A stretch of 64,000 bases of DNA from Candidatus Altimarinota bacterium (GTDB taxonomy: Bacteria; Patescibacteriota; Gracilibacteria; UBA4473): positions 416,571 through 480,570 of the forward strand of contig OZ246423.1 of the NCBI GenBank assembly GCA_965231215.1. The letters run 5' to 3'. How positions within the stretch are numbered: the stretch's first letter is position 1; each line of letters opens with the position of its first letter. The notes under the pieces were generated by a model. It saw only the letters and a list, made by a program, of their open reading frames with translations. It was not told the origin of the DNA and made no database searches. This document shows, one piece after another, positions 1-64,000 of this stretch. A program made the translations under genes and the position numbers.

Positions 1-612
1 GGCAGGATTTTCATGAAAACGTTCAAGCTCTGTTTTTTGATCTTCAGTAATGATCCCTTCTTCTCGTAAAGCTTCAGCAATCTCATCAAAATTAGTCAAC
101 GTCAAAATATTTACATCCGCCTCTTTAGCTTTTTCAAAGGAAAGCGGTGTCCCCCAAGTAAAAATAGCAGCAATATTTTTTACTGTAGCCTCAAGTTCAT
201 TTCTTAGGGCTTTGACCGAAACGATAGAACTTCCAGCCGTTGAGATAGCATCCTCTACTACTAATACATTGGGGCGAAGTATTTCGGTTTTGCCTTCCAC
301 CATTTTTCCCGCTCCATGCCCTTTGGGTTTTGATCGAACATACAGCATTGGTTTACCTGTCTGTTCAGCTACAAAGGCCGCCCAAGGAATGCCAGCAGTG
401 GCCGTTCCAGCAACTACATCAATATCTAAATTTTTTTGGCTAATAAGCTGCAAAAATCCATTATTTATTTGCTCTCGAGCTTTTGGCAGACCAATAAGCT
501 CACGGCAATCACAATAAATAGGGGCTCTAATACCCGAAGTCCACGTAAAGGGGTTATCAAAATTAACCCTTACAATTTCATTCTGCACCAAAAGCTGTGA
601 AATATCACTCAT
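1..612 (-). CDS. pyrE: orotate phosphoribosyltransferase (C-terminal end runs off the window start)
   Basis: This gene is not in the ORF track because no stop lies inside the window. My reverse-strand translation from the ATG (complement of 610-612) reads MSDISQLLVQNEIVRVNFDNPFTWTSGIRAPIYCDCRELIG...GTATAGIPWAAFVAEQTGKPMLYVRSKPKGHGAGKMVEG...VLVVEDAISTAGSS. That gives an OPRT-like N-terminus and a type-I PRTase PRPP loop, and the frame stays open through base 1. Track ORF 50..517(+) is its antisense shadow. Confidence 0.85.
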   Translation of the reverse strand, partial: MSDISQLLVQNEIVRVNFDNPFTWTSGIRAPIYCDCRELIGLPKAREQINNGFLQLISQKNLDIDVVAGTATAGIPWAAFVAEQTGKPMLYVRSKPKGHGAGKMVEGKTEILRPNVLVVEDAISTAGSSIVSVKALRNELEATVKNIAAIFTWGTPLSFEKAKEADVNILTLTNFDEIAEALREEGIITEDQKTELERFHENPA

Positions 613-767
613 TGACTTTATGTTATTTATAATTGTAAAACTTCACAAACACAATGCCCTAAATAGTAAGATATGGCATAAAAACACGTACTGGCAAATA
701 AATTTGATTGCGGAAGTCTCAGTTTTGAAACACAATTCAACTAAATTATTTTTAAAAAACATAAAAA

Positions 768-1790
768 ATGATATCAAGTCACGCTCATAAAGTATTGTTC
801 AAATTTATCTGTCTAAGTCTTGCCTTAGTCGTATTAAGCGCCTGTCAAAAAACACCTCATCATAAACCAGTCTCTCAACCTCAACCGACAACTCAAGCTA
901 CTGAAAAACCTCAAAAGGATATAGCTATGGCTGAGACCTCAATGAAAAACAATGAGTCTGATTCAGAAACAACTTCAGAAGACAGCCCCCTAGAGTTAGC
1001 AACTCTACCAGAATATACCTTAAGCGAAGTAGGAACCCATCTAAGCTCATTTGAACTTAGCCAAGAAGCTGAATACCTCAATTGTGCTCATGTGGCCGTA
1101 ACCGGATGTCAGGCACAAACGGTTCTAAACAAGGCTCAAATCAACAAAGATCCTTCAATCTGTAAACTTTTAGGTGAAGGTCAAGAAATGGGATGTAAAA
1201 ACCAAATTTGGCAAGCCCTATCACTACTTGAAAACGATGTAAATTTTTGTGAAAAAATCACACAAGAAAACACTCGAATTACATGTAGTAATAACTTTTA
1301 CCTTTCTAAAGCTCTTAACTCACGGGATGAAAAAATCTGCGAAAACATAAAGGCCCAATCAATCTCAATCACAGCCGCGATAATTAATGTTCCTACTGGT
1401 GCAGAAGAGACAAACATTGCCCCTATAAATACCCCTCCCGAAAACATTGAAGAGGACCCATCACCGCTTATCGAAAACTGTAAAGAGCAGGTTAAAAAGG
1501 CTCTTGAATTCCCACTCCTTGAAGTGCCAACAGAACCCATTGCTGATCTCAGCAACACTCCAGCAGATAATCTAACTCCTTCCGAATTTGACCCAACCAC
1601 AGAACCCGTACAAGCTCCCGAAAATATTGTTGATCCTGTAGATATAACACAAGAAGCTTCAGCGGATGATTTAACCCCTCCCGAATTTGATCCAACCGCA
1701 GAGCCCGTGCAAGCTCCCGAAACTATTGCTGATCCTGTAGATCCAACACAAGCTCCCGCAGATGATCTAACCCCGACAGATCAGCCTTAA
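768..1790 (+). CDS. secreted lipoprotein with Cys-containing middle and acidic Pro/Thr-rich repeat tail (function unknown)
   Basis: Track ORF of 340 aa. The N-terminus KFICLSLALVVLSAC is a hydrophobic signal ending in the lipobox LSAC. The C-terminus carries about 33-aa units of the form DDLTPxEFDPTxEPVQAPExIxDPVD. Confidence 0.75.
   Translation: MISSHAHKVLFKFICLSLALVVLSACQKTPHHKPVSQPQPTTQATEKPQKDIAMAETSMKNNESDSETTSEDSPLELATLPEYTLSEVGTHLSSFELSQEAEYLNCAHVAVTGCQAQTVLNKAQINKDPSICKLLGEGQEMGCKNQIWQALSLLENDVNFCEKITQENTRITCSNNFYLSKALNSRDEKICENIKAQSISITAAIINVPTGAEETNIAPINTPPENIEEDPSPLIENCKEQVKKALEFPLLEVPTEPIADLSNTPADNLTPSEFDPTTEPVQAPENIVDPVDITQEASADDLTPPEFDPTAEPVQAPETIADPVDPTQAPADDLTPTDQP
1566..1787 (+). 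repeat. in-frame tandem repeat (99 nt + 96 nt + partial third unit) inside the lipoprotein gene
   Basis: Unit 1 (1566-1664) and unit 2 (1665-1760) align base by base (gatRatYtaac...ccgaatttgaYccaacc...caagctcccgaaa...gatcctgtagat). Unit 3 (1761-1787) is truncated by the stop codon. Confidence 0.8.
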
Positions 1791-1856
1791 AATCAAAATG
1801 ACTTAGATCCGCTCAAGATACATTCGGCATAGCCACTCGTGCTTCGTGCGTCTCTC

Positions 1857-4800
1857 TTACTTTACTTGATCCCTTGGAAGATCCTGAGGAGCTACTTGAC
1901 TTACCGCAGGCGCTGGAGCAGGGGCCGAAGGAGTGGTTTGAGTCACGGTTATGTTTACCGGTGGCATAGTTTCAGGGGTGGGCGGAATTTGAGGTGCAGG
2001 CACCGCTACTGGAGCTACTTGAACTTGAGGAGCGGAACTGGCGCTTTGCGTGGGAGTAGATGCCGGATTCACTATAGGTGTAGAAGGCGCCGTAGCTGGT
2101 GTTTGAGGCACCAGTGAGGCTACCGGTGGCACCGGATTTGTCGTTGTAGGGGCTGGTGTTCCCGCAGCTGGATCAGCCAATAAATCATTAGAAACTGTCG
2201 GATCAGCTACAGCTGCATTTTCAATAGCAGACAGATTCCCAATTCCCATTCGAGCTTCAATTTCTGCATCTACAAATTCTTTTTTACGTCCGTACTTCAT
2301 TCGTGAATATTTTTTGATAATTTCTGCAATTTTGTAGTTCCGCCCATCTGGATCCCAGATTGTTTCTACAGAAAACGGACGAGAAGTTGTATTATCAATA
2401 TTCAGTTTGATATAAGCCTTATAATTAGCAATCCCTAAGATATCCTGCTGCGAAAGCAGTGGCGCATATTCCTTTTCTAGATATTCAGCATCCTCAGCCC
2501 CAATCTTAAAACTCATCATAGACCCCACATTCCCAAATACAGCATCTCGAATTTTTGAGTCTTTTTGCCCAATAGCTACTCCGCCAGCAGCTTCAGAAAG
2601 CTGTGCAATATACTGATGAGCCATAATCAAATTCAACCTATATTTACGTGCCTCAGACAAAATCGAAGCAAAAGTATCGGTCGCAAAATTTTGGAACTCA
2701 TCCACATACAAGTAAAAATCCTTACGATCTTCTTTCGCCATATCGGCTCGTCCCATAGCGGCTTGATTTACTTTGGCCACCATAATTAGTCCTAGCAGTT
2801 GGGCATTAATCCCCCCAATCTTTCCTTTAGAAAGGTTGATCAAAAGTACTTTTTGGTTATCCATCGCTTCACGCACATTAAAGGCCGATTTAGTCTGGCC
2901 AATAATATTCCGCATAGTCGTATTGGTCACAAACGGACCAAATTTAGAAGTAAAGTACGGAATCATCTCTTGTTTCTCTCGATCTCCAGTTTGAGCCATT
3001 TCATTTTCCCAGAAGGCTCGCACTACTGGATTTTTCACCTTTGAAACTTTGTACCGTTGGAAATCATCATCAATAAACAGTCTCGGAATATCAATTAAAG
3101 TCGCTCCTTCTTCTTCGTCTGCCATAAGTGTCAGACAACCATTACGGAAGTAATGCTGAATTCGGGGGCCAAAAATTTCATTCCCAAAGAGTTTAATAAA
3201 TATCTCCATAGCATCCAGAGACGCCCGATCCTGTTCTTCTTCTGTCTTGGCTTCCAAAATATTAAGCCCCATAGGACGCTCACGATCGGCTGGATCAAAG
3301 ACTAAAATATCTTTCGCTCTTTCTTTTGGAGTTCGTGAAAGTACATCTTCTACCAGATCTCCATGTGGATCAATTACACATACCCCTTCGCCAAATCCTA
3401 TATCCTGTCCGGCCATATACTCCAAAAGCACCGATTTCCCAGAACCAGATTTCCCAATAACGTAGAAGTGACGGGTCCGATCATTTCGCATAATCTTAAC
3501 CGGTCTTTTGATACCACGATAGACAGAGTTTCCAATAACCACTCCTTCTTTTGGCAGATTAATAGGGGGGGGAAGCATTTTATAATCCAGCCACTTAATA
3601 GTTGGAATTTTATTATATCGCGCATCTGGAAAATGGAAGATAGTAGCCATTTCTTCGGCACACAACAGAGAATCTCTTTCAAACCACTTCCAGAGCCTGT
3701 GATTAAAGTTATGCAAAACGATCTTTCGATTAATACTGTTAAAAGGTAAAATTCGACGATTTTCAAAGTAGTTCTTCCCTTCCCCCTTAAACACATTGAA
3801 GGCTACAAACATAGTATTCAGAATTTCTTGAACCTTATAATCTCCATGTGGAGAAGAAGCTAATACCCGAATACTCACATTAAATCCTACTTGAATAGAT
3901 TTCTCTCCAATCGCCTTAGCAATTTCTTCCTCGGTTTGTAGCATCCGTACATAACTATCCCCGCCACTCGCTCCAGGAGCATTAGTACCTCCATCTACCG
4001 CTGGATCATATCCCGTAAATATAACCTTAAATGGCCACCAGAGAATTCCAAGGATTGGGCCAATAATGGGAATTGATAGATCCCACTTCTTCCCTTTTCC
4101 CTTGAAGAGCTTAGTCCCTTCTTTTTTGGCTTTCTTTTGCCATCTTTTAGAGCGAGGATTTACTACAATCTGGACAACCGCCTTTTCATCTTTTTCTAAT
4201 TTAGCAAAGGCATTCGCCACATTATTAAGCGCATCATCCTCAATTTTTTTGTAGGTTTTAATTGGATACCAGAACTTTTCTTTCCCATAGAGGTAAAATC
4301 CATTGAAAGAAAACCCCTTATCATTAAGACTAAATCTTTTTTCTGGTGGAATTTCTTCAATATCAGCCGATTCATAGAAGGAAGTAATCTGTTTCCGAAT
4401 AATACTTTGATAATAAGAATCACACACCACCACAAAACGCATCTCTCGCGCCTCAAACTGTAATTCTAAAGAAAAATGGGGTTTTCCCCAGATTCTTCGT
4501 TTTACCCAAACATTGTAGATATTCATATCTCGGGTTTCATGCAAAGCTCGAAAAAGCTGTTCAGCTTTTCCAATCTGTTCATGGAAATCTTTTTCAGTTC
4601 GTTTCTCATTATCTAACTTAGAATCATTCCTTGGAAGTGTAACTCGCAAATGAACCAATTCATTTTTAGCCGTTTCTCTCCTTCGTTTAAGATACCGTGT
4701 ACTAATCTGAGTCAATCGGAAAATAGTATAAATATCCAAAACTAAGAAAACCACATTGGTAATAATCTGCCACCACGCCATTTCAGCAGTAATAACCGCC

Positions 4801-4916
4801 CAGGGGTTGGCCTCAGTAAACCACGCCGTAATCAGCAGCATACCAAAGCGCAGCTCATACATCCCGCGTGCAAACCACCCAAGTCGGATTAGAAACCATC
4901 TTAATACACTACCCAT
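1857..4916 (-). CDS. VirD4/TraG/TraD-like membrane-anchored P-loop ATPase (type IV coupling-protein-like) with Pro/Thr/Ala-rich C-terminal tail
   Basis: Track ORF of 1019 aa with N-terminal hydrophobic segments. Motifs seen are Walker A (HFYVIGKSGSGKSVLLEYM), VIDPHGDL, Walker B (FYLYVDEFQNFAT) and SEARKYRLNLIMAHQYIAQL, typical of coupling-protein/FtsK-HerA-type ATPases. The last ~110 aa are low-complexity P/T/A/V (encoded around 1857-2200). The CDS is solid; the family was assigned from motifs only. Confidence 0.7.
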   Translation of the reverse strand: MGSVLRWFLIRLGWFARGMYELRFGMLLITAWFTEANPWAVITAEMAWWQIITNVVFLVLDIYTIFRLTQISTRYLKRRRETAKNELVHLRVTLPRNDSKLDNEKRTEKDFHEQIGKAEQLFRALHETRDMNIYNVWVKRRIWGKPHFSLELQFEAREMRFVVVCDSYYQSIIRKQITSFYESADIEEIPPEKRFSLNDKGFSFNGFYLYGKEKFWYPIKTYKKIEDDALNNVANAFAKLEKDEKAVVQIVVNPRSKRWQKKAKKEGTKLFKGKGKKWDLSIPIIGPILGILWWPFKVIFTGYDPAVDGGTNAPGASGGDSYVRMLQTEEEIAKAIGEKSIQVGFNVSIRVLASSPHGDYKVQEILNTMFVAFNVFKGEGKNYFENRRILPFNSINRKIVLHNFNHRLWKWFERDSLLCAEEMATIFHFPDARYNKIPTIKWLDYKMLPPPINLPKEGVVIGNSVYRGIKRPVKIMRNDRTRHFYVIGKSGSGKSVLLEYMAGQDIGFGEGVCVIDPHGDLVEDVLSRTPKERAKDILVFDPADRERPMGLNILEAKTEEEQDRASLDAMEIFIKLFGNEIFGPRIQHYFRNGCLTLMADEEEGATLIDIPRLFIDDDFQRYKVSKVKNPVVRAFWENEMAQTGDREKQEMIPYFTSKFGPFVTNTTMRNIIGQTKSAFNVREAMDNQKVLLINLSKGKIGGINAQLLGLIMVAKVNQAAMGRADMAKEDRKDFYLYVDEFQNFATDTFASILSEARKYRLNLIMAHQYIAQLSEAAGGVAIGQKDSKIRDAVFGNVGSMMSFKIGAEDAEYLEKEYAPLLSQQDILGIANYKAYIKLNIDNTTSRPFSVETIWDPDGRNYKIAEIIKKYSRMKYGRKKEFVDAEIEARMGIGNLSAIENAAVADPTVSNDLLADPAAGTPAPTTTNPVPPVASLVPQTPATAPSTPIVNPASTPTQSASSAPQVQVAPVAVPAPQIPPTPETMPPVNITVTQTTPSAPAPAPAVSQVAPQDLPRDQVK

Positions 4917-5055
4917 AAGAATAAAATCCCTTTATTATATCACAGAATAAGGGTTCTCACAAGAGGCCAAAATGACGAAAACAGGAGTTATTTTTTAGAC
5001 TATTTGGATCTAAGTTTAAAGCAAAAATGATATAAAACACATAGTATTTTTAAGT

Positions 5056-5080
5056 AAAAAAAAGCGGGCTTTCGCCCGCT
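5056..5080 (-). terminator. rho-independent terminator after the 1100-aa gene
   Basis: The stem gcgggc (5064-5069) / gcccgc (5074-5079) encloses a 4-nt loop. On the minus strand it is followed by a run of 8 U (complement of A-run 5056-5063). It lies 16 nt downstream of the stop at 5096. Confidence 0.75.
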
Positions 5081-5095
5081 CTTTTTCCATTTTTT

Positions 5096-8000
5096 TTATT
5101 GAATTTCTTCTCGCCAGTTTTCCCCTAGGAATTGTTCTAGGATGGGGGGAGTTTGTTCTAGTAGTCGGAGATCAAAGTTGATTTCCATACTGGGTTCTAG
5201 AGCGCTACTTGAGTTTCCGATGTATTTTCGGAAAGAGAGAATGTGGCCAAGGTTCCCCATAAGGTTTCCTGAAACCCTTAGCTGAGTTTCTGAGACTTCA
5301 TCATTTTTTGACTTAACTTCCCCCGTTTCAACAATAAATACGCCTTCTAACTTGCTTACGTCCTTATCAATAAGAATATCTCCATTTCTTACTACAAAGG
5401 CTACAAAGTAATCTCCTGGAATAGCGAAGTCATTATCAATAACGAGGTTTCCACTATCGAGAACAAAGGTCACGCTCTGAGTGAGTCCAGAAAGGTTAAG
5501 GCTATTTACATCTAGATCTCCGTCTCGGAAGTATACTCCTGACTCATAATCGTGCGTTTTGAAATCATCCCCGAATACATTCTGAGTGGTTGTATTTTGA
5601 GCGGCATTTTCATAGAAATCTGTTTTATTTTCTTGGTAGTTCCCAAAGTCTTCAAAGTCAGAAGCGGTCAATACATCGGCCCCAAAGAGCGTGTTATCTG
5701 TAAGGATTTCTCCTTCAGTTACTGGTGCTCCAGTAATTTTATCAACTCGGTAAGACTGAATTCCTACATTTCCAGCTTTAGCCCGTACAAATGGTCGAAT
5801 AATTTGTACCGTAGCTGTAGCTCCAAGAGAAGAAGTTCCTGAAATATATTCTCCAATAGTTGGAGGATTACAGGCATTGTCTCCTACTCCTACAATTCCG
5901 TGATGGATATCACCAGCCGAATCTCGATAGTGATAATCAATTACGGCAAAGGCTACATTAGCAATCTGAGAGGTATCTTTAGTGGCGGCAAGCGCTGTAT
6001 CCATATCATAGTGAACTTTAAAGGTTCGAGCGCCTGTAGCGTTAAGCTGAGCGATTTCACTCGCGTCTAGAATTTTTTCAAAATAGTTTTCAGATGAATT
6101 CCAACTCCATGTACCATTTCCATCACCATCAATGATACCAGTTCGGTTCCAGATATTTCCAGATTCAGTTGGAATAGTTAGGTCGTAGACTTTAATTCGT
6201 CCAGCTGTAATTTGGTGACTTGGATGATCAAAGATTACATTATCTACCGTTACTTCATATTTAACCCGTTCTCCTTTAGCTACGTTAGCATTTCCAATTA
6301 CTTGTTTAGAAATAGTCGCATCCGCTCGGAAACATTCTGGACACGTTCCAACCGGCACACATCCAGAGGGTGGATGAGGGGGGTTAATAGGGGCTCCACA
6401 TTGAATATTAGCTTCATAAGTAGAAGGGTCTACAAATGGATCAATTCCCGATCCTCCGAAAGTCGCTCCACACAGAGCCAATCCTTGATCTTCGGCCCAG
6501 TCTAGGGCACAAAGATGCGCCAAAGAATAGGTTCCAAAGCTTGAATGTCTTGGGGGAGTGTCACCGTCTCGACATCTTCGGTATCTATCCCATAGAGGAT
6601 CACTTGTATCTCTCACTGGTTTTTTACGAATACATTGAAAGGCTCCCGTATTAGGGTGTACGGCACAAGTCCCAAGGGACGGATCAATCGGGCCACCTCC
6701 ACCTCCCGGAAGAGTACAGGAAGCTGTACATTGAGCTCCTGGAGTTCCGTTAAGGGCTCCTAAATCACACTGTTCTGGAGACTGAACAATTCCATCACCA
6801 CAAGTCCCTGGTGGCGTATCATCAAGCACGACTTCTGTTGGATCTTCATCCATAACTACCGCACCAGAAGTGACGCCAGTTCCCGTTACCTTCGCCAAGT
6901 TAGTAAAGGCTGCTGTTACGTTTTCATGAGTACAAGTGTACGTGAAAGATTCTCCTAAGTTAAAGAGGGCATCATTGTTTCCTATGGCTTGAATTAATGG
7001 CAGCGTTTCAGCCGCTGTACGAGCACAACTAGGAGTTCTTTGATCTTCAATAACAACATTTTGAAGGTCTTCATCACCCGTATTGGTCACTTTGATAGTA
7101 AAGTTAGCAGTTTGCCCACTCACTACTTTTTGCGTATCATCTCCATCTGTATCAGGAGTGCCTGGTGTTGAATCATCTTTATCAATTTTAATCTCAGGTC
7201 CTACAGAGCCTCCAACCAATACTACGGTTGGATCAGAATCTGTTACCGGTACTCCATTAAATTGTGGAATATTAGAAACTGAAGTTCCTACAACATTCAC
7301 TACATTAGTGTATCCAGCTTGCACATTTGTATCTTCACAGGTGTAACTAAATGATTCCCCTGGATCAAAGAAATCATCCCTATTCCCGACGGCTTGAATC
7401 AGTGGTAAAGTTTCGGCTGAGCTTCGGTCACAACTTGGGGAAAGTGGATCCGTTAAGGTTACATTGGTAAGCGGAAGCTTGCCCGTATTAGTAGGAGTCA
7501 CCGTAAAGGTAGCCGTTCCACCTTGAGCTACAGTTTGAGAATCATTTCCATCGTTATCCACAGTGCCCGGCGTTGAATCATCTTTATCTACTTTGATTTC
7601 TACAAATTGTTCTACTTTAAATTTGAAGATCACGGCTCTGAAGTGTCCATAAGAACCTGGAACTGTTCCAAGATTTACTCGCACTTTATAATCATTTAAC
7701 ACTTGAGGTGTTACCTGCGTGGTTCGAGTCCCCATATTGTGTCCAGCTCCACAGGTAAAGTTAATATTAGAGGGGTAAGCATCTGGTACTTGTCGTTGAA
7801 TCACATGCGCTGTTTGCAAATTAAGTCCCAATCCTTTCTCATTAAATCCAAGCGTAGAAATATCATTAATCAGAGTAGGAATAGCATTGCTTGAACCAAT
7901 ACTCCCGACGACCGATTCAGGGTTAGAAAAATCTAAATCAACATATACATTCTGAGCGTAATTTGATCCGCCACAGTATTGAGGCGTCGCATTATGCACA

Positions 8001-8398
8001 AAAACCATAACCTTCACCTCATCATTTTCATCAATACTGGTCACAGTATCAAAATAACGTCCTCCGTTAAGGGCAGAAGCCGTAAAATCTCTTTCGTCTG
8101 CATGCTGCATCAACCCATTATTTCGAAGATAATCACGAGCCGCACCAAAATACAATCCGTTATTAGGAAGATGTCCTTTTAAACGGGCGAAAACATAACT
8201 ATCTCTGTACAAGTTAAATACCGGCGTTGCATTTCTTGTAGCCGATGGATATCCCTGTGGATGAGTCCCTACCGTAATTCCATTAGTTCGAGCTGATGGA
8301 ATATTATTAGGAAAAAAATCGCCTGTTCCGGCCAAAACTGAACCAAAAAGGAAGAGAGAAGCTAAAAACGGAGCCAGTAGTTTTTGTGAAAATTTCAT
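5096..8398 (-). CDS. giant secreted protein: two DUF11-like repeat domains with Asp-rich Ca-binding-like motifs, CGDG..EQCD Cys-rich repeat, beta-helix-like C-terminal module
   Basis: Track ORF of 1100 aa with the signal peptide MKFSQKLLAPFLASLFLFGSVLAGTG. A tandem domain duplication is visible (IKxDKDDSTPGTxDxDGxDxQ.V..G.TA.FT...TNTG...L.NV...D...PSC.R..AETLPLIQA.GN.D.....GESF.YTC). The segment CGDGIVQSPEQCDLG resembles the Myxococcus-type cysteine-rich repeat. The C-terminus resembles the tails of the two 1500-aa proteins in this window. Confidence 0.85.
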   Translation of the reverse strand: MKFSQKLLAPFLASLFLFGSVLAGTGDFFPNNIPSARTNGITVGTHPQGYPSATRNATPVFNLYRDSYVFARLKGHLPNNGLYFGAARDYLRNNGLMQHADERDFTASALNGGRYFDTVTSIDENDEVKVMVFVHNATPQYCGGSNYAQNVYVDLDFSNPESVVGSIGSSNAIPTLINDISTLGFNEKGLGLNLQTAHVIQRQVPDAYPSNINFTCGAGHNMGTRTTQVTPQVLNDYKVRVNLGTVPGSYGHFRAVIFKFKVEQFVEIKVDKDDSTPGTVDNDGNDSQTVAQGGTATFTVTPTNTGKLPLTNVTLTDPLSPSCDRSSAETLPLIQAVGNRDDFFDPGESFSYTCEDTNVQAGYTNVVNVVGTSVSNIPQFNGVPVTDSDPTVVLVGGSVGPEIKIDKDDSTPGTPDTDGDDTQKVVSGQTANFTIKVTNTGDEDLQNVVIEDQRTPSCARTAAETLPLIQAIGNNDALFNLGESFTYTCTHENVTAAFTNLAKVTGTGVTSGAVVMDEDPTEVVLDDTPPGTCGDGIVQSPEQCDLGALNGTPGAQCTASCTLPGGGGGPIDPSLGTCAVHPNTGAFQCIRKKPVRDTSDPLWDRYRRCRDGDTPPRHSSFGTYSLAHLCALDWAEDQGLALCGATFGGSGIDPFVDPSTYEANIQCGAPINPPHPPSGCVPVGTCPECFRADATISKQVIGNANVAKGERVKYEVTVDNVIFDHPSHQITAGRIKVYDLTIPTESGNIWNRTGIIDGDGNGTWSWNSSENYFEKILDASEIAQLNATGARTFKVHYDMDTALAATKDTSQIANVAFAVIDYHYRDSAGDIHHGIVGVGDNACNPPTIGEYISGTSSLGATATVQIIRPFVRAKAGNVGIQSYRVDKITGAPVTEGEILTDNTLFGADVLTASDFEDFGNYQENKTDFYENAAQNTTTQNVFGDDFKTHDYESGVYFRDGDLDVNSLNLSGLTQSVTFVLDSGNLVIDNDFAIPGDYFVAFVVRNGDILIDKDVSKLEGVFIVETGEVKSKNDEVSETQLRVSGNLMGNLGHILSFRKYIGNSSSALEPSMEINFDLRLLEQTPPILEQFLGENWREEIQ

Positions 8399-8416
8399 GA
8401 AATCATGTTAATTTTT

Positions 8417-8578
8417 TTAGTATAAGACGTCTTGAGCGTCTTGAGAGAGTTCAAATGGAGCTGGGGTTTCAGCTGAAGGCACTACAGTGTTGTAATACCG
8501 GAACTTCTGAAATGCCAAAATGGCGCCCACAAGGCCTAGAACCACCACAATACCGATTATCATTTTTTTGTTTTTCAT
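8417..8578 (-). CDS. small single-pass membrane protein (53 aa), first gene of the giant-protein operon
   Basis: It is below the ORF-track size cutoff. My translation is MKNKKMIIGIVVVLGLVGAILAFQKFRYYNTVVPSAETPAPFELSQDAQDVLY*, a basic N-terminus followed by one TM helix. It ends 18 nt upstream of the 1100-aa gene on the same strand. Confidence 0.45.
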   Translation of the reverse strand: MKNKKMIIGIVVVLGLVGAILAFQKFRYYNTVVPSAETPAPFELSQDAQDVLY

Positions 8579-8632
8579 TGGATCAACATTAATTTTTCCA
8601 AATCATACCATGATATCACAGTTTAGTAACAA

Positions 8633-8661
8633 TTGCAAGTTCCTAAATTTTGTGGTATTAT
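8633..8661 (+). promoter_or_regulatory. sigma-70-type promoter with extended -10 (TTGCAA-17-TATTAT, TG at -15/-14) for the 943-aa gene
   Basis: The -35 element ttgcaa is at 8633-8638, followed by a 17-nt spacer ending in tgtgg, then tattat at 8656-8661. The ATG is at 8734. The same tttgtggtatWat context is seen at 21066-21078 on the minus strand. Confidence 0.5.
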
Positions 8662-8733
8662 AGACAGAATACAAAAGAACATATACTTATTTAAATAAAT
8701 TGGCAATTTTGTCAAACAAAAACACAGAAAACA

Positions 8734-11565
8734 ATGAAATTTATATTTTGGCAAGATATTAAAAAGAAAAACACTAAATGGGTTTACCAACAACCCCTTG
8801 GTGCTCCAGAACAACCCTTAAACAATCCTAAAAATGAACTTTTAGATAAAACGCAGAATGAGCTTAAGGCCCTAGGTGATCAAGCCCTTGAAGGCCTTAA
8901 AGACAAATCTCCTGATGAGCAGTATTCGTTTTTATTACATAGTATTAGTGAACCAGCTGAAAGGCTACAAAAAATCGCTGCTAAAGTAGATATTTCTGTC
9001 TTAAACCGATTAGCTTTAGAAAAGGCACAAATAGCAACAACTCTATTTGCTAATAGACTAAATGGTTTCCTCCCAAAATTAAGTCATGAAGCTCAAGCTT
9101 CTCTCATGAAACAAACTCCAACTGAACAAAGAATAACCCAAAATATCAGTGATGAAGCCGTAAATATTTGTTTTGAAGCCAATTCAAGGGTATTCCTTTC
9201 GAATCAAGATATATATCATCTCATCCCTCGTTTAAGTATCGGTAATCAAAATTTAGTTTTAAAAGAAGTAGTTGGACATGGCAGAGATATTAAAGCAAAC
9301 ATAGTTGAAAACATACAAGAATCTATACTCGTAAGATTTGTAAGAGATAGCCGGGAGGAGGCTTTAAAACTGCTATCTATTCCTTATGGAGACGGCTACA
9401 GAATTGATTTTCTTGATAATGACGTTCTAGAACGAAATATATCTGCCATGGATATGTATGATTCTAGCGTAAAGTTTTTAAAGAAAGACAACGTAACCTA
9501 TGTAAGAACCCCTGGAGGGTATAGAGCCATTATTTCAGATAAATGGGATTTCGGTATTGCCCTGATTTCTCAGACTCAAGCCGAAATCGGGGAAAAAATG
9601 GCAATTGTCACCGGTAGTACTATTAGTACTCTCACTGACCCAGAAGAAATAGCTAATGCTGAAATGGCTCTTAGAAAAGCCCAAGAAAACCCCCCAGCAA
9701 GAATCAAAGATGAATCTTACAATCCTTCTTTCTTTGAAATGACTAAACCTGAAAATGTCAAAAAAGCAGAAGAAATGGAAGCTAACCGGAGAATCAATGC
9801 TAGTACAGCACTAGATTGGAAAAGCTACATAGACACAACGCTGCTCCCCTCTCTCGAAGAGAGTAAAGATATCTCTGAAGAACTAAAATTAAAAATAAAA
9901 GGACTTGTTCATACCCTTAAAGTAGATATCGATAGTGATAAAAATGCAGATAAAACCCTTGATAATGGAGACTATATTGTGAGCCTAGGAAAAATATTCC
10001 AAAACTACTTAGCTACTTTTAGTAAAACAGCTGAAGATTCAGGGCTATCAAAAGAAAAACAATCAGAACTATTTAAAAATTCAGCTCGAAACCTAGAAGA
10101 TTTTGTGGCTCATAGAAAAGAAATTCAATCTCAATTAGCCTCGCAAAACGCTCAAGAAATTATCGCTCTTTTTGGTGATAGTTTAAGTGTAAAACAGATA
10201 GAAACTATTCTTCAAGAAACTGACAACCTAGGCGCAGGAGTAGAATGGACAGAAGAAAGATTCCAAGAAATTTTATCCAAAGCTCAAGCCCAAAATCCTG
10301 AAAACGGCCCAAAACTATTTAAACTGCTAAAACAAAGATTAGCCAACAATATTGATATAGCCGGAACCAAAGGAGTAGAAACTATGATTAAACATGGAAA
10401 AGAAAGAGAAGCTTTTCTCAACAACCCAAGCATCAATGCTATGATGGAAAAATCTCATTGGTTCAGAGAAGGTTTTAAAGAATGTTTAGACGGGCCAATG
10501 AGTATAAACCTTGAAAAAGTTAAACAATGGCGAGCCCGTATTGTAGAAAAAATTGCATCACTAGAAGCAGAAATTGCTAAAGGAGAAAAGACAAAAGAAG
10601 ATCCTGAGGAATACCGAATTATCATAGCCGAAATTGATAAGATAACTTCAAAATATAGTGAAATCAAAAAACGCCATAAAGATGAAGAAGTTTCAATAGC
10701 TGAAGATATTAGAGCCAGAAGTCAGTTTTATAAAGAAAATATTCTTCCGCTATCAGAAACATTTTCTGTGCCTAAGGAAGCCCCCTCAGCAGCCGCTTCA
10801 AGAGCCAGAGAATTCTGGGGAGGTGTTGAAAAAAAGGCAGCAATACACAGAAAAAATCTAGAACTCTTAGCTAAAAATCCTGATTACAAAAATCTAAATC
10901 CTGAGCAACAAGAATCTATGCGGCAAGCCGTCTTGATGGGCGATGCTCTAGAAATGAGTAGTTCTCAGGTAAGCAATTTTATTAGCATCGTCAATGAAAA
11001 CAAAGGGAATGTCCCTAAAAATTTAGACATTGTTGGCGTTTCTAAAGATGGAAAAAATCTTATTATAGCCGACGGAAACAACCAAACTTTTAAATTTATC
11101 ACCAGCAGGAACACCCTAATTCACACCTCACTTGCCAACAGCCCTAATCCAAAACAATTTGAAGTTCCCAAAAATGAAATCGGAAGTGCACAATTTACTT
11201 ACAAATTCTTTTCTGGTTTTATGGGAATAGGAAAAGACCAACGAGCAGCTGTAGACAATATGCGACGCATTGGTGGTCGGACCTGGCCTATAATGCTCGA
11301 AGAACTTCTCGGACAAGATGCGCGAAATAATATGACAGGCAAAGAACTAGATCGTAGTTACCATTTGGGAGCACAACTTAAAGGTCTAACTCCACCAAAA
11401 ACACCTGCCGAATTCTTTGAAGCTTTATTAGGAACAAAAGCTGACGGAACCGTAAACCAAAACGAAGCCGGAAGAAAAATGAAGCAAGGTCAGTTCTATA
11501 AAATTTGGAGAGCTAGTGAAAACCTTGCTCCAAGTCAGCCACTCCAAGACTTATTTAAAGAATAA
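8734..11565 (+). CDS. large charged/coiled-coil hypothetical protein without signal peptide; C-terminal ~170 aa shared with the next gene
   Basis: Track ORF of 943 aa with no N-terminal hydrophobic region. C-terminal block: TLIHTSLANSPNPKQFEVPKNEIGSAQFTYKFFSGFMGIGKDQRAAVDNMRRIGGRTWPIMLEELLG...KTPAEFFEALLG. Confidence 0.85.
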   Translation: MKFIFWQDIKKKNTKWVYQQPLGAPEQPLNNPKNELLDKTQNELKALGDQALEGLKDKSPDEQYSFLLHSISEPAERLQKIAAKVDISVLNRLALEKAQIATTLFANRLNGFLPKLSHEAQASLMKQTPTEQRITQNISDEAVNICFEANSRVFLSNQDIYHLIPRLSIGNQNLVLKEVVGHGRDIKANIVENIQESILVRFVRDSREEALKLLSIPYGDGYRIDFLDNDVLERNISAMDMYDSSVKFLKKDNVTYVRTPGGYRAIISDKWDFGIALISQTQAEIGEKMAIVTGSTISTLTDPEEIANAEMALRKAQENPPARIKDESYNPSFFEMTKPENVKKAEEMEANRRINASTALDWKSYIDTTLLPSLEESKDISEELKLKIKGLVHTLKVDIDSDKNADKTLDNGDYIVSLGKIFQNYLATFSKTAEDSGLSKEKQSELFKNSARNLEDFVAHRKEIQSQLASQNAQEIIALFGDSLSVKQIETILQETDNLGAGVEWTEERFQEILSKAQAQNPENGPKLFKLLKQRLANNIDIAGTKGVETMIKHGKEREAFLNNPSINAMMEKSHWFREGFKECLDGPMSINLEKVKQWRARIVEKIASLEAEIAKGEKTKEDPEEYRIIIAEIDKITSKYSEIKKRHKDEEVSIAEDIRARSQFYKENILPLSETFSVPKEAPSAAASRAREFWGGVEKKAAIHRKNLELLAKNPDYKNLNPEQQESMRQAVLMGDALEMSSSQVSNFISIVNENKGNVPKNLDIVGVSKDGKNLIIADGNNQTFKFITSRNTLIHTSLANSPNPKQFEVPKNEIGSAQFTYKFFSGFMGIGKDQRAAVDNMRRIGGRTWPIMLEELLGQDARNNMTGKELDRSYHLGAQLKGLTPPKTPAEFFEALLGTKADGTVNQNEAGRKMKQGQFYKIWRASENLAPSQPLQDLFKE

Positions 11566-11630
11566 TTAAATTATTCTCCTCCATTGTTTTATCTTTCCTT
11601 CTGTGATACAATGATGGGAATTTTTATGGG

Positions 11631-13766
11631 ATGAAAGCGCTTAAATCAACCCCAAACCTGCTAGTTGAATCCAAATTCTGCTGGAATTTACCCCCCCCAG
11701 GAGGAGATATCCCTACAGGTGGAGAAACCGTAGAAAATACCAAAGCCAATAAACCACCTGAAACCATTGTAGGGTTAGCTAAAGCTAGAGCTGAAAGACC
11801 AGACGATGCTCAAATCAAAGCAAAACTAGATAACTGCATACACTCTAAAATAAAAGAATTATGTGAAAACCCTCCAATTGATCCTCAAAGTGTAGAGTCT
11901 CTTAAAGGTGAGATTCAAACCGCAATGGCCGAAAATCCAACCATTGCCGGCGAACTCAATGGACACATCAAGACTATTCAGGTAATGGTAAAAGATGAAA
12001 AGGGAGGAGCAGCTGTTCAAGTAGCTAGTACTGATCCATCTATTGGTGTATCCAATCCTCCTCAAGCAAAAGAGGCTGGAGATCAAAAAACAACCGACCC
12101 AGGAATAGAAACTACTACAGCCCCAGCTGAAGGAAACGGTATTTATGAAAGTTTAAACGGAGGCGAAAGCTATCAAGTAACTATCTTGAAAAGGCAGGCT
12201 CAGGAAACTACTGAAAAAATTTCTGAAAATAGAGACCAATTTGAATCAATAGTAAAAGGGATGAAGGGCGTAAGCCCTGAAGCAAGACAAAAAATTATGG
12301 AAAGAGTTAAAGAATTAGAATTTAACCCAGAAAGATTAACCGACCCAGAAAAATATAGGGAGCTAATCATCAACTCTGTACAAGGGTTAAGTCCAAAAGA
12401 AATGAAATCCATACGGGAAAATTCTGCATTTATGCAAGCCCTAGATGCAAGATTCCCGCTGATCCAAAAAAGGTACGAAATAAGAAGTAAAATAGCCAAA
12501 GAACAAGCCCAACAAGAAGGAGCAGATTCAGCCCGAAACCTCATTAAAGAGGCTGATTCAGAATTCATGAAAGGCATAATCAATGAGGAAACGTACGCCG
12601 CTTTAGTAGACGTAAATTGTGCTCTTCATGATCCAGCACAGCTCATTACCAATATAGATCAAGCTATTACAGACGTATCAAAAGCCAAGCCACAATTCGG
12701 CCCTGATATGAATACTGATAGGCATGATATTATAGCTTTTAACAATAAGAGGGAACTCTTACTTTCGCAGTTAAAAAAAGCAAAGAAAAGACTGACAGAA
12801 TTAAAAGCTATTGATGATGATAGTAAAAGAAAAGTTGAAGCTACAGAAACGGTTTCCGAATCTGTTGATACAGAAATAGAAAGAATCGAAAACAACGACA
12901 ATGTAAGAGGCGCCTATCATCAAATAGCTAACTCTGAAGTAGTAAAACAAACCGGTTCTGCTGGAAAACAAGTAACCCAATTTTTAGCCCTCCCAGATAA
13001 GCAGCTTACCCCTGAAAACGTTGAAAGGGTAATGAAGGTCGCTAACGACCCTACATTCATTAATGCATCAGAGCAAGAGCGTGAAAATATTTTTGCTGAA
13101 AGAATAGGGCAAAAATTGTATCAAGAAATTCAAGAGGCTAATCCAAAATTCAAAAACAGCCCAGATAATTATCAAAGAGCTTTGAGCTTTGGGAAACTCC
13201 ATGGCAACGGAAATGAAGTAACACCCACAGAAGACCCAGAAGTCTTTAACGTTAAAATTGAAGGTCAAAATTATCACCTTGATACCGGTGATAACACCAT
13301 TATTCATACAGATCTAGCTGAATCTGAAAACGCCGATTACTTCAAAGTCCCTTCTGATGAATTGGGAAGTGCTCAATTTACCAAAGAATTCCTTACCGGA
13401 TTCATGGGGATAGGTAGAAGTAAGCGAACCGCCATGAAACAAGTCAGAGCCATTGGAGGAGGCGACTGGGATATTATTCTCAGGAATGCTATTGGACTAA
13501 GAGCTTTCAAAAATTTAGGCAAACTAGAAAAGATCAAAGCTTTTAATTTTGGAAAAGCGCTCAGAGACGCCAAAAAAACACCTCGAGAACTATTCATCAC
13601 ACTGCTTGGAGAAGACATAGATAGTTCAGCCAACCAAGGAAATGCTGGCAATTCAGAACATTTTGAAAATTTAAAACGAACAAATAGGGCTCTAAAAGGG
13701 CACCCCACTATTTTAAATCTCTGGCAAAACGGAGGACAAGGAGTAGAAAATGTGTTTAAAAAATAA
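11631..13766 (+). CDS. large charged hypothetical protein without signal peptide; paralogous C-terminal domain
   Basis: Track ORF of 711 aa. C-terminal block: TIIHTDLAESENADYFKVPSDELGSAQFTKEFLTGFMGIGRSKRTAMKQVRAIGGGDWDIILRNAIG...KTPRELFITLLG. This aligns with the C-terminus of the 943-aa protein. Confidence 0.85.
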   Translation: MKALKSTPNLLVESKFCWNLPPPGGDIPTGGETVENTKANKPPETIVGLAKARAERPDDAQIKAKLDNCIHSKIKELCENPPIDPQSVESLKGEIQTAMAENPTIAGELNGHIKTIQVMVKDEKGGAAVQVASTDPSIGVSNPPQAKEAGDQKTTDPGIETTTAPAEGNGIYESLNGGESYQVTILKRQAQETTEKISENRDQFESIVKGMKGVSPEARQKIMERVKELEFNPERLTDPEKYRELIINSVQGLSPKEMKSIRENSAFMQALDARFPLIQKRYEIRSKIAKEQAQQEGADSARNLIKEADSEFMKGIINEETYAALVDVNCALHDPAQLITNIDQAITDVSKAKPQFGPDMNTDRHDIIAFNNKRELLLSQLKKAKKRLTELKAIDDDSKRKVEATETVSESVDTEIERIENNDNVRGAYHQIANSEVVKQTGSAGKQVTQFLALPDKQLTPENVERVMKVANDPTFINASEQERENIFAERIGQKLYQEIQEANPKFKNSPDNYQRALSFGKLHGNGNEVTPTEDPEVFNVKIEGQNYHLDTGDNTIIHTDLAESENADYFKVPSDELGSAQFTKEFLTGFMGIGRSKRTAMKQVRAIGGGDWDIILRNAIGLRAFKNLGKLEKIKAFNFGKALRDAKKTPRELFITLLGEDIDSSANQGNAGNSEHFENLKRTNRALKGHPTILNLWQNGGQGVENVFKK

Positions 13767-13792
13767 AAATCCAAAATAGAGAAATAATTAGT

Positions 13793-13819
13793 TTAGCACT
13801 CACTTGATTTGTTTGCTAA
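13793..13819 (+). promoter_or_regulatory. CIRCE-like inverted repeat (HrcA operator) upstream of dnaJ
   Basis: The element reads ttagcactc-N9-gtttgctaa. The left arm matches the CIRCE consensus TTAGCACTC exactly, the spacer is 9 nt, and the right arm matches GAGTGCTAA at 7 of 9 positions. It lies 36 nt upstream of the dnaJ ATG. Confidence 0.6.
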
Positions 13820-13854
13820 AAATAAGTACTCTCAAAAGGTCTTAAATATTTTTG

Positions 13855-14910
13855 ATGTCCGAAAGTCCATATGAAATTTTAGGCGTATCTAAAAACGCTA
13901 GCAAAGCCGATATTAAAAAAGCTTTTAGAGAAAAGGCCAAAAAACACCATCCAGATAAAGGCGGTGATGAAGCCACCTTTAAAAAAATTAACCAAGCCTA
14001 CGAAATTTTAGGCGACGACCAAAAGCGAGCTCAATATGACCAATTCGGCTCTATGGGTGGCAGACCTGGTGGAATGGGCGGCGGTTTCCAGGGACAAAAT
14101 GTAAATTTTGATTTTGGAGGGGCTGACTTTGAAGATATTTTTTCTAGTTTCTTTGGAGGGGTTTCTGGACGTACTCAAGCCCGAAACCAAGAAAACTATC
14201 AAAAAGGAGCCGACCTAGAAGTAGACATTGAAATCAGCTTTGAAGATTCGGTTAAAGGCAAAACGGAAAAACTCACGGCCCGACGCTACAAGACCTGTGA
14301 TAAATGTAACGGTAAAGGGGGAGAAGGTGAAAAAACCTGTCCTACCTGTAACGGTTCAGGATACGCTACCAAGCAATTTCAAACACCCTTTGGAGTCGCT
14401 CAACAAAGAACCACCTGTGGCACCTGTCACGGTACGGGAAAAACCTTTGAAAACTTATGCAAAAAATGCGCTGGAGAAGGTCGAATTGAAGAAAAAACTA
14501 CTATTGAAATAAACATCCCCGCTGGAATAGAGCACGGTATGACCCTCCGTCTCCGAGGAGAAGGCGACGCAGGAAAAAACGGAGGACCCGCTGGAGATCT
14601 GTATGTACATGTAAGTGTTCCGCCTTCAAGGGAATTTAGTCGTGAAGGGTTACACCTCACCACTACCTTAGAAGTGCCGATTCTCGAAGCCATTACCGGT
14701 ACAGAGAAAGAAGTGAAAACCTTTTGGGAAAAGACTACTATTACCATCCCTGAAAAAACCCAAGACGGCCAAATCCTCAGAATTAAAGGAGAAGGCATAA
14801 AACGTGATGGACAAATCGGAGACCATCTCGTAAAAGTGGTACACCAAATGCCAAAAAAGATCAGTTCCAAACTAAAGGCAAAATTAGAAGAAGCTCAAAA
14901 GCTAACTTAA
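13855..14910 (+). CDS. dnaJ: molecular chaperone DnaJ
   Basis: It has a J-domain (YEILGV...KKHHPDK), a G/F-rich linker and four CxxCxGxG zinc-finger motifs (CDKCNGKG, CPTCNGSG, CGTCHGTG, CKKCAGEG). The track start at 13852 is TTG, and ATG at 13855 is more likely. Confidence 0.95.
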   Translation: MSESPYEILGVSKNASKADIKKAFREKAKKHHPDKGGDEATFKKINQAYEILGDDQKRAQYDQFGSMGGRPGGMGGGFQGQNVNFDFGGADFEDIFSSFFGGVSGRTQARNQENYQKGADLEVDIEISFEDSVKGKTEKLTARRYKTCDKCNGKGGEGEKTCPTCNGSGYATKQFQTPFGVAQQRTTCGTCHGTGKTFENLCKKCAGEGRIEEKTTIEINIPAGIEHGMTLRLRGEGDAGKNGGPAGDLYVHVSVPPSREFSREGLHLTTTLEVPILEAITGTEKEVKTFWEKTTITIPEKTQDGQILRIKGEGIKRDGQIGDHLVKVVHQMPKKISSKLKAKLEEAQKLT

Positions 14911-14924
14911 AGTAAAACCTAAAA

Positions 14925-15094
14925 TTCCCCTTTTCTCTAAATTTATCAATAAAAACCGATAATATTTCGTCAAAAAGGGAACTCTCTGAGCGCAGCGAGT
15001 TTTGGCTTTTCAGAAAATAAATCGAGATTTTATATAAATTTAAGACCAGGGGGCCCTTTTTTGGCTCGTTTTTTGGCTACGCAAAAAATGAACC
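14925..15094 (+). repeat. intergenic repeat element, copy A (~170 nt)
   Basis: It shares an ordered series of blocks with 58462-58625: ttcccctt, attYcgtcaMaaag, tctgagcgMagcgagtt, GC palindrome + T-run (gggccctttttt / aggcctttt), and a terminal A/T-rich hairpin (cgttttttgg-ctac-gcaaaaaatgaac). Confidence 0.55.
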
Positions 15095-15103
15095 ATACCC
15101 TAA

Positions 15104-15247
15104 CTAGCAGTTAAGCCCTTTAGCACGTAGTTCATCTCGCTTAGCTCGAGCTTTAGCTTTGTTAGCTCGTTTAGAAAGAGTACTTTTACGTCGGCGTTCG
15201 TTAATTTCGTGCCCTCCGTGTTGTTTAGCTGAACCTCGATTAGTCAT
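15104..15247 (-). CDS. possible small basic protein (47 aa), function unknown
   Basis: It is below the track cutoff. My translation is MTNRGSAKQHGGHEINERRRKSTLSKRANKAKARAKRDELRAKGLNC*. It is the only open frame in this gap. It has no obvious SD and I recognise no family. Confidence 0.3.
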   Translation of the reverse strand: MTNRGSAKQHGGHEINERRRKSTLSKRANKAKARAKRDELRAKGLNC

Positions 15248-15386
15248 TAGTTTAAACTTAAAATCGATCCGCAATATATGGCTTTTACCGCGCCTGTCAA
15301 ATAATCATTAATCTAAGCCCCCTCAATCTGATCAAAATGCTACCAGAATAAATTCCTATTGTTTGGTTGCCTTAGAAAAATTTCTT

Positions 15387-15414
15387 CAGTTTTTTAGCCA
15401 GGCAAAAAATAAAC
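15387..15414 (+). repeat. partial copy of the terminal hairpin of the intergenic repeat
   Basis: The sequence cagttttttagccaggcaaaaaataaac is homologous to cgttttttggctacgcaaaaaatgaac (15067-15093) and gttcatttttgatcatgcaaaaatgaac (58598-58625). It lies just downstream of the pth stop. Confidence 0.4.
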
Positions 15415-15422
15415 AGAATCCC

Positions 15423-15953
15423 CTACAGGACATCCAAGAGTTTTTTACACCCTTCTTCAATAATTTTTGGAATCTGCTCCCTCTCTTCAGGTGTAAACTG
15501 TGAAAGCACAAAATCTTCAGTTCTAAAATAAGACCTGTTTTCATTAGAAATCCCAAACTTCAAACGTGCGAACTGATCAGTTCCGAGTACTTCAATGATA
15601 TGTTCTAGCCCTTTCTGCCCACCAGAAGTTCCTCGTTCTCGAAATCTATGAGACCCAAAGTCTTGATCCAAATCATCTGAAATAATAAATAAATCCTCGA
15701 TAGGAATCTTATAAAACCGCTGAATGGAACCTACGGCCTGGCCACTCACATTCATAAAAGTCTGTGGCTTACACAAAATTATCTTTTCTCCGTCAATCTG
15801 TCCATAACTAACCACCGCATGAAACTTCTTTTCTAGCTTCCATTCAGAGAAATTAAATTTTTCCGCCAGAGCCTCTACCGCCATAAACCCAAAGTTATGA
15901 CGAGTATTTCTATACTTTGGCGGATGATTTCCAAGACCCACAATTAAACGCAT
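15423..15953 (-). CDS. pth: peptidyl-tRNA hydrolase
   Basis: The sequence MRLIVGLGNHPPKYRNTRHNFGFMAV... is a canonical Pth N-terminus. I place the start at the internal ATG (complement of 15951-15953) rather than the track start at 16016. Confidence 0.9.
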   Translation of the reverse strand: MRLIVGLGNHPPKYRNTRHNFGFMAVEALAEKFNFSEWKLEKKFHAVVSYGQIDGEKIILCKPQTFMNVSGQAVGSIQRFYKIPIEDLFIISDDLDQDFGSHRFRERGTSGGQKGLEHIIEVLGTDQFARLKFGISNENRSYFRTEDFVLSQFTPEEREQIPKIIEEGCKKLLDVL

Positions 15954-16043
15954 CGTGTGAAATTTTAAAGTACTCACTCCAAACTTCAAACACCAAACTT
16001 GAATTTTAGAACACAAATTTGTAATTTAGGATTCGATATACGA

Positions 16044-16463
16044 ATGTCTAACAACCGACAAAAAACTGAAGTCTATTCCCCTAAAAGCGTCATTTCTATG
16101 GTGTTGCTATTTTTTATTTTATTCTGGCTTCTCTACTCTATTGGAAGCTTTCTACATGAATCTAAAAAAATTCAGGATGAAATTGAAGCCATTCGCAAAA
16201 CCAACGTAGAACTACAACAAGAAATAAAAAACAAAGAGCAGCTACTGGCGTATCTCAAAACGCCTCAACGCATTGAAAAAGAAGCCAAAATGCAGATGGG
16301 CAAACGCCTCCCTGGTGAAAATGTAATTGTACTCGTAGAAGAATCCCTTGATATTCTTCCCACCGAAGTTAAAAGACAGCGAGCCGAACGGATAAAACAA
16401 GTCCCTAATTGGGAAAAGTGGAAATGGCTACTGCTTTCTCCCGAAAGAAAAATTATTTTTTAG
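16044..16463 (+). CDS. septum formation initiator family protein (FtsB/DivIC-like)
   Basis: It has a single N-terminal TM (ISMVLLFFILFWLLYSIGSF) followed by a coiled coil (IQDEIEAIRKTNVELQQEIKNKEQLLAYLKTPQRIEKEAK). ATG at 16044 is more likely than the track start at 15999. Confidence 0.6.
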   Translation: MSNNRQKTEVYSPKSVISMVLLFFILFWLLYSIGSFLHESKKIQDEIEAIRKTNVELQQEIKNKEQLLAYLKTPQRIEKEAKMQMGKRLPGENVIVLVEESLDILPTEVKRQRAERIKQVPNWEKWKWLLLSPERKIIF

Positions 16464-18141
16464 TTTTTGCCTTTGTGGCTTTTGCTTTCTTTGATTCTTT
16501 TTGAAAGTCTTTTTCACGCTGTAAAGCTATCAAAATATTCCCCGCTAAAACCGCATGAAAAAACTGAGTTTTTGGGTTATAAACAATCTTAGTAACCACT
16601 CGTTCCGGCAAGTAAAGGCCCCCTAAAAGTGTGCCCTCTAAATCAATTTCTCGAACACATCCATCATTTGAACCAAAAAAGATAGTATCCCCAATTAAAT
16701 TTGGTTGTGAAAGGATTCTCCCAATAGTCTTCACCCTTTTTACCAGTTCATTTTTTTGAAGATCATAGATATAGAGATGCTTATCACAGCCTCCTATGTA
16801 TACCCGGTCCTTAATAACTGTAGGCGTACTGTAGAGCGCATAATTAGTTTTGTATCTAAAATTTTCTTCCCCAGAATCCAAATCAATTCCATAAATATGC
16901 CAATCAAACGAAGGCACAATGACTTGGTTTCTTTTAACATCAAAAGCCACACTCGCCTTGCTTTCTCCTTCCATTTGAAACTCCCACTGAAAATCTCCAT
17001 TGCGTGCATTAAAACACAAGGCCGTTTTGTCATTTGTCCCTACTACAACTAATTTTTTCTCTGGACAATACGCTGGGGTCCCATGCAAATAATGACGCAG
17101 AAAAAATTCCCAGACTTTTTCGCCAGTTTCTAAATCCAACGCCACCAGTGAGCCCTGATTATCATACACATTATGCTCAAGCCCAACAAAGGCCAACCCA
17201 AGATCTTCAGCTATAGCTGGTGATGAGCCAACATAATCAGCTTCACTAAACTCCCAGATACTTTTCCCCGTTTTTCGATCCAAGTTATAAACAGTCCCAT
17301 CATAAGCTCCAAAAATAACCCCATCCCCATAAATAGCCGGACTTGAAAAAATACCTTTGATAGATTCTCCTGTCTGACGCTCCCACACTTTTTTTCCCGT
17401 TTTCTGATTTATGGCATAAAAGTAACCATTATCAGCCCCATAATAAATATTCTTATCGTCAAAAATGGGATTAGAACGAGGAATAATAATGGCAAAATTA
17501 GGGTATGGAGGTTCATATATCCAGCGAGTAACGAGGGTAGGTTCGGTCGGAAAAATAGGTTCATTTCCTCCTAAACACAGACCAAAATCATCCAGGTTAA
17601 AGAGCGCCTTTAGTTTTACCTTGAGCTCTTTTTTTAAGTATTTGTCTACGCCTTTTCTCTGAAAATCAACAAATACAAAAACACGGCTTACTTTTTTCTT
17701 TTCTTGTTCAACTGCCGCAACAACCCGTCCAATAGAGCCCCCTGAATTAATCAAATCATCTACCACTACTATTGGATCATCCGTAAGAGTCCCTTCAATC
17801 TGTTTGCAAAGCCCGGCTTTTTTACGGCTTTTTCGTACAATAAATCCATTTACATCATACCCTCGCATCTTCCCTTTCATCAAAATACCAGCCACCAGTG
17901 GAATAGCCCCTACTTCTAACCCCCCTACTTGAAAAGGCCAGGCCTCTTCCATCTCATCCCAAAAAACTTCCGTTATTAAATCCAAATCTTTCGTCGTCAC
18001 AAAAAGGCGACGCATATCAAAAAGCCAACCACATTTAGTCCCATCCTTATGTCGTATAATTTCTTCAGTCTCATCAGAAAAACAAAGTGCTTTATCTTTT
18101 ATTAAATTAAATAATTCCGACCTTTTTTTACTTTTTGACAT
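16453..18141 (-). CDS. fusion protein: N-terminal type-I phosphoribosyltransferase domain + C-terminal PQQ-like beta-propeller repeats
   Basis: Track ORF of 562 aa. The N-terminal ~170 aa are OPRT-like with the PRPP loop PIVVVDDLINSGGSIG. The rest is repeated Y.G..DG.vYa.d..tGk..W motifs (YYGADNGYFYAINQKTGKKVWE, FGAYDGTVYNLDRKTGKSIWEF, SLVALDLETGEKVWEF). Confidence 0.75.
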   Translation of the reverse strand: MSKSKKRSELFNLIKDKALCFSDETEEIIRHKDGTKCGWLFDMRRLFVTTKDLDLITEVFWDEMEEAWPFQVGGLEVGAIPLVAGILMKGKMRGYDVNGFIVRKSRKKAGLCKQIEGTLTDDPIVVVDDLINSGGSIGRVVAAVEQEKKKVSRVFVFVDFQRKGVDKYLKKELKVKLKALFNLDDFGLCLGGNEPIFPTEPTLVTRWIYEPPYPNFAIIIPRSNPIFDDKNIYYGADNGYFYAINQKTGKKVWERQTGESIKGIFSSPAIYGDGVIFGAYDGTVYNLDRKTGKSIWEFSEADYVGSSPAIAEDLGLAFVGLEHNVYDNQGSLVALDLETGEKVWEFFLRHYLHGTPAYCPEKKLVVVGTNDKTALCFNARNGDFQWEFQMEGESKASVAFDVKRNQVIVPSFDWHIYGIDLDSGEENFRYKTNYALYSTPTVIKDRVYIGGCDKHLYIYDLQKNELVKRVKTIGRILSQPNLIGDTIFFGSNDGCVREIDLEGTLLGGLYLPERVVTKIVYNPKTQFFHAVLAGNILIALQREKDFQKESKKAKATKAKTKK

Positions 18142-18260
18142 GTGGGTCTAATGGTAAAAATTTTTTTTTAATTTGTACAACCAGAAACTAGTCAATTCTG
18201 TTATATACAACAAAAAATTTGACATCCCCATAAAATTACCCAAAATCGAAACTGTCCTTA

Positions 18261-18293
18261 CTGATGATTATTTATGTGATCATCGGTTTTTTT
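18261..18293 (+). terminator. terminator-like hairpin + U7 in the nusA 5' leader (possible attenuator)
   Basis: The stem ctgatgat (18261-18268) / atcatcgg (18279-18286) encloses a 10-nt loop and is followed by ttttttt (18287-18293). It lies 30 nt before the nusA ATG. No upstream plus-strand gene exists for it to terminate. Confidence 0.4.
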
Positions 18294-18322
18294 AGGAAAA
18301 ATTAAATTTCTTTACACACGCC

Positions 18323-19609
18323 ATGCAAAGTCAGCTTCAAGCCGCAATTAATCAGCTCTGCGCTGAAAAAAACCTAGATCAAACTATCGTCATTGAGGCG
18401 ATTGAAAAGGCTATCGCTTTAGCCTATAAAAAAGATTTTGGTTCTCCACGACAAATTATAAAAGTTGTTTTAGGAGATGATATTTCTCAGATGCGGATCT
18501 TTGAAGAAAGAGAAGTCGTAAAAAAAGTAGAAGATCACGACCTCGATATCACCGAAAAAGACGCCAAAATTATTCGGCCCGATGCCAAAATTGGAGACAC
18601 TGTTTTTGTTCCCATTCAGCTTACCGAAAACTTTGGAAGAATTGCCGCACAAGCCGCTAAACAAGTTATTTCACAAAAACTCAACGAAGCTGAACGTGAA
18701 ATGCTTTTCCAAAAATTTAAAGACCGCGAAGGGGAACTGCTCACCGCCAGAGTCCAAAAATCTGATCATGATGCAGCCCTTATTGAAATTGAAGGTGTAG
18801 CAACCGTCCTTCACCGAAGACAACAAATCCCTGGTGAAAAATACTTCACTGGACAACGAATTAAAGTTCTCCTTGAAAAAGTAGAACTCACCTCAAAAGG
18901 GCCTCAACTCAGAATTACTCGGGCTACCAATGAATTTATCATTGCCCTCTTTGAACAAGAGATTCCAGAAATGCGGGAGGGTCTCGTATATATCGCCAAA
19001 ATTGCCCGTGAAGCCGGCGTACGATGTAAAATGGCCGTAGCTTCAGATGATCAAGGAATTGATCCTGTAGGCGCCTTTGTAGGACAAAAAGGATCTCGAA
19101 TTAATGCGGTTATGGAGGAAGTTGGAGATGAAAGACTCGACGTAATTCAACACTACGATGACCCAAAGAAAATGCTCCTTGCCTCTCTATCTCCAGCTAA
19201 GATTGCCAAAGTAGAATTCTTTACTGGAGAACAAAACGAAGACCGAGTAAAAATCTTCGTACGAGAAGAAGAAAGAGCTATCACTATTGGTAAAAAAGGA
19301 CAGAATGTTCGACTCGCTGGGAACCTTATTGATATGCAAGTAGATGTGATCACTTACGATGGTCCTATCGAAGAGGAAGAAGACACCGCCAAACCAGTAG
19401 AAAAAGTAAAAAAAGAAGTAAACGAAAATGTAACTATCGACGAACTCAGTGGTGTAGAACCAGAAGTCATTGAAATGCTCAAAGAACTTGGACTTTCTCA
19501 AATCAAACAATTTGAAGGCCTCAAAGCTGAAGAACTCGCTGAAATTGGTATTACACTAGACCAAGCTAAAGCGGTTATTAGAGCCGTAGAAAAATACCTT
19601 AAAGGATAG
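18323..19609 (+). CDS. nusA: transcription termination/antitermination factor NusA
   Basis: The track ORF of 428 aa has NusA layout: N-terminal domain, S1-like region (GELLTARVQK...), KH region (GVRCKMAVASDDQGIDPVGAFVGQKGSRINAV) and a C-terminal acidic/HhH-like extension. Confidence 0.93.
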   Translation: MQSQLQAAINQLCAEKNLDQTIVIEAIEKAIALAYKKDFGSPRQIIKVVLGDDISQMRIFEEREVVKKVEDHDLDITEKDAKIIRPDAKIGDTVFVPIQLTENFGRIAAQAAKQVISQKLNEAEREMLFQKFKDREGELLTARVQKSDHDAALIEIEGVATVLHRRQQIPGEKYFTGQRIKVLLEKVELTSKGPQLRITRATNEFIIALFEQEIPEMREGLVYIAKIAREAGVRCKMAVASDDQGIDPVGAFVGQKGSRINAVMEEVGDERLDVIQHYDDPKKMLLASLSPAKIAKVEFFTGEQNEDRVKIFVREEERAITIGKKGQNVRLAGNLIDMQVDVITYDGPIEEEEDTAKPVEKVKKEVNENVTIDELSGVEPEVIEMLKELGLSQIKQFEGLKAEELAEIGITLDQAKAVIRAVEKYLKG

Positions 19610-19623
19610 TTTATGCTCGAACC

Positions 19624-19881
19624 ATGGAAGTCCTAAAAAAAAGCCAAAAACTTCAAATGTTCATAAACTTTTTTTTAGCCCTGTTCTATTTTGTGGCTAT
19701 ACAATTTTTGATGGGAATCTTTGTCGTTTTGGCACTAAAAGTACAAGGGAAAGAAGCCTACGCGGCGTTAGAAGCCCTGGAAGAGATTGACGTTATAAGT
19801 TTTGTTTTAGGCGCTGTTATTGTAGGTATAGCTTGGTGGAAATTTAAATCTCAGTTTTTTATTCAACCTCACACACAATAA
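19624..19881 (+). CDS. small membrane protein (2 predicted TM), unknown function
   Basis: Track ORF of 85 aa with hydrophobic stretches FINFFLALFYFVAIQFLMGIFVVLAL and ISFVLGAVIVGIAWW. It overlaps the 3' end of the convergent gene by 23 nt. Confidence 0.45.
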   Translation: MEVLKKSQKLQMFINFFLALFYFVAIQFLMGIFVVLALKVQGKEAYAALEALEEIDVISFVLGAVIVGIAWWKFKSQFFIQPHTQ

Positions 19882-20755
19882 CCTTATCAACCGGTTGATC
19901 GTGTCTTTCTGTTGGCACTTCATCAACAAACCCAAAAGCAGGAATAATGCTTACAGTCGGTGTCTGTGGATTTAATTGCAAAATAAGACGATCATAAAAC
20001 CCTTTCCCTTTCCCGAGTCTTTGCCTGTATTTATCTATCGCTGTAGAGGGAACTAACACTAAGTCCGTCTTTTCGGGGAATATCCCTTTCCCTTCGGTGA
20101 CAGGTTCTAAAATATTAAAAGTACCAGATTTCAGATCTTTATAGTTTTGAATCTCAAAAAAAAGTAAATCATCGGCTACTACTTTTGGGAAGAAATACTT
20201 TTTCTCAGGAAATGCCTGCATGAGCTCACTCACAAAACAAATTTCACGACTCATTTGAGGCGCATAGGCAAATACCTTATCAGCTTCTAAAAACACCGAG
20301 TCAGTTGAAATCTGTTCTACCGCTTTTGTAGCCAGATTTTTTGCATCTTCTAATGAGAGATTTTTCCAGAGGTTAAAAATATGTTCACGCATAAAATGTT
20401 TACGGGCCTGAATCACATCTTTTTCTATCTGAGTAAATAACTGGTCAGCATTTTGGAACTGTTTTACCTCTCGTAGTTTTTTCCCTACTTCCACTCTAAG
20501 TTTCTTTCCATAAATATCATCACTGAAATCCAAAATATGCACTTCAGCAGAAAAATCCCCTCCAAAAGTTTTACGCGCTCCAAAGTGAAGTAATCCATAA
20601 CGTTCGGTTAAAGGTTTAAGGGGCCAAAAAACCTTAACCAGATATACGCCCTCCTCTAACGCTGGCACTTCAGAGAGCAAAAGATTAGCCGTCGCAATAC
20701 CAAAATGACTCCCTACTTGTGACCCCTGGATAACCGTCGCTTCAAATTTCATCAC
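19859..20755 (-). CDS. fusion: riboflavin kinase domain + 5-formyltetrahydrofolate cyclo-ligase domain
   Basis: The N-terminal ~125 aa show RFK motifs (GSQVGSHFGIATANL ... AEVHILDFSDDIYGKKLRVEVGKKLREVKQF.NADQL..QIEKDV). The C-terminal ~170 aa are MTHFS-like (VFAYAPQMSREI...FPKV...ILEP...DLVLVPSTAIDKYRQRLGKGKGFYDR). Confidence 0.75.
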   Translation of the reverse strand: MMKFEATVIQGSQVGSHFGIATANLLLSEVPALEEGVYLVKVFWPLKPLTERYGLLHFGARKTFGGDFSAEVHILDFSDDIYGKKLRVEVGKKLREVKQFQNADQLFTQIEKDVIQARKHFMREHIFNLWKNLSLEDAKNLATKAVEQISTDSVFLEADKVFAYAPQMSREICFVSELMQAFPEKKYFFPKVVADDLLFFEIQNYKDLKSGTFNILEPVTEGKGIFPEKTDLVLVPSTAIDKYRQRLGKGKGFYDRLILQLNPQTPTVSIIPAFGFVDEVPTERHDQPVDKVIVCEVE

Positions 20756-21060
20756 CAGAATTTTAGAAAAAATAAATGAAACTTCAATTACTCCTCTTTC
20801 AATTTTAAAGCCGCAATCTTCGCCACTAGGGGCTTATTAAAAGCCGTACCTACAGCCATATATTTCTGTCTTACCTAAGATTCAAATTCCCACCAAGCAT
20901 GACCCCAGTAAGCTTTTTAGCCTTTACCTCAGGCGTTAATACCTCTTCAGTTTGGGTAGACAAAGCCTCCGAACCCTACCGGCAATCATCTAAACACGCC
21001 TCTAATTTCTCTGTTGAGCCTGGAGTTATTTTCGTTCGTATGCCTTCAGGTTTAGACATC
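20756..21060 (-). other. ~300-nt non-coding, helix-rich leader or ncRNA upstream of the RFK/MTHFS gene (class unassigned)
   Basis: I found no credible ORF here. The minus-strand RNA shows nested complementary segments (aggcgt...acgcct enclosing ggtag...ctacc, and ggctt-ttaat-aagcc). It begins just downstream of a TGnTATAAT promoter. Confidence 0.3.
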
Positions 21061-21065
21061 GCACC

Positions 21066-21097
21066 ATTATACCACAAATATAGAAATTTTTGCACTT
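21066..21097 (-). promoter_or_regulatory. extended -10 promoter (TGGTATAAT) on minus strand
   Basis: The minus strand reads gtgcaaaaatttctatatttgtggTATAAT. TATAAT is the complement of 21066-21071, TG is at -15/-14, and the -35 is weak. It lies about 30 nt downstream of the miaB-like stop. Confidence 0.45.
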
Positions 21098-21125
21098 TTT
21101 GTTTAATGCTTAAAGATTGAGGCTT

Positions 21126-22514
21126 TTAGCTAGTCAAAACCTTTAACCCCGTATGCCTCTTTTGTGTTTTTTTAACTTCAGGCAATTCACCATGAAGCAC
21201 ATAGCCTTTCTGATGTTCTATTTGAACTTGAACGGCTTTTCCTTTGAGTGGTCTTCCCGCCAAAAACCAAACTTCAAAAAACTCACGACTCCTCCCTACG
21301 TTTTTATAGAGACCATTTCCGGCCGGTTCTGATTTTTCTACCAAAACCTCTAACCTTTCCCCCAAAAATTCAGCTCTCCGAGCAAAAGCCGTTTCTTTAA
21401 TAATCGCATCAAAGGCATGAAACCGTTTTTTCTTCTCCTCCATCGCTATAAAGTCTTTTTCCATTCGAGCCGCTGGAGTGTGGCGCCTTGGCGAAAAAAT
21501 CGCCGTATACGAAAAATCAAATCTCATCTCCCGTGCAAAATCACAGAGGGCTTTAAAATCAGCTTCCGTTTCCCCAGGAAACCCTACGATAATATCCGTT
21601 GCCAGAGTCGTATCTGGCATAGCGGTTCTAATCTGTGCGATAATATCTTTATATTTTTCAATAGTGTAATTACGATTCATAGCCCGAAGGGTCTGATTAC
21701 TTCCATGTTGGACTGGTAGGTGGATATACGGACAGCTCGTTTTCATAGTAGCCAGAGACTCAATCACATCCTGAGTAAAGTCTTGTGGGTGAGCAGAAGT
21801 GAACCGCAATCGCGAAAGCCCTTTCTCATGAAGCCTATCAATAGCCAAAAGCAATTCAGCAAAACACTTAGAACCCTCTATCCCATCTTTATAGGAGTTC
21901 ACATTTTGCCCCAAAAGCGTAATTTCAACCGCCCCCGCTTCTACGTGAGCCTCACACTCTTTCAACACTTCTCCTAGAGGCCGTGAAATCTCTCTTCCTC
22001 GGGTATAAGGCACAATACAGTAAGTGCAAAACTTATCACATCCCTGCATAATGGGAACAAAGACCTGAGCTTTATTTTCTACCTTTGGCACAATATTAAA
22101 ATAATTCTCTACTGATCCATTCCCAAAGGTTTCAGCAAAGGGAGAAAAATCATGGTCTGGGAAATGCGCTTCAAGCAGCTTTGGCACCCGGGCTGTATCT
22201 TCAATCCGAAAAACCAAATCAATGGGATCATACTGCAACAAATCATCCTTAGATGATTGCTTGTCTCCGGTTTGACGAACCATGCATCCGGTCACCGCTA
22301 TCTTCATCTGTGGATGAGCCTTTTTTTCGTTTACCATAAATCCGTATGCCTTATCCTCAGATTTTTGTCTTACAGAGCAGGTATTAACAATCAAAAGATC
22401 GGCTGCTTTCTCATGAGATCTCCTAAATCCAGATTGTTCTAAAACCTTTGCCACTCTTTCTGAATCTGAGTGATTCATCTGACATCCAAAAGTACGAATT
22501 TGGTAGGTTTTCAT
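21126..22514 (-). CDS. miaB: MiaB-family radical-SAM tRNA methylthiotransferase
   Basis: It has the N-terminal UPF0004 motif (MKTYQIRTFGCQMNHSDSE), the radical-SAM cluster motif CDKFCTYC and a C-terminal TRAM-like region, in 462 aa. I cannot resolve MiaB from MtaB/RimO subfamilies by eye. Confidence 0.8.
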   Translation of the reverse strand: MKTYQIRTFGCQMNHSDSERVAKVLEQSGFRRSHEKAADLLIVNTCSVRQKSEDKAYGFMVNEKKAHPQMKIAVTGCMVRQTGDKQSSKDDLLQYDPIDLVFRIEDTARVPKLLEAHFPDHDFSPFAETFGNGSVENYFNIVPKVENKAQVFVPIMQGCDKFCTYCIVPYTRGREISRPLGEVLKECEAHVEAGAVEITLLGQNVNSYKDGIEGSKCFAELLLAIDRLHEKGLSRLRFTSAHPQDFTQDVIESLATMKTSCPYIHLPVQHGSNQTLRAMNRNYTIEKYKDIIAQIRTAMPDTTLATDIIVGFPGETEADFKALCDFAREMRFDFSYTAIFSPRRHTPAARMEKDFIAMEEKKKRFHAFDAIIKETAFARRAEFLGERLEVLVEKSEPAGNGLYKNVGRSREFFEVWFLAGRPLKGKAVQVQIEHQKGYVLHGELPEVKKTQKRHTGLKVLTS

Positions 22515-22580
22515 AGTTTCTTTGTTTGTAGTTATTTAAAATAAAAAAACAAAATTGACTTTATATGAAAATAATTTATA

Positions 22581-23309
22581 ATGATGCAGATGGAAAAAGA
22601 ACCCGAAACTCTACTAGAAAAAGTATTTCCCCCAGGTAATGAAGATAAACTAGGTGATCATGGTGAAAACCTGAGTGAAAAACCCCCTGTAGGTCATCTT
22701 ATAGATTGCCTAGAGGATGAAAACCTTCCTATAGTTATTAATACCATTAGAGAGCTTAATGAAAAAGGCTTCATAGAAGACTATCACATTAAAATATCTC
22801 CAGGAGGAGATACTATGTTTTATCTAAAATCAGCCGGGATTCTCCCCCAAAGTAAATTAAATGAAAAACAAGCAGAGAGCGTTTCTGGTATAAAAGAAAA
22901 CTGGCCACCAAATTTTAAAACGCTAAAAGCCAACGGAATAAAACCTGACGAATTGTCTCTTCAGGCAAATAAAACTGTAAAATTAATCGTTTTATCTACA
23001 ACACTGAAAGAAAAAACATTTAAAGAAGATTTAGACGCCCTCTGCAAAGAACATGAAACTGACCCTTCTATATTTGAAAGAATTATTGAAGACAACTTAT
23101 CTTCAGAATATAAAGAATGGGTAGCCGTTAATGGAGAAAAATTTCACAAAGAACTTGTAGGGGTCATCAAAAAACACCAGTCAGATCTAAACTCAAAACA
23201 TTCTGATCTTATCATTAATATCTGGAATAATTTTAGTTCCATCCTGTTATTACATTACTATACAGTCCAAGCACAAAAGAAAGTAGAAAAGGCTAGTGGT
23301 ACAGAATAA
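22581..23309 (+). CDS. hypothetical cytoplasmic protein
   Basis: Track ORF of 242 aa. It is charged, has no signal peptide or TM, and shows no motif I recognise. Confidence 0.65.
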   Translation: MMQMEKEPETLLEKVFPPGNEDKLGDHGENLSEKPPVGHLIDCLEDENLPIVINTIRELNEKGFIEDYHIKISPGGDTMFYLKSAGILPQSKLNEKQAESVSGIKENWPPNFKTLKANGIKPDELSLQANKTVKLIVLSTTLKEKTFKEDLDALCKEHETDPSIFERIIEDNLSSEYKEWVAVNGEKFHKELVGVIKKHQSDLNSKHSDLIINIWNNFSSILLLHYYTVQAQKKVEKASGTE

Positions 23310-23370
23310 TCAAAAATTTGTAAGAATCATTTGTGTGCCAACTAAGTATTTGTATGGTGCTGAATGAAAA

Positions 23371-24057
23371 ATGGCACCCAACAAACTTGAAGGAAAAGAA
23401 ATCAACGGTCCAACCGACATTGAATCCCCTGGATTTGAGACCGATGTTCCCCCTTTAGAAAACCCAGTTCACACACTGCTGGAAAGGCTTCAAACAATAA
23501 TTACTGATCCTGATGCAGAACTCCGAGCAGAAGCTCTAGAATCCTCCAATTCGGCAGAAGCTTTAATGATGAACACTATAGATTTTTGTAACAATCCTCA
23601 ACGATCCATAAAAGAAAAAATTCTAGCTATAGAAAATACTTTCAAAAATTTAATGTCAAAATCCAGACCTCCATTAGAAAGTATAGCACTTGTACTTATA
23701 CTTCGTGGAAAAATTTTAAGAGTAGTTTTTGAAGGGGAAGATACAGCTTTTATAGCTGCTTATACAAAACTTGAAAAATCTCTAGGAATTGATCAATACC
23801 AGTTAAAAACCATACATCCTGGCGATGTTCTAGGATTAACCGAAACTTTTGAGGTGGAAGTAAAAGACTCACCGAGAGAAGTCATATATCGTAAATGGGT
23901 AGCTCATCCAACACTTAATAATGGCGAACCATTCCCAGTAAGTCAAACGATACTCTCCGGAGGAGGCCATAAAGCACTCGTAATCCTTGAACAAAACATA
24001 AATCCTGATGGCAGCTTAACTCCTGGGGTTATGAGAAGAATACCTAGAAAAAAGTAA
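23371..24057 (+). CDS. hypothetical cytoplasmic protein
   Basis: Track ORF of 228 aa with no signal peptide and no recognisable motif. Confidence 0.65.
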   Translation: MAPNKLEGKEINGPTDIESPGFETDVPPLENPVHTLLERLQTIITDPDAELRAEALESSNSAEALMMNTIDFCNNPQRSIKEKILAIENTFKNLMSKSRPPLESIALVLILRGKILRVVFEGEDTAFIAAYTKLEKSLGIDQYQLKTIHPGDVLGLTETFEVEVKDSPREVIYRKWVAHPTLNNGEPFPVSQTILSGGGHKALVILEQNINPDGSLTPGVMRRIPRKK

Positions 24058-24065
24058 GATACTGC

Positions 24066-25019
24066 CTAGAAATAAAGCTGACTTACACTTTTTTGCTCTG
24101 CTACATTGTTCATCACATCAGCCAGTAAATCTGCCATAGAAATTTGGTGGAAGTTTTTGGGTGGATTTTCTACGGGCAATGAGTCTGTACAGACAATTTT
24201 AGAAAAATTAGCCTCGGTTAAACGCTCTCGTGCTGGCCCAGAAAAAATGGGGTGGGTCGCACACAGATGAACCTCATCATTAGCTCCAGCAGCAACTAAG
24301 GCCTTTTTAGCCGCGCATACAGACCCAGCCGTATCCACCATGTCATCTACCAAAATTGGCGTTTTTCCTTCCACATCTCCGATAACATGACTGACCTCAG
24401 ACTGGTTATGTTCTGGCCGTTGTTTATGCAATATTGCCATAGGCACCCCTAGTTCATCCGCAAATTTCTTAGCCATTTTGGCGCCCCCGGCATCAGGTGA
24501 AACCACGACTGCATTGTCTAATTTTTCAGCCTTAAAGTAATCTACAAAATATTTTCTCGGGTTGAGATTATCTAAAGGTTTATCAAAAAATCCTTGAATC
24601 TGGTCTGAATGCAAATGTACTGTAACAATATGGTCTGCCCCAGCCTGAACAATTAGATCCGCCATAAGCTTAGCCGAAATCCCTTCCCTCGCTGCATGAA
24701 TTTTATCTTGCCGAGAATAAGCAAAATAGGGCAGCACCACGTGCACCTTACTGGCAAAACTCTGTTTAGCGGCATCAATCATCAAAAACAACTCCATCAA
24801 GTCATCATTCATATGCCCCGTTCGACAAGTCTGAATCAAAAACACCTCCTGTCCTCTAAAACTTTCATCAAATTTTATATACATTTCTCCGCAGGCAAAT
24901 TGCTTTCTGATCATAGGTGAAATTTGCTTCCCAAGCTTGTGAGCAATAGCTTCAGCTAACTGAGGATGACTGGTGCCGGTAAAAATTTTGTAGGGGATCA
25001 TCAATCGAATCATAAACAC
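24066..25019 (-). CDS. prs: ribose-phosphate pyrophosphokinase
   Basis: Motifs seen are KIFTGTSHPQLAEAIA, VTVHLHSDQIQGFF, VVVSPDAGGAKMAKKFA and ILVDDMVDTAGS. The true start may be one of the nearby internal Met codons. Confidence 0.92.
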   Translation of the reverse strand: MFMIRLMIPYKIFTGTSHPQLAEAIAHKLGKQISPMIRKQFACGEMYIKFDESFRGQEVFLIQTCRTGHMNDDLMELFLMIDAAKQSFASKVHVVLPYFAYSRQDKIHAAREGISAKLMADLIVQAGADHIVTVHLHSDQIQGFFDKPLDNLNPRKYFVDYFKAEKLDNAVVVSPDAGGAKMAKKFADELGVPMAILHKQRPEHNQSEVSHVIGDVEGKTPILVDDMVDTAGSVCAAKKALVAAGANDEVHLCATHPIFSGPARERLTEANFSKIVCTDSLPVENPPKNFHQISMADLLADVMNNVAEQKSVSQLYF

Positions 25020-25175
25020 TTAAACAGAAATTCAAAACCTAAATATGCAAACCCGTAAAGCCAACTCCTAAAAAATTCGAAACTAAAGTTCAGTAATAAA
25101 TTTGCGAGTTAAAAAAAATATAACTAGACTTGGGACACAAAAGTCAAAAAAATTCTGTTAAACCCTCTTATCAAC

Positions 25176-25433
25176 ATGAATAAATATCGAGCAATATCCG
25201 GTGTTTGCCTACTTGGTTCGGCCTTTTTATTTTATTCAGCTTTTTGTTTAGTACAATGCGGCGATAGCCATTGTCCTTGGCAGAAATCCGCTTACGCCCA
25301 GAATATAACGGTGGATGTTCCCACTGACTACAACAACCTCTGGTCAGGGAGAAACAGTCCGGAATTTTATACGACTACGCCAGGGGCTAACGTAACTATT
25401 GTCACTCGGGTAGTCACCGGCGGAGGACATTAA
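25176..25433 (+). CDS. cassette 1 small membrane/secreted protein (S1)
   Basis: Track ORF of 85 aa with an N-terminal hydrophobic segment (ISGVCLLGSAFLFYSAFCLV), then Cys residues and the core AQNITVDVPTDYNNLWSGRNSPEFYTTTPGANVTI, ending in GGGH. It is a paralog of 36980..37267. Confidence 0.7.
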   Translation: MNKYRAISGVCLLGSAFLFYSAFCLVQCGDSHCPWQKSAYAQNITVDVPTDYNNLWSGRNSPEFYTTTPGANVTIVTRVVTGGGH

Positions 25434-25449
25434 AATATTTTTGAAAACC

Positions 25450-27516
25450 ATGAAAAAACATATATCCACTTCGAAAACCAGACATTCGGTTTCTCTACTA
25501 CTTTTAGGGTTATTGACTCTGAACGTAATCCCTACTACGGCACAGGCAGAAGAAAGCTCTCCTGAAAGTGCCTGTTTTGAAATTTTGACCCAGGAAGCCA
25601 AAAACAATAGTCAATTTGCTCGTTTGGATCTGAGCCAAGTAAAGAAAGTGAATACAAGAAGAGGTCGAGACATTAGCTCCAAACCTTTTGCAGTGAACAC
25701 TTATGAAAAATTCAAGGAAATTTTTAATACTCCGATACCCAAAAGTTCCGGGCATCTGCCGAAGTTTCCTCACCGAATAGACGAAATCCCCCGACTCTAC
25801 AGACATACTCCCCAAATACACAAATCCAATCGCCCTAATATTATGGTTGTCATCGCCAACGGCCCCAAAACCGACATTGGCAATGTAGACAATGATCCGG
25901 CAACAGAGTACATAAACGGATATTTTTTGGATACTCGATATGTAACTTTTGGCAGGGCGACCGATTTCACCTTTTCATTTCCGTCTCTGGATCCGAACGC
26001 TCATGAATCCGAAGATTTTCCGTATGGAGCGCCTTACCAAGACATGCGAGAGTACCTTCTCTTTACCCATCACCTGAGTCCAGAAAAAGGCGGAGACTTT
26101 GTAAACTGCGGGCTGGTGAGCCTTACCCCTTTGGGAGACTATAAACTCAAAGCTCAAACTCCCAATGAAAAATCCATAAGGTGGCAATATTACGGGGGGG
26201 ATAGAGTCCTAGGAACCGACTTTAAAAATAGAGATATCCACAGTTACAATAACGATGATGATGAAAGCAACCATAATAACAGAGGCAATTTTAGAGTTTC
26301 GGACGTAAGATTTACAATAGCGGCCAAAGAAATAGGCGAAGACCAGATCCCTAATTACGACAATGATCTGGCCAGAGTCAATGCTATTAATGTCACCTAC
26401 GATAACGGTAATTCTTATTATAACGGATATCCTCTGGCCAAAATAGCCGAACAAGTAATGACCGACCCGAAAAATCAAGACTTGACCTATTTGGAATTGA
26501 GAGCCCTTTTTTACCAAGCCATAACCGAAACTCTAGACCTGGGCATCATGGGGGAAGGTTCTGATTTGGCATTCGAGTCACAGCTTTTGGCCAGCACATT
26601 AGAGCAACCCAATACTAATTCTCAAAGTCATAGTGGTCCCATCATTATGGAGAAATTTCCCTACGAAACCTTCCGGGAAGTTCAAAAAATCAAGGATGAG
26701 GCGACTCGAGATTGGCTTATTGCCGCCGGAGCCGCCGGACATATCGAAAGTTCATTAGGCCTTAGGAATAGAACGGATCTAAACACTTTTGAGAAAAACG
26801 CATTAGAAAACCCCCTAACATTAGAACAAAAAATAGAAAACATACAGTATGTGGTAGACCAGGCGGAAGATGTGGCAGATATCAATCTGAACGACATTGA
26901 ATATAAAGACGTTGTTTTCGGAGAGGCCGTTATTCCTGCCAGCGACAAGAGAGTTAAAGAAATAGCCAAATCAGCCTACCTACAACCCGAAATTGATGCA
27001 CTTATGACACAAAAAGAGCAGGAAATACAAACCCTAAAAAATGCACAAAATCCAACCGATTCGAGTCTTCCCGATCAGCAAAAAAACTTCGGACAAATAC
27101 AGAAAATCGAAGACCGTTACTTTGGGAAACTCAACACCTTGATGTCATTTGAGAACGAATATAAAACCCTTAAAATCGAAGCCCTGGCAATAAAAAACAA
27201 GCATAAATCTAAGCGGATCAACCAAACACAATACGAAAGTCAGGCGCAAAAAGTATTGAAAGATTTCCAATCTTTGGTTCAAAAAACAAAAGTGAAAGGC
27301 CAAAGCCTCATTACCCCGACAAGAATCGATGAGCTCTCCGGTGGCCTCTTTGGAAACATCTCTAAAAAGAACATAACGGAGTTAACCGCAGAACCTCCAC
27401 AAGCGTCACACGACTTGACTAAATACATGAACTGGGGATTTGCTCTGTTTTTAGTAGTTCTAGCCTTCGCTTTAGCCTGTTTAGGACTAGTAAGCCTGAA
27501 AAAAAGTAAAAAATAA
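25450..27516 (+). CDS. cassette 1 exported protein with C-terminal TM anchor (M1)
   Basis: The track ORF starts at TTG 25441, and ATG at 25450 is likelier. It has a signal peptide (SVSLLLLGLLTLNVIPTTAQA) and a C-terminal TM plus basic tail (WGFALFLVVLAFALACLGLVSLKKSKK). It aligns end to end with 37311..39350. Confidence 0.85.
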   Translation: MKKHISTSKTRHSVSLLLLGLLTLNVIPTTAQAEESSPESACFEILTQEAKNNSQFARLDLSQVKKVNTRRGRDISSKPFAVNTYEKFKEIFNTPIPKSSGHLPKFPHRIDEIPRLYRHTPQIHKSNRPNIMVVIANGPKTDIGNVDNDPATEYINGYFLDTRYVTFGRATDFTFSFPSLDPNAHESEDFPYGAPYQDMREYLLFTHHLSPEKGGDFVNCGLVSLTPLGDYKLKAQTPNEKSIRWQYYGGDRVLGTDFKNRDIHSYNNDDDESNHNNRGNFRVSDVRFTIAAKEIGEDQIPNYDNDLARVNAINVTYDNGNSYYNGYPLAKIAEQVMTDPKNQDLTYLELRALFYQAITETLDLGIMGEGSDLAFESQLLASTLEQPNTNSQSHSGPIIMEKFPYETFREVQKIKDEATRDWLIAAGAAGHIESSLGLRNRTDLNTFEKNALENPLTLEQKIENIQYVVDQAEDVADINLNDIEYKDVVFGEAVIPASDKRVKEIAKSAYLQPEIDALMTQKEQEIQTLKNAQNPTDSSLPDQQKNFGQIQKIEDRYFGKLNTLMSFENEYKTLKIEALAIKNKHKSKRINQTQYESQAQKVLKDFQSLVQKTKVKGQSLITPTRIDELSGGLFGNISKKNITELTAEPPQASHDLTKYMNWGFALFLVVLAFALACLGLVSLKKSKK

Positions 27517-27533
27517 AAACACTCTCGAAAAAC

Positions 27534-30500
27534 ATGAAATTCTCAAATCTCGGTCTCTGGCGGGTGATATATGTGTTTAGTATCTGTTTTTTACTGGAAT
27601 CGTTAACCCTGGCACAAAACACAAATTTTGATACCAATGTAAATGTACAATACTCAAACCAAAACAATAGTGTCTCCACTCAATTTCCAGGAGATCGAAA
27701 TCAGGGAAGCTCAGCCCATGATCTAACCCCTTTGGGGCCGGTCGTTTCTCAGAGCACTACTACTAGTCAATCCGGAAGCGTAACCACAACCACCACAAGT
27801 GTCACCAGTCAAAGCCCCACTCTTTCGGGCATAAGTCAAAAAAACGAAGGTATTTGGTATGTTTCTTTCAGACGAGACAATGTCGGCGGAGTTCAAACCG
27901 GGAGTGAGATTGTAAGACACGACCTTACCCCGCCTCGGTGTAATAACCAATGGCCTCGCGGCCTGGATGGAGCCTGGACTAATAAGCCTATTGTTTTTGA
28001 TGCCGGAGATGCCGGTGTTTGTGTCGATCAATTAACCCAAAACGGAGTATTGCTCGATAACCAAGGTTCGGGTTGCCGAAAAGGGGAAACCATTAAAATT
28101 TTCGATCACGGGGAAAGTACAAATTTTTCAATTCAAGATAATGTCAACAATCTTAGCCCCACCGAATGCCAGACTCCCGAATCCAAAATTGACTGCTTGG
28201 TTCCTAGGTTAAATAGTGTTCAATTACAGCATAAAGGGTTGGGATTGCCAGTTGAACCCCTGGCTCAAAACCTACTACAGCCCAATACTTTCAGAGCTGA
28301 TGATGGAGCTTTGAATTTGATTATGAATGTTTTTGATAGTCCCCCTAATGCCACTTGTAACATTTCAGGTATTAATTGGAGCGAACTAAGTCACCAAAGT
28401 GAAATAAAACAAGAACAATATGACTTAGCCAATCTCATTAGTGAACAAGAACTCATAGAAAGAGAATTAGAACTACAAGAAGCCCAATTCATTACCGAGA
28501 ATGGAAACCTCATCCTGACTTTACTCAAAAATATTACCGCACAGATAGAAAAAAACCTATGGCAAGAAAGTATTAATGAACTTAACTCAGCCAACTCCGA
28601 AATAAAAACCAGACTAAGATCATTTAATGATGAAGTCCAAACACTCAATAATCTGAAATTAGAAAAACAAAAAATAAACCAAATTCAAGATTTATTACAG
28701 AACTCCGAATTTATAGATCCGGAAACCAAAAATCAACTAATCGAAAAGTTAAAAAAAGTAAATCCAGAATTTTTGGAATCAAGAATAGTAAATCACAATA
28801 TAGAAGTGCAAAAAATGGTTCAGGAATTTAGCCTTTTAGCTCGGAAGTTATCCGACTCATCAAAAATAGAACAAAACACGACTGTGCTTTCCGACCTTTT
28901 AGACCAATGGCAGGTGAGCATTACCAAAGATTATTCACACTTAATACCCAATTGGACCAGTGTCATTTTGGAAACAGACTCACTCATAAATCAACAATAC
29001 AACCAGCATTACTTACCACTCAAAAGTGCCTACCAAAATACCAACCTGAAAAGCAAACTTCAGGCTTTGCCCGAATATAATCCCGAAACCCATTTATCTC
29101 AGCTTCTGGAATCCTTTGAAAACGGAAGTGATAAGGCCAGACTAAATGTGATCGAAACGCGGGAAAATCTAAGCCAGCTCAATAGCGAGATGCATTCTGT
29201 GATTACCTACCTCAATAACTATCAGCCGGTAGACCAAAATTTTGATGAAAGGCCTATAGAAGACCTAATAAACAGAATCCAAATACTCAGCCTAAATGTG
29301 GAAACCCTAAACACAGACCTGGATGATGCCGTTGGAATACTCGGGAAGCCTCTATTGGACATTGACTATTACACACAGGAACCTACCGACGTGTTTATAT
29401 CAATACTTGACGAAACCATAAGCAAATCTCAACAAATTATTCAGGAAAGTACCCAAAAAATCACCAACAACAAAACACAAATTCAGGAAATTAAAGCACA
29501 AATCGAAACTAAAAACGAAGAAATTGCGGCCGTTTCAGCTCGTATTATCGAACTTCAAGAAGAAAGTATTGAGGATGACAGTGCTGACCTAAAACAACTA
29601 GAAATTTCTCACGTGGAGATTGAAAGAACTACCGGCCCAAGCAAAGTAGAAGAATTCATTAACCTATCTCCCACACCAGTCGGGGGGGATATTTATGAAT
29701 GGAATATTAATCAGTATACCTTCCCTGGAGAAAGTTATCCTATCTTCTCTCAGGCCGGAGACTACAAAATTACTCTTAGGATTTACGATAAAGCCGGTAA
29801 CCAGGTGACCCCTAACCGGATCGCTCATATAAGAATTCATCCGGCCGCCGCCCACGAAACCCAAACAGAAAACACTCTCACTCACGATTGTGATAAAACA
29901 AACCTCTGGGCCAACTACAGTGATCGATGTGATATTGATTTCACCGTCAAAGATGAATGGGAAAATCCTATTGCACAAAACTCTGCCCTAGAGATTTATG
30001 CCGTTACACAAGATACAGAAGGTTCTTACGACATCATTACTGGAAATGGGGAAAACTACCCCAACGGGCTCAGGTTTGACGCAGGGGTCAAAGTAGACGG
30101 TAAACACAAAGTTAATTGGAATAGCAGCACCAGTGGCGCTCAAAACATGAAAATGAGAGCCATACTCCCAACCGTAAATATCATTAACGGTATCGACGGA
30201 GCCGCTCTAATGTCTGTCAGTCGAAAACCACTCGCTCTAAATTTTATTTATCCACAAGTAAATGAGAGAGGGCTTGTGCAGCCTGAAACTCAGAACTTTG
30301 GCATTGATATCCACGCAAGATTCAAACCTTGGGTTTATCTACACCTAAGTGATAAACAAGATAACCAACCTCCAACCAGCCCTTGGGTCGTTCAAAAAGA
30401 TGTAGAAAAATGTATCTATACTTATGCTACAACCGAGTCTTCTTCTAGAAACTTGCCGAGAAACTTCAATGTATACCTCAAAGGCCATACAGACAATGGC

Positions 30501-32045
30501 GTGATTCTTTACAATAAAGATCTTAAATCACCCGAAAAAGGATACCCTATTACTTTCCGAAACATTATTGGGGTTTCCAGCGCTGAAAACGATGGAACCA
30601 CGGGTTCTCCTGCCGCAGAACAAACCTGTACACATCTAGGATTCTCTGGCGGTCAGGTAAACGTAAGCTCTGCTTATACTTCTAGAATTGAATATGTCGT
30701 AGATGGAAAACAAATTGTTCTACCAGGGGGTAACCTTGGAATGTTCGCAGGAGAAAGTTGTGTCTTTGCTGACATTTGTCCTGTGAGCTGCCCAGCAGAT
30801 CCTCCAGTAGGACACCGATGTCATATTTGTTCTCTCTACCCTGACCTCTGTTGTACAGACCCAGTGGCTTGTAATCCAATCTGTACCAGTCCGCCCTGTT
30901 CTGGAGTTCCTGTTTGTACTAATCCTCCTTGCTCTGGTTTAGCCGGAGGCGGTGATGACGACGACGATGATGACGACGACGATGACGATGATGATGACGA
31001 TTTTGCAGTTGAATGTGCCGGACTTACCCCTCAAGAATGTATCTGTCAGGTGATCCTCCCAGGCTCTTGTGTAGAAACTGAGTACCTAGAACCAGGCGCT
31101 GATATTGAAGGTGGTTTCCTCGCTTCAGACGATGAATTTGTGTACATCAATTCTCAAACTAAAACCATTGAAGTAAACGATGAAGCCGTTGGCCTTGGAG
31201 ACACTTTCGTAACAGACGTACGAGAAGATGTTAATAGAAATATCTACGATATCACTCGAGGTATCCCCGCTATTCCAAACAGTGGAAATACCATTGATCT
31301 AAAACTTCGAGATCTAGAACACAAAGGAATCACTTACATTGAGGGCGGTTTAGTCAGAATCGGTTTCCATAGTAATGGAGCTGTCGGGACTCAGAATAAT
31401 CCGGCCCAAATGTCAGGCGGAGCCCATACCCTCATCATCAAAGACGGGAACCTCCTAATCGCTGGTGACCTAGCTTATGACTCCATTGATGATTCATTCG
31501 GTATTGTGATGCTCAATACCAGCAGCGAAACTCCATTCTTAGCTGGACCTGACGTTGGTAATGTCTTCATCCACCATAACGTAAAACACGTAGTTGGAAA
31601 CATCTACGCTGATGGCTCTATCCTCAGTACTTCATCTCTCTCCGCTCCAACAGGCATAGAACCCGATATTGTAGCTGAACGAGAAAACATTGATGGAGTC
31701 CTAAAACAACAACTCATACTTACCGGCTCTATTCTTACAAGAAACACCCTTGGAGGCTCCCTTCTGGTAGAACCTAAAGATCCTTGGGGCAGAGTCGTCT
31801 CTATTGAAGACGCTCAAAAATATGACCTTCACTATATACGAAGATACCTTCCTCGGTTTGAGAGCCCCTCTCCTGGCGTGATTCTCCATCAAAACAAACC
31901 AGACTGTACTCAATTCGCTCCTGATGTCTGCTACGACAATAAACACTCCTTCATCATTAGAATTGACCCAAGAATTAGAGAAAATCCCCCTCCTGGGTTT
32001 AGCCTCTCAGAATCTGTTGATTTCCAATCTAATTTTGGGAACTGA
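27534..32045 (+). CDS. cassette 1 giant secreted protein (G1)
   Basis: Track ORF of 1503 aa with a signal peptide (VIYVFSICFLLESLTLAQ). After an S/T-rich linker comes a Cys-containing N domain (VRHDLTPPRCNNQWP...). This is followed by a ~400-aa coiled-coil-like region and PKD/Big-like beta domains (AGDYKITLRIYDKAGNQVT). The C-terminal part has a Cys/Pro-rich segment, 16 consecutive Asp and a beta-helix-like tail. Confidence 0.9.
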   Translation: MKFSNLGLWRVIYVFSICFLLESLTLAQNTNFDTNVNVQYSNQNNSVSTQFPGDRNQGSSAHDLTPLGPVVSQSTTTSQSGSVTTTTTSVTSQSPTLSGISQKNEGIWYVSFRRDNVGGVQTGSEIVRHDLTPPRCNNQWPRGLDGAWTNKPIVFDAGDAGVCVDQLTQNGVLLDNQGSGCRKGETIKIFDHGESTNFSIQDNVNNLSPTECQTPESKIDCLVPRLNSVQLQHKGLGLPVEPLAQNLLQPNTFRADDGALNLIMNVFDSPPNATCNISGINWSELSHQSEIKQEQYDLANLISEQELIERELELQEAQFITENGNLILTLLKNITAQIEKNLWQESINELNSANSEIKTRLRSFNDEVQTLNNLKLEKQKINQIQDLLQNSEFIDPETKNQLIEKLKKVNPEFLESRIVNHNIEVQKMVQEFSLLARKLSDSSKIEQNTTVLSDLLDQWQVSITKDYSHLIPNWTSVILETDSLINQQYNQHYLPLKSAYQNTNLKSKLQALPEYNPETHLSQLLESFENGSDKARLNVIETRENLSQLNSEMHSVITYLNNYQPVDQNFDERPIEDLINRIQILSLNVETLNTDLDDAVGILGKPLLDIDYYTQEPTDVFISILDETISKSQQIIQESTQKITNNKTQIQEIKAQIETKNEEIAAVSARIIELQEESIEDDSADLKQLEISHVEIERTTGPSKVEEFINLSPTPVGGDIYEWNINQYTFPGESYPIFSQAGDYKITLRIYDKAGNQVTPNRIAHIRIHPAAAHETQTENTLTHDCDKTNLWANYSDRCDIDFTVKDEWENPIAQNSALEIYAVTQDTEGSYDIITGNGENYPNGLRFDAGVKVDGKHKVNWNSSTSGAQNMKMRAILPTVNIINGIDGAALMSVSRKPLALNFIYPQVNERGLVQPETQNFGIDIHARFKPWVYLHLSDKQDNQPPTSPWVVQKDVEKCIYTYATTESSSRNLPRNFNVYLKGHTDNGVILYNKDLKSPEKGYPITFRNIIGVSSAENDGTTGSPAAEQTCTHLGFSGGQVNVSSAYTSRIEYVVDGKQIVLPGGNLGMFAGESCVFADICPVSCPADPPVGHRCHICSLYPDLCCTDPVACNPICTSPPCSGVPVCTNPPCSGLAGGGDDDDDDDDDDDDDDDDFAVECAGLTPQECICQVILPGSCVETEYLEPGADIEGGFLASDDEFVYINSQTKTIEVNDEAVGLGDTFVTDVREDVNRNIYDITRGIPAIPNSGNTIDLKLRDLEHKGITYIEGGLVRIGFHSNGAVGTQNNPAQMSGGAHTLIIKDGNLLIAGDLAYDSIDDSFGIVMLNTSSETPFLAGPDVGNVFIHHNVKHVVGNIYADGSILSTSSLSAPTGIEPDIVAERENIDGVLKQQLILTGSILTRNTLGGSLLVEPKDPWGRVVSIEDAQKYDLHYIRRYLPRFESPSPGVILHQNKPDCTQFAPDVCYDNKHSFIIRIDPRIRENPPPGFSLSESVDFQSNFGN
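29496..32043 (+). repeat. 2,548-bp near-identical direct repeat, copy 1 (3' part of G1)
   Basis: It matches 41293..43840 at a constant offset of 11,797 bp. The antisense track ORFs 29664..29978, 30682..30879 and 31701..31946 recur unchanged at +11,797. The differences I found are 29981 C vs 41778 T and 31976 T vs 43773 C, both synonymous. Confidence 0.95.
30954..31001 (+). repeat. (GAY)16 trinucleotide tract encoding poly-Asp in G1
   Basis: The tract is gat gac gac gac gat gat gac gac gac gat gac gat gat gat gac gat, flanked by GGG and FAVEC. Confidence 0.95.
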
Positions 32046-32152
32046 TACTTTTGAGGTTTAAGTGGCTCTGTGTCTGTTTGTGAAGCCTATTGTTTTCAAT
32101 CTTGTTTTTCTATACTAAAAAATTTCTTGTAGAATAAGGTCAGACATAAAAA

Positions 32153-32956
32153 ATGCCCAAATTTAGTATTATCACCATTAATTACGGAAACTCCCAAAAG
32201 ATTAAAAAGCTTTGGGAATCTCTGGCACAAAAATCACCAAAAAATGATTTTGAGTTTATTGTGGTAGACAACGCTTCTCCAAATGAAGACGGGGAAGCGA
32301 TTCGAGTATTTTTGGAAGACAAGCAAGAGTGCCACACAATTTTACTGCATAAAAACTTGGGGTTCGGTGGCGGGTATAAAGAGGGCGTAAAATTTGCACA
32401 AGGCGAGTATTTGGGAGTCATAAATCCAGATATAGAAGTAAAAGCAAACTGCCTAGAGGCACTTTTAGAAGTTCTAGAAAAAAAAGAAAACGCCGGAATT
32501 GTAGCCCCTCGGTTACTCAACCATGATGAAACACCTCAGCAAAATGCTCGAAAATTTCCCACTGTTTGGGTGATGTTTGGACGTCGACTCTCTAGTAAGT
32601 TTAAATGGGCCTATGATAGTGATCCTGCCTGGTACAAAACCGAAAAAGTTACCCCTGTAGACTGGGTACAAGGCAGTTTTATGTTGATGAAAACTAAATT
32701 TTTTACAGAAACACTACAAGGATTCGACCCTCGATTTTTTCTCTTTTTAGAAGATACTGATCTCTGCCGAAGAACTTGGGAAAAAGACAAAAGAGTCTTG
32801 CTAGTACCAGAAGCCCAAGCCTACCACGGAGAAGAAAGATTATCTGGCGGCCATTTCTGGAAAGCTATTTGGAAAAAAACTTTTTGGGTACACGTACAAT
32901 CTGCCTGGAAGTACTTTTTTAAATACCTATTTAAGAAAAAACCAAAGGTAAAATAA
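32153..32956 (+). CDS. family-2 glycosyltransferase
   Basis: Motifs seen are FSIITINYGN, FEFIVVDNASPNEDGE and FLEDTDLCRR (GT2 DxD/ED motifs). Its stop overlaps the next start by 1 nt (TAATG). Confidence 0.85.
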   Translation: MPKFSIITINYGNSQKIKKLWESLAQKSPKNDFEFIVVDNASPNEDGEAIRVFLEDKQECHTILLHKNLGFGGGYKEGVKFAQGEYLGVINPDIEVKANCLEALLEVLEKKENAGIVAPRLLNHDETPQQNARKFPTVWVMFGRRLSSKFKWAYDSDPAWYKTEKVTPVDWVQGSFMLMKTKFFTETLQGFDPRFFLFLEDTDLCRRTWEKDKRVLLVPEAQAYHGEERLSGGHFWKAIWKKTFWVHVQSAWKYFFKYLFKKKPKVK

Positions 32957-33816
32957 TGCCCATTATTGATACCCATAACCACATTTATTTCCCAGGTTTA
33001 GAGACTGAAACCGTTATTAAAGCCGCTCAAAAAGTTGGAGTGGGCAGACAAGTCCTCATTGGAATCGATGAGCTTTCCTGCCTCCAGGTAATCAATCTTA
33101 TTAAAAAGTATGAAGATCTTTACGGGACTCTTGGGCTCCATCCCTGTGACGTAGACCAACTAGGTAGGCGCAACGAGTTTCAAGACTATCCAGGGGCTGG
33201 CAATTACACATTCAAATGTCACACTCTCCCAGAGTACTTCCAGTGGATTGAAACGCTTTACAGCCAAAATTCTGACCCTATTGTAGGATTCGGGGAAACT
33301 GGATTTGACCGCTATCACCGCGATACTCCGACCCTAGTCAAACTCCAAGAAGAGAGTTTTGAGTCTCATTTGGAACTGTGCGTAAAACACCAAAAAACCT
33401 GTATAATTCACTGTCGAAAGGCCACCCAAAACTGTCTTAATTTTATGAAAAAACAGGCCCATAAATTTAAGTCTATAAACTTTATCTGGCACTGTTTTGA
33501 CGAAGACTTAAACACCGCAAAAGCGGTCATTGACCTAGGCGGGAAAATTGGTATCGGCGGTATCATCACCTACCCCAAATCTGAAACTCTTAGAGAAGTG
33601 GTAAAAGCCATCCCCCTCCAATCCCTCGTTACCGAAACCGATGCTCCATTTCTTACCCCTTACCAAGCCCGCAAAAAACATACAAAAAATTCACCCGAAT
33701 TTTTACCTGAAATTATCACTACTATCGCCCAAATCACACAGCAAAATCCAAGAGACTGTGCTGATAGGCTATATCAAAACGGATGTGAAATTTTCAACCT
33801 CAAAAATGGTGACTAG
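32956..33816 (+). CDS. tatD: TatD-family metal-dependent hydrolase/DNase
   Basis: Motifs seen are IIDTHNHI, GLHPCD, IHCRKA and VTETDAPFLTP, in 286 aa. Confidence 0.85.
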   Translation: MPIIDTHNHIYFPGLETETVIKAAQKVGVGRQVLIGIDELSCLQVINLIKKYEDLYGTLGLHPCDVDQLGRRNEFQDYPGAGNYTFKCHTLPEYFQWIETLYSQNSDPIVGFGETGFDRYHRDTPTLVKLQEESFESHLELCVKHQKTCIIHCRKATQNCLNFMKKQAHKFKSINFIWHCFDEDLNTAKAVIDLGGKIGIGGIITYPKSETLREVVKAIPLQSLVTETDAPFLTPYQARKKHTKNSPEFLPEIITTIAQITQQNPRDCADRLYQNGCEIFNLKNGD

Positions 33817-33883
33817 GGGCGGACTTGAACCGCCGACCTCCGGGTTATGAATCCGACGCTCTAACCAGCTGAGCTACCCAGTC
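33807..33883 (-). tRNA. tRNA-Met(CAT), elongator or lysidine-type Ile2 not distinguishable; CCA encoded
   Basis: The minus strand folds as a cloverleaf. The acceptor is GACTGGG/CCTAGTC (7 bp, one G-U), the D arm is GCTC-AGCTGGTTA-GAGC, and the anticodon loop is TTCATAA (CAT). The variable loop is AGGTC, the T arm is GGCGG-TTCAAGT-CCGCC, and the discriminator A is followed by CCA. G1-C72 argues against an initiator. It overlaps the tatD stop by 10 nt on the opposite strand. Confidence 0.9.
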
Positions 33884-33929
33884 ACGAACGCGATTGTATG
33901 ATTTTTGTGCCTTCGGTCAACTGACAATC

Positions 33930-34154
33930 TTAGTCTTTTTGAAAATTCTGTTTCCACACCGGAATAAGAATATACCAAATAAACAGATAGCTCAGAATGC
34001 CCCAAAAACACGACCACCAAAAAATCTGAATACTCAGTACATGTGGGAGCAGTACTTCTTGAAAAGGGTTCAGTCCTGTCGGGTCATTCCCTTCTAACCC
34101 CGGTAATACAACCAGAGGCAAATCTTGAAACCAACTTTTTTCATACATAGTCAA
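33930..34154 (-). CDS. small membrane protein with WWS motif (partner of the polytopic paralogs)
   Basis: Track ORF of 74 aa. Its C-terminal TM IFWWSCFWGILSYLFIWYILIPVWK resembles PLWWSIFATVSLVVIYVFLIEPYLK of 46211..46393. Both lie immediately downstream of an HTTM-like paralog. I prefer it over the overlapping + strand ORF 33894..34097. Confidence 0.45.
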   Translation of the reverse strand: MTMYEKSWFQDLPLVVLPGLEGNDPTGLNPFQEVLLPHVLSIQIFWWSCFWGILSYLFIWYILIPVWKQNFQKD

Positions 34155-34279
34155 AAATAAAAGAGTTTAAAAACAAAAAATTCTAGGATCTAAATTTTTT
34201 ATTAAATAAGCATATTCCCTTCATACGGGTTTGAAGAAAAAATGTTAAGGGCCAACGAAGTTTGTGGGTTTTCATCACT

Positions 34280-35539
34280 TTAATAATAAAGGTTTTTCAC
34301 AGGCCGTCCAACCGCTGGAGCGCCCCACTCTGGAGCGTTAATCCAGCTATTTCGACCAAACGGCTTGTATTCTAACGTGCAAAGATCAGGAACATCTACC
34401 ACCCTATAAAAAGGCCCTCCATTAATACTATGATCCAAAGTCCATGATTTTGGAGTTCCCCCATCAACACAGTACACACGTTTAAATTGAGAAAGTATCG
34501 TATAGGGATCACATCGTTGGCGAGCTGAATTAATACTTCCGTGATTCAGAACGGTTTCCTTCTCTTTTACCCGATAAACGCATTGATGATTCGCCTCAAA
34601 CATAAACTGCCCATAAAAGTTCCCTTCTAAAGTTATTTTTTCATCTCCAGGAATTAGGTGAGAAATCATCTGGGCTATAAATAAAAATACAATCACACAC
34701 CATCCTAGGATAGATTTTTTATCAATTGGAACCTGTAGTTTACTCAGCGGTTCATACGCAAAAAGAATAAGCAGTGGAACCCCCGCCATAAACGGAAATC
34801 TATACCCAACCAAAATAGCTGAATAGAGATGAAAGCCTACAAGAATCAAAAGTATCCCCGATCGCCAAATTTTATTCTGACTAAACAAGAACCACACGCC
34901 AAACAATTGAATAAAAATAAGCACATTGGTCCAAACTGGTGCCAGACTATCGGGGAAAATCGGCATTCCCAACTGGAGCGATGTAAAATAGGTCCCTAAT
35001 ATCCACCCAGGATGAAATTTCACAGCCGCTGCTAAAAAATAAAACCATATATCACTCAACCGTAAGAAGAACTTTTTGTGTGGTACACACAAAAATATAA
35101 GCGTAAAGATCGTATGGTATAGCTCAAAATTTGGTCGGGTATAAAAGGAAGTAAAAGTGATATAGCACTTCCATAAAAACAAAATCCAGAGAATTAAATA
35201 GACCCCTTTCCATCTTTGAAAATAAGCCAAATACAACCCTCCAAAGATAAATCCAAAGAGCCCAGAGTAAAAAATATTTTGGGAATACCCATCCGGCAGC
35301 TTGGAATCAATAATATACCAGTCTGTACAAGACTGAAAAAAAGGCCAGCATAATGGATTATGAGAGGTCCTTGCCGTATCAAACCCAATCCAATGCTCAA
35401 AACTCAACCAAAACCCAACTAATAAAAAAATCGCAAAAATTTGGAGTACTTTGCTGTTTTCAATTTCCTCTAGCCCAAACCATCGCTGGAAATATTGCCA
35501 GAAAAATAAATTTTCAAACCCTTTAATTAATTTTTGCAT
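34280..35539 (-). CDS. polytopic membrane protein, HTTM (vitamin-K-dependent carboxylase-like) family candidate, with Cys-containing C-terminal domain (paralog a)
   Basis: Track ORF of 419 aa with about 8 hydrophobic segments. Conserved blocks shared with the paralogs are CWPFF, PHKxFFLR, G(M/L)PIFPDS, FHLYS and IPGDE(K/R)xTxEGNFYGxxMFExNHQC. Further shared blocks are RCDPY, DHSxxGGPFYRVV..xDxCxLEYKxF and VGRPVxNxYY. The N-terminal pattern resembles the CxFPLL...NHSYL region of VKGC/HTTM. The CDS is solid; the family call is tentative. Confidence 0.6.
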   Translation of the reverse strand: MQKLIKGFENLFFWQYFQRWFGLEEIENSKVLQIFAIFLLVGFWLSFEHWIGFDTARTSHNPLCWPFFQSCTDWYIIDSKLPDGYSQNIFYSGLFGFIFGGLYLAYFQRWKGVYLILWILFLWKCYITFTSFYTRPNFELYHTIFTLIFLCVPHKKFFLRLSDIWFYFLAAAVKFHPGWILGTYFTSLQLGMPIFPDSLAPVWTNVLIFIQLFGVWFLFSQNKIWRSGILLILVGFHLYSAILVGYRFPFMAGVPLLILFAYEPLSKLQVPIDKKSILGWCVIVFLFIAQMISHLIPGDEKITLEGNFYGQFMFEANHQCVYRVKEKETVLNHGSINSARQRCDPYTILSQFKRVYCVDGGTPKSWTLDHSINGGPFYRVVDVPDLCTLEYKPFGRNSWINAPEWGAPAVGRPVKNLYY

Positions 35540-36789
35540 TAGCGGTAATAATTTTGTACTGGACGCCCTACAACTTTAGCTTCTGGTGGAAACTTAATCC
35601 ACTCGTTGTGAGAAAATATTTTATATTCCAAATCACAAATATCTGATTCCTCTACCACTCTATAAAAGGGGCCTCCATCAACACTATGATCTATTTTTAA
35701 AGAAACATCTTGATCGGAAGTGCAGTATTTTTGTTTAGCCTTAAACCACTCTTTATAAGGATTACATCGTCTTCGCGCATTTGCTCGGCTTCGAACCACC
35801 TCATCTGCCTCCCCCACCTTCAGCGTAATGCGACATTGGTGATTTGACTCAAACATATACAATCCATAAAAACTTCCCTCCATCGTTAACCGTTCATCTC
35901 CTGGGATAAAATTAGAAATCAACTGAGACACTAAAAAAAGCAAAGCTAACCCCCATCCCCACAAAGATTTTAAATCCAAAGGAGTTGCAATTTTTTTATA
36001 GTTAATCGTAAACAATACCAACAGTGCCGGAAATACGATTGATGGATAATGGTACTTTACAAAAATTATCGAATAGAGGTGAAATCCAATCATCACCCCC
36101 AAAGCCATAAATCGCCATTTTTTATCACTCAGCAAAAACCAGACTCCCATCATCTCAATCCCAATAACTAAATTAGTAAAAAATGGAGTCAAGCTGTCTG
36201 GAAAAATAGGGAGCCCCGTTTTAAGGGAAGTAAAATAAGATCCCAAAAGCCAACTGGGTTCTAGCTTTGAAGCAGTAGAAAGAAAGTAAAAAAAGACGAG
36301 ATAAAACCGAAGAAAAAATAATTTATGAGGAATAACCAAAAACCCCAAACAAAACATCAGATGATGATATTCGTAATTATTTATAAAATCCATCGATAAA
36401 CCTAGATGGTAGAGTTTCCATATAAAAAGCCCCACTAAACACATATGAGCCCAAACCCACTTTTTTTGGAAAAGAAAAATGCCTGCCAACAGCATAATCC
36501 CCAAAAGAAAAGCATAGAAAATTCCTTCACTATACCCATAAGGAAGAGCCTGCAGCATATACCATTCACCACAATCGGGCCAAAAAGGCCAGCAAACATG
36601 GTCTCCACTAAGCGCCGTTTCTTTCGTGGTATAAAAACGATGTGACCACCGCTTGAGCGTTACAAAATAACCAAGCAGCAGCACCCATCCAAAAAGCTGT
36701 AACACTTTAGAATTACCAATCTCTTGGACTGAAAAAAAACTTTCATATAGAGCTCTAGTTTTTCTGAAATACGGCACAAAAAAATTCAT
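35539..36789 (-). CDS. polytopic membrane protein, HTTM-like candidate (paralog b)
   Basis: Track ORF of 416 aa with the same conserved blocks as 34280..35539. Its stop overlaps the start of paralog a by 1 nt (TAATG), suggesting translational coupling. Confidence 0.6.
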   Translation of the reverse strand: MNFFVPYFRKTRALYESFFSVQEIGNSKVLQLFGWVLLLGYFVTLKRWSHRFYTTKETALSGDHVCWPFWPDCGEWYMLQALPYGYSEGIFYAFLLGIMLLAGIFLFQKKWVWAHMCLVGLFIWKLYHLGLSMDFINNYEYHHLMFCLGFLVIPHKLFFLRFYLVFFYFLSTASKLEPSWLLGSYFTSLKTGLPIFPDSLTPFFTNLVIGIEMMGVWFLLSDKKWRFMALGVMIGFHLYSIIFVKYHYPSIVFPALLVLFTINYKKIATPLDLKSLWGWGLALLFLVSQLISNFIPGDERLTMEGSFYGLYMFESNHQCRITLKVGEADEVVRSRANARRRCNPYKEWFKAKQKYCTSDQDVSLKIDHSVDGGPFYRVVEESDICDLEYKIFSHNEWIKFPPEAKVVGRPVQNYYR

Positions 36790-36979
36790 AAATTATAAAA
36801 ATAATAATATTTCAAAAACTTTTCTCAAAGACAAAACAACACAAATAAATTTAAAACAAAAACAAATATAAAAAGAATGATTTACAATATTTGCAATAAC
36901 ATTGATTTTACAATACCTATAAACCTCCCATAGAATTTCAGCAGAATAAAAAATCGTTTCTTAACCTCTTTTTTTTACC

Positions 36980-37267
36980 ATGGATAAAAACAGATTAATT
37001 GCTGGTGGCTATATTCTAGCCTCAATCGGTCTTTTTTATTCGGCTATTAACCTTTGGGTATGTCACGGTGGAACGGCTTGTGATGATGAAAGTATGGCAC
37101 AAGCGCAGAACATCAATATAAATGTTCCAACCGAATATGCTGGATGGTCTGGTCGAAATGATCCTTCCTTTTTCATTAACGCTCCTGGAGTAAGTGTCAC
37201 GATCCCTCCCCCAACTCAAGCCCCTAGCGGTTTCGGTGATGATGGTGATGGTGACGATGGTCACTAG
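36980..37267 (+). CDS. cassette 2 small membrane/secreted protein (S2)
   Basis: Track ORF of 95 aa. The segments IAGGYILASIGLFYSAINLWVC and AQNININVPTEYAGWSGRNDPSFFINAPGVSVTI align with S1. It has an acidic Gly/Asp tail ending in DDGH. Confidence 0.7.
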   Translation: MDKNRLIAGGYILASIGLFYSAINLWVCHGGTACDDESMAQAQNININVPTEYAGWSGRNDPSFFINAPGVSVTIPPPTQAPSGFGDDGDGDDGH

Positions 37268-37310
37268 AATCTAAACTCCATAAAACCTCATAACTATATA
37301 CTAACTAAGC

Positions 37311-39350
37311 ATGAATATTTCAAAAACCTGGTTCTGCTGGGTAGCCGTTGGCGTAATGCTCCCAACCTTTACCCTTACTAACGCTCAGGAACCTGATCTG
37401 GACCCTCAATCTCCAGAGCAGGCCTGTTTTACTCATCTAGCAAATGCGGCTTCCAATAGTAGTAAATTTTCTGGATTAGATCTTTCAAATGTCACAAAGA
37501 TTGCCGAAAACGGAAGAGGTCGTCGGGCTGAATCAAAGCCCTTTTCGGTCGCCACCTATGATGAATTCAAAACTATTGCCGAAACCCCAATCCCAATGCT
37601 AGGGATGCATATCGGACGATTTCCAAACAATACAGAAAGAATTCCTCATCGATACCGAATAGAACCTGAAATTCATAAAGCCAATCGTGGTAATGTACTC
37701 ATTGTAATTTATGGAGATGGTTCTCAAACTAGTATTGGCAATGTAGATGATGATCCAGAACTAGAATATATTGATGGATACTATTTAGATACTCAATATG
37801 CTACTTTTGGTAGATCTACAGATTTTGAATTCTCCTTTAAGTCATTTGATGGAGAACCAGCAAAAGGACAAGATTACCCATATGGAGCTCCCTATAAAGA
37901 TCTGAGGGAATATCTTATCTTTACCCATCACTTGAGTGATGCTAAGGGAGGAGATTTTGTAAGTTGTTCGCTTGTGAAACTGACTCCGTTGGGAGACTAC
38001 GCTCTTAAATCATACAGAGGCGAGAAGTCTGTACGATGGCAATACTACGGAGGAGACCGTGTAAATGGCACCGACTTTGCGCTTGAGGATGCACCTGCTA
38101 TTGACGGTCATCAGTTTAGAGTAGCCGATATTAGATTCTTAGTAGCCGCTAAAGAGGCGCTAGAAGATGGTGGCTATTCTTGGGCTAATGATTTGGCTCA
38201 TATTGATACTATCACGGTGCTTTATGACAACGGGAGCAACTTTTACAATGAATATGAAACTGGCCCTATCGCAGAAAGTGTAATGACGGATCCAAACAAT
38301 ATGGGGCTCAGTTACATGGAAATGCGAGCGTCTGTTTATCAGGCTATTATCGATCGTTTAGATCTAGGCATTATGGGAGAAGGAGACGTTGTGGGGCTTA
38401 GTGCTCAACTTTTAGCCAGTACGCTTGACGCTCCAGACAAACCAACAAGTCAAAAAGCTGGTCCAGTTATGGCTGAAGGACTTAAATTCGAAACTTTTCA
38501 AAAAATCAGAGAAATTGAAGATAAAACGACAAGAGATCTTCTATGGTCAGCTTCCATACCAGGACGAATTGACCGTCGGCTTGGTATCGACAATAAAACC
38601 GAAGATCAAATGAACGAATTTGAGAAAAAACGTGCCGCCAGCACGCTTAATAGACAAGCAGTATTAGAAAATATCGAATATGTTATCAACCAAGCGGATG
38701 ATGTGAGTGCCATTACTATTGATAATATTGAATATAAAGATATTGAATTTGGAGAATCGTTTATCCCAGCTAGTGATAGACGAGTTCGTGAAGTAGCAGA
38801 ATCTGCTTACGTTCAACCAGAGGTAGAGGCCTTAATAGCTGAAAAAGAAAGTGAAATTGCTAAAGCCGAAGCCCTCTCTGTGAATAAAGATGATGTGGCA
38901 ACTCAACAAGAAACTTTCACGCAAATAAAAAACATTGAAGATGACTACCATGGCAAAATCAATACCCTCTTTACCTTTGAAAACGAATACAAGGAACTAA
39001 AAATCACTTCTCTAGACATAGCCAACAAAAAAGAAAGAGACCACATCTCTGAATCTGAATATGAGGCTGCAGGACGAGATTTAATTAAGCATTTTGATGA
39101 GATTGTAAATAAAACTCAAGTCAAAGCTGAAGGCTTAATTACCCAAGAAAGATTAGAGGAACTAAAAGATGGACTTGTTGGAAAAAGCATCGCTACTCAA
39201 AACGTAAGCAAGCTACCAACCGCCTCAACAAAACCCCCAGTGGCTCCAGCCAAATTTACGCAAAATATGTATGGGGGAATGGCTTTAATCCTTATTATTT
39301 TGGCTATCTTCCTTGGGTGGCTTGGACTTTCACGCCTGAAAGGAAAATAA
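37311..39350 (+). CDS. cassette 2 exported protein with C-terminal TM anchor (M2)
   Basis: Track ORF of 679 aa with a signal peptide (WFCWVAVGVMLPTFTLTNAQ) and a C-terminal TM plus basic tail (GGMALILIILAIFLGWLGLSRLKGK). Blocks shared with M1 include DYPYGAPYxDxREYLxFTHHLS, RWQYYGGDRV, LDLGIMGEG and QLLASTL. Confidence 0.85.
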   Translation: MNISKTWFCWVAVGVMLPTFTLTNAQEPDLDPQSPEQACFTHLANAASNSSKFSGLDLSNVTKIAENGRGRRAESKPFSVATYDEFKTIAETPIPMLGMHIGRFPNNTERIPHRYRIEPEIHKANRGNVLIVIYGDGSQTSIGNVDDDPELEYIDGYYLDTQYATFGRSTDFEFSFKSFDGEPAKGQDYPYGAPYKDLREYLIFTHHLSDAKGGDFVSCSLVKLTPLGDYALKSYRGEKSVRWQYYGGDRVNGTDFALEDAPAIDGHQFRVADIRFLVAAKEALEDGGYSWANDLAHIDTITVLYDNGSNFYNEYETGPIAESVMTDPNNMGLSYMEMRASVYQAIIDRLDLGIMGEGDVVGLSAQLLASTLDAPDKPTSQKAGPVMAEGLKFETFQKIREIEDKTTRDLLWSASIPGRIDRRLGIDNKTEDQMNEFEKKRAASTLNRQAVLENIEYVINQADDVSAITIDNIEYKDIEFGESFIPASDRRVREVAESAYVQPEVEALIAEKESEIAKAEALSVNKDDVATQQETFTQIKNIEDDYHGKINTLFTFENEYKELKITSLDIANKKERDHISESEYEAAGRDLIKHFDEIVNKTQVKAEGLITQERLEELKDGLVGKSIATQNVSKLPTASTKPPVAPAKFTQNMYGGMALILIILAIFLGWLGLSRLKGK

Positions 39351-39375
39351 AACACAACCTTGCTAAAAATAAAAT

Positions 39376-42300
39376 ATGAATTTAAAAAAAATCCTACAGC
39401 TTTCAACGGCCGCTCATTTGATCCTAATGAGCGGCATTGTTTTAGCTCAAAGCAATACCACCAACATCCAAACCAGTATTACCAATACCTACACTAATAA
39501 TACCACTAGTGTTAATACCCAAATTATTGGCCGTAATGCTGGAGGTGCAAGTCCTCATGATCTGAGTTCAGCCTCACCAAACAGGCGTATCCCTATCGGA
39601 CTAGGTACACTCAGTCAAACCCCTCGACTGGATGGAACGAGTCAAAAACGAGAAGGCGTATGGTATGTATCGTTACGACGAAGTACGATTTCTGGTGTTC
39701 AAACTGGAAACCAAATTGTACGACACGATCTCACCCCTCCTCGGTGTAATAACCAATGGCCAATCGGACTCAATGGAGAATGGACTAACGCTCCCATTGA
39801 ATTTGATGCTGGAGATCCCGGCGTCTGTACTGATCAACTCACGCAAAATGGAGTCACTTATGATAACCGTGGAGCTGGATGTCGAAGCGGGGAAAAAGTC
39901 CGTGTGCTCCAGCATGGACAAAGTGTTAATTTTCCTATTACAGACAATGTAGGAAACCAAAAACCTGGTGGATGTACTACACCCCCTTCTAAAATTGATT
40001 GTCGACTCCCCATTGTAAGCTCACTTCTACTACAACATAAAGGGTTGAACCTTAACACGGAAACTCCGAGTACGAATGCCAGCACACCAAATACTTTCCG
40101 TGCTGATGATGGAGTGCTAAATTTGGTAATGGAACTTCGAGACGCCGAAGAATCTATTTCCTGCGGACTTTCTGGCATTAACTGGAATGAACTGAGCCAT
40201 GAAAGTGAAATTGGAGGTCTGCAATACCAATTGGCTAATCTCATTGATGAATTAGCCCTTATGGAAGACGAATACGACCTTAAAAAAGCAGAAGAAATTG
40301 TAGCCAAAGGGAATGTTATTGAATCTAGTATTGGAAAGCTAAGCCATGAGCTACAAAGAAACCTATGGAAACAATCTTTCCAAGCCTTAAATCTATCTGA
40401 TTCTATTGTAAAACAACCCCTTGCAGAGTTCCAATCTCAACTAAGCGTTTTAGGAGGGCGAACTATTGAGAAAGCCAATATGGATATCATTATGGAGATT
40501 CTTGAAAGTGAAAAATTTGATGACCTAGATCAAAGAGATGATTTTGTAAATGCCCTTCAAGACACGAATCTTGAGTTCTTAGAATCTCAAATCAGTAACT
40601 ATATATTCTTAGCTAATGATACCGTGAACAACTTCGACGTCCCCTCAAAAGGAGCTCCAGATGAGATTGAGGGATTCTCACGCCTCACAAACCTACTCAA
40701 TGAGTGGCAGGCTGAAATTACAGAAAATTATGCGCACGTAATCCCGAATTGGACAGAATCTATTCTTGCAACAGATACGGCCATAAACGACCAGTATAAT
40801 GATCCATACCTTCCCTACAAAGGCGCTCACGATGGAACGAATATTCAGGTTAAAATGGCTCAACTTTACGAGTATACCCCAGAAGATAATCTCCCCCAAC
40901 TCACGACTAACCTTGAGAGTGGAGCTAATCAATCCAGACTCAATATTGGAGAAGCCATTCTACAATTAGATCAACTTAATAGCGAGATGAGCTCTGTTAT
41001 TACTTATCTTAATAACTACGACCCAGTAGATGGAGAATTTGATCCAAGCCCCGTTGAAGAGCTTATTGATAGAGCCTTAAACTTTCAACTAAGTGTCGAG
41101 ACCGTTCAAGCAGATTTAGATGAGTTTTTAGGAATTCTTGGAAATCCTCTCTCTGAATTTGATTACTACAAAGTCCTCCCAACAGATGCTATTATTTCTA
41201 GCTTAGATAGTACTATCTCAGACTACCAAACAGAACTCACTTCTAATATTTTTGAGCTTGAAACCAAAAAAACTAATACCGTCGCTTTACTGGCACAAAT
41301 CGAAACTAAAAACGAAGAAATTGCGGCCGTTTCAGCTCGTATTATCGAACTTCAAGAAGAAAGTATTGAGGATGACAGTGCTGACCTAAAACAACTAGAA
41401 ATTTCTCACGTGGAGATTGAAAGAACTACCGGCCCAAGCAAAGTAGAAGAATTCATTAACCTATCTCCCACACCAGTCGGGGGGGATATTTATGAATGGA
41501 ATATTAATCAGTATACCTTCCCTGGAGAAAGTTATCCTATCTTCTCTCAGGCCGGAGACTACAAAATTACTCTTAGGATTTACGATAAAGCCGGTAACCA
41601 GGTGACCCCTAACCGGATCGCTCATATAAGAATTCATCCGGCCGCCGCCCACGAAACCCAAACAGAAAACACTCTCACTCACGATTGTGATAAAACAAAC
41701 CTCTGGGCCAACTACAGTGATCGATGTGATATTGATTTCACCGTCAAAGATGAATGGGAAAATCCTATTGCACAAAATTCTGCCCTAGAGATTTATGCCG
41801 TTACACAAGATACAGAAGGTTCTTACGACATCATTACTGGAAATGGGGAAAACTACCCCAACGGGCTCAGGTTTGACGCAGGGGTCAAAGTAGACGGTAA
41901 ACACAAAGTTAATTGGAATAGCAGCACCAGTGGCGCTCAAAACATGAAAATGAGAGCCATACTCCCAACCGTAAATATCATTAACGGTATCGACGGAGCC
42001 GCTCTAATGTCTGTCAGTCGAAAACCACTCGCTCTAAATTTTATTTATCCACAAGTAAATGAGAGAGGGCTTGTGCAGCCTGAAACTCAGAACTTTGGCA
42101 TTGATATCCACGCAAGATTCAAACCTTGGGTTTATCTACACCTAAGTGATAAACAAGATAACCAACCTCCAACCAGCCCTTGGGTCGTTCAAAAAGATGT
42201 AGAAAAATGTATCTATACTTATGCTACAACCGAGTCTTCTTCTAGAAACTTGCCGAGAAACTTCAATGTATACCTCAAAGGCCATACAGACAATGGCGTG

Positions 42301-43842
42301 ATTCTTTACAATAAAGATCTTAAATCACCCGAAAAAGGATACCCTATTACTTTCCGAAACATTATTGGGGTTTCCAGCGCTGAAAACGATGGAACCACGG
42401 GTTCTCCTGCCGCAGAACAAACCTGTACACATCTAGGATTCTCTGGCGGTCAGGTAAACGTAAGCTCTGCTTATACTTCTAGAATTGAATATGTCGTAGA
42501 TGGAAAACAAATTGTTCTACCAGGGGGTAACCTTGGAATGTTCGCAGGAGAAAGTTGTGTCTTTGCTGACATTTGTCCTGTGAGCTGCCCAGCAGATCCT
42601 CCAGTAGGACACCGATGTCATATTTGTTCTCTCTACCCTGACCTCTGTTGTACAGACCCAGTGGCTTGTAATCCAATCTGTACCAGTCCGCCCTGTTCTG
42701 GAGTTCCTGTTTGTACTAATCCTCCTTGCTCTGGTTTAGCCGGAGGCGGTGATGACGACGACGATGATGACGACGACGATGACGATGATGATGACGATTT
42801 TGCAGTTGAATGTGCCGGACTTACCCCTCAAGAATGTATCTGTCAGGTGATCCTCCCAGGCTCTTGTGTAGAAACTGAGTACCTAGAACCAGGCGCTGAT
42901 ATTGAAGGTGGTTTCCTCGCTTCAGACGATGAATTTGTGTACATCAATTCTCAAACTAAAACCATTGAAGTAAACGATGAAGCCGTTGGCCTTGGAGACA
43001 CTTTCGTAACAGACGTACGAGAAGATGTTAATAGAAATATCTACGATATCACTCGAGGTATCCCCGCTATTCCAAACAGTGGAAATACCATTGATCTAAA
43101 ACTTCGAGATCTAGAACACAAAGGAATCACTTACATTGAGGGCGGTTTAGTCAGAATCGGTTTCCATAGTAATGGAGCTGTCGGGACTCAGAATAATCCG
43201 GCCCAAATGTCAGGCGGAGCCCATACCCTCATCATCAAAGACGGGAACCTCCTAATCGCTGGTGACCTAGCTTATGACTCCATTGATGATTCATTCGGTA
43301 TTGTGATGCTCAATACCAGCAGCGAAACTCCATTCTTAGCTGGACCTGACGTTGGTAATGTCTTCATCCACCATAACGTAAAACACGTAGTTGGAAACAT
43401 CTACGCTGATGGCTCTATCCTCAGTACTTCATCTCTCTCCGCTCCAACAGGCATAGAACCCGATATTGTAGCTGAACGAGAAAACATTGATGGAGTCCTA
43501 AAACAACAACTCATACTTACCGGCTCTATTCTTACAAGAAACACCCTTGGAGGCTCCCTTCTGGTAGAACCTAAAGATCCTTGGGGCAGAGTCGTCTCTA
43601 TTGAAGACGCTCAAAAATATGACCTTCACTATATACGAAGATACCTTCCTCGGTTTGAGAGCCCCTCTCCTGGCGTGATTCTCCATCAAAACAAACCAGA
43701 CTGTACTCAATTCGCTCCTGATGTCTGCTACGACAATAAACACTCCTTCATCATTAGAATTGACCCAAGAATCAGAGAAAATCCCCCTCCTGGGTTTAGC
43801 CTCTCAGAATCTGTTGATTTCCAATCTAATTTTGGGAACTAG
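39376..43842 (+). CDS. cassette 2 giant secreted protein (G2)
   Basis: Track ORF of 1488 aa with a signal peptide (LSTAAHLILMSGIVLAQS). The N-terminal 639 aa are homologous to G1 but strongly diverged. The C-terminal 849 aa are identical to G1. Confidence 0.9.
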   Translation: MNLKKILQLSTAAHLILMSGIVLAQSNTTNIQTSITNTYTNNTTSVNTQIIGRNAGGASPHDLSSASPNRRIPIGLGTLSQTPRLDGTSQKREGVWYVSLRRSTISGVQTGNQIVRHDLTPPRCNNQWPIGLNGEWTNAPIEFDAGDPGVCTDQLTQNGVTYDNRGAGCRSGEKVRVLQHGQSVNFPITDNVGNQKPGGCTTPPSKIDCRLPIVSSLLLQHKGLNLNTETPSTNASTPNTFRADDGVLNLVMELRDAEESISCGLSGINWNELSHESEIGGLQYQLANLIDELALMEDEYDLKKAEEIVAKGNVIESSIGKLSHELQRNLWKQSFQALNLSDSIVKQPLAEFQSQLSVLGGRTIEKANMDIIMEILESEKFDDLDQRDDFVNALQDTNLEFLESQISNYIFLANDTVNNFDVPSKGAPDEIEGFSRLTNLLNEWQAEITENYAHVIPNWTESILATDTAINDQYNDPYLPYKGAHDGTNIQVKMAQLYEYTPEDNLPQLTTNLESGANQSRLNIGEAILQLDQLNSEMSSVITYLNNYDPVDGEFDPSPVEELIDRALNFQLSVETVQADLDEFLGILGNPLSEFDYYKVLPTDAIISSLDSTISDYQTELTSNIFELETKKTNTVALLAQIETKNEEIAAVSARIIELQEESIEDDSADLKQLEISHVEIERTTGPSKVEEFINLSPTPVGGDIYEWNINQYTFPGESYPIFSQAGDYKITLRIYDKAGNQVTPNRIAHIRIHPAAAHETQTENTLTHDCDKTNLWANYSDRCDIDFTVKDEWENPIAQNSALEIYAVTQDTEGSYDIITGNGENYPNGLRFDAGVKVDGKHKVNWNSSTSGAQNMKMRAILPTVNIINGIDGAALMSVSRKPLALNFIYPQVNERGLVQPETQNFGIDIHARFKPWVYLHLSDKQDNQPPTSPWVVQKDVEKCIYTYATTESSSRNLPRNFNVYLKGHTDNGVILYNKDLKSPEKGYPITFRNIIGVSSAENDGTTGSPAAEQTCTHLGFSGGQVNVSSAYTSRIEYVVDGKQIVLPGGNLGMFAGESCVFADICPVSCPADPPVGHRCHICSLYPDLCCTDPVACNPICTSPPCSGVPVCTNPPCSGLAGGGDDDDDDDDDDDDDDDDFAVECAGLTPQECICQVILPGSCVETEYLEPGADIEGGFLASDDEFVYINSQTKTIEVNDEAVGLGDTFVTDVREDVNRNIYDITRGIPAIPNSGNTIDLKLRDLEHKGITYIEGGLVRIGFHSNGAVGTQNNPAQMSGGAHTLIIKDGNLLIAGDLAYDSIDDSFGIVMLNTSSETPFLAGPDVGNVFIHHNVKHVVGNIYADGSILSTSSLSAPTGIEPDIVAERENIDGVLKQQLILTGSILTRNTLGGSLLVEPKDPWGRVVSIEDAQKYDLHYIRRYLPRFESPSPGVILHQNKPDCTQFAPDVCYDNKHSFIIRIDPRIRENPPPGFSLSESVDFQSNFGN
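41293..43840 (+). repeat. 2,548-bp near-identical direct repeat, copy 2 (3' part of G2)
   Basis: See copy 1. Identity starts at gcacaaatcgaaactaaaaacg and ends at the first base of the stop codon (TGA in G1, TAG in G2). The flanking sequence is unrelated. Confidence 0.95.
42751..42798 (+). repeat. (GAY)16 poly-Asp tract in G2
   Basis: It has the same sequence and length as 30954..31001. Confidence 0.95.
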
Positions 43843-43861
43843 AAACGAAAATAAAAAGAAA

Positions 43862-43887
43862 AGAGCAGGCCAAGGCCTGCTCTTTTC
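43862..43887. terminator. bidirectional terminator between convergent G2 and the RnfD-like gene
   Basis: The GC-rich palindrome agagcaggcc-aa-ggcctgctct (43862-43883) is flanked by an A-run upstream and tttt downstream. Confidence 0.7.
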
Positions 43888-43897
43888 ATAACTGAAC

Positions 43898-44866
43898 TTA
43901 TGGTAAAGTTCTCTGATCAAAAACATCACCAAACAGTTCATCAAACTTCATAGAAAAAGGTTTACAAAAAAGCTGTGTACAACGATTGGTTAAAACCTCC
44001 GGCCAAACCCCATTGTATTTAACAGAGTGCTGAAAACTTAGTCCAGCAAGAAGGAGGAAACAAAAACCAATAAACAACCCCTGAACTAAATTTCTTACCC
44101 CTTTTTCTTCACAGTACATAAAAACAACTTCCATACACTGTACAAAGAAATAAGCGGCAAAAAAGCTATAATTTTCATTAATAAAAAGCCTAAAAATAAA
44201 AAACAGCAAAGATATCTGAGTCACAAATAAAATCCTATAAATTCTTTTGGCAGGAATCGTAGCCGGATCGGTAAACCCAAAAAACATTTGGATAAAAAAG
44301 CTCCCCGTTAAATACAAAATCAATAAATCTTCCCAGCTATAAGTAGTAAAGAGATTGAGCCAGACAAAAAAGCTCACAAAAAAAGCAATTACCGCATCCA
44401 TAAACCCAACCCGCCACATCACAATACTTCCTAAAACAGAAATAGCGGTTAAAACCTTCCAATCACTTCCCCACTGCAACGGATTAGTAAAAGCCACGTA
44501 AGGAAATAAGGCAATAGTCAGTAAAATAGCCGAATAAGAAGGATTTAAAAAGTGCTTTCCTCTAAAACGCACAAAGTGCTTAGAAAAAATAGTCATAAAC
44601 GCGGCAAAAGCATACAACCAAGGATTAGCCGTCCGCAAAAACAAACAAATACCAATCCCCGAATTCACGGCTGAAAACGGAAAGGCTTTTTTACCTGTAG
44701 CCGCGTACTTAAAAATAAAATCTAAACTCAATATAAGACTAAGAACAATAAAAATCTCAGTCCAATCAATGTCTACATAACCGAAATATTTACCTCCTAC
44801 CAAAAGGAGCGAACCAATGGCAAAAGTTTGTAATAATTGTGGATTAATATTTTTAAAAGCAATCAT
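43898..44866 (-). CDS. polytopic membrane protein, RnfD/NqrB-like candidate
   Basis: Track ORF of 322 aa with about 8-9 TM segments. GKHFLNPSYSAILLTIALFP resembles the ...FNPA... block of the NqrB/RnfD family, and FFGFTDPATIP resembles its TDP.T.P block. The assignment is tentative. Confidence 0.5.
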   Translation of the reverse strand: MIAFKNINPQLLQTFAIGSLLLVGGKYFGYVDIDWTEIFIVLSLILSLDFIFKYAATGKKAFPFSAVNSGIGICLFLRTANPWLYAFAAFMTIFSKHFVRFRGKHFLNPSYSAILLTIALFPYVAFTNPLQWGSDWKVLTAISVLGSIVMWRVGFMDAVIAFFVSFFVWLNLFTTYSWEDLLILYLTGSFFIQMFFGFTDPATIPAKRIYRILFVTQISLLFFIFRLFINENYSFFAAYFFVQCMEVVFMYCEEKGVRNLVQGLFIGFCFLLLAGLSFQHSVKYNGVWPEVLTNRCTQLFCKPFSMKFDELFGDVFDQRTLP

Positions 44867-44940
44867 AATAATTTAATACTAGGGAAATCATAATAATTAT
44901 TTTAACAAAATTATGAAAATGATATATTAAATATAATCCA

Positions 44941-46209
44941 ATGCGCAAAAAATTAAACCAATTCATTGAAGCCTACAAAAAGGGCTTCTGCATCGAAGAA
45001 ATTGAAAAAGACCGTGTCTTGCAATGGACCTTTGGCGCCTTTATCTTTGGATTATTTTTAAACTTCAATACCTGGGTGGGTAATGGTAGATTTACCAAAG
45101 AAGCTGTGGATGATTTCGGACACGTATGCTGGCCTTATGCCCAAAACTGTGAAGTTTTTGGCTTCCTTTCTGCACTTCCTTACGGCTATACCCAAAACAT
45201 GTGGTTTATGGGGTTATTTGGGCTTCTAGCACTGGCCGTTTATTTCATGTACCAAAAAAAGTGGCACTATGCCCAAATGATCGTTTTAATATGCCTCCTT
45301 TGGAAGGCGCTTATTACCTTTACCTCTATGTGGCATACCGGTAATTATGAATATTATCTCATTGTATTTGGGCTCATTTTGCTGTGTTTTCCACACAAGC
45401 TTTTCTTTTTGAAGTTTAGTTTGGTGCTTTTTTACTTCCTTTCCACCGCTGCCAAGATCAATGATAGCTGGATTTTAGGAAGCTACTTTACCGCTCTAAA
45501 AACAGGTTTGCCAATATTCCCCGATAGCACCATTCCCTTTTGGACAAATCTAGTGATCCTTATGGAAATGATTTTTGCGTGGTTCTTACTGGGACCAAAC
45601 ACAAAATTCCGAAAACTGATTTTTCTCTTCTTTGTAGCCTTCCATTTGTATTCAGGAATATTGGTAGGTTTCCGGTATCCAGCAACCGTCATGCCTATGC
45701 TGTTAATTCTATTTGGCCCTTGGTACAAACACACGTTACCACCAACAGGCTTAAAAACCCTTCCTGGATGGATTTTAGTCGGCCTTTTATGTTTAGGGCA
45801 GGCCTGGTCACACTTTATCCCAGGAGACGAGAGACTGACACTTGAAGGGAACTTCTACGGTCTGTATATGTTTGAAGCCAATCACCAGTGCTTTTCTACG
45901 CGAACCATCTACTACAAAGATGAAACGGAACCCCAAAAAGGTCAAAGAGTAAGCTTTACTTCACGAGGACGGTGTGATCCATACCGGTATTGGTTTCGGT
46001 TCAACAAGCAGTGTGAAAAAGAGACAAATATCAAGCGTATCGAGTGGACCTTTGACCATTCTATCAATGGACATCCATTCTATCGAATTGTCGATACTCC
46101 AAACATTTGTGATCTTGAATATAAACCTTTCACCAAAAATAATTGGATCAAAACCCCTGATACTGGTGCTGAGGTCGTAGGTTATCCAGGAAAAAACTAC
46201 TATTATTAA
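44941..46209 (+). CDS. polytopic membrane protein, HTTM-like candidate (paralog c)
   Basis: Track ORF of 422 aa with the same conserved blocks (CWPYAQNC, PHKLFFLK, GLPIFPDS, FHLYS, IPGDERLTLEGNFYGLYMFEANHQC, RCDPY, DHSINGHPFYRIVDTPNICDLEYKPF, VGYPGKNYYY). Confidence 0.6.
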   Translation: MRKKLNQFIEAYKKGFCIEEIEKDRVLQWTFGAFIFGLFLNFNTWVGNGRFTKEAVDDFGHVCWPYAQNCEVFGFLSALPYGYTQNMWFMGLFGLLALAVYFMYQKKWHYAQMIVLICLLWKALITFTSMWHTGNYEYYLIVFGLILLCFPHKLFFLKFSLVLFYFLSTAAKINDSWILGSYFTALKTGLPIFPDSTIPFWTNLVILMEMIFAWFLLGPNTKFRKLIFLFFVAFHLYSGILVGFRYPATVMPMLLILFGPWYKHTLPPTGLKTLPGWILVGLLCLGQAWSHFIPGDERLTLEGNFYGLYMFEANHQCFSTRTIYYKDETEPQKGQRVSFTSRGRCDPYRYWFRFNKQCEKETNIKRIEWTFDHSINGHPFYRIVDTPNICDLEYKPFTKNNWIKTPDTGAEVVGYPGKNYYY

Positions 46210-46210
46210 A

Positions 46211-46393
46211 ATGGACAATTTTACTATCTACACAGAACCCGTTATCCAATTAATTCCCATGCAGGTATGGATAAAATCTTACTGGCATATTATCTACCCA
46301 CTCTGGTGGAGTATCTTTGCAACCGTAAGTTTGGTAGTAATTTATGTATTTTTAATAGAGCCGTATTTAAAAACAAAGGGTAAAAAGCCGTAA
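46211..46393 (+). CDS. small membrane protein with WWS motif
   Basis: Track ORF of 60 aa that starts 1 nt after the stop of paralog c. Its TM is PLWWSIFATVSLVVIYVFLI, and it resembles the product of 33930..34154. Confidence 0.5.
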   Translation: MDNFTIYTEPVIQLIPMQVWIKSYWHIIYPLWWSIFATVSLVVIYVFLIEPYLKTKGKKP

Positions 46394-46402
46394 AAATCAC
46401 AT

Positions 46403-46451
46403 AAAAAAACCCTAAAACCTTTAAGGGAAACCAGGAAATTCATTCCTTTTT
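46403..46451. terminator. pair of weak hairpins between convergent genes (candidate terminators)
   Basis: The hairpin ccctaaaacctttaaggg (46410-46427) is preceded by an A7 run, which gives a U-run on the minus strand for prfA. The hairpin aggaa-attca-ttcct (46433-46447) is followed by tttt on the plus strand. Confidence 0.3.
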
Positions 46452-46461
46452 CAACCTTCTC

Positions 46462-47526
46462 TCAGGCCTGCTCCATCAGGTTTTTTTGATCCTCAATGGC
46501 CAACGCCTCCACAATTTTCCCAATATTCCCATCCAGAATCCCCGGAAGATTGGAAAAGTTCTGCCCAATTCGGTGATCAGTCACTCGATCTTGTGGAAAG
46601 TTATAGGTTCGGATTTTATCGGATCTATCCCCTGAGCCAATCTGAGCCAGACGAGTTTCTCCCAGTTCTTTTTGTTTTTTCTCTGCTTCCATTGCATGTA
46701 ACCGAGCTCGAAGAACACTGAAGGCTTTGTCTTTATTTTTGTGTTGAGACTTTTCATCCTGACACGTCACTACCAACCCCGTTGGCACATGAGTAAGGCG
46801 AACGGCAGAATCTGTAGTATTTACAGACTGCCCTCCACATCCTCCAGAACGAAATACATCTACCCGCACCTCCGCTGGGTTAATCTCAATCTCGGCTTCC
46901 TCTACTTCCGGCATAACCACCACAGAAATAGCTGAAGTATGAACTCGCCCTTGAGATTCCGTGGTAGGAATTCGTTGAACCCTATGAACTCCAGATTCAT
47001 ATTTAAGTTTTCCATACGCCCCAAAACCTTCTACTCGAAAAATCATTTCCTTTATGCCGCCTCCTTCATTCGTTGAATCTGACATGATTTCAACTTTAAA
47101 CTCATTAATTTCTGCAAACCGTAAAATCATTCGGCTTACTTCTTCAGCAAACAAGGCGGCTTCATCGCCTCCAACCCCGGCACGAATTTCTACTATACAC
47201 GACTTTTCATCATTAGGATCGGTTGGGATCAAAGCGACTTTAAGCGCTTCCTCCACTTCTGGGAGCTTTTCTTTGGCTTCTTCTAATTCTAACTTAGCCA
47301 TTTCTAACATTTCTGGATCCTTCTCTGTAGCCAAAATTTCGGCCGCATCTTTTTTTTGTTGAGCACACTTTAAGTATTCCTGGGCGATCTGCGCTTTGGG
47401 TTCTAAAGACTTTCTTTGTTGTGAAAGCTTCACAAAACGCGATTGATCACTAAAAACACTCGGATCAGAGAGTTCTTTTTCCAAGGCCTCAAAGTCTTTC
47501 ACAACCTTTTGCGCTTTACCTTCCAT
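46462..47526 (-). CDS. prfA: peptide chain release factor 1
   Basis: It has the GGQ motif ([20 protein letters not shown]) and [14 protein letters not shown], the RF1-type PxT tripeptide region, in 354 aa. Confidence 0.93.
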
Positions 47527-47571
47527 TTCGAGCCAGATAGTACAAAACCATATCTAAAAATCAAATAATCA

Positions 47572-47599
47572 TTGACACTCCAATAGGCTCGCCTAAACT
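47572..47599 (+). promoter_or_regulatory. candidate promoter TTGACA-16-TAAACT for the leader/DAHP synthase transcript
   Basis: The -35 element ttgaca is at 47572-47577 and taaact is at 47594-47599. The predicted start lies only a few nt before the leader ATG at 47612. Confidence 0.4.
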
Positions 47600-47611
47600 C
47601 AGACACAACAG

Positions 47612-47668
47612 ATGCAAAAATTTTTTTACGGATTCTTTTACTTTTGGTTCAACCGCGGGTTGGCATAG
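47612..47668 (+). CDS. aromatic-rich leader peptide (18 aa) of a putative transcription attenuator
   Basis: My translation is MQKFFYGFFYFWFNRGLA*, in which 9 of 18 residues are Phe/Tyr/Trp and lie between codons 4 and 13. It sits directly upstream of a terminator-like hairpin and a DAHP synthase gene. Confidence 0.55.
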   Translation: MQKFFYGFFYFWFNRGLA

Positions 47669-47700
47669 TAAGACGTAAAAAAAAATTTAAATCTTTATGT

Positions 47701-47730
47701 GCCGCCCAGACCAAAGGACGGCTTTTTCTT
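47701..47730 (+). terminator. attenuator terminator upstream of the DAHP synthase gene
   Basis: The stem gccgccc (47701-47707) pairs with gg.cggc (47716-47722), allowing one mismatch, and is followed by tttttcttt. An alternative helix pairs 47657-47665 (gggttggca) with 47700-47707 (tgccgccc) and would sequester the 5' arm. Confidence 0.5.
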
Positions 47731-47741
47731 TATAAAAATAA

Positions 47742-48791
47742 ATGATTATGAGTTACACCGTAGAAAAATCACTCCCTTCTGCTTCTCAAGTTCTAGCAGC
47801 ATTACCCTTAGATCAAGCCTCCATTGATCAAGTAGCCAAAGATCAACAAGAAATCAAAAACATTATTGAAGGCAAAGATCCACGAAAAATTATGGTCATT
47901 GGCCCTTGTAGTGCCTGGCCAGACAAAGCCGTCATTGAATATGCCGCAAAACTAGCCCCAGTCGCCAAAAAAGTAGAAGACAAGTTCAAGATTATCCTCA
48001 GAACTTACCTCCAAAAACCAAGAACCACTGTCGGGTGGCTTGGCCCCGTAAATCAACCAGATCCATTTACTGAACCAGATCTAGAAAAAGGCACTTATTA
48101 TTGTCGCTCCATGATGATAGAAGCCCTCAAAGAAGGGTACGCACTAGCCGATGAAGCACTCTTCACGCATAATGATTCTTACTTTGTAGACCTGCTTAGT
48201 TGGATTGCCATCGGCGCTAGGTCAGCCGAAGACCAAGAACACCGAATTTTCGCCTCAATGATCTCTCAGCCTGTAGGGCTCAAAAATCCAACCTCAGGGA
48301 ATATCAAAATCGGTATTAATTCTATTGTTGCCGCTCAACACTCACATACATTTGCCTTCCATGGAAAACAGATCAAGACTTCTGGAAACCCACATGCTCA
48401 TCTTATTCTCCGAGGCGGCAACGCTACCTCAAATCACGGATATGAATTTTTGCTAGAGGCCAGTGAAGGGCTTCAAAAGGCTAAAGTACAAAATCCAAGT
48501 ATCATTGTAGACGCCAGTCACGATAACTCCATTTGCTCAAAATCTGGACAGAAAGATCCAAACCTTCAGCCTCAAATCATTGAAGAAATTCTGGAAAGCA
48601 TGAACCAAAACCAACTAATTGGAAAAACCGTTAAAGGATTCATGGTAGAAAGCTTCCTCCTTGAAGGAAAGCAAGACGCTACCAAGGCACATTCAGCCGA
48701 CAAACTCGAATACGGAAAATCCATTACGGATGGATGTTTGGGATTTGAACATACAGAAGAAATGCTCCTAAATCTTGCTTCAAAAATCTAA
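47742..48791 (+). CDS. aroG: 3-deoxy-7-phosphoheptulonate (DAHP) synthase, class I
   Basis: It aligns by eye with E. coli AroG along its length: KIMVIGPCSAWPDKAVIEYA, LQKPRTTVGWLGPVNQPD, SWIAIGARSAEDQEHR, ILRGG, IIVDASHDNS and YGKSITDGCLGFEHTEEML. The isozyme type is unknown. Confidence 0.9.
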   Translation: MIMSYTVEKSLPSASQVLAALPLDQASIDQVAKDQQEIKNIIEGKDPRKIMVIGPCSAWPDKAVIEYAAKLAPVAKKVEDKFKIILRTYLQKPRTTVGWLGPVNQPDPFTEPDLEKGTYYCRSMMIEALKEGYALADEALFTHNDSYFVDLLSWIAIGARSAEDQEHRIFASMISQPVGLKNPTSGNIKIGINSIVAAQHSHTFAFHGKQIKTSGNPHAHLILRGGNATSNHGYEFLLEASEGLQKAKVQNPSIIVDASHDNSICSKSGQKDPNLQPQIIEEILESMNQNQLIGKTVKGFMVESFLLEGKQDATKAHSADKLEYGKSITDGCLGFEHTEEMLLNLASKI

Positions 48792-49360
48792 GACTCTTTG
48801 AGGTGTTTTCTGATTTCTCTCAAAGCCCGAAGCTGAAGGATTCTAATATTTCCTTCAGTTTTTCCGGTAATTTTGGCAATTTCTTTATTAGAAAATCCTT
48901 CCAAAAATTTTAATTCCAAAATTTCTCTATGCAGGGGTTTAACCTTTTTCAAAGCCTTGTAGAGCCATTGGTAATCAAGCTCATTATTGGTGACTTCATC
49001 GGGCTTTAGGTTCGTTTCATCCGGCAGGTTCAGAAAAAAGTTTTCAGTTGCTTCATCCTCTGATCCAACCATATCTTTTTTACGTCTATAATGGTCTATC
49101 ACGCTATTATGAGCGATACGGTATATCCACGCTCCAAACCCTACCCCCACTTGTGATTCATATTTAGGCAGGTTCTGCACCAACTTCAAAAACACATCCC
49201 CCACAAGGTCTTCACATTCATGAGCCTCGACCCGGAACCCAACATAACGATAGATGCGTTCAAAGTAGGCGTCAAATAGCAGTGAAAAGCTTTTCTCATC
49301 GCCTTTCTGTGCTTTGGCAACCCAAACTTCAATCTGAGACTTTTGTGGGTCGGGTCTCAT
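48788..49360 (-). CDS. ECF-type sigma-70 family RNA polymerase sigma factor
   Basis: It has region 2 (FERIYRYVGFRV...DVFLKLVQNL...WIYRIAHNSVIDHYRR) and a region 4 HTH (EILELKFLEGFSNKEIAKITGKTEGNIRILQLRALREIR). Its 3' end overlaps the convergent DAHP synthase gene by 4 nt. Confidence 0.85.
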   Translation of the reverse strand: MRPDPQKSQIEVWVAKAQKGDEKSFSLLFDAYFERIYRYVGFRVEAHECEDLVGDVFLKLVQNLPKYESQVGVGFGAWIYRIAHNSVIDHYRRKKDMVGSEDEATENFFLNLPDETNLKPDEVTNNELDYQWLYKALKKVKPLHREILELKFLEGFSNKEIAKITGKTEGNIRILQLRALREIRKHLKES

Positions 49361-49403
49361 AATTTTATTATTAGGATATCTAACCTATAGACAAACTATA
49401 AAT

Positions 49404-49856
49404 CTAGTTTTTTTGTGACAAATAAAATTCCAATATTTTCGCCGCTGCCAGATCGTCTATCCTGGTTTCAGTATTATTTTCAAACGCTTTAGAAGAATAC
49501 TGCTCATTTACAAAGTGGCCTTCTACTCCATATTTTTGAGCGTAACTTTCAGCTATTTTACGAATCTTGAGACATAGGGTATTTTCCTTCCCTGAAACCG
49601 ATAGAGGAAGACCAAACAATAAATGTTGAATTTCTCTTGCCGGAACCACATGGCTCAAAACTGTATCCAACTCAGAAGTTCTTACCACTTGGAGTGGCAG
49701 AATAACCATGCCATCAGGACTAAACGCCAGCCCCGTAAATTTAGTTCCATAATCAACAGACAAAATATGAGTCTGTGAAACACTCATCCTTTCTTGATTT
49801 TGGATTTCTAAGTTGAGCTGTTCCCGTTTACTGAGTTTTTTCACCATCACCTTCAC
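49404..49856 (-). CDS. ruvX: YqgF/RuvX-like Holliday junction resolvase family nuclease
   Basis: It shows ILSVDYGTKFTGLAFS, the RNase H-fold YqgF signature, and a C-terminal IDDLAAAKILEFYL, in 150 aa. Confidence 0.75.
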   Translation of the reverse strand: MKVMVKKLSKREQLNLEIQNQERMSVSQTHILSVDYGTKFTGLAFSPDGMVILPLQVVRTSELDTVLSHVVPAREIQHLLFGLPLSVSGKENTLCLKIRKIAESYAQKYGVEGHFVNEQYSSKAFENNTETRIDDLAAAKILEFYLSQKN

Positions 49857-49859
49857 ACA

Positions 49860-51638
49860 CTACTCTATTGAGATTTCCGTTTCAACGGCTTCTGGCCTCT
49901 CTGCCTCTACTACCTCTGGAATAGTCCGTTCTTTTCCATGCCACAGCCACACAAAGAAACCGGCTATTTTTGACTGATTTTCTGGCCAGTCCCAATCAAG
50001 CTTGGTTTCGAAATGCCATTTCTCACTATGGGTAAAGCGATGCGGCAATCCACGCATAATTCCATGATGCTCTCTAAACCCTTTTAGTTTTTTGGAAACC
50101 ATCAAATCATATTTAGGCGTTGCAAAGATAAGCGCAGGCAGGAGTTCATCCAATTCATCCTGAAGCGCTTGATAATCTAATTGCGCTCCAGAAAATCGAA
50201 TCTCATCAATCAAAAAATCAATATCATCTCGGGTCAGGTTAGAAAGGTTAAACTTCCCACTCTGAGACGAATGCCACACCGACAACATATCAAAATTATT
50301 AGAGAAATTCTGACCAAAAAGCACCAAATCATAATCCCGTTCTTGCAGTGTTTTCTGAAAATTTTCTGGTTCTAATACTTCCAAATCTATATCAATATCT
50401 AACTCTTGTTCCCACACATTTTTTAACTTCTGGGCAAAACGAGAATAAACTGCTGGAGTTGTAGACGTAATCATCTGAACCTTAGCCGGCGCGTCTGCCT
50501 CCCCAAAGGTTCGAACCTCCTGCTGTTTGTCATACCTGAACCCGTTATCACGCAGCAATCTTCGGGCTTCACTATAATCAAAAAATGGAGGATACGCCTG
50601 AACATTATTGTTAAAAAAAGAATACCTTTGTTCTTGCCAATCTTCTTCCAGGATACTGGCTATGGGCAAAGCGTGTGCCAAAGCTTGCCTGAATTTAGGT
50701 TGTGAAGGAATCGCTTTATCAAGGTTAAAAAACACCCCCACAAAACGCGGCAGTTTATAACTATATCGGTTATATTCTTGATAGAGTTCTGGTTCTACTT
50801 GGTCAAATTCTCCAAGCTTCAACCGAGTAAACATCGTCGGCCACGTATGATTAAAGATTAATGGTTCAGAAGAGGCATACACATAAAAAACCATCTGTTC
50901 AATAAATGGTTTCCCCAGGTGGTAGTGAGGATTTGGCTCTAAGAACACTCGATAAAACCGTTTATCTTCCGGAATAATATTTTTAACCCGGAATGGCCCA
51001 GCCCCCACTGGACGACGGTTGAAGAAAAAATCAGGATCTAAAACCTCCTCAATTAATGCATTTTTGAAGTACGATTTAGGCAGAATAGGCAGCGTCAAAA
51101 GGCTTGGGAAAAAGATATTCTGTTCTGGAAGTTTAAAACTAATAGTGTGGGCATCCACCACATCAATCTCAACGTACTCAAAAGCTTGAGAGAGATTTTG
51201 GTTTTTAAAGTTAGGGTTTTGAAGTAGGGTTTCATAGGTGAACAAAACATCCGCAATATCAATATTTTCTCCATCAGAAAACTTGACCCCATCTTTTAAA
51301 ATCACTTCATAGGTTTTCCCTCTATCACTCACCTGTAGGGTCCCCAAATGATCTTCAATTTTTTCGGTAAGAGGGTTATATCGAAGGAGCCCCCCAAATA
51401 CCAATCCCTGAATATCTCTATCTACAAACGTGCTATTCTCAGCCAAAGGATTGAGGTTGTACACCGATCCCACCGTAGCCTCCGTATAAATCCCTCCAAA
51501 ATCTGGCACAACTTTACTATGATCTAAAAAGAACTGCTGCCAGAGGACTCTCAGCAAAATAGCTAACACCACTACTGCCACACCTCCAAGGATACGCCAA
51601 CGGAGTTTAGACCAACGAGGCCAACGTCTTTTTCTCAT
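49860..51638 (-). CDS. membrane-anchored family-5 (peptide/nickel type) ABC substrate-binding protein, orphan
   Basis: Track ORF of 592 aa with an N-terminal TM (ILGGVAVVVLAILLRVLW). The length and blocks (YEVILKDGVKFSDGENIDIADVLFTYE, GAGPFRV) are SBP_bac_5-like. No permease or ATPase genes lie nearby. Confidence 0.65.
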   Translation of the reverse strand: MRKRRWPRWSKLRWRILGGVAVVVLAILLRVLWQQFFLDHSKVVPDFGGIYTEATVGSVYNLNPLAENSTFVDRDIQGLVFGGLLRYNPLTEKIEDHLGTLQVSDRGKTYEVILKDGVKFSDGENIDIADVLFTYETLLQNPNFKNQNLSQAFEYVEIDVVDAHTISFKLPEQNIFFPSLLTLPILPKSYFKNALIEEVLDPDFFFNRRPVGAGPFRVKNIIPEDKRFYRVFLEPNPHYHLGKPFIEQMVFYVYASSEPLIFNHTWPTMFTRLKLGEFDQVEPELYQEYNRYSYKLPRFVGVFFNLDKAIPSQPKFRQALAHALPIASILEEDWQEQRYSFFNNNVQAYPPFFDYSEARRLLRDNGFRYDKQQEVRTFGEADAPAKVQMITSTTPAVYSRFAQKLKNVWEQELDIDIDLEVLEPENFQKTLQERDYDLVLFGQNFSNNFDMLSVWHSSQSGKFNLSNLTRDDIDFLIDEIRFSGAQLDYQALQDELDELLPALIFATPKYDLMVSKKLKGFREHHGIMRGLPHRFTHSEKWHFETKLDWDWPENQSKIAGFFVWLWHGKERTIPEVVEAERPEAVETEISIE

Positions 51639-51853
51639 AAAATTAGTAAAATCACACTAGCCAAGAAACAGGGTTTTTCAATCTTTTTAGAATCTCAATT
51701 TTTAAGCAAATTTCCATACGCAACCTAAAGTTTTAAAAGTGTTTAAAAACGAAGCATTTGAGGAAGTGCTGATTTTTTTGAAATAAGCATATTAAACATA
51801 CGCGTTTAAAAAAACATCTTCACTGACAATGAAATCTAAAGTTTTTAACGCTT

Positions 51854-52066
51854 TTAAAAGATCATGGCATAGATACCACCGATCGAAAACGCCAACGCCA
51901 AGGCTACCGTAGCTTGGTGAAGGATTTTGTCCGCCCCACGCCTTGTTTGCACCAATTCATCACCGCTATCGGCTCCCATCATAGAACCCAGAGACGAACT
52001 TTTTTGTTGCAGGAGGATTACTACAACAAGAAGGACAGATATAGTTGTAAAAAAGATTTGAAACAT
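51854..52066 (-). CDS. secG: preprotein translocase subunit SecG
   Basis: The 70-aa sequence FTTISVLLVVVILLQQKSSSLGSMMG... followed by a second TM is a typical SecG pattern. Confidence 0.8.
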   Translation of the reverse strand: MFQIFFTTISVLLVVVILLQQKSSSLGSMMGADSGDELVQTRRGADKILHQATVALALAFSIGGIYAMIF

Positions 52067-52128
52067 ATTTTTAAAGTTCTGAAGCGGACGGATTTTAGTA
52101 GTTTAAGTACTTTTGGCAAGAAATTTTA

Positions 52129-52515
52129 TTATCTGAAGATATGAATAATCGTATTCACAAACCCAAGCACTAACCCCGCAATTACGTAAATCAACAAATT
52201 ATCTACCTCCAGTTGCACTCCTGGAAATTCAAAAAACGCTAATCCCCAATCAATTCCATAAAGCAGTATCCCGTTAGTAAGAAGGCCTGCCAGCCCTAAA
52301 GTAAAAAATTGAATGGGAATCATTACCACCTTCAAAAGAGGTTTTACAAACGTATTACAGAACCCAAAAATACACGCCACAATCCCGTATCTGTAGATTT
52401 CATCTCCCACAACGGCAAATTGTTCTGGAAGAATATAAGTCTCTAACCCCCACAAAACACCCCCTGTGGTTAGAACATGCAACAAAAATCCCATAACAAA
52501 ACCCATGCTTAACAA
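52129..52515 (-). CDS. 4-TM membrane protein, DUF360 / phage holin superfamily IV-like
   Basis: Track ORF of 128 aa. FGFCNTFVKPLLKVVMIPIQFFTLGLAGLLTNGILLY matches the NalvrPlL..lt.P...lTlGlf....Na pattern of the family. Confidence 0.6.
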   Translation of the reverse strand: MLSMGFVMGFLLHVLTTGGVLWGLETYILPEQFAVVGDEIYRYGIVACIFGFCNTFVKPLLKVVMIPIQFFTLGLAGLLTNGILLYGIDWGLAFFEFPGVQLEVDNLLIYVIAGLVLGFVNTIIHIFR

Positions 52516-52704
52516 TTATCATTTAACAATAAACAATAAGCAATGATTTTTTAATAATTCAATTCATCTTTAATGCCCTTACATGATCTAAAAAGACCGT
52601 TTCAATGAGGTGTTTAAACAGGCTTTTTAGATAGAGGAGTAATTTCGGAGAACTAAAGTTCAATTTACTTGCAAATTGACGACAGTTCTAAGAGAATCCC
52701 GACG

Positions 52705-53604
52705 ATGGATATTGGTGCAAACGTCTGGCGAAATGGAAAACTAATTCCAAACGAAGCAGCTCATATCTCACTCATAAACCATGCCATGCACTATGGAAGT
52801 GGAGTCTTTGAAGGGATTAGATGTTATGAAACCAGTCAAGGAACGGCGGTATTTCGGCTAAAAGAGCACATGGAACGCCTGCACTACTCTGCTAGTATTT
52901 TAGAACTAGAAATTCCCTACAGTGTAGAAGCACTCTGTGAAGCCACGTGCGAACTCCTGAGAGCTAATAAACTTAAATCTGGCTACATCCGACCAGTCGC
53001 CATGTTTGGAGAAGGGAAAATGGGACTCAATCCACACGGCGCGGATATTGACACCTTTATTGCCGCTTGGCCCTGGGGAAAATATCTCTCTGATGACCCT
53101 ATCACCGTAGGAATTTCACCGTGGATTCGGATTCATCCAAAATCACTTCAAGCTGATGCCAAAATCAATGGGCACTACGTAAACTCCATAATGTCTTCTC
53201 AATGGGCCCATAAAAAAGGCTACCAAGAAGCCATCCTCATGGATTACGAAAACAACATTGCTGAAGGCCCAGGAGAAAACCTATTCATCGTCAAAGACGG
53301 CATTATCAAAACTCCTAAACTCGGGGCTATCCTCAACGGAATAACTCGAGCCACCATTATAGAATTAGCCGATAAAGAGCTCGGAATCACCGTAGAAGAA
53401 ACCACCCTCTCACGAGACGACCTACTCAACGCTGATGAAGCCTTCTTCACCGGAACTGCCGCCGAGGTAACCATCATCAAGTCGGTAGATGACGTCCAAA
53501 TCGGAACACAAGAAAACACGGTGTCCAACCAACTAAAAGATCTCTACCACCGCGTAGTAAGTGGTGAAGAACCTAAATACGATCACTGGTTGAGTTATTG
53601 TTAA
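52705..53604 (+). CDS. ilvE: branched-chain amino acid aminotransferase (class IV)
   Basis: Motifs seen are HAMHYGSGVFEGIRCY, GYIRPVAMFGEG, EAILMD..NNIAEGPGENLFIV and GITRATIIELA. ATG at 52705 is preferred over the track TTG at 52669. Confidence 0.9.
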   Translation: MDIGANVWRNGKLIPNEAAHISLINHAMHYGSGVFEGIRCYETSQGTAVFRLKEHMERLHYSASILELEIPYSVEALCEATCELLRANKLKSGYIRPVAMFGEGKMGLNPHGADIDTFIAAWPWGKYLSDDPITVGISPWIRIHPKSLQADAKINGHYVNSIMSSQWAHKKGYQEAILMDYENNIAEGPGENLFIVKDGIIKTPKLGAILNGITRATIIELADKELGITVEETTLSRDDLLNADEAFFTGTAAEVTIIKSVDDVQIGTQENTVSNQLKDLYHRVVSGEEPKYDHWLSYC

Positions 53605-54443
53605 CGAAAACGTCTTTTCCCTCGTCCCCCATTACGCCTTTCTTGTCCTAGAGCCTGAGAGTCAGAAAAAGCTGGTGTAACACCATGCTTAGCCTGTAAA
53701 AACCAAAACGGATGATCACCATCCAAAGTAAATCCTGTAAGCACTTTTTTAATATTACCCCTTAAATTCCTCTTGTCATACAAGGCGTGGACTAAGGCAA
53801 TAATATCACTTTGAACATTTTCAGGGGCGGTTTTGTACAACTCTAAAACTGTGCGACCAATATATTCTCCTCTCTTATCACCTACCTCACCACGATTACA
53901 ACTCAACACAATATTAATCACATTAAGTACGTCTCGATCCGCTACTCCAACCAATTTTTTCACTGCTTTTTTAAACTCACTAAATGCAAATTTAGGCTTC
54001 TCTTCATCAAGAATATCACACAGATGACGTCGCGGCTCTGCATCATTATCTCCTAATTTTTCAACTCCAGATTCTCTACCAGTAATAGATGGTTCCCGTC
54101 CTTCAATAATATCTTCAATCGATTGCCAATAACGAGCAATATGGTTTCTAAATTTTGTAGGCGCATAGTTGTAATCTAAGCCAATTTTTAAAATATCTTC
54201 CCATTGGCTCTGCAATAATTCCTGCCTAAAAGCCTGGCGCAATAAAATATAAGCTTCACGCCAGCGCTGGTTTAAAACCTCTTCATCAACGCCAGGCTGT
54301 GGTTCTTGTATTAAATCCCCATCTTCATTGTAATGATCATCAGAAACTATCTTGCCAATACCTCCTAAGATAGCTTTTAAATCATTCGTTAAGTCTTTGT
54401 CTGCGTTTAAATCTGCTTCTGTGGGGCTTAAAAAATTCATCAA
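53601..54443 (-). CDS. hypothetical cytoplasmic protein with Arg/Gly-rich basic tail
   Basis: Track ORF of 280 aa with no recognisable motif. It ends in QERRNGGRGKRRFR and overlaps the ilvE 3' end by 4 nt (convergent). Confidence 0.65.
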   Translation of the reverse strand: MMNFLSPTEADLNADKDLTNDLKAILGGIGKIVSDDHYNEDGDLIQEPQPGVDEEVLNQRWREAYILLRQAFRQELLQSQWEDILKIGLDYNYAPTKFRNHIARYWQSIEDIIEGREPSITGRESGVEKLGDNDAEPRRHLCDILDEEKPKFAFSEFKKAVKKLVGVADRDVLNVINIVLSCNRGEVGDKRGEYIGRTVLELYKTAPENVQSDIIALVHALYDKRNLRGNIKKVLTGFTLDGDHPFWFLQAKHGVTPAFSDSQALGQERRNGGRGKRRFR

Positions 54444-54704
54444 AAATTAATATAATTTTACATAAAATTAAAGCAATCAAAAAAAAGTCAAAAGAGGGAT
54501 TATAACATTCCATTATAATTAAAATATTTCACAAAAAAACATCAAATGACATAAGATCAAAAAAAAATTTGACTTTATTGTTAACTGTTTATAAAGTGAA
54601 GGACAAATTTTTGCTTTTTTTAAGTGGATCATTAAATCGCATCACCTCTAAACTAATGAAACAAGCAGGCTCAACCAAATCATTGATTTAAGCCAAATTT
54701 AATC

Positions 54705-54810
54705 ATACCACCTCAGCCTACGGCAGCTCCTCCTAACTCAAGAGGAGCGAATAAAGAGCGTGCTTACTGCCCCCCTCCTGGCTTAGGAGGGGGATTGAGG
54801 GGGTGGTACC
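54705..54810. other. GC-rich three-helix structured element in an AT-rich intergenic region (ychF terminator region or small RNA)
   Basis: An outer helix, taccacctca (54706-54715) / tgaggg..ggtggta (54796-54809), encloses two hairpins. These are gctcctc-ctaactcaa-gaggagc (54727-54749) and cccccctcc-tggctta-ggagggggg-like (about 54770-54793). Confidence 0.4.
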
Positions 54811-54816
54811 ACAAAA

Positions 54817-55911
54817 CTAGTTATTAAACTTAAAGTGCACTACATCCCCATCCTGCATAATATAGTCCTTTCCTTCCATCCGCATTTTTCCGGCTTCTTT
54901 AGCGCCCTGTTCTCCACCATGTTCAATGTAATCAGCATACGCAATCACATCGGCTTTGATGAAGCCTTTTTCAAAGTCAGTATGGATCGCTCCAGCCGCT
55001 CGTGGTGCGGTATCTCCTTTTCGAATAGTCCAGGCGCGGACTTCTGTGGGTCCAGCCGTGAAATAACTCTGCAATCCGAGCAGGTCAAAGCTTCGGTGAA
55101 CTAAGTTTTCTAGCCCCGATTCTTTGGCGCCTAACTCGGCTAAAAACTCTGCCGCTTCTGCCACACTTAAATCTGCAAGCTCAGCTTCTGTCTGGGCACA
55201 AATTGGGATAATTGGAATTGAAGCCTCTATATTGAGTTTGGTTCGAAAGCTCGCCTCATCAAAATTCACAAAGTTTTCCTCGCTGGTATTAGCCACCACA
55301 AGGAATTTTTTTTGCGTAAGGAGTTGGTATCTTTTAGCCATAATGACTTCATCTTCTGTAAGCTCAACCGTACTCGCCAACTCTCCTGCCTCTAGTGCGG
55401 CTTTGAATCGCTCCAGTAGCTCAGCATCTTTTTTTGCCTCCTTGTCTCCAGTTCGCGCTTTTCCGTTTACTTTATCCAACTGACGAAGTAGGGACTCTAA
55501 ATCAGCCAAAATAAGCTCTGTAAAAATTACACTTAGGTCTTCTCCTGGATCCACCTTCCCAGATACATGATGAATATCCTCGCTTTCAAAGTCTCGGACT
55601 ACATGAGCAATCGCATGACATTCACGAATATGACTCAGGAACTTATTCCCAAGACCTTCTCCGCTACTAGCACCAGCCACCAGCCCAGCAATATCTACAA
55701 ATTCTACCGCCGATTTAATCACCTTCGCTGGGTTTACCAATGCCGCCAAAGCATCCACCCGTTTATCCGGCACTTCTACAATCCCAACATTGGGATCAAT
55801 CGTACAGAATGGAAAGTTCGCTGCTTCAGCATTTTTTGACTTGGTCAAAGCGTTAAAAAGCGTTGATTTCCCTACATTCGGCAGCCCTACAATTCCTAGT
55901 TTAAGGTTCAT
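54817..55911 (-). CDS. ychF: ribosome-binding ATPase YchF (Obg-family)
   Basis: It has MNLKLGIVGLPNVGKSTLFNALT (P-loop) and a C-terminal TGS-like block (RAWTIRKGDTAPRAAGAIHTDFEKGFIKA). I place the start at the internal ATG (complement of 55909-55911). Confidence 0.92.
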   Translation of the reverse strand: MNLKLGIVGLPNVGKSTLFNALTKSKNAEAANFPFCTIDPNVGIVEVPDKRVDALAALVNPAKVIKSAVEFVDIAGLVAGASSGEGLGNKFLSHIRECHAIAHVVRDFESEDIHHVSGKVDPGEDLSVIFTELILADLESLLRQLDKVNGKARTGDKEAKKDAELLERFKAALEAGELASTVELTEDEVIMAKRYQLLTQKKFLVVANTSEENFVNFDEASFRTKLNIEASIPIIPICAQTEAELADLSVAEAAEFLAELGAKESGLENLVHRSFDLLGLQSYFTAGPTEVRAWTIRKGDTAPRAAGAIHTDFEKGFIKADVIAYADYIEHGGEQGAKEAGKMRMEGKDYIMQDGDVVHFKFNN

Positions 55912-55955
55912 GTCAAAAGCGATCCTAAGCATTTTCTATAAACAATCAAAAAATA

Positions 55956-55983
55956 TTGACAAAACACAGTCCCAACTTAGAAT
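55956..55983 (+). promoter_or_regulatory. promoter TTGACA-16-TAGAAT for rpsU
   Basis: The -35 element ttgaca is at 55956-55961 and tagaat is at 55978-55983. The ATG is at 56007. Confidence 0.55.
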
Positions 55984-56006
55984 CGGCGCACTTATCCAAA
56001 TTATGT

Positions 56007-56216
56007 ATGACCATAAAAGTTAAACGAAAAGACGGTGAATCTGGTGAACGTTTACTCAAACGATTCTCTAGCCATATCAAATCTACTCGACTTATCCAAA
56101 AGTTCCGAGGTAAACGATACTTTAGCCAAAAACCTACTCAGACCAAGGTGCGAGCCGCTGCCGTATCTAGAGAAAAATACCGAACCGCCAACAAGAAAAA
56201 ACAATTTATTGGATAA
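56007..56216 (+). CDS. rpsU: 30S ribosomal protein S21
   Basis: The sequence MTIKVKRKDGESGERLLKRFSSHIKSTRLIQKFRGKRYFSQKPTQTKVRAA... shows the bS21 pattern. The track start at 55956 lies inside the promoter. Confidence 0.85.
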   Translation: MTIKVKRKDGESGERLLKRFSSHIKSTRLIQKFRGKRYFSQKPTQTKVRAAAVSREKYRTANKKKQFIG

Positions 56217-56244
56217 ACAGAACCCTCTATTTGAATTTTAAAAA

Positions 56245-56268
56245 ACCTCGCCAAAGCGAGGTTTTTTT
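56245..56268 (+). terminator. rho-independent terminator after rpsU
   Basis: The hairpin acctcgc-caaa-gcgaggt is followed by ttttttt. Confidence 0.8.
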
Positions 56269-56283
56269 GTACCTTAATCTCTG

Positions 56284-57093
56284 ATGAACATCAATAAGGC
56301 TCTAAATTACGGAAGATCAAAACTCCAACACCTTCCCAACCCCACATTGGAAACAGAAGTACTTTTGAGTCACCTAATGGGGCAAAACCGCCCCTGGATC
56401 AAAATCCACACTGAAGCGAGCTTGGGTTTTTGGAATACTCTAAAATTTAAATCCTGGATCAAAAAAAGAGCCAACCACCTCCCCTTAGCCTACATCACTG
56501 GATACAAAATCTGGAATGACCTCAAAATCTTTGTTACTCACAACACGCTCATCCCTAGAGATGAAACCGAGACCTTGTGTCATCACATAAAAAAACACCA
56601 TAATCAAAACACTAAAAGCGTTCTTGATATTGGAACTGGAAGCGGGTGTATTGCTCTCTGGTGTGCTAAGCAATTTCCACAAGCGCAGGTTCATGCCAGT
56701 GATATTTCACAAAAAGCGTTAAACCAAGCCCTCAAAAATGCAAAATTCCATCATGTTCCATTGAACCTTATCAAATCTGACCTACTAAACGATATTCCTA
56801 AAAGCCATTTTGACATCATTGTGGCCAACCTCCCCTACGTTCCCAAAAATCTAGAGGTTTCAGCAGAAGTAGAGAAAGAACCCCACAGCGCTTTGTTTTC
56901 TGGTAGTGACGGCCTCAATCACATCCGCACACTAGCCATGCAAATAAGTGAAAAAGATATCACCTTTAATGCCTTATGGCTGGAATTTCTACCACAACAA
57001 AAAGAACAAATTCAGCCTATTTTTAGTGACTACACCGTTAATTTTTTGGGAGATGAAGGGGGGACCATATTTTTTGCTTGCATCAAAAGTTGA
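56284..57093 (+). CDS. prmC: release factor glutamine N5-methyltransferase (HemK/PrmC)
   Basis: It has the SAM motif VLDIGTGSGCIAL and the catalytic NLPYV (an NPPY variant), plus LAYITG and LIPRDETE blocks. Confidence 0.85.
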   Translation: MNINKALNYGRSKLQHLPNPTLETEVLLSHLMGQNRPWIKIHTEASLGFWNTLKFKSWIKKRANHLPLAYITGYKIWNDLKIFVTHNTLIPRDETETLCHHIKKHHNQNTKSVLDIGTGSGCIALWCAKQFPQAQVHASDISQKALNQALKNAKFHHVPLNLIKSDLLNDIPKSHFDIIVANLPYVPKNLEVSAEVEKEPHSALFSGSDGLNHIRTLAMQISEKDITFNALWLEFLPQQKEQIQPIFSDYTVNFLGDEGGTIFFACIKS

Positions 57094-57208
57094 AGGCTTT
57101 GAAGCGAAGCGTTTAAGGAAAACAAAAATACCGGAGATAAACGTATTAAAATTATACACGTTCGAGGATATTTAAAGTTTGACGTAGAAATCTGAAGCCT
57201 AAGAGTCT

Positions 57209-58417
57209 TTAGTTACCTCGGTTTAGGTACTCTTCTACAAAGATAGCAATAGACGCTGCCACTGGCACCGCAAAGATCATACAAATAATAGCGAGCGGCA
57301 CTCCCCCAAACGCACTTCCCAAAATACCGCCTGTCGCCACAGCCAAGATCACTACCACCGAAGAGAGCCCTACTACTTTTTGCATCACCATTGGCACCAA
57401 TACATTGCCTTCCAAAAACTGCGCCAAGGCAATCCATAAAAGAACCGCAATCACCAACACAAACGAAATATTAAGTGCCACCAACACACAAAGCAGTCCT
57501 GTAAGCAACACGCCTACATACGGAAACAGTTCCATTACCGCCGCTACTAACCCAATAGTCACCGCGTATTTCATCCCAAACATCATCTCAAAAATCTTCA
57601 TCCCCGCATACATAAACGTCCCCATGCACACCATCAGGATAAATTGCCCTTTAAACCATTCCGCCATTTTTGACTGAACCGTCTCAAACTTAGCCTGTAC
57701 ATAGTCTCTATTCCCAGCCGGAAACATCAATAACACAAACCGAATAATAGACTCTCTTTCAAGCAAAATAAAAAACATCAAAACTAGCGCAAAGAGTAGA
57801 TTAAACACACTCTGGAAAATACTCAGTAAAATCCCAATAGTTGAACCGGCAATATCTTGTAGATTGCCGGCAATAGACGATATATTTTCAGAAATAAAAG
57901 CCTGTAATTCGGCCGGATCAAAATTTGTCCGCTCCATCAGTTGAGTCACCAGCGGCATTTCTTCAATTTTCCCGCTCGCGATAACCCCTCTAAGATCATA
58001 AGAAATATCGGTCAATTGATCTGAAATGATCGGAATCACTTTTACAAAAAGGAGCCCTAACATCCCCAAAAAACCGATATACAAAATCAAAATCGCCAAA
58101 GGCCTTGGAATATGATAGCGCTCTAAACCATCCACAAAAGGGGCTAACCCCATGGCCAAGAAAAAGGAAAACCCAGCAATGATCAACATACTTTTGAGTT
58201 CCACCATAATCTCTTTGAGCGCAAAGAGTAAAAATACAATTAAAAGCACTTTTATAACCGTACTAGTAGCAATTTCTATACGCAATACCTGAGTATTATC
58301 TTTGACCTTTGGCGTGCTTATTTTTTTCTTTTTAGCTTTCTGTTGTTTTTGGTATTCAGCTCTAATCTCGTTTATCTGTTCTAATTTTCTTCCAAAAGCG
58401 TTAATTAATTTTTTCAT
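57209..58417 (-). CDS. AI-2E family transporter (PerM/UPF0118)
   Basis: Track ORF of 402 aa with about 8 TM segments. The layout and C-terminal blocks (FLEGNVLVPMVMQKVVGLSSVVVILAV) are typical of the family. Confidence 0.75.
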   Translation of the reverse strand: MKKLINAFGRKLEQINEIRAEYQKQQKAKKKKISTPKVKDNTQVLRIEIATSTVIKVLLIVFLLFALKEIMVELKSMLIIAGFSFFLAMGLAPFVDGLERYHIPRPLAILILYIGFLGMLGLLFVKVIPIISDQLTDISYDLRGVIASGKIEEMPLVTQLMERTNFDPAELQAFISENISSIAGNLQDIAGSTIGILLSIFQSVFNLLFALVLMFFILLERESIIRFVLLMFPAGNRDYVQAKFETVQSKMAEWFKGQFILMVCMGTFMYAGMKIFEMMFGMKYAVTIGLVAAVMELFPYVGVLLTGLLCVLVALNISFVLVIAVLLWIALAQFLEGNVLVPMVMQKVVGLSSVVVILAVATGGILGSAFGGVPLAIICMIFAVPVAASIAIFVEEYLNRGN

Positions 58418-58461
58418 TTATTTTATTTATACTTATTTATATAAAAAATTTCGAATTTTCT

Positions 58462-58625
58462 TTCCCCTTAGCGATGAAATTTCTAAAAGTAGCCATAAGA
58501 ATTCGTCACAAAGAAATTTGTCTGAGCGAAGCGAGTTCTTTCTTTGTAGAATTAGAATGAGTTTACTTTTAAATTTTTGGGGTTGGAGGCCTTTTGGGTT
58601 CATTTTTGATCATGCAAAAATGAAC
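58462..58625 (+). repeat. intergenic repeat element, copy B (~165 nt)
   Basis: It has the same ordered blocks as 14925-15094. The terminal hairpin gttcatttttg-atcatg-caaaaatgaac has a perfect 11-bp stem. Confidence 0.55.
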
Positions 58626-58632
58626 AAAGAAT

Positions 58633-58657
58633 AAAAAAAATCCCCAGATTGGGGATT
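58633..58657 (-). terminator. rho-independent terminator after rpmG
   Basis: The minus strand reads aatcccca-atc-tggggatt followed by tttttttt. Confidence 0.75.
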
Positions 58658-58723
58658 TATCAGATCCCGGACAAAGTCCGAGATAATTTCCAACCAGCAG
58701 CTCACAAGCTCGCTGGGGCTGAG

Positions 58724-58936
58724 TTACTTGTTCTGAGAACGAGAAATTTGTCTCGCTTTATGAATCGTATGTTTTCTCAGACGAGGACAATACTTTTTAG
58801 CAGTGAACTCCTTTGGATTAGTATTTGTAGGGTTCAGCATAATTTTGTAGTTTTCTACTCGCTTCCCTTCTTTTTCCATACATTCTGTACAGTAGAGAGC
58901 GAAGAACGCACGTTTTTTTCGACTTGGACGAGCCAT
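58724..58936 (-). CDS. rpmG: 50S ribosomal protein L33 (with C-terminal extension)
   Basis: The sequence MARPSRKKRAFFALYCTECMEKEGKRVENYKIMLNPTNTNPKEFTAKKYCPRLRKHTIHKA carries the CxxC...CxxxxxH L33 pattern. Confidence 0.8.
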   Translation of the reverse strand: MARPSRKKRAFFALYCTECMEKEGKRVENYKIMLNPTNTNPKEFTAKKYCPRLRKHTIHKARQISRSQNK

Positions 58937-58960
58937 TTCTAATTTCGTTAAAGCCGGCCG

Positions 58961-58988
58961 ATATTAGAAAGATAATCGACCTTGTCAA
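58961..58988 (-). promoter_or_regulatory. promoter TTGACA-16-TAATAT for rpmG (minus strand)
   Basis: The complement of 58983-58988 is TTGACA and the complement of 58961-58966 is TAATAT. The rpmG ATG is at 58936. Confidence 0.55.
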
Positions 58989-59003
58989 CGTTTTTAAGCC
59001 CCT

Positions 59004-59306
59004 TTAGAGGTTTTCAGCCTTTAACTCAATTACGGCCTCCGCCGGAGCTTCTGGTTTAATCCCCCCAATACAGCTCAGCATTTCATCCTCTTCTACCATA
59101 ATATGCATTGGCCCAACAGCTTCTTTATCAACGTATTCAGCCCCCTTTTCAATTTTACACACACAGGTTCTACACGCGCCTACCCCACAAGAAAACGGTA
59201 TTGGAGCTCCCTCATCTTGAGCCTGAGTCCCTAAGGCTTCCTCTGTATTTCCATCAAATTGAGCCGAAATACTTCCCGAATTGTCTTTGATTGTTACTTT
59301 GACCAT
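59004..59306 (-). CDS. 2Fe-2S ferredoxin (plant-type fold)
   Basis: Track ORF of 100 aa with the cluster ligand pattern SCGVGACRTCVC...(about 30 aa)...LSC. Confidence 0.8.
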   Translation of the reverse strand: MVKVTIKDNSGSISAQFDGNTEEALGTQAQDEGAPIPFSCGVGACRTCVCKIEKGAEYVDKEAVGPMHIMVEEDEMLSCIGGIKPEAPAEAVIELKAENL

Positions 59307-59431
59307 CAGTACGAAGATAAATAAATTTAAAAACTTTTCAATTCAGATTAAACCCCTTTAAAAAAAATGGGTGAGCAAAAATGAACGGAAAATTCTTTGC
59401 ATTCTCAAAGTGGCTCTTTAAATTGAGGCAG

Positions 59432-59944
59432 ATGTTCACCATTCTCACAGGCGAAAACAACAAGATACTCCGCACCCCGGCCAGAAAAGTCACGGCCTTT
59501 GACCAAAAGCTGGAGGATATTGTAGAGATGATGGTTGAAACCATGCTCAAACCAGACGGACAAGACGTAACCGGCATTGGACTAGCGGCTAATCAAGTAG
59601 GATTACTGGAACAAATTGCCATCATTACCCTGAATGTGAATACGAATAAAAATCCCAAGATTGTAGCTATGATTAACCCCGAAATTTTAGAAGTGTCTGA
59701 GTCTAAAAGTACGTACGAAGAAGGGTGTTTAAGTCTCCCTGGATGGTATGGACGCGTTTCTCGCCCCGCTAAGGTAAAAGTACGATGGCAAAACACTAAA
59801 GGCCATTGGTGTGAAAAACGATTAGAAAAATGGGATGCTCGAATCTTTTTACACGAATATGATCACCTCCAAGGAAAGCTCTTTACTGATTACCTCACCT
59901 CAGAAGAGTTAGATAAAATTAAGAAATCAAACTCCACGGAGTAA
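59432..59944 (+). CDS. def: peptide deformylase
   Basis: All three motifs are present: GIGLAANQVG, EGCLSLPG and HEYDHLQG. ATG at 59432 is preceded by GAGG, so I prefer it over the track start at 59381. Confidence 0.92.
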   Translation: MFTILTGENNKILRTPARKVTAFDQKLEDIVEMMVETMLKPDGQDVTGIGLAANQVGLLEQIAIITLNVNTNKNPKIVAMINPEILEVSESKSTYEEGCLSLPGWYGRVSRPAKVKVRWQNTKGHWCEKRLEKWDARIFLHEYDHLQGKLFTDYLTSEELDKIKKSNSTE

Positions 59945-60007
59945 TTTCATTTGTGCTTCAACCCTTTTTTTGTAGTATCTGGAAGCTTAAAAATCGAGTT
60001 AAAAAAC

Positions 60008-61843
60008 ATGAATAAAGTTGGACCTAAAAATTTTCCAAACAAAAACAATCCGCTTAATTACTTAGTAATTATTGCCCTTTTAGGAGCAGGACTCGCTTTA
60101 ATGATGCAGGGACAAGTAGAACTCGCTCTGCAAAAACCAGAAAAAGTCGCCCTCACTGAACTCCTCCAAAAGTATGAAAACAACCAATTAGAAAGCCTTG
60201 AAATCAAAGATCAAAAAATCACCGCCAAAGACAAAGAAGGCCAAACCTTTATTACATTCAAAGAACAAAGCGCCACTATTAAAGATCTAGGATTCACTCC
60301 TCCAAAAAACGAAACCAAGATCAACATTGTTGATACTTCTGGGAACAAAATGTGGTTTAACCTCCTTCTCGGGCTCGCCCCGTTTTTGCTCTTATTTGGG
60401 ATTATTTTCCTTTTTGCCAAAAGAAGTGGCGGCATGGGAGGGGACAACGGCCCCTTTGGATTTGGAAAATCCCGTGCCAAAGTCTATGACCGAACCAAGC
60501 ATCGAACTAAATTTGACGATGTTGCCGGAGCCGAAGAAGCCAAAGAAGATGTATTTGAACTCGTAGATTTTCTCAAACACCCTAAAAAATATACTAAAGC
60601 CGGAGCTAAAATCCCAAAAGGAATCCTCCTCGTAGGGCCTCCTGGTACCGGAAAAACACTCTTGGCTCGAGCTATTGCTGGAGAGGCTAATGTTCCCTTC
60701 TTTTCGGTGTCTGGAGCTGAATTTGTAGAAATGTTTGTAGGCGTCGGCGCCAGCCGGGTGCGGGACTTGTTTAAAACAGCCAAGCGAAACGCTCCAGCTA
60801 TTATCTTTATTGATGAGATTGATGCGATTGGAAAACAACGTGGAGCCGGAATGTCTGGTGGGCACGATGAAAGAGAGCAAACCCTCAACCAAATTTTGAC
60901 CGAAATGGATGGATTTGAACCAGATAGTTCTGTGATCGTCGTAGCCGCCACCAATAGACCAGACACGCTAGATAAAGCCCTGCTAAGACCTGGACGATTT
61001 GACCGAAGAGTTCATATTGATCTTCCAGATATGGAGGCGCGAGAAAAAATTCTCAAACTTCATTCCAAAAATAAAACTCTTGGAAAAGGCACTCACCTTA
61101 AATCCATAGCCTCAAAAACCGTGGGATTCTCTGGAGCTGACATTGAAAACGTAATGAATGAGAGCGCTATCATGGCCGTAAAAAATGGACGAAAATCTAT
61201 CCTCCAGGAGGACATGGAGAATGCCGTTGAAAAAGTTTCACTAGGACCCGCTAGAAAATCACGCCGTATCACCAAAGAAGAAAGAGAAATTATCGCCTAC
61301 CATGAAGTAGGACACGCTATTGCCGGACATTTCACTGAAAACTGTGAACCAGTACACAAGATCTCTATTATTTCTCGTGGAGGCGCTTTGGGCGTCACTT
61401 GGTTTCTCCCCGAAGAAGACAAATATCTGAACTCCGAAGCCAAGATGAAAGACGAAATGGTCTCGCTTCATGGGGGGAGAATTGCCGAACGCCTTATTTT
61501 TGGGCAAACGACCACCGGCGCCTCAAATGACCTCGAAAGAATTACGGGAATCGCCCGAGCCATGGTAATGACCTATGGAATGGGAGATCAAAAAAAGATT
61601 GGCCCAGTTGTATTCCAAAAGAAAGCCCGGGGATTTGCCGGAGCTCTGAATGATGATCAAGGGGAACACAGCGATGAAATGGCTCAAAACATTGATGAGG
61701 AAGTACGAAAACTTGTACTAGAGGCAGAAAGAAGGTGTACCGATATTCTGAAAAAAAACCTCAAATTACTAAAACAAATCTCATCAGACTTACTGGAAAA
61801 AGAAAACATTTCTCGGGAAGAATTTTTGGGTTATTTGAAATAG
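60008..61843 (+). CDS. ftsH: ATP-dependent zinc metalloprotease FtsH
   Basis: It has two N-terminal TM segments, the AAA+ Walker [22 protein letters not shown], the Walker [10 protein letters not shown], the SRH region and the zinc motif [10 protein letters not shown] at 60008 is preferred over the track start at 59951. Confidence 0.95.
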
Positions 61844-61855
61844 AAGGAGTAGCCA

Positions 61856-62452
61856 ATGAATATGGAACAAAAAACTAAAAAGCGCGGAAAAATATTTTTC
61901 TTTTCCGGCCCCAGTGGGGTAGGGAAAGGTACGCTCATCAACTACCTCAGAAAAAAACAGCGTGATTGGGTATTCCCTCCTAGCTGCACTACCCGTGATC
62001 CACGTCCCGGAGAGAAAGAGGGAGAAACCTACTTTTTTATTAGTCAAAAAGAATTTGAAAAACGTATCGCCGATGGCGAATTCTTAGAGTACGCGCACGT
62101 ACACGGAGAAACCTATTACGGAACCCTAAAAGACAAAATTCTTGCCCCAATAGAAGAAGGAAAAATCGTAATTCGTGAATTCGATGTTCAGGGATTCTCA
62201 CAAGCTAGAGAAAGACTGGATCGAGAAGATTATATTTCTATTTTCCTACGCCCAGCCGAAGACATCCAAACCTTAGTACGCAGAATCAAAGAACGCGCTC
62301 CAATTAGTGACCAAGAACTTGAAAAACGCATCAAATCTATGGAAAAAGAGCTAGAATTAGCTGATATCTACGATTATCAAATATTCTCTGAAGACGGACA
62401 GCTTAAAAAACTTTTCAGTGACGCTGAAAGTATTATCAATCAAGAGGTCTAA
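61856..62452 (+). CDS. gmk: guanylate kinase
   Basis: Motifs seen are FFFSGPSGVGKGTL (P-loop), TTRDPRPGEKEGETYFF and EYAHVHGETYYGT. Confidence 0.9.
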   Translation: MNMEQKTKKRGKIFFFSGPSGVGKGTLINYLRKKQRDWVFPPSCTTRDPRPGEKEGETYFFISQKEFEKRIADGEFLEYAHVHGETYYGTLKDKILAPIEEGKIVIREFDVQGFSQARERLDREDYISIFLRPAEDIQTLVRRIKERAPISDQELEKRIKSMEKELELADIYDYQIFSEDGQLKKLFSDAESIINQEV

Positions 62453-62532
62453 AATGGTAATAATACAGACGATTTTCCTAATGTCGTGTTAATCATTTTC
62501 TCTCATTTCTGCGTCATATATTCATTAATGAA

Positions 62533-63516
62533 TCAGGATCGAAACCACATTCTATTGGCATTTTCATAAGCCATTAAACGAGCTGTTTCCTTGTCCACAA
62601 GCTTAAAAAGGGAATTGTAACGAGCCATAGATCTAGACAAATCATCATAATGCCCCAATAAATCACTCCCAACAAAGAATCGATCTGGGAATTTATCAAA
62701 CAATTCTACCCACCGCTTTCTGGGAAGCCCTTCTTCATCACAAATAAGATCATCATATACGACCCATGAAATATCCATGTAGAGCTGAGAATATTTTTCT
62801 AATAAGTTTTCAAGCATGCCCGTGTAGTGAGTCAAATTAGTTCTACGCGAAGCCCCACAATGAGCCCAAACAAAGGTCACTTTAGGAAAGTTATCCAAAA
62901 CTTCTGTGAGTTCATCAATATATAAATGACTGGTATCTTCTTCCCATTCTGAGGTAGAATTTTGGTGTACCATAACGGGTAATTTTCGAGCCTGACAGAG
63001 TTCATAAACAGCAAACATAGCTTCATGGTTTGGCCTGGAAACCTCACCCAAAGTAAGGTTTGTAAGATCATCATGTCGAAACAGAATTTCCCCAAGCCCT
63101 TTCCAAATGGGATGTTTATCAAGCAAATATTCTACATGTCTAACCGCATTTAAATCCGTAGGATTAAACCCGCAAATCAGAGGCGCTAAACGTTTTTGTT
63201 TTTCCTGAGAAAGCCCTGCATACAGATCAGCCACCATTTCATCAGTCATTGAAAAATAATAACACTTAGAATTGTCCGACAGATAATAAGCCGGCTCATT
63301 ATCTTGGTAATCAGCCCATTTTTTGACAACCGGCATTCCAAAAATGACAGATTTAGCAATATTAGCCCCATCCATTTGAGTTATAAGTTGCTCAAAAGAT
63401 TCATGTTTCTGCAAAAAATCCACTACATGCAAATGAGCATCAATAGTTGGAACTGAGGTTTTGGTTTTTAGAAGTTTGTGAACCCGGTTATAAAAATTTT
63501 CTCGAGAATATCGCAT
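62533..63516 (-). CDS. amidohydrolase-family (TIM-barrel metal-dependent) hydrolase
   Basis: Track ORF of 327 aa with IDAHLHV, PVMVHQ, WAHCG and FVGSD, which is the spacing of amidohydrolase_2-type metal ligands. The substrate is unknown. Confidence 0.6.
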   Translation of the reverse strand: MRYSRENFYNRVHKLLKTKTSVPTIDAHLHVVDFLQKHESFEQLITQMDGANIAKSVIFGMPVVKKWADYQDNEPAYYLSDNSKCYYFSMTDEMVADLYAGLSQEKQKRLAPLICGFNPTDLNAVRHVEYLLDKHPIWKGLGEILFRHDDLTNLTLGEVSRPNHEAMFAVYELCQARKLPVMVHQNSTSEWEEDTSHLYIDELTEVLDNFPKVTFVWAHCGASRRTNLTHYTGMLENLLEKYSQLYMDISWVVYDDLICDEEGLPRKRWVELFDKFPDRFFVGSDLLGHYDDLSRSMARYNSLFKLVDKETARLMAYENANRMWFRS

Positions 63517-63579
63517 AAAAACAGGTTAGATTTCGGTAAAAATTCTAGCAAAACCTTGATCTCTGAGCGATCAAAATTG

Positions 63580-64000
63580 TCAGTTTTCCAACTTTGAGCG
63601 ATACTGAATAGCTTCTGCCATATGTGGTGTTTGAATATGTGTTTGATGCTCCAGGTCAGCAATGGTTCGAGCAATCTTTAAAAGCCGAAAATAAGACCTC
63701 CCACTCAAATTCATCTTCTCTACCACCGTCTTCAAAAGAGATTCAGCTTCGGATGGAAGCGCACAATATTCACGCACCAAACTACTACTCATCTCTGAAT
63801 TGCAAGCAATATTACGCCCCTTAAAGCGTTCAAGCTGAATATCTCGAGCCTTTTGGACTCGGTTTCGGATTATTTCTGAACTCTCCCCTTCCTCTAGATG
63901 AGCTAGTTTTTCTACGGCCACTCGAGGAACCTCAATATGTAAATCTATCCGATCTAAAATAGGCCCAGAAATTTTTTGCCGATATCGCTGAACGAGCCCT
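63580..64000 (-). CDS. comM: Mg-chelatase-like ATPase YifB/ComM, C-terminal part (5' end beyond window)
   Basis: The frame is open to base 64000. My translation of the upstream part is ...YRQKISGPILDRIDLHIEVPRVAVEKLAHL..., continuing into the track ORF (SGRSYFRLLKIARTIADLE), which is a typical ComM C-terminus. The track start at 63921 is an internal GTG. Confidence 0.85.
   Translation of the reverse strand, partial: GLVQRYRQKISGPILDRIDLHIEVPRVAVEKLAHLEEGESSEIIRNRVQKARDIQLERFKGRNIACNSEMSSSLVREYCALPSEAESLLKTVVEKMNLSGRSYFRLLKIARTIADLEHQTHIQTPHMAEAIQYRSKLEN

What the first reader, a model, noticed from the sequence alone, without database searches (positions are those of the whole stretch)
25176..46393. 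Duplicated three-gene surface cassette interleaved with polytopic membrane enzymes: candidate undescribed envelope system
The same gene triplet occurs twice in the same orientation, at 25176-32045 and 36980-43842. Each triplet has a small protein S with an N-terminal TM and the conserved core AQNI..VPT.Y..WSGRN.P.F...PG..VTI. It also has a ~685-aa exported protein M with a signal peptide and a C-terminal TM anchor. The third member is a ~1500-aa secreted giant G. G contains a Cys-containing N domain, a long coiled-coil-like stretch, PKD/Big-like beta domains, a Cys/Pro-rich segment, a 16-Asp run and a beta-helix-like tail. I recognise no characterised family in S, M or the N half of G. Around and between the triplets lie three paralogous ~420-aa polytopic membrane proteins with conserved extracytoplasmic Cys-containing C-terminal domains (HTTM-like by eye). 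Two small WWS-motif membrane proteins, an RnfD/NqrB-like membrane protein and a GT2 glycosyltransferase are also present. The 1-nt TAATG overlaps suggest tight co-expression within sub-operons. My inference is a membrane-tethered giant surface fibre or adhesin (S-M-G) that is produced or post-translationally matured by a dedicated membrane redox/modification module.
Basis: partly seen in the sequence, partly recalled or inferred. Interest (0 to 1): 0.85.

Follow-up and report, generated by a model that had tools for sequence, protein, structure and literature searches.

The report
Surface-fibre cassette beside carboxylase-like enzymes
An ultra-small (CPR) bacterium carries two copies of an unannotated three-gene set that most likely builds a membrane-anchored giant surface fibre. 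It sits among three copies of a membrane enzyme shaped like the human vitamin-K-dependent carboxylase, a kind of enzyme not reported in these bacteria in the papers I could search.

Summary
Two same-strand S-M-G triplets sit at the stated coordinates. S, M and the N half of G are about 45-50% identical between copies. The last 2,548 nt of the two G genes are 99.92% identical, which points to gene conversion.

S, M and G match no Pfam or NCBIfam family and no PDB sequence. A confident M model has no fold match. S→M(→G) recurs in at least six Gracilibacteria-type genomes and is rare: 38 representative clusters among 1.84 billion proteins.

The three polytopic paralogs (H) are structural homologues of vitamin-K-dependent γ-carboxylase, the only significant PDB match. 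The catalytic-lysine motif is invariant.

However, H and its small partner T (the "WWS" protein) form a module found widely in CPR genomes that lack S-M-G. S-M(-G) also occurs without H nearby. H is therefore not a dedicated maturase. In this lineage H-T appears to have moved from its ancestral site to the cassette, and here it is triplicated.

An RnfD-like protein without a flavin-attachment motif is the membrane gene most tightly linked to S.

Best reading: an autonomous, lineage-specific surface-appendage cassette next to a relocated carboxylase-like module. Functional coupling is possible but unproven.

The parts
25176..25433 (+). S1: 85-aa protein with an N-terminal TM, a Cys pair near the membrane, the conserved WSGRN core and a short Gly tail
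   Evidence: The S-family HMM hits only loci that also carry M.
25441..27516 (+). M1: 691-aa type-I membrane protein with a signal peptide, a beta-rich head (41-370), a helical stalk (408-648) and a C-terminal TM (657-690)
   Evidence: AF2 model with pLDDT 86.7 and pTM 0.79. No fold match in PDB or BFVD. Rare family of 38 representative clusters.
27534..32045 (+). G1: 1503-aa secreted giant protein. In order: Ser/Thr-rich linker, Cys-containing N domain, helical region (~300-690), beta-rich middle, Cys/Pro-rich segment, 16-Asp run, conserved ~350-aa C-terminal domain
29496..32043 (+). Copy 1 of the 2,548-nt block that is 99.92% identical between G1 and G2 (gene-conversion tract)
32153..32956 (+). 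GT2 glycosyltransferase, a syntenic neighbour. Overlaps TatD by one base (TAATG)
   Evidence: Lies next to Prs and TatD in L001, L008 and L010 as well.
32956..33816 (+). TatD-family hydrolase, a housekeeping neighbour
33807..33883 (-). tRNA-Met (CAT anticodon)
33930..34154 (-). T1: small WWS-motif protein with a C-terminal TM. Universal partner of H
34280..35539 (-). H1: vitamin-K-dependent-carboxylase-like (HTTM-like) polytopic membrane protein. Has Gln at the position aligned with GGCX D263
35539..36789 (-). H2: carboxylase-like paralog. Overlaps H1 by one base (TAATG) and is transcribed divergently from S2
36980..37267 (+). S2: 95-aa protein, same design as S1, with the acidic tail GDDGDGDDGH
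37311..39350 (+). M2: 679 aa, 48% identical to M1
39376..43842 (+). G2: 1488 aa. Its N half is diverged from G1 and its C half is identical to G1
41293..43840 (+). Copy 2 of the 99.92%-identical block
43858..43887 (.). GC-rich hairpin with a 13-bp stem between the convergent G2 and R genes. Terminator-like
43898..44866 (-). R: RnfD/NqrB-superfamily-like polytopic membrane protein. No flavin-attachment motif. Conserved C-terminal TNRCxxxxC
44941..46209 (+). H3: carboxylase-like paralog and the one that was modelled
46211..46393 (+). T2: small WWS-motif partner of H3, starting 1 nt after it
16453..18141 (-). PRTase + PQQ-type beta-propeller protein. It lies within a few kb of H-T in the other CPR genomes sampled. 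Here it sits beside NusA with no H-T between them

Best explanation
The region holds two separable things.

**(A) S-M-G is a self-contained cassette for a cell-surface appendage.** It is restricted to Gracilibacteria-type ('Altimarinota') CPR bacteria.
- M is a type-I membrane protein. A globular beta-rich head sits on a long helical stalk that ends in a C-terminal TM anchor.
- S is a single-pass co-anchor with a short exposed domain and usually an acidic Gly/Asp tail.
- G is a Sec-exported fibre of about 1,500 aa with no anchor of its own. It is held at the surface through M and S.
- S, M and the N half of G have diverged together between the two copies, while the C half of G is kept identical by gene conversion. 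I therefore infer that the N half of G docks on its cognate M/S pair and the C half is the shared, exposed working end. This is inference.
- The likely role is attachment to a host or prey cell (inference).

**(B) H plus the small protein T is a CPR-wide membrane enzyme module with the fold of vitamin-K-dependent γ-carboxylase.**
- It keeps the residues aligned with the catalytic Lys, the quinone-pocket Trp, the neighbouring Asn, the 'GLY' linker and the inter-domain cysteines.
- It most likely performs a quinol- and O2-driven, base-generating modification of an extracytoplasmic substrate. This is inferred from homology. The chemistry and the substrate are unknown.

**How (A) and (B) relate here.**
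- In this lineage H-T appears to have been relocated from its ancestral position beside a PQQ-propeller gene. In the window and in L001 it lies beside the cassette, and in the window it is amplified to three copies.
- R, an RnfD-like protein without a flavin site, is the membrane gene most consistently adjacent to S.
- Whether H, T or R act on S, M or G is open.
For: **Cassette as a unit.**
- The order S→M→G is conserved in the window (twice), L001 (twice), L006/L007/L010, L016/L017 and L018. L008 and L019 carry partial copies, and L020 carries S→M alone.
- The cassette is duplicated repeatedly in different genomes.
- The family is rare: 38 representative clusters among 1.84e9 proteins.

**Topology and shape.** Hydropathy and the M1 model (pLDDT 86.7) show the head, stalk and TM.

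**Co-divergence versus conversion.**

| Segment | Identity between copies |
|---|---|
| S | 45-49% |
| M | 44-56% |
| G N domain | 61% |
| G helical region | 44% |
| G C half | 100% |

**H is carboxylase-like.**
- The H3 model has pLDDT 89.8 and pTM 0.90.
- Foldseek finds only GGCX: 14 chains, E 3e-7 to 3e-5, TM 0.53-0.63. The next hit is at E 0.74.
- hhalign places invariant K172 on K218, W177 on W223, N135 on N159 and Y309 on Y395. C358 falls on C450 by hhalign, and C63 on C99 by eye. The residue roles are taken from PMC12589487 and PMC13486548.

**H-T is CPR-wide.**
- More than 570 homologues were found. The few that carry a source name are from Kaiserbacteria and Paceibacteria.
- The T-family HMM hits every H locus sampled.

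**Relocation.** The window has DnaJ-Pth-DivIC-PQQ-NusA with nothing between PQQ and NusA. L008 and L010 have NusA-H-T-PQQ-DivIC-Pth-DnaJ.

**R.** It is adjacent to S in L001, L006/L007/L010, L008 and L018.

**Known precedent.** Giant surface proteins are an established theme in the sister lineage Absconditabacteria (PMC8080830).
Against: - No experiment or expression data exist. Surface location and the S:M:G contacts are inferred from topology only.
- G's fold was not modelled.
- The docking orientation (N half at the base) is an inference from divergence patterns. It could be the reverse.
- The residue mapping to human GGCX used a GGCX sequence recalled from memory. Its positions K218, C99, C450, H160, L394 and W501 check out.
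- GGCX H160 is Tyr in H. D263 is Glu in 34 of 46 members but Gln in 12, including H1.
- No Pfam HTTM hit appears in any of the 46 members.
- CPR bacteria are generally thought to lack quinone synthesis (my own knowledge). That makes literal vitamin-K chemistry uncertain.
- The comparative sample is small, about 7 distinct genomes carrying the cassette.
Confidence: 0.5

Rival explanations
1. Dedicated maturation system. H, T and R post-translationally modify or oxidatively fold S, M or G. One example would be carboxylation or another base-driven modification of acidic stretches, so that the fibre binds Ca2+ and assembles.
For: - H-T lies immediately upstream of S, co-directional in L001 and divergent in the window with promoter-like sites on both strands.
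- H-T appears to have been relocated from its ancestral site, and it is triplicated here beside the two cassettes.
- Outside this clade, H loci carry small N-terminally anchored proteins with Gly/Asp-rich tails that resemble S in design: L002, L012, L013 and L014.
- S tails are acidic, and G carries a 16-Asp run and Glu-rich helices.
[quoted passage not shown] That SdpB is an HTTM-family protein is my own knowledge.
Against: - H-T occurs in many CPR genomes with no S, M or G.
- S-M(-G) loci L016, L018 and L020 have no H or T in the flanks.
- In L008 and L010, H is about 8 kb away behind housekeeping genes.
- The S-like small proteins elsewhere are not detectably homologous to S.
- The poly-Asp run is not conserved in L001.
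Confidence: 0.3
2. S is not a structural anchor. It is a precursor peptide with a hydrophobic leader and a Gly/Asp-rich core, processed by H in the manner of a RiPP. M and G would then serve export, immunity or display.
For: - The L013 small protein next to H has a Cys/Gly/Ser-rich C-terminus. It lies about 2-4 kb from YcaO and nitroreductase genes.
- H2 gives a weak hit to the HvfX RiPP-maturation family (E 0.0011, far below the cut-off).
Against: - S is always paired with M, not with H.
- The S core (WSGRN...PG..V) is conserved like a folded or interacting segment. The tail varies and is nearly absent in S1.
- No protease or exporter gene is in the cassette.
Confidence: 0.07
3. G belongs to an already known adhesin or secretion class, and the cassette is a diverged version of it. 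Candidates are sortase-anchored pili or fibrils, T1SS RTX adhesins, T5SS, S-layer proteins and type IV pilus tip adhesins.
For: - A G-like C-terminal domain occurs in a 1008-aa protein next to a PilB-like ATPase in L015.
- The helical region gives sub-threshold hits to coiled-coil proteins, including trimeric autotransporter fragments.
Against: - S, M and G contain no LPXTG, RTX, prepilin or PEP-CTERM motif.
- There is no Pfam or NCBIfam adhesin, SLH or pilin domain.
- No sortase, ABC/MFP or pilus genes lie in the cassette.
- The M fold has no match.
Confidence: 0.06
4. The duplication, or at least the 2.5-kb identical block, is an assembly artefact.
For: A near-identical 2.5-kb repeat about 9 kb apart is the sort of sequence an assembler can misplace.
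Against: - The S, M and G-N copies are only 44-61% identical.
- The identical block has 2 mismatches, and its 3' end falls exactly at the stop codon.
- L001, L016 and L020 show independent multi-copy arrangements.
- The source contig is 1.33 Mb.
Confidence: 0.02

Closest known systems
Human vitamin-K-dependent γ-glutamyl carboxylase (GGCX/VKGC; HTTM superfamily)
   Same: - H shares the whole-chain fold, both the TM domain and the extracytoplasmic beta domain. GGCX is the only significant PDB match.
- The motif YF[LI][SA][TG]xxK[IL]xxxW[IV]xG, which contains the catalytic Lys, is invariant.
- Residues aligned with N159, Y395/L394, H287 and the C99-C450 cysteine pair are conserved.
   Different: - H is about 420 aa against 758 aa. 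It lacks the large propeptide-binding lobes and the C-terminal arch.
- H160 is replaced by Tyr and N290 by Ser. D263 is Glu or Gln.
- There is no Pfam HTTM hit.
- H comes with an obligatory small partner, T.
- The host lineage is generally thought to lack quinone synthesis (my own knowledge).
- Substrate and chemistry are unknown.
Bacterial and viral HTTM-type proteins with non-carboxylase roles (B. subtilis SdpB; giant-virus epoxidase-desaturases)
   Same: - Each is a membrane enzyme of the same superfamily encoded beside its presumed client.
- The viral enzymes keep K218 and have Glu at the D263 position, as most H proteins do (PMC13486548).
- SdpB is needed to mature a secreted peptide (PMC13343845). 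Its assignment to the HTTM family is my own knowledge.
   Different: - H keeps the region corresponding to GGCX 374-418, which the viral enzymes lack.
- No sequence comparison with SdpB could be run.
- No desaturase or SdpA/SdpC-like genes lie nearby.
RnfD / NqrB membrane subunits
   Same: R gives sub-threshold Pfam NQR2_RnfD_RnfE hits in 4 of 5 members (best E 6.4e-7). It also gives a weak PDB hit to RnfD (E 0.07).
   Different: - No other Rnf or Nqr subunits lie nearby.
- R has no flavin-attachment motif.
- R has a conserved C-terminal TNRCxxxxC instead.
- It is a stand-alone gene next to S.
Giant surface proteins of Absconditabacteria and Gracilibacteria (e.g. Vampirococcus lugosii)
   Same: These are secreted or membrane-associated proteins of more than 1,400 aa in a ~1.3 Mb CPR genome. 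They are presumed to form a fibrous, host-binding surface (PMC8080830).
   Different: - Those proteins carry recognisable WD40, PKD, DUF11, integrin or fibronectin domains.
- G has none above threshold.
- G comes as a fixed three-gene cassette with two dedicated membrane proteins.
Gram-positive wall-spanning fibrillar adhesins
   Same: General design: a stalk plus a distal binding region, with copy-to-copy variation and recombination between paralogs.
   Different: There is no LPXTG or sortase signal and no wall-binding domain. Anchoring would be non-covalent, through the separate membrane proteins M and S.

Membership tests
VKGC / HTTM superfamily (for H1-H3) | Polytopic HTTM transmembrane fold plus an extracytoplasmic beta domain | tested here: met
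   The AF2 model has pLDDT 89.8. Foldseek against PDB returns only GGCX chains, E 3e-7 to 3e-5, prob 1.0, TMq 0.53-0.63.
VKGC / HTTM superfamily (for H1-H3) | Catalytic lysine (GGCX K218) in the TM5 motif, with the quinone-pocket Trp (W223) | tested here: met
   hhalign places K172 on K218 and W177 on W223. Both are invariant in 46 of 46 members and in all three paralogs. Caveat: the GGCX sequence was recalled from memory, and its landmark positions were verified.
VKGC / HTTM superfamily (for H1-H3) | Acidic partner of the lysine (D263) and the quinol-binding N290 | tested here: inconclusive
   Matching motifs by eye puts E209 at the D263 position. It is Glu in 34 of 46 members and Gln in 12, including H1. 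S238 falls at the N290 position. There is no structure-based alignment.
VKGC / HTTM superfamily (for H1-H3) | Glu-pocket residues N159, H160 and Y395, and the carboxylation-essential region 374-418 | tested here: inconclusive
   N135 (on N159) and Y309 (on Y395) are conserved, and the 374-418 region aligns. H160 is replaced by Tyr or Phe.
VKGC / HTTM superfamily (for H1-H3) | Significant match to the Pfam HTTM/VKG_Carbox or VKGC_lumenal_dom models | tested here: not met
   No HTTM hit at E<=1 in 46 members. VKGC_lumenal_dom scores only E 0.0073 and in 2 of 46 members. The PDB profile search finds nothing.
VKGC / HTTM superfamily (for H1-H3) | Vitamin K hydroquinone- and O2-dependent epoxidase or carboxylase activity | not testable with these tools
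   Needs an enzyme assay or detection of Gla (+44 Da) by mass spectrometry.
Rnf/Nqr complex subunit D/B (for R) | Pfam NQR2_RnfD_RnfE match above the gathering score | tested here: inconclusive
   26.0 bits against a cut-off of 27.7. 4 of 5 family members hit at E<=0.01.
Rnf/Nqr complex subunit D/B (for R) | Covalent-FMN attachment motif (D[AG]x[ST][GS]A[ST]) | tested here: not met
   Neither the strict nor the loose motif is present in any of 5 members.
Rnf/Nqr complex subunit D/B (for R) | Encoded with the other Rnf or Nqr subunits | tested here: not met
   None in the window or in any related locus.
Glycosyltransferase family 2 | Pfam Glycos_transf_2 domain | tested here: met
   E 9e-22, 78 bits against a cut-off of 23.3.
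Sortase-anchored, RTX/T1SS, type IV pilin, PEP-CTERM or S-layer surface proteins (for S, M, G) | LPXTG signal; GGxGxD repeats; prepilin cleavage motif; PEP-CTERM; SLH or other family domains | tested here: not met
   The regex scans are negative, apart from a non-canonical LPTAS 20 aa before the M2 TM. No Pfam or NCBIfam domains.
Bacterial Ig-like / PKD domains (middle of G) | Significant profile match | tested here: inconclusive
   Big_3_2 E 0.013, OmpL47-type E 0.043, ColH PKD E 0.13. G was not modelled.

The most novel reading that the evidence does not exclude
CPR bacteria possess a previously unrecognised, phylum-wide relative of the vitamin-K-dependent carboxylase (H) with a small partner protein (T). 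It would carry out a carboxylation-type or other strong-base-driven modification outside the cell. Its clients would be small membrane-anchored proteins with acidic Gly/Asp tails (S and its analogues). In Gracilibacteria-type lineages these clients would seed Ca2+-dependent assembly of giant host-binding fibres on a new-fold anchor (M). That would mean Gla-like protein chemistry in bacteria thought to lack quinone synthesis, possibly using quinones taken from the host.
Probability: 0.12. Interest if true: 0.9.

Novelty: new variant of a known kind. Interest (0 to 1): 0.62.

Why it matters
- **How these bacteria attach.** CPR bacteria live attached to other cells, and how they attach is largely unknown. 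This work defines a conserved, recombining three-gene unit that can be tested as an attachment organelle: two membrane anchors, one of them with a fold that has no known match, plus a 1,500-aa fibre.
- **An unexpected enzyme family.** A widespread, unannotated CPR family turns out to have the fold and the catalytic-lysine motif of the vitamin-K-dependent carboxylase. That enzyme is best understood in animals. If the CPR family is active, it would raise the question of which quinone and oxidant these reduced, often anaerobic organisms use. It would also point to a new extracytoplasmic protein modification in bacteria.

Tried and rejected
**Searches that failed or returned little.**
- Full-length G1 against the 5.8-billion-protein index returned nothing, not even G1 itself. 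The cause is not known. I suspected the poly-Asp or low-complexity stretches, but the clean C-terminal query also failed to return G1 or the L001 G proteins, so these proteins may not be reachable through the index at all.
- The G C-terminal domain alone found a single hit, P0121, which is a fragment of a protein from a code-25 genome.
- The pattern-based locus scans were insensitive. The genome-contig scan gave 1 locus and the metagenome scan gave 2. Most comparative loci came instead from exact-protein look-ups of H and M homologues.

**Searches that were negative.**
- PDB sequence and profile searches for G, M, H and R.
- G against phage genomes with tblastn.
- Foldseek of M against PDB and against BFVD.
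- Global hhalign of H against GGCX failed. Only local mode gave the two motif-bearing segments.

**Ideas considered and dropped.**
- Alternative genetic code: rejected, because TGA is used as a stop in 4 of 41 ORFs.
- The PQQ-propeller as an extracytoplasmic partner of H: rejected, because it has no signal peptide or TM.
- GT2, TatD and Prs as cassette components: rejected. They co-occur only in the four genomes that share overall synteny, and they are absent from L016, L018 and L020.

**Weak test.** A crude filter for small N-anchored proteins with acidic Gly tails found them only near H or S-M-G loci. The sample is too small for statistics.

Full report
**1. What is in the sequence**

The ORF map matches the finding exactly. 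On the + strand lie S1 (25176-25433), M1 (25441-27516), G1 (27534-32045), GT2 (32153-32956) and TatD (32956-33816). A tRNA-Met follows on the - strand (33807-33883).

Next comes a - strand operon: H2 (35539-36789), H1 (34280-35539) and a small protein (33930-34154). Then, on the + strand, come S2 (36980-37267), M2 (37311-39350) and G2 (39376-43842). After them lie a strong hairpin (43858-43887), the RnfD-like gene R on the - strand (43898-44866), H3 (44941-46209) and a second small protein (46211-46393). RF1 ends the region.

The TAATG one-base overlaps at GT2/TatD and at H2/H1 are real. TGA serves as a stop in 4 of 41 ORFs, so the standard code applies. The source contig is 1.33 Mb. The closest genome found is labelled Candidatus Altimarinota, a phylum in the Patescibacteria group; I know it as Gracilibacteria.

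**2. The duplication**

S1/S2 are 49% identical, M1/M2 48% and the three H proteins 44-47%. The two G genes are mosaic. The N domain is 61% identical and the helical region 44%. From 29496/41293 to the stop codon, however, the two DNAs differ at 2 of 2,548 positions, and identity collapses immediately after the stop.

This is the signature of gene conversion confined to the 3' half of G. It is not an assembly collapse.

**3. S, M and G**

None of the three matches Pfam or NCBIfam. Neither G nor M matches any PDB sequence, whether searched singly or as a profile of 4-26 homologues.

- **S** has an N-terminal TM, two cysteines just outside it, a conserved core (…VPT.Y..WSGRN.P.F…PG..V.I) and usually a Gly/Asp tail ending in His or Asn.
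- **M** was modelled from 26 homologues, with pLDDT 86.7 and pTM 0.79. It shows a beta-rich head (about 41-370), a disordered linker, a helical region containing a 47-residue helix, and a C-terminal TM. Foldseek finds nothing significant in PDB (best E 0.059) or in BFVD (best E 0.052).
- **G** has a signal peptide and no other hydrophobic segment. It then has a Ser/Thr-rich linker and a Cys-containing N domain. A 390-residue region follows that contains 1% Gly and no Cys, and whose only PDB hits are sub-threshold matches to coiled-coil proteins. After that come a beta-type middle part (sub-threshold Ig/PKD hits), an 18% Cys / 20% Pro segment, a 16-Asp run and a strongly conserved ~350-aa C-terminal domain. 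The poly-Asp run is not conserved in the nearest relative.
- No LPXTG, RTX, prepilin or PEP-CTERM signal is present in any of the three.

**4. Distribution of the cassette**

An exhaustive phmmer search with M1 against 1.84 billion representative proteins gave only 38 clusters at E<=1e-3. Contexts were recovered through exact-protein look-ups and scored with locally built HMMs. The order S→M→G holds wherever the flanks are long enough to see it.

| Locus | Arrangement |
|---|---|
| Window | S-M-G twice |
| L001 (OZ245819.1, 1.30 Mb) | G-M-S (- strand), R, R, H, T, then S-M-G |
| L020 (same genome as L001, ~150 kb away) | S-M only |
| L006 / L007 / L010 | R, then S-M(split)-G |
| L008 | R, S, M (partial) |
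| L016 / L017 | G-S-M-G |
| L018 | R, then S-M-G |
| L019 | partial cassette |

S-M is therefore the invariant core, G nearly always follows, and multi-copy arrangements recur. A G-type C-terminal domain also ends a 1008-aa protein in a recoded (code 25) genome. That protein lies beside a PilB-like ATPase, with no S or M nearby.

**5. The polytopic paralogs**

H3 has more than 570 homologues. Every source that names one calls it a hypothetical protein, and the named ones come from Kaiserbacteria and Paceibacteria. No member hits Pfam HTTM. Two of 46 give a weak VKGC_lumenal_dom hit.

The AlphaFold model built from 46 sequences has pLDDT 89.8 and pTM 0.90. It matches vitamin-K-dependent γ-carboxylase and nothing else. 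Fourteen GGCX chains score E 3e-7 to 3e-5 with TM 0.53-0.63 over the whole chain, and the next hit is at E 0.74.

I ran local hhalign against human GGCX. The GGCX sequence was recalled from memory. K217/K218, C99, C450, H160, L394 and W501 fall at their published positions in it. The alignment covers H3 86-180 with GGCX 120-226 and H3 274-404 with GGCX 361-503.

Residue roles come from PMC12589487 and PMC13486548. The mapping is:

| GGCX residue | Role | H3 residue | Conservation in the H family |
|---|---|---|---|
| K218 | catalytic base | K172 | 46/46 |
| W223 | quinone pocket | W177 | 46/46 |
| N159 | Glu pocket | N135 | 46/46 |
| Y395 | Glu pocket | Y309 | 44/46 |
| C99-C450 | inter-domain disulfide | C63 and C358 | 46/46 and 44/46 |
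| H160 | Glu pocket | Y136 | Tyr or Phe, so not conserved as His |
| D263 (by eye) | partner of K218 | E209 | Glu 34/46, Gln 12/46 (including H1) |

C358 falls on C450 in the hhalign output; C63 on C99 and E209 on D263 are motif matches by eye.

Unlike the truncated giant-virus epoxidases, H retains the segment corresponding to GGCX 374-418. H is thus a compact, divergent member of the carboxylase superfamily with an apparently intact quinol-activating centre. Its chemistry and substrate are unknown.

**6. What travels with H**

A profile of the small 'WWS' protein (T) hits an ORF in every H locus examined. In most it lies immediately beside H. This includes both copies in the window and a 54-aa ORF in L001 that the gene caller had missed.

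A PRTase + PQQ-type beta-propeller gene lies within a few kb of H in L002, L008, L010, L012, L013 and L014. It has no signal peptide or TM, so it is cytoplasmic. DCC1-type thiol oxidoreductases occur in two of the loci.

The order in L008 and L010 is NusA-H-T-PQQ-DivIC-Pth-DnaJ. The window has DnaJ…Pth-DivIC-PQQ-NusA, with only 181 nt between PQQ and NusA. I infer that H-T has left its ancestral site. In the window and in L001 it lies at the cassette, in three copies in the window.

**7. R, GT2 and TatD**

- **R.** Four of five members hit Pfam NQR2_RnfD_RnfE below the gathering score, with a best E of 6.4e-7. The profile also weakly matches a solved RnfD (E 0.07). No flavin-attachment motif and no other Rnf or Nqr genes are present. 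A C-terminal TNRCxxxxC is conserved. R lies next to S, transcribed from the opposite strand, in L001, L006/L007/L010, L008 and L018. That makes it the membrane gene most specifically tied to the cassette. It is absent from the flanks of L016 and L020.
- **GT2, TatD and Prs.** These accompany the cassette only in the four genomes that share general synteny. They are best read as neighbours.

**8. Are the enzymes and the cassette one system?**

Evidence against a dedicated system:
- H-T is widespread in CPR genomes that lack S-M-G.
- Three S-M(-G) loci show no H or T within the sequenced flanks.
- In two genomes H lies about 8 kb away behind housekeeping genes.

Evidence for some link:
- H-T has moved to the cassette in this lineage and is amplified to three copies here.
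- H-T sits directly upstream of S. It is co-directional in L001. In the window it is divergent, with promoter-like sites on both strands.
- Outside the clade, all four independent H loci carry small N-terminally anchored proteins with Gly/Asp-rich tails within about 6 kb of H, such as …GDDGDDGGN in L002. These resemble S in design but are not detectably homologous to it.

The sample is too small for statistics. I put functional coupling at roughly 0.3.

**9. Most likely mechanism**

Shown:
- S, M and G form a conserved unit.
- The topologies are as described.
- The M model has a head, a stalk and an anchor.
- The C half of G has undergone gene conversion.
- H has the GGCX fold and lysine motif.
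- H and T always occur together.

Inferred:
- G is a surface fibre held by M and S.
- The N half of G, which has diverged in step with S and M, is the docking end.
- The homogenised C half is the exposed, shared functional end.
- The role is host or prey attachment, as proposed for giant proteins in the sister lineage (PMC8080830).
- H performs a quinol- and O2-driven, base-generating modification of an extracytoplasmic client.

**10. Novelty**

I found no paper in the searchable library that joins HTTM or γ-carboxylase with CPR or Patescibacteria. The cassette is a new, lineage-restricted variant of the 'giant surface protein' theme, with dedicated anchors of unknown fold. H is a new, divergent branch of a known enzyme superfamily in an unexpected host group. 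The combination is interesting but mechanistically unproven.

**11. Limits**

- G could not be modelled.
- One large database search was wasted.
- The pattern-based locus scans were insensitive.
- The residue mapping to GGCX relies on a remembered sequence and on local profile alignment, not on a structural superposition.
- Only about seven distinct cassette-bearing genomes were available.

Noticed in passing
window 29496-32043 and 41293-43840: The 3' halves of G1 and G2 are 99.92% identical (2 mismatches, at 29981 and 31976). The tract ends exactly at the stop codon, while the 5' halves are about 40-60% identical at the DNA level. This points to ongoing gene conversion between the paralogs.
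   Followed up: yes
window 16453-18141 (-), next to NusA at 18323-19609: A cytoplasmic PRTase + PQQ-type beta-propeller protein. In the six other H loci examined, H-T lies within a few kb of its orthologue. Here the H-T slot between it and NusA is empty (181 nt).
   Followed up: partly
L002 9362-9559; L012 2417-2695; L013 7702-7980; L014 1494-1733 and 9307-9597: Small N-terminally anchored proteins with Gly/Asp-rich (in L013 also Cys-rich) C-terminal tails lie within about 6 kb of the carboxylase-like gene in unrelated CPR lineages. The S-family HMM does not detect them. They may be clients or analogues of S.
   Followed up: partly
L013 9259-13464: Next to H in a Kaiserbacteria genome lie an arylsulfotransferase, a nitroreductase-family gene, a YcaO gene and a DCC1-like thiol oxidoreductase. 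This is a RiPP-like neighbourhood, and a Cys/Gly-rich small protein sits just upstream of H.
   Followed up: no
L015 8414-11440 (read with code 25): A 1008-aa protein in a recoded (UGA = Gly) genome ends in the same C-terminal domain as G. It follows a PilB-like ATPase, and no S, M, H or T genes are there. The G C-terminal domain is therefore a mobile module in this class.
   Followed up: partly
L006 4759-7505 and L007 8227-10511: In one population M is split into two ORFs. One encodes the head. The other encodes the stalk plus TM and has its own signal peptide. This supports a two-module architecture for M.
   Followed up: partly
L020 9715-11944 (same genome as L001): A third S-M pair lies about 150 kb from the other two cassettes, with no G, R, H or T nearby. 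This S lacks the two membrane-proximal cysteines.
   Followed up: partly
window 43898-44866 and homologues (alignment A5): The RnfD-like protein has an invariant C-terminal TNRCxxxxC motif and no flavin-attachment site. S has a conserved Cys pair near the membrane. This may hint at thiol chemistry.
   Followed up: no
window 1857-4916 (-), 5096-8398 (-), 8734-11565 (+), 11631-13766 (+): Upstream of the region lie a VirD4/TraG-type coupling ATPase (1019 aa), a DUF11/DUF7507 surface protein (1100 aa) and two further large proteins (943 and 711 aa) with no Pfam match.
   Followed up: no
window 52129-52515 (-): A small protein matching the superfamily IV 4-TMS holin family (Pfam Phage_holin_4_2, E 5e-15), set among housekeeping genes.
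   Followed up: no
window 22581-23309 and 23371-24057 (+): Two proteins of unknown function (242 and 228 aa) with no Pfam match lie between MiaB and Prs, just upstream of cassette 1. L008 has a 246-aa gene at the same place.
   Followed up: no

Follow-up and report, generated by a model that had tools for sequence, protein, structure and literature searches.

The window analysed here is a 64,000-nucleotide stretch from the genome of an uncultured Candidatus Altimarinota bacterium (assembly GCA_965231215.1, contig OZ246423.1, positions 416,571 to 480,570 of the forward strand), and all positions below are counted from its first base. It contains two three-gene units in direct orientation, each composed of a small gene (S), a medium gene (M) and a giant gene (G), with the following features.

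25176..25433, plus strand: S1, 85 aa, small protein with an N-terminal hydrophobic segment
25441..27516, plus strand: M1, 691 aa, with a signal peptide and a C-terminal transmembrane (TM) anchor
27534..32045, plus strand: G1, 1503 aa, with a signal peptide and no further TM segment; TGA stop at the family-conserved C-terminus
27789..28403, plus strand: beta-rich conserved N-terminal domain of G1 (about aa 86-290), in the diverged half
28404..29603, plus strand: long helical or coiled-coil region of G1 (about aa 291-690), from sequence and predicted helices
29496..32043, plus strand: repeat copy A, the 3' 849 codons of G1 and the first base of its stop codon
29733..30785, plus strand: tandem Ig-like beta-sandwich array of G1 (aa ~734-1084), from AF2, Foldseek and a family profile
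30786..31055, plus strand: Cys/Pro-rich linker, predicted to be disordered, with a 16-residue poly-Asp tract (30954-31001)
31056..32042, plus strand: beta-rich conserved C-terminal domain of about 330 aa, which ends more than 300 proteins
32153..36789: unique DNA between the units
32153-32956, plus strand: GT2 glycosyltransferase
32956-33816, plus strand: TatD
33807-33883, minus strand: tRNA-Met
34280-35539 and 35539-36789, both minus strand: two paralogous multi-TM proteins
36980..37267, plus strand: S2, 95 aa
37311..39350, plus strand: M2, 679 aa
39376..43842, plus strand: G2, 1488 aa, architecture as in G1; TAG stop
about 39586-40200: N-terminal domain of G2 equivalent to that of G1
41293..43840, plus strand: repeat copy B, the 3' 849 codons of G2 and the first base of its stop codon
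41530-42582: Ig-like array of G2, identical to that of G1
42751-42798: poly-Asp tract of G2
43858..43887: terminator-like hairpin with a perfect 14-bp stem and T and A runs at its flanks, 16 nt past the G2 stop

The S and M genes described in the earlier note are real and encode small and medium secreted or membrane proteins; they are not subunits of a restriction-modification system. Small genes homologous to S also stand 5' of M at loci L002, L003 and L005. Neither G1 nor G2 gave a Pfam or NCBIfam match above threshold. The N-terminal domain of G1, which carries the motifs VRHDLTPPRC, SKIDC, FRADDG and SGINW, was modelled by AF2 with a pLDDT of 83, and a comparison of this model with PDB folds returned no match with an E value below 0.1. 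The coiled-coil helices that follow form the end of one model (m87b33e99434c) and the start of the next (m96cab43117e7). Foldseek matched the Ig-like array to the Ig arrays of InvE (an invasin), FdeC, SbsB and PrgB, and the family profile matched FdeC (4e9l) with an E value of 1.2e-9. No Pfam or NCBIfam model was found for the C-terminal domain. The S-M-G proteins resemble adhesins of the cell surface, in organisms believed to live attached to hosts.

The two G genes share a near-perfect repeat. Base-by-base comparison and a blastn search of the window against itself showed that 29496-32043 and 41293-43840, 2,548 nt at an offset of 11,797, are 99.92% identical, which bears out to the base the coordinates and offset given in the earlier note and sharpens its "at least two" synonymous differences to exactly two: C at 29981 against T at 41778 (AAC/AAT, Asn) and T at 31976 against C at 43773 (ATT/ATC, Ile). 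The self-comparison revealed no third copy within the window. The block makes up the 3' 56% of the G gene and opens with the first base of codon 655 in G1 and codon 640 in G2, within the last turns of the G1 coiled coil, the boundary falling between K and AQIETKNEEIAAV. At position 29496 identity drops from 100% to about 40%, the level found over the 90 nt 5' of the block, and at the other end it stops at the T of a stop codon that differs between the copies (TGA in G1, TAG in G2), so that the abrupt onset and the end at a differing stop, both noticed earlier, hold. No similarity was found between the flanks 3' of copy A and copy B. The G1/G2 alignment is ungapped across the 5' junction, the stretch from a conserved ..TIS motif to the junction being 23 residues in both proteins with no indel, and neither microhomology nor filler was found at the block junctions.

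We also considered whether the host uses genetic code 25 (UGA = Gly), under which the G1 stop would be a sense codon. This was rejected, as code 11 fits: 88.5% of the window is taken up by code-11 open reading frames (ORFs), some of them free of TGA over 943-1503 aa, RF1 stops at TGA after 354 aa (355 aa in its ortholog in the metagenome-assembled genome, or MAG, described below), and the G1 TGA aligns with the G2 TAG at the position where homologs likewise end.

The block coincides with an evolutionary module consisting of the Ig-like domains, the Cys/Pro-polyAsp linker and the C-terminal domain. This C module of about 750 aa recurs in over 300 proteins without being represented in Pfam or NCBIfam, and in many relatives the constant part also occurs as a stand-alone secreted protein. 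The anatomy does not support the "variable head, constant stalk" arrangement that had been suggested for these genes, as the would-be stalk, the coiled coil of about 400 residues, sits in the diverged half, and the constant part is an Ig-like array with a globular C-terminal domain.

Outside the block the two units are homologous but strongly diverged, in agreement with the earlier description. The 5' halves of G1 and G2 (654 and 639 codons) are 46-47% identical in protein, M1 and M2 are 50% identical, and S1 and S2 are 49% identical; this equal divergence points to one old duplication of the whole unit. Synonymous sites in M and the G 5' half are saturated (pS = 0.79), while inside the block dS is 0.0035 and dN is 0. 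Likewise, all 382 of the 382 four-fold sites inside the block are identical, compared with a fraction of 0.17-0.37 in S, M and the G 5' halves, where 0.28 is expected at saturation, and the last 14 four-fold sites before the junction are also at saturation level. Elsewhere in the two units, exact matches run to 23 nt at most. On these sequence comparisons, chance can be excluded as the source of the block identity.

We then compared the locus with related genomes. The genome nearest to this one, a 1.3-Mb 'Candidatus Altimarinota' MAG with 89.5% identity in NusA, carries both S-M-G units at the syntenic locus with modules only about 50% identical to each other; in a third genome the paralog modules are 53% identical. 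The S-M-G genes and their C module change much more rapidly than housekeeping genes, with 27-47% identity between the two closest genomes, compared with 76-90%. The segment histories are discordant: identity between G1 and G2 is 47% over the N half and 100% over the C module, against 45% and 53% in the unconverted pair P0003/P0004 and 28% and 50% in the unconverted pair P0001/P0002. From these baselines, the G1 and G2 modules would be expected to be about 55% identical, not 100%. The earlier note had counted uniform divergence along such a pair in related genomes as evidence against its reading, and both other genomes with pairs do show uniform divergence. Recurrent conversion is thus no general habit of the S-M-G family, and homogenization is a trait of this lineage rather than a design principle of the family; the result does not refute conversion in the genome that carries G1 and G2.

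Taken together, we consider it likely that the block is a tract of homologous, register-preserving intragenomic gene conversion (concerted evolution) between direct paralogs 11.8 kb apart. Gene conversion homogenizing the C-terminal module, as proposed in the earlier note, is the best explanation of the mosaic, but the cassette exchange offered beside it has no support: neither gene is truncated, each is preceded by S and M genes of its own, and there are no silent fragments. Under the conversion model, an S-M-G unit (small membrane protein, membrane-anchored medium protein and giant secreted adhesin-like protein) would have been duplicated long ago, after which divergence would have saturated the synonymous sites of S, M and the first 640-654 codons of G. 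The last 849 codons of G would meanwhile have been overwritten copy by copy through recombination of the RecA type without crossover, the latest such event lying within about 0.35% synonymous divergence, and the tract would stop where homology stops, 5' in the fast-evolving coiled coil and 3' at the stop codon. As independently evolved sequence at this locus keeps no usable homology (23 nt at most), the module copies must have been similar throughout, which argues for recurrent conversion and not one late event. The in-register, indel-free junction fits homologous exchange and not illegitimate joining. If the direct repeats crossed over, all of the unique DNA between the units, with tRNA-Met, TatD and GT2, would be lost along with the second S-M unit; this cost may be the reason that only conversions are seen. 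The mosaic, its limits and register, its absence from relatives and its match to a protein module are observations, from which the recombination mechanism, its recurrence and any selective reason for keeping the modules identical are inferred. Several points count against conversion. No RecA or other recombination gene was seen in the window except RuvX (49404-49856), and the two related genomes with paralog pairs lack homogenization. A simple tract with variable ends, moreover, predicts a short zone of intermediate similarity, and no such divergence gradient exists at the 5' junction, where identity changes within one base.

That sharpness is what one recent non-homologous event would account for: a replacement or partial re-duplication, through template switching or illegitimate recombination, in which the 3' 2.5 kb of one gene overwrote its counterpart or became fused to the other gene, with no long conversion history behind it. 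Both edges are razor-sharp without flanking nucleotide homology, four-fold saturation reaches the junction itself, and unconverted modules at about 50-55% identity are too diverged for RecA to start on. We nevertheless regard such an event as unlikely, since both junctions are homologous and in frame, an improbable outcome for two illegitimate joins unless strongly selected, and they bear no microhomology or filler.

It is still harder to attribute the block to assembly or polishing, by which one module, or two merely similar ones, would have been made 99.9% identical through repeat resolution or cross-mapped reads. The sequence probably comes from a metagenome-assembled genome, given that its closest relative is a MAG and that the window proteins are absent from protein collections. 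However, two SNPs tell the copies apart, which a simple double pasting of the block would not produce, and short-read assemblies normally break at an exact repeat of 2.5 kb rather than duplicating it. Polishing, moreover, homogenizes only copies that can already be cross-mapped, so a strong similarity limited to the block would have to be real even then. Both copies stay in frame, run to a family-typical C-terminus and then enter different unique DNA that is syntenic with the relative: TatD and GT2 adjoin G1, and RF1-DAHP synthase lies past G2 with two further genes between. These flanks place both junctions in genuine genomic context, and we judge an artefact to be quite improbable.

Programmed variation, in which the block would serve as a recombination substrate for N-terminal swaps through cassette or shufflon-like exchange or a diversity-generating retroelement, would be useful for adhesin-like surface proteins of a probably host-dependent candidate phyla radiation (CPR) bacterium and could in principle be driven by direct repeats, but it is very unlikely: recombination between direct repeats deletes DNA and swaps nothing, the identical block is absent from relatives, the differences (C/T and T/C) are not adenine-directed, no silent partial cassettes lie in the window, and no site-specific recombinase, invertase or reverse transcriptase was found among the window ORFs scanned against Pfam. 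The size of the repeat (2.5 kb) also speaks against a diversity-generating retroelement, and silent-cassette antigenic variation was rejected after tblastn searches of the window with G and M returned two complete genes only. An insertion sequence or transposon was rejected as well, the block coding only for the in-frame C module; we found no transposase Pfam match in or beside it, no inverted repeats at its ends and no extra copy in the window, in keeping with the earlier view that it is not a mobile element.

The closest parallel to the proposed conversion is found in Helicobacter pylori. According to the review PMC3960876, the 3' segments of the outer-membrane adhesin paralogs babA/babB and homA/homB are in concerted evolution while their 5' and middle parts diverge (Pride & Blaser 2002, as cited there), and the identity of the 3' segments within a strain is the result of RecA-dependent intragenomic gene conversion. 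Like G1 and G2, these are surface or adhesin paralogs with a near-identical 3' segment and a sharp-edged mosaic; the H. pylori genes, however, occupy distant loci, form chimeras that change the binding phenotype and are merely allelic in their non-converted part, whereas G1 and G2 are direct, 11.8 kb apart and saturated there. The G1/G2 tract also differs in its length of 2.5 kb and in spanning a whole multi-domain module, the G proteins are unrelated (no beta-barrel) and belong to a CPR bacterium, and conversion is proposed here from sequence.

In the tufA/tufB genes of Salmonella and Escherichia coli, recombination keeps two chromosomal copies near-identical, and identity ends with the homology of the flanks. 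There the whole coding sequence is converted and the copies are mutually inverted, while G1 and G2 are converted over the 3' part only and are direct. Gene conversion also acts on surface-protein genes in Neisseria pilE/pilS and Borrelia vlsE, in which variable segments move from promoterless silent copies to one expression site. In G1 and G2, by contrast, it is the constant segment, common to two complete genes, that is affected, with no silent copies in the window. Finally, the tandem Ig-like array in the converted module resembles that of the invasin/intimin Big adhesins, and the C-module model superposes on the arrays of InvE (5n40) and FdeC. Unlike these adhesins, the G proteins have no beta-barrel anchor or LysM, and their N-terminal domain, 400-aa coiled coil, polyAsp linker and C-terminal domain gave no Pfam, NCBIfam or PDB match; what they have in common with these adhesins is a widespread type of domain and not membership of one family.

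The process itself, segmental concerted evolution of surface-protein paralogs, is textbook and is seen here in an unannotated gene family. The case is unusually clean, with synonymous divergence either zero or saturated and single-base boundaries that fit a protein module, and its host is a reduced-genome CPR bacterium, a setting in which intragenomic recombination is little documented. For annotators and assemblers, a 2.5-kb repeat with two mismatches at this locus calls for caution. The more useful by-product is the S-M-G gene family and its C module, neither of which is covered by a Pfam or NCBIfam model. It is conceivable, though we think it doubtful, that the three S-M-G genes form a surface-appendage cassette, so far undescribed, of Altimarinota/Peregrinibacteria-like CPR bacteria. 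M and the coiled-coil N-terminal part of G would then be cognate, co-diverging anchor pairs, a reading suggested by the 47-50% identity common to S, M and this part of G, and the distal Ig-array/C-terminal module would do the work, its identity on both anchors being preserved by conversion that selection maintains. The adjacent multi-TM 420-aa paralogs, which keep the same position in the relative, might within this reading be part of the same apparatus. If true, the two units would provide two different mountings for one effector.

A base-by-base comparison confirmed the 2.5-kb direct repeat described in the earlier note: positions 29496-32043 and 41293-43840 differ at 2 mismatches in 2,548 nt at an offset of 11,797. 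Self-blastn of the window recovered the same block at 99.92% identity and no other long repeat, and a repeat finder gave a concordant result. Both mismatches are synonymous (29981 C/41778 T, AAC/AAT; 31976 T/43773 C, ATT/ATC). The block lies in two units that each consist of a small (S), a medium (M) and a giant (G) gene:

25176-25433, + strand, S1, small ORF of 85 aa preceding M1-G1
25441-27516, + strand, M1, medium ORF of 691 aa upstream of G1
27534-32045, + strand, G1, ORF of 1503 aa with the block as its 3' end
36980-37267, + strand, S2, small ORF of 95 aa preceding M2-G2
37311-39350, + strand, M2, medium ORF of 679 aa upstream of G2
39376-43842, + strand, G2, ORF of 1488 aa with the block as its 3' end

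The G proteins carry a signal peptide and no further hydrophobic segment, the M proteins a signal peptide and a C-terminal membrane anchor, and the S proteins a single N-terminal hydrophobic segment. Because the products are secreted or membrane proteins, "S" and "M" cannot denote restriction-modification subunits. The trio, for which there are no Pfam or NCBIfam models, looks like an undescribed surface-protein cassette.

The surrounding sequence is bacterial chromosome (40% G+C) with genes for NusA, PrsA, a MiaB-like enzyme, RF1, DAHP synthase, FtsH, YchF, DnaJ and other housekeeping proteins. A GT2 glycosyltransferase, TatD, a tRNA-Met and two paralogous multi-transmembrane (multi-TM) proteins of ~420 aa are encoded between the S-M-G units, and a third such paralog follows G2:

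33807-33883, - strand, tRNA-Met (CAT), sharing 10 nt with the 3' end of the oppositely oriented TatD ORF
34280-35539, - strand, ~420-aa multi-TM paralog
35539-36789, - strand, ~420-aa multi-TM paralog
44941-46209, + strand, third ~420-aa multi-TM paralog, after G2

The three paralogs share 44-47% mutual identity, and each has a Cys-containing C-terminal domain without a Pfam match. Searches of G, M, S and these paralogs against Pfam, PADLOC and NCBIfam gave no match above threshold, and phmmer searches of both G halves and an M profile against PDB sequences likewise gave none.

Outside the block, the two units are strongly diverged. Protein identity is 49% for S1/S2, 50% for M1/M2 and, over the first 654/639 residues, 46-47% for G1/G2; the longest exact match between the units is 23 nt. 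Using the Nei-Gojobori method, we found a synonymous proportion of 0.79, which is saturated, in both M and the G 5' half; in the block, dS was 0.0035 and dN was 0. Every sub-window of M and of the 5' half of G gave an identical fraction of 0.17-0.37 at four-fold sites of conserved amino acids, the last 14 sites before the junction included; base composition predicts 0.28 at saturation. Within the block, 382/382 such sites were identical. This uniform saturation rules out earlier conversion tracts in M or the 5' half of G that have since partly decayed. The block begins at the first base of G1 codon 655/G2 codon 640, preceded by 90 nt of ~40% identity, and runs as far as the T of the two stop codons (G1, TGA; G2, TAG), beyond which the DNA 3' of the two copies is unrelated. 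The junctions between G1 and G2 are ungapped, in frame and in register.

Among GTDB species genomes, an M1/M2 alignment retrieved one relative, the Candidatus Altimarinota MAG OZ245819.1 (1,295,315 bp). The region is syntenic in this MAG, whose housekeeping proteins share 76-90% identity with those of the window (NusA 89.5%, RF1 77%). When the 849-aa module encoded by the block served as query in an exhaustive HMMER search over 1.84 billion representative proteins, 334 sequences matched at E<=1e-3. Full-length G-like proteins account for five of these (P0001, P0002, P0003, P0004 and P0006), and about 50 are proteins of ~700-800 aa that consist of a leader and the module alone. Many other matches carry the module, or merely its last ~310 aa, at the extreme C-terminus behind different N-terminal regions, some of which contain Calx-beta or PKD/Ig domains. 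A metagenome contig scan with clean module motifs gave no match.

The Altimarinota MAG encodes P0001 and P0002 in the region syntenic with the window, each behind its own S and M in divergently arranged units; P0003 and P0004 are tandem neighbors on a GCA_054001735.1 contig. Both pairs are diverged over their full length: per 100-aa window, P0001/P0002 share 17-46% identity in the N half and 38-65% in the C half, and P0003/P0004 share 36-61% and 37-63%, respectively. In trimmed alignments, N-half and C-module identities were 28/50% for P0001/P0002, 45/53% for P0003/P0004 and 47/100% for G1/G2. Under constraint alone, the G1/G2 module would be expected to retain about 55% identity; compared with this, the observed 100% points to recombination. 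Since the relatives' pairs diverged along their whole length, homogenization is specific to the lineage of the window. In position, G1 is the counterpart of P0001 (beside TatD/GT2/PrsA) and G2 that of P0002 (toward RF1-DAHP synthase; in the MAG directly beside RF1); by sequence, G1 and G2 are mutually closest, as are M1 and M2. Either whole units were homogenized earlier in the window lineage, or one unit was reduplicated.

The S-M-G trio is complete in both units of the MAG. In GCA_054001735.1, S and M lie upstream of P0003, and P0004 has no upstream M. On an ERZ6864290 contig, a 696-aa gene lies directly 5' of a 1444-aa G homolog, and M matches that region at 29% identity (tblastn). The MAG also encodes a third M homolog of 647 aa (locus L001, 9992-11935; OZ245819.1, about 505-507 kb), about 130 kb away from its S-M-G units; no G homolog lies closer than 10 kb to this gene. 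Between window and MAG, G N halves are 27-32% and M proteins 30-39% identical, against 89.5% for NusA and 77% for RF1. G, M and S thus evolve much faster than their neighbors, a pattern suggesting that these surface proteins are under strong pressure to diversify. One ortholog of the ~420-aa multi-TM proteins, 58% identical to the third paralog, lies between the two S-M-G units of the MAG, a position that may reflect a functional link between this family and the cassette.

We favor gene conversion between the 3' modules of G1 and G2. Homologous exchange would give in-register, in-frame junctions without indels, as observed. Independently evolved regions retain no tract of sufficient length for pairing of the RecA type, so at their latest conversion the module copies must still have resembled each other, implying repeated conversion since the duplication. 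Tracts would end where heterology stops heteroduplex extension: on the 5' side at the low-constraint end of the coiled coil, and on the 3' side where the duplicated homology ends at the stop codon. If the direct repeats recombined by crossover, 11.8 kb would be lost, among them tRNA-Met, TatD, GT2 and S2-M2, and this cost could explain why only noncrossover products are seen. The main feature in favor of a single illegitimate replacement of the 3' part of one gene is the abrupt 5' edge, where no zone of intermediate similarity is seen, but two independent joins would rarely be in register, in frame and free of indels, and we consider this route improbable. An assembly or polishing artifact is unlikely given the two copy-specific SNPs, the intact reading frames and the unique, syntenic flanks. 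Mobile elements, DGRs and silent-cassette systems were rejected: the window ORFs scanned include no transposase and no reverse transcriptase, the block has no terminal inverted repeats, the mismatch pattern does not fit a DGR, and the window holds no silent cassette.

In Gracilibacteria, UGA is commonly read as glycine (PMC11452946), and the G1 stop codon is TGA. Code-11 ORFs cover 88.5% of the window, including TGA-free ORFs of 943-1503 aa; the RF1 gene ends at TGA with the length of its ortholog, and the G1 TGA coincides with the G2 TAG and with the C-terminal end of homologs. Together, these observations rule out code-25 read-through of G1; in this sequence, TGA is a stop codon. The release factor is of the RF1 type:

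46462-47526, - strand, RF1-type release factor with a PTT tripeptide at the PxT position and without SPF

Since TGA stops are nevertheless in use (5/42 window ORFs), RF2 must be encoded outside the window, a point of note given that UGA is recoded in relatives of this lineage.

An AlphaFold2 model of the module (55 homologs; mean pLDDT 75) starts with a short helix extending the upstream coiled coil, followed by a series of beta-sandwich domains (module residues ~80-430), a disordered linker rich in Cys and Pro that contains 16 Asp in a row, and a confident beta-rich C-terminal domain (~575-840). The Asp run follows CPVSCPADPP...CTNPPCSG:

30954-31001, poly-Asp run of 16 mixed GAT/GAC codons in G1
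42751-42798, the same run in G2

The nearest homologs, P0001-P0005, have Cys/Pro-rich linkers without poly-Asp. Foldseek against the PDB matched tandem Ig-like arrays of bacterial adhesins and S-layer proteins (InvE 5n40, FdeC 4e9l, SbsB and PrgB), a whole-module search dominated by the Ig array and hence uninformative on the last ~330-aa domain; the family profile matched the FdeC sequence at E=1.2e-9. The diverged G half was modeled (pLDDT 83) as a conserved beta-rich domain, which had no match in a PDB fold search, followed by a long helix. The block is thus an autonomous evolutionary module plus about 35-70 additional coiled-coil codons. The "variable head, constant stalk" arrangement proposed earlier was not borne out, because the coiled-coil "stalk" falls in the variable half.

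Several other loci in the window were recorded:

768-1790, ORF without a Pfam match, containing an imperfect ~100-nt tandem duplication at 1558-1774 (121 nt aligned, 83% identity, offset 99 nt)
1857-4916, - strand, 1019-aa protein with a T4SS coupling-protein/TraG-like ATPase domain, adjoining the next
5096-8398, - strand, 1100-aa signal-peptide protein with DUF11/DUF7507 repeats
8734-11565, + strand, 943-aa ORF without a Pfam match
11631-13766, + strand, adjoining 711-aa ORF without a Pfam match
19859-20755, - strand, riboflavin kinase and 5-formyltetrahydrofolate cyclo-ligase domains in one ORF

The genes at 1857-8398 may form a further surface or secretion locus. The 943- and 711-aa ORFs have a ~130-aa C-terminal region in common (43% identity), and the kinase/cyclo-ligase fusion also occurs in the related MAG (L002 20354-21247).

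The closest known phenomenon is found in Helicobacter pylori, where 3' segments of babA/babB and homA/homB undergo concerted evolution and other segments diverge (PMC3960876). G1/G2 is a clean further example of this kind. The Patescibacteria (CPR) group includes Altimarinota as a phylum, and the G family of this CPR bacterium comprises surface proteins that are adhesin-like, evolve fast and lack annotation. Compared with the repeat itself, the S-M-G cassette and the module family hold more promise as leads.
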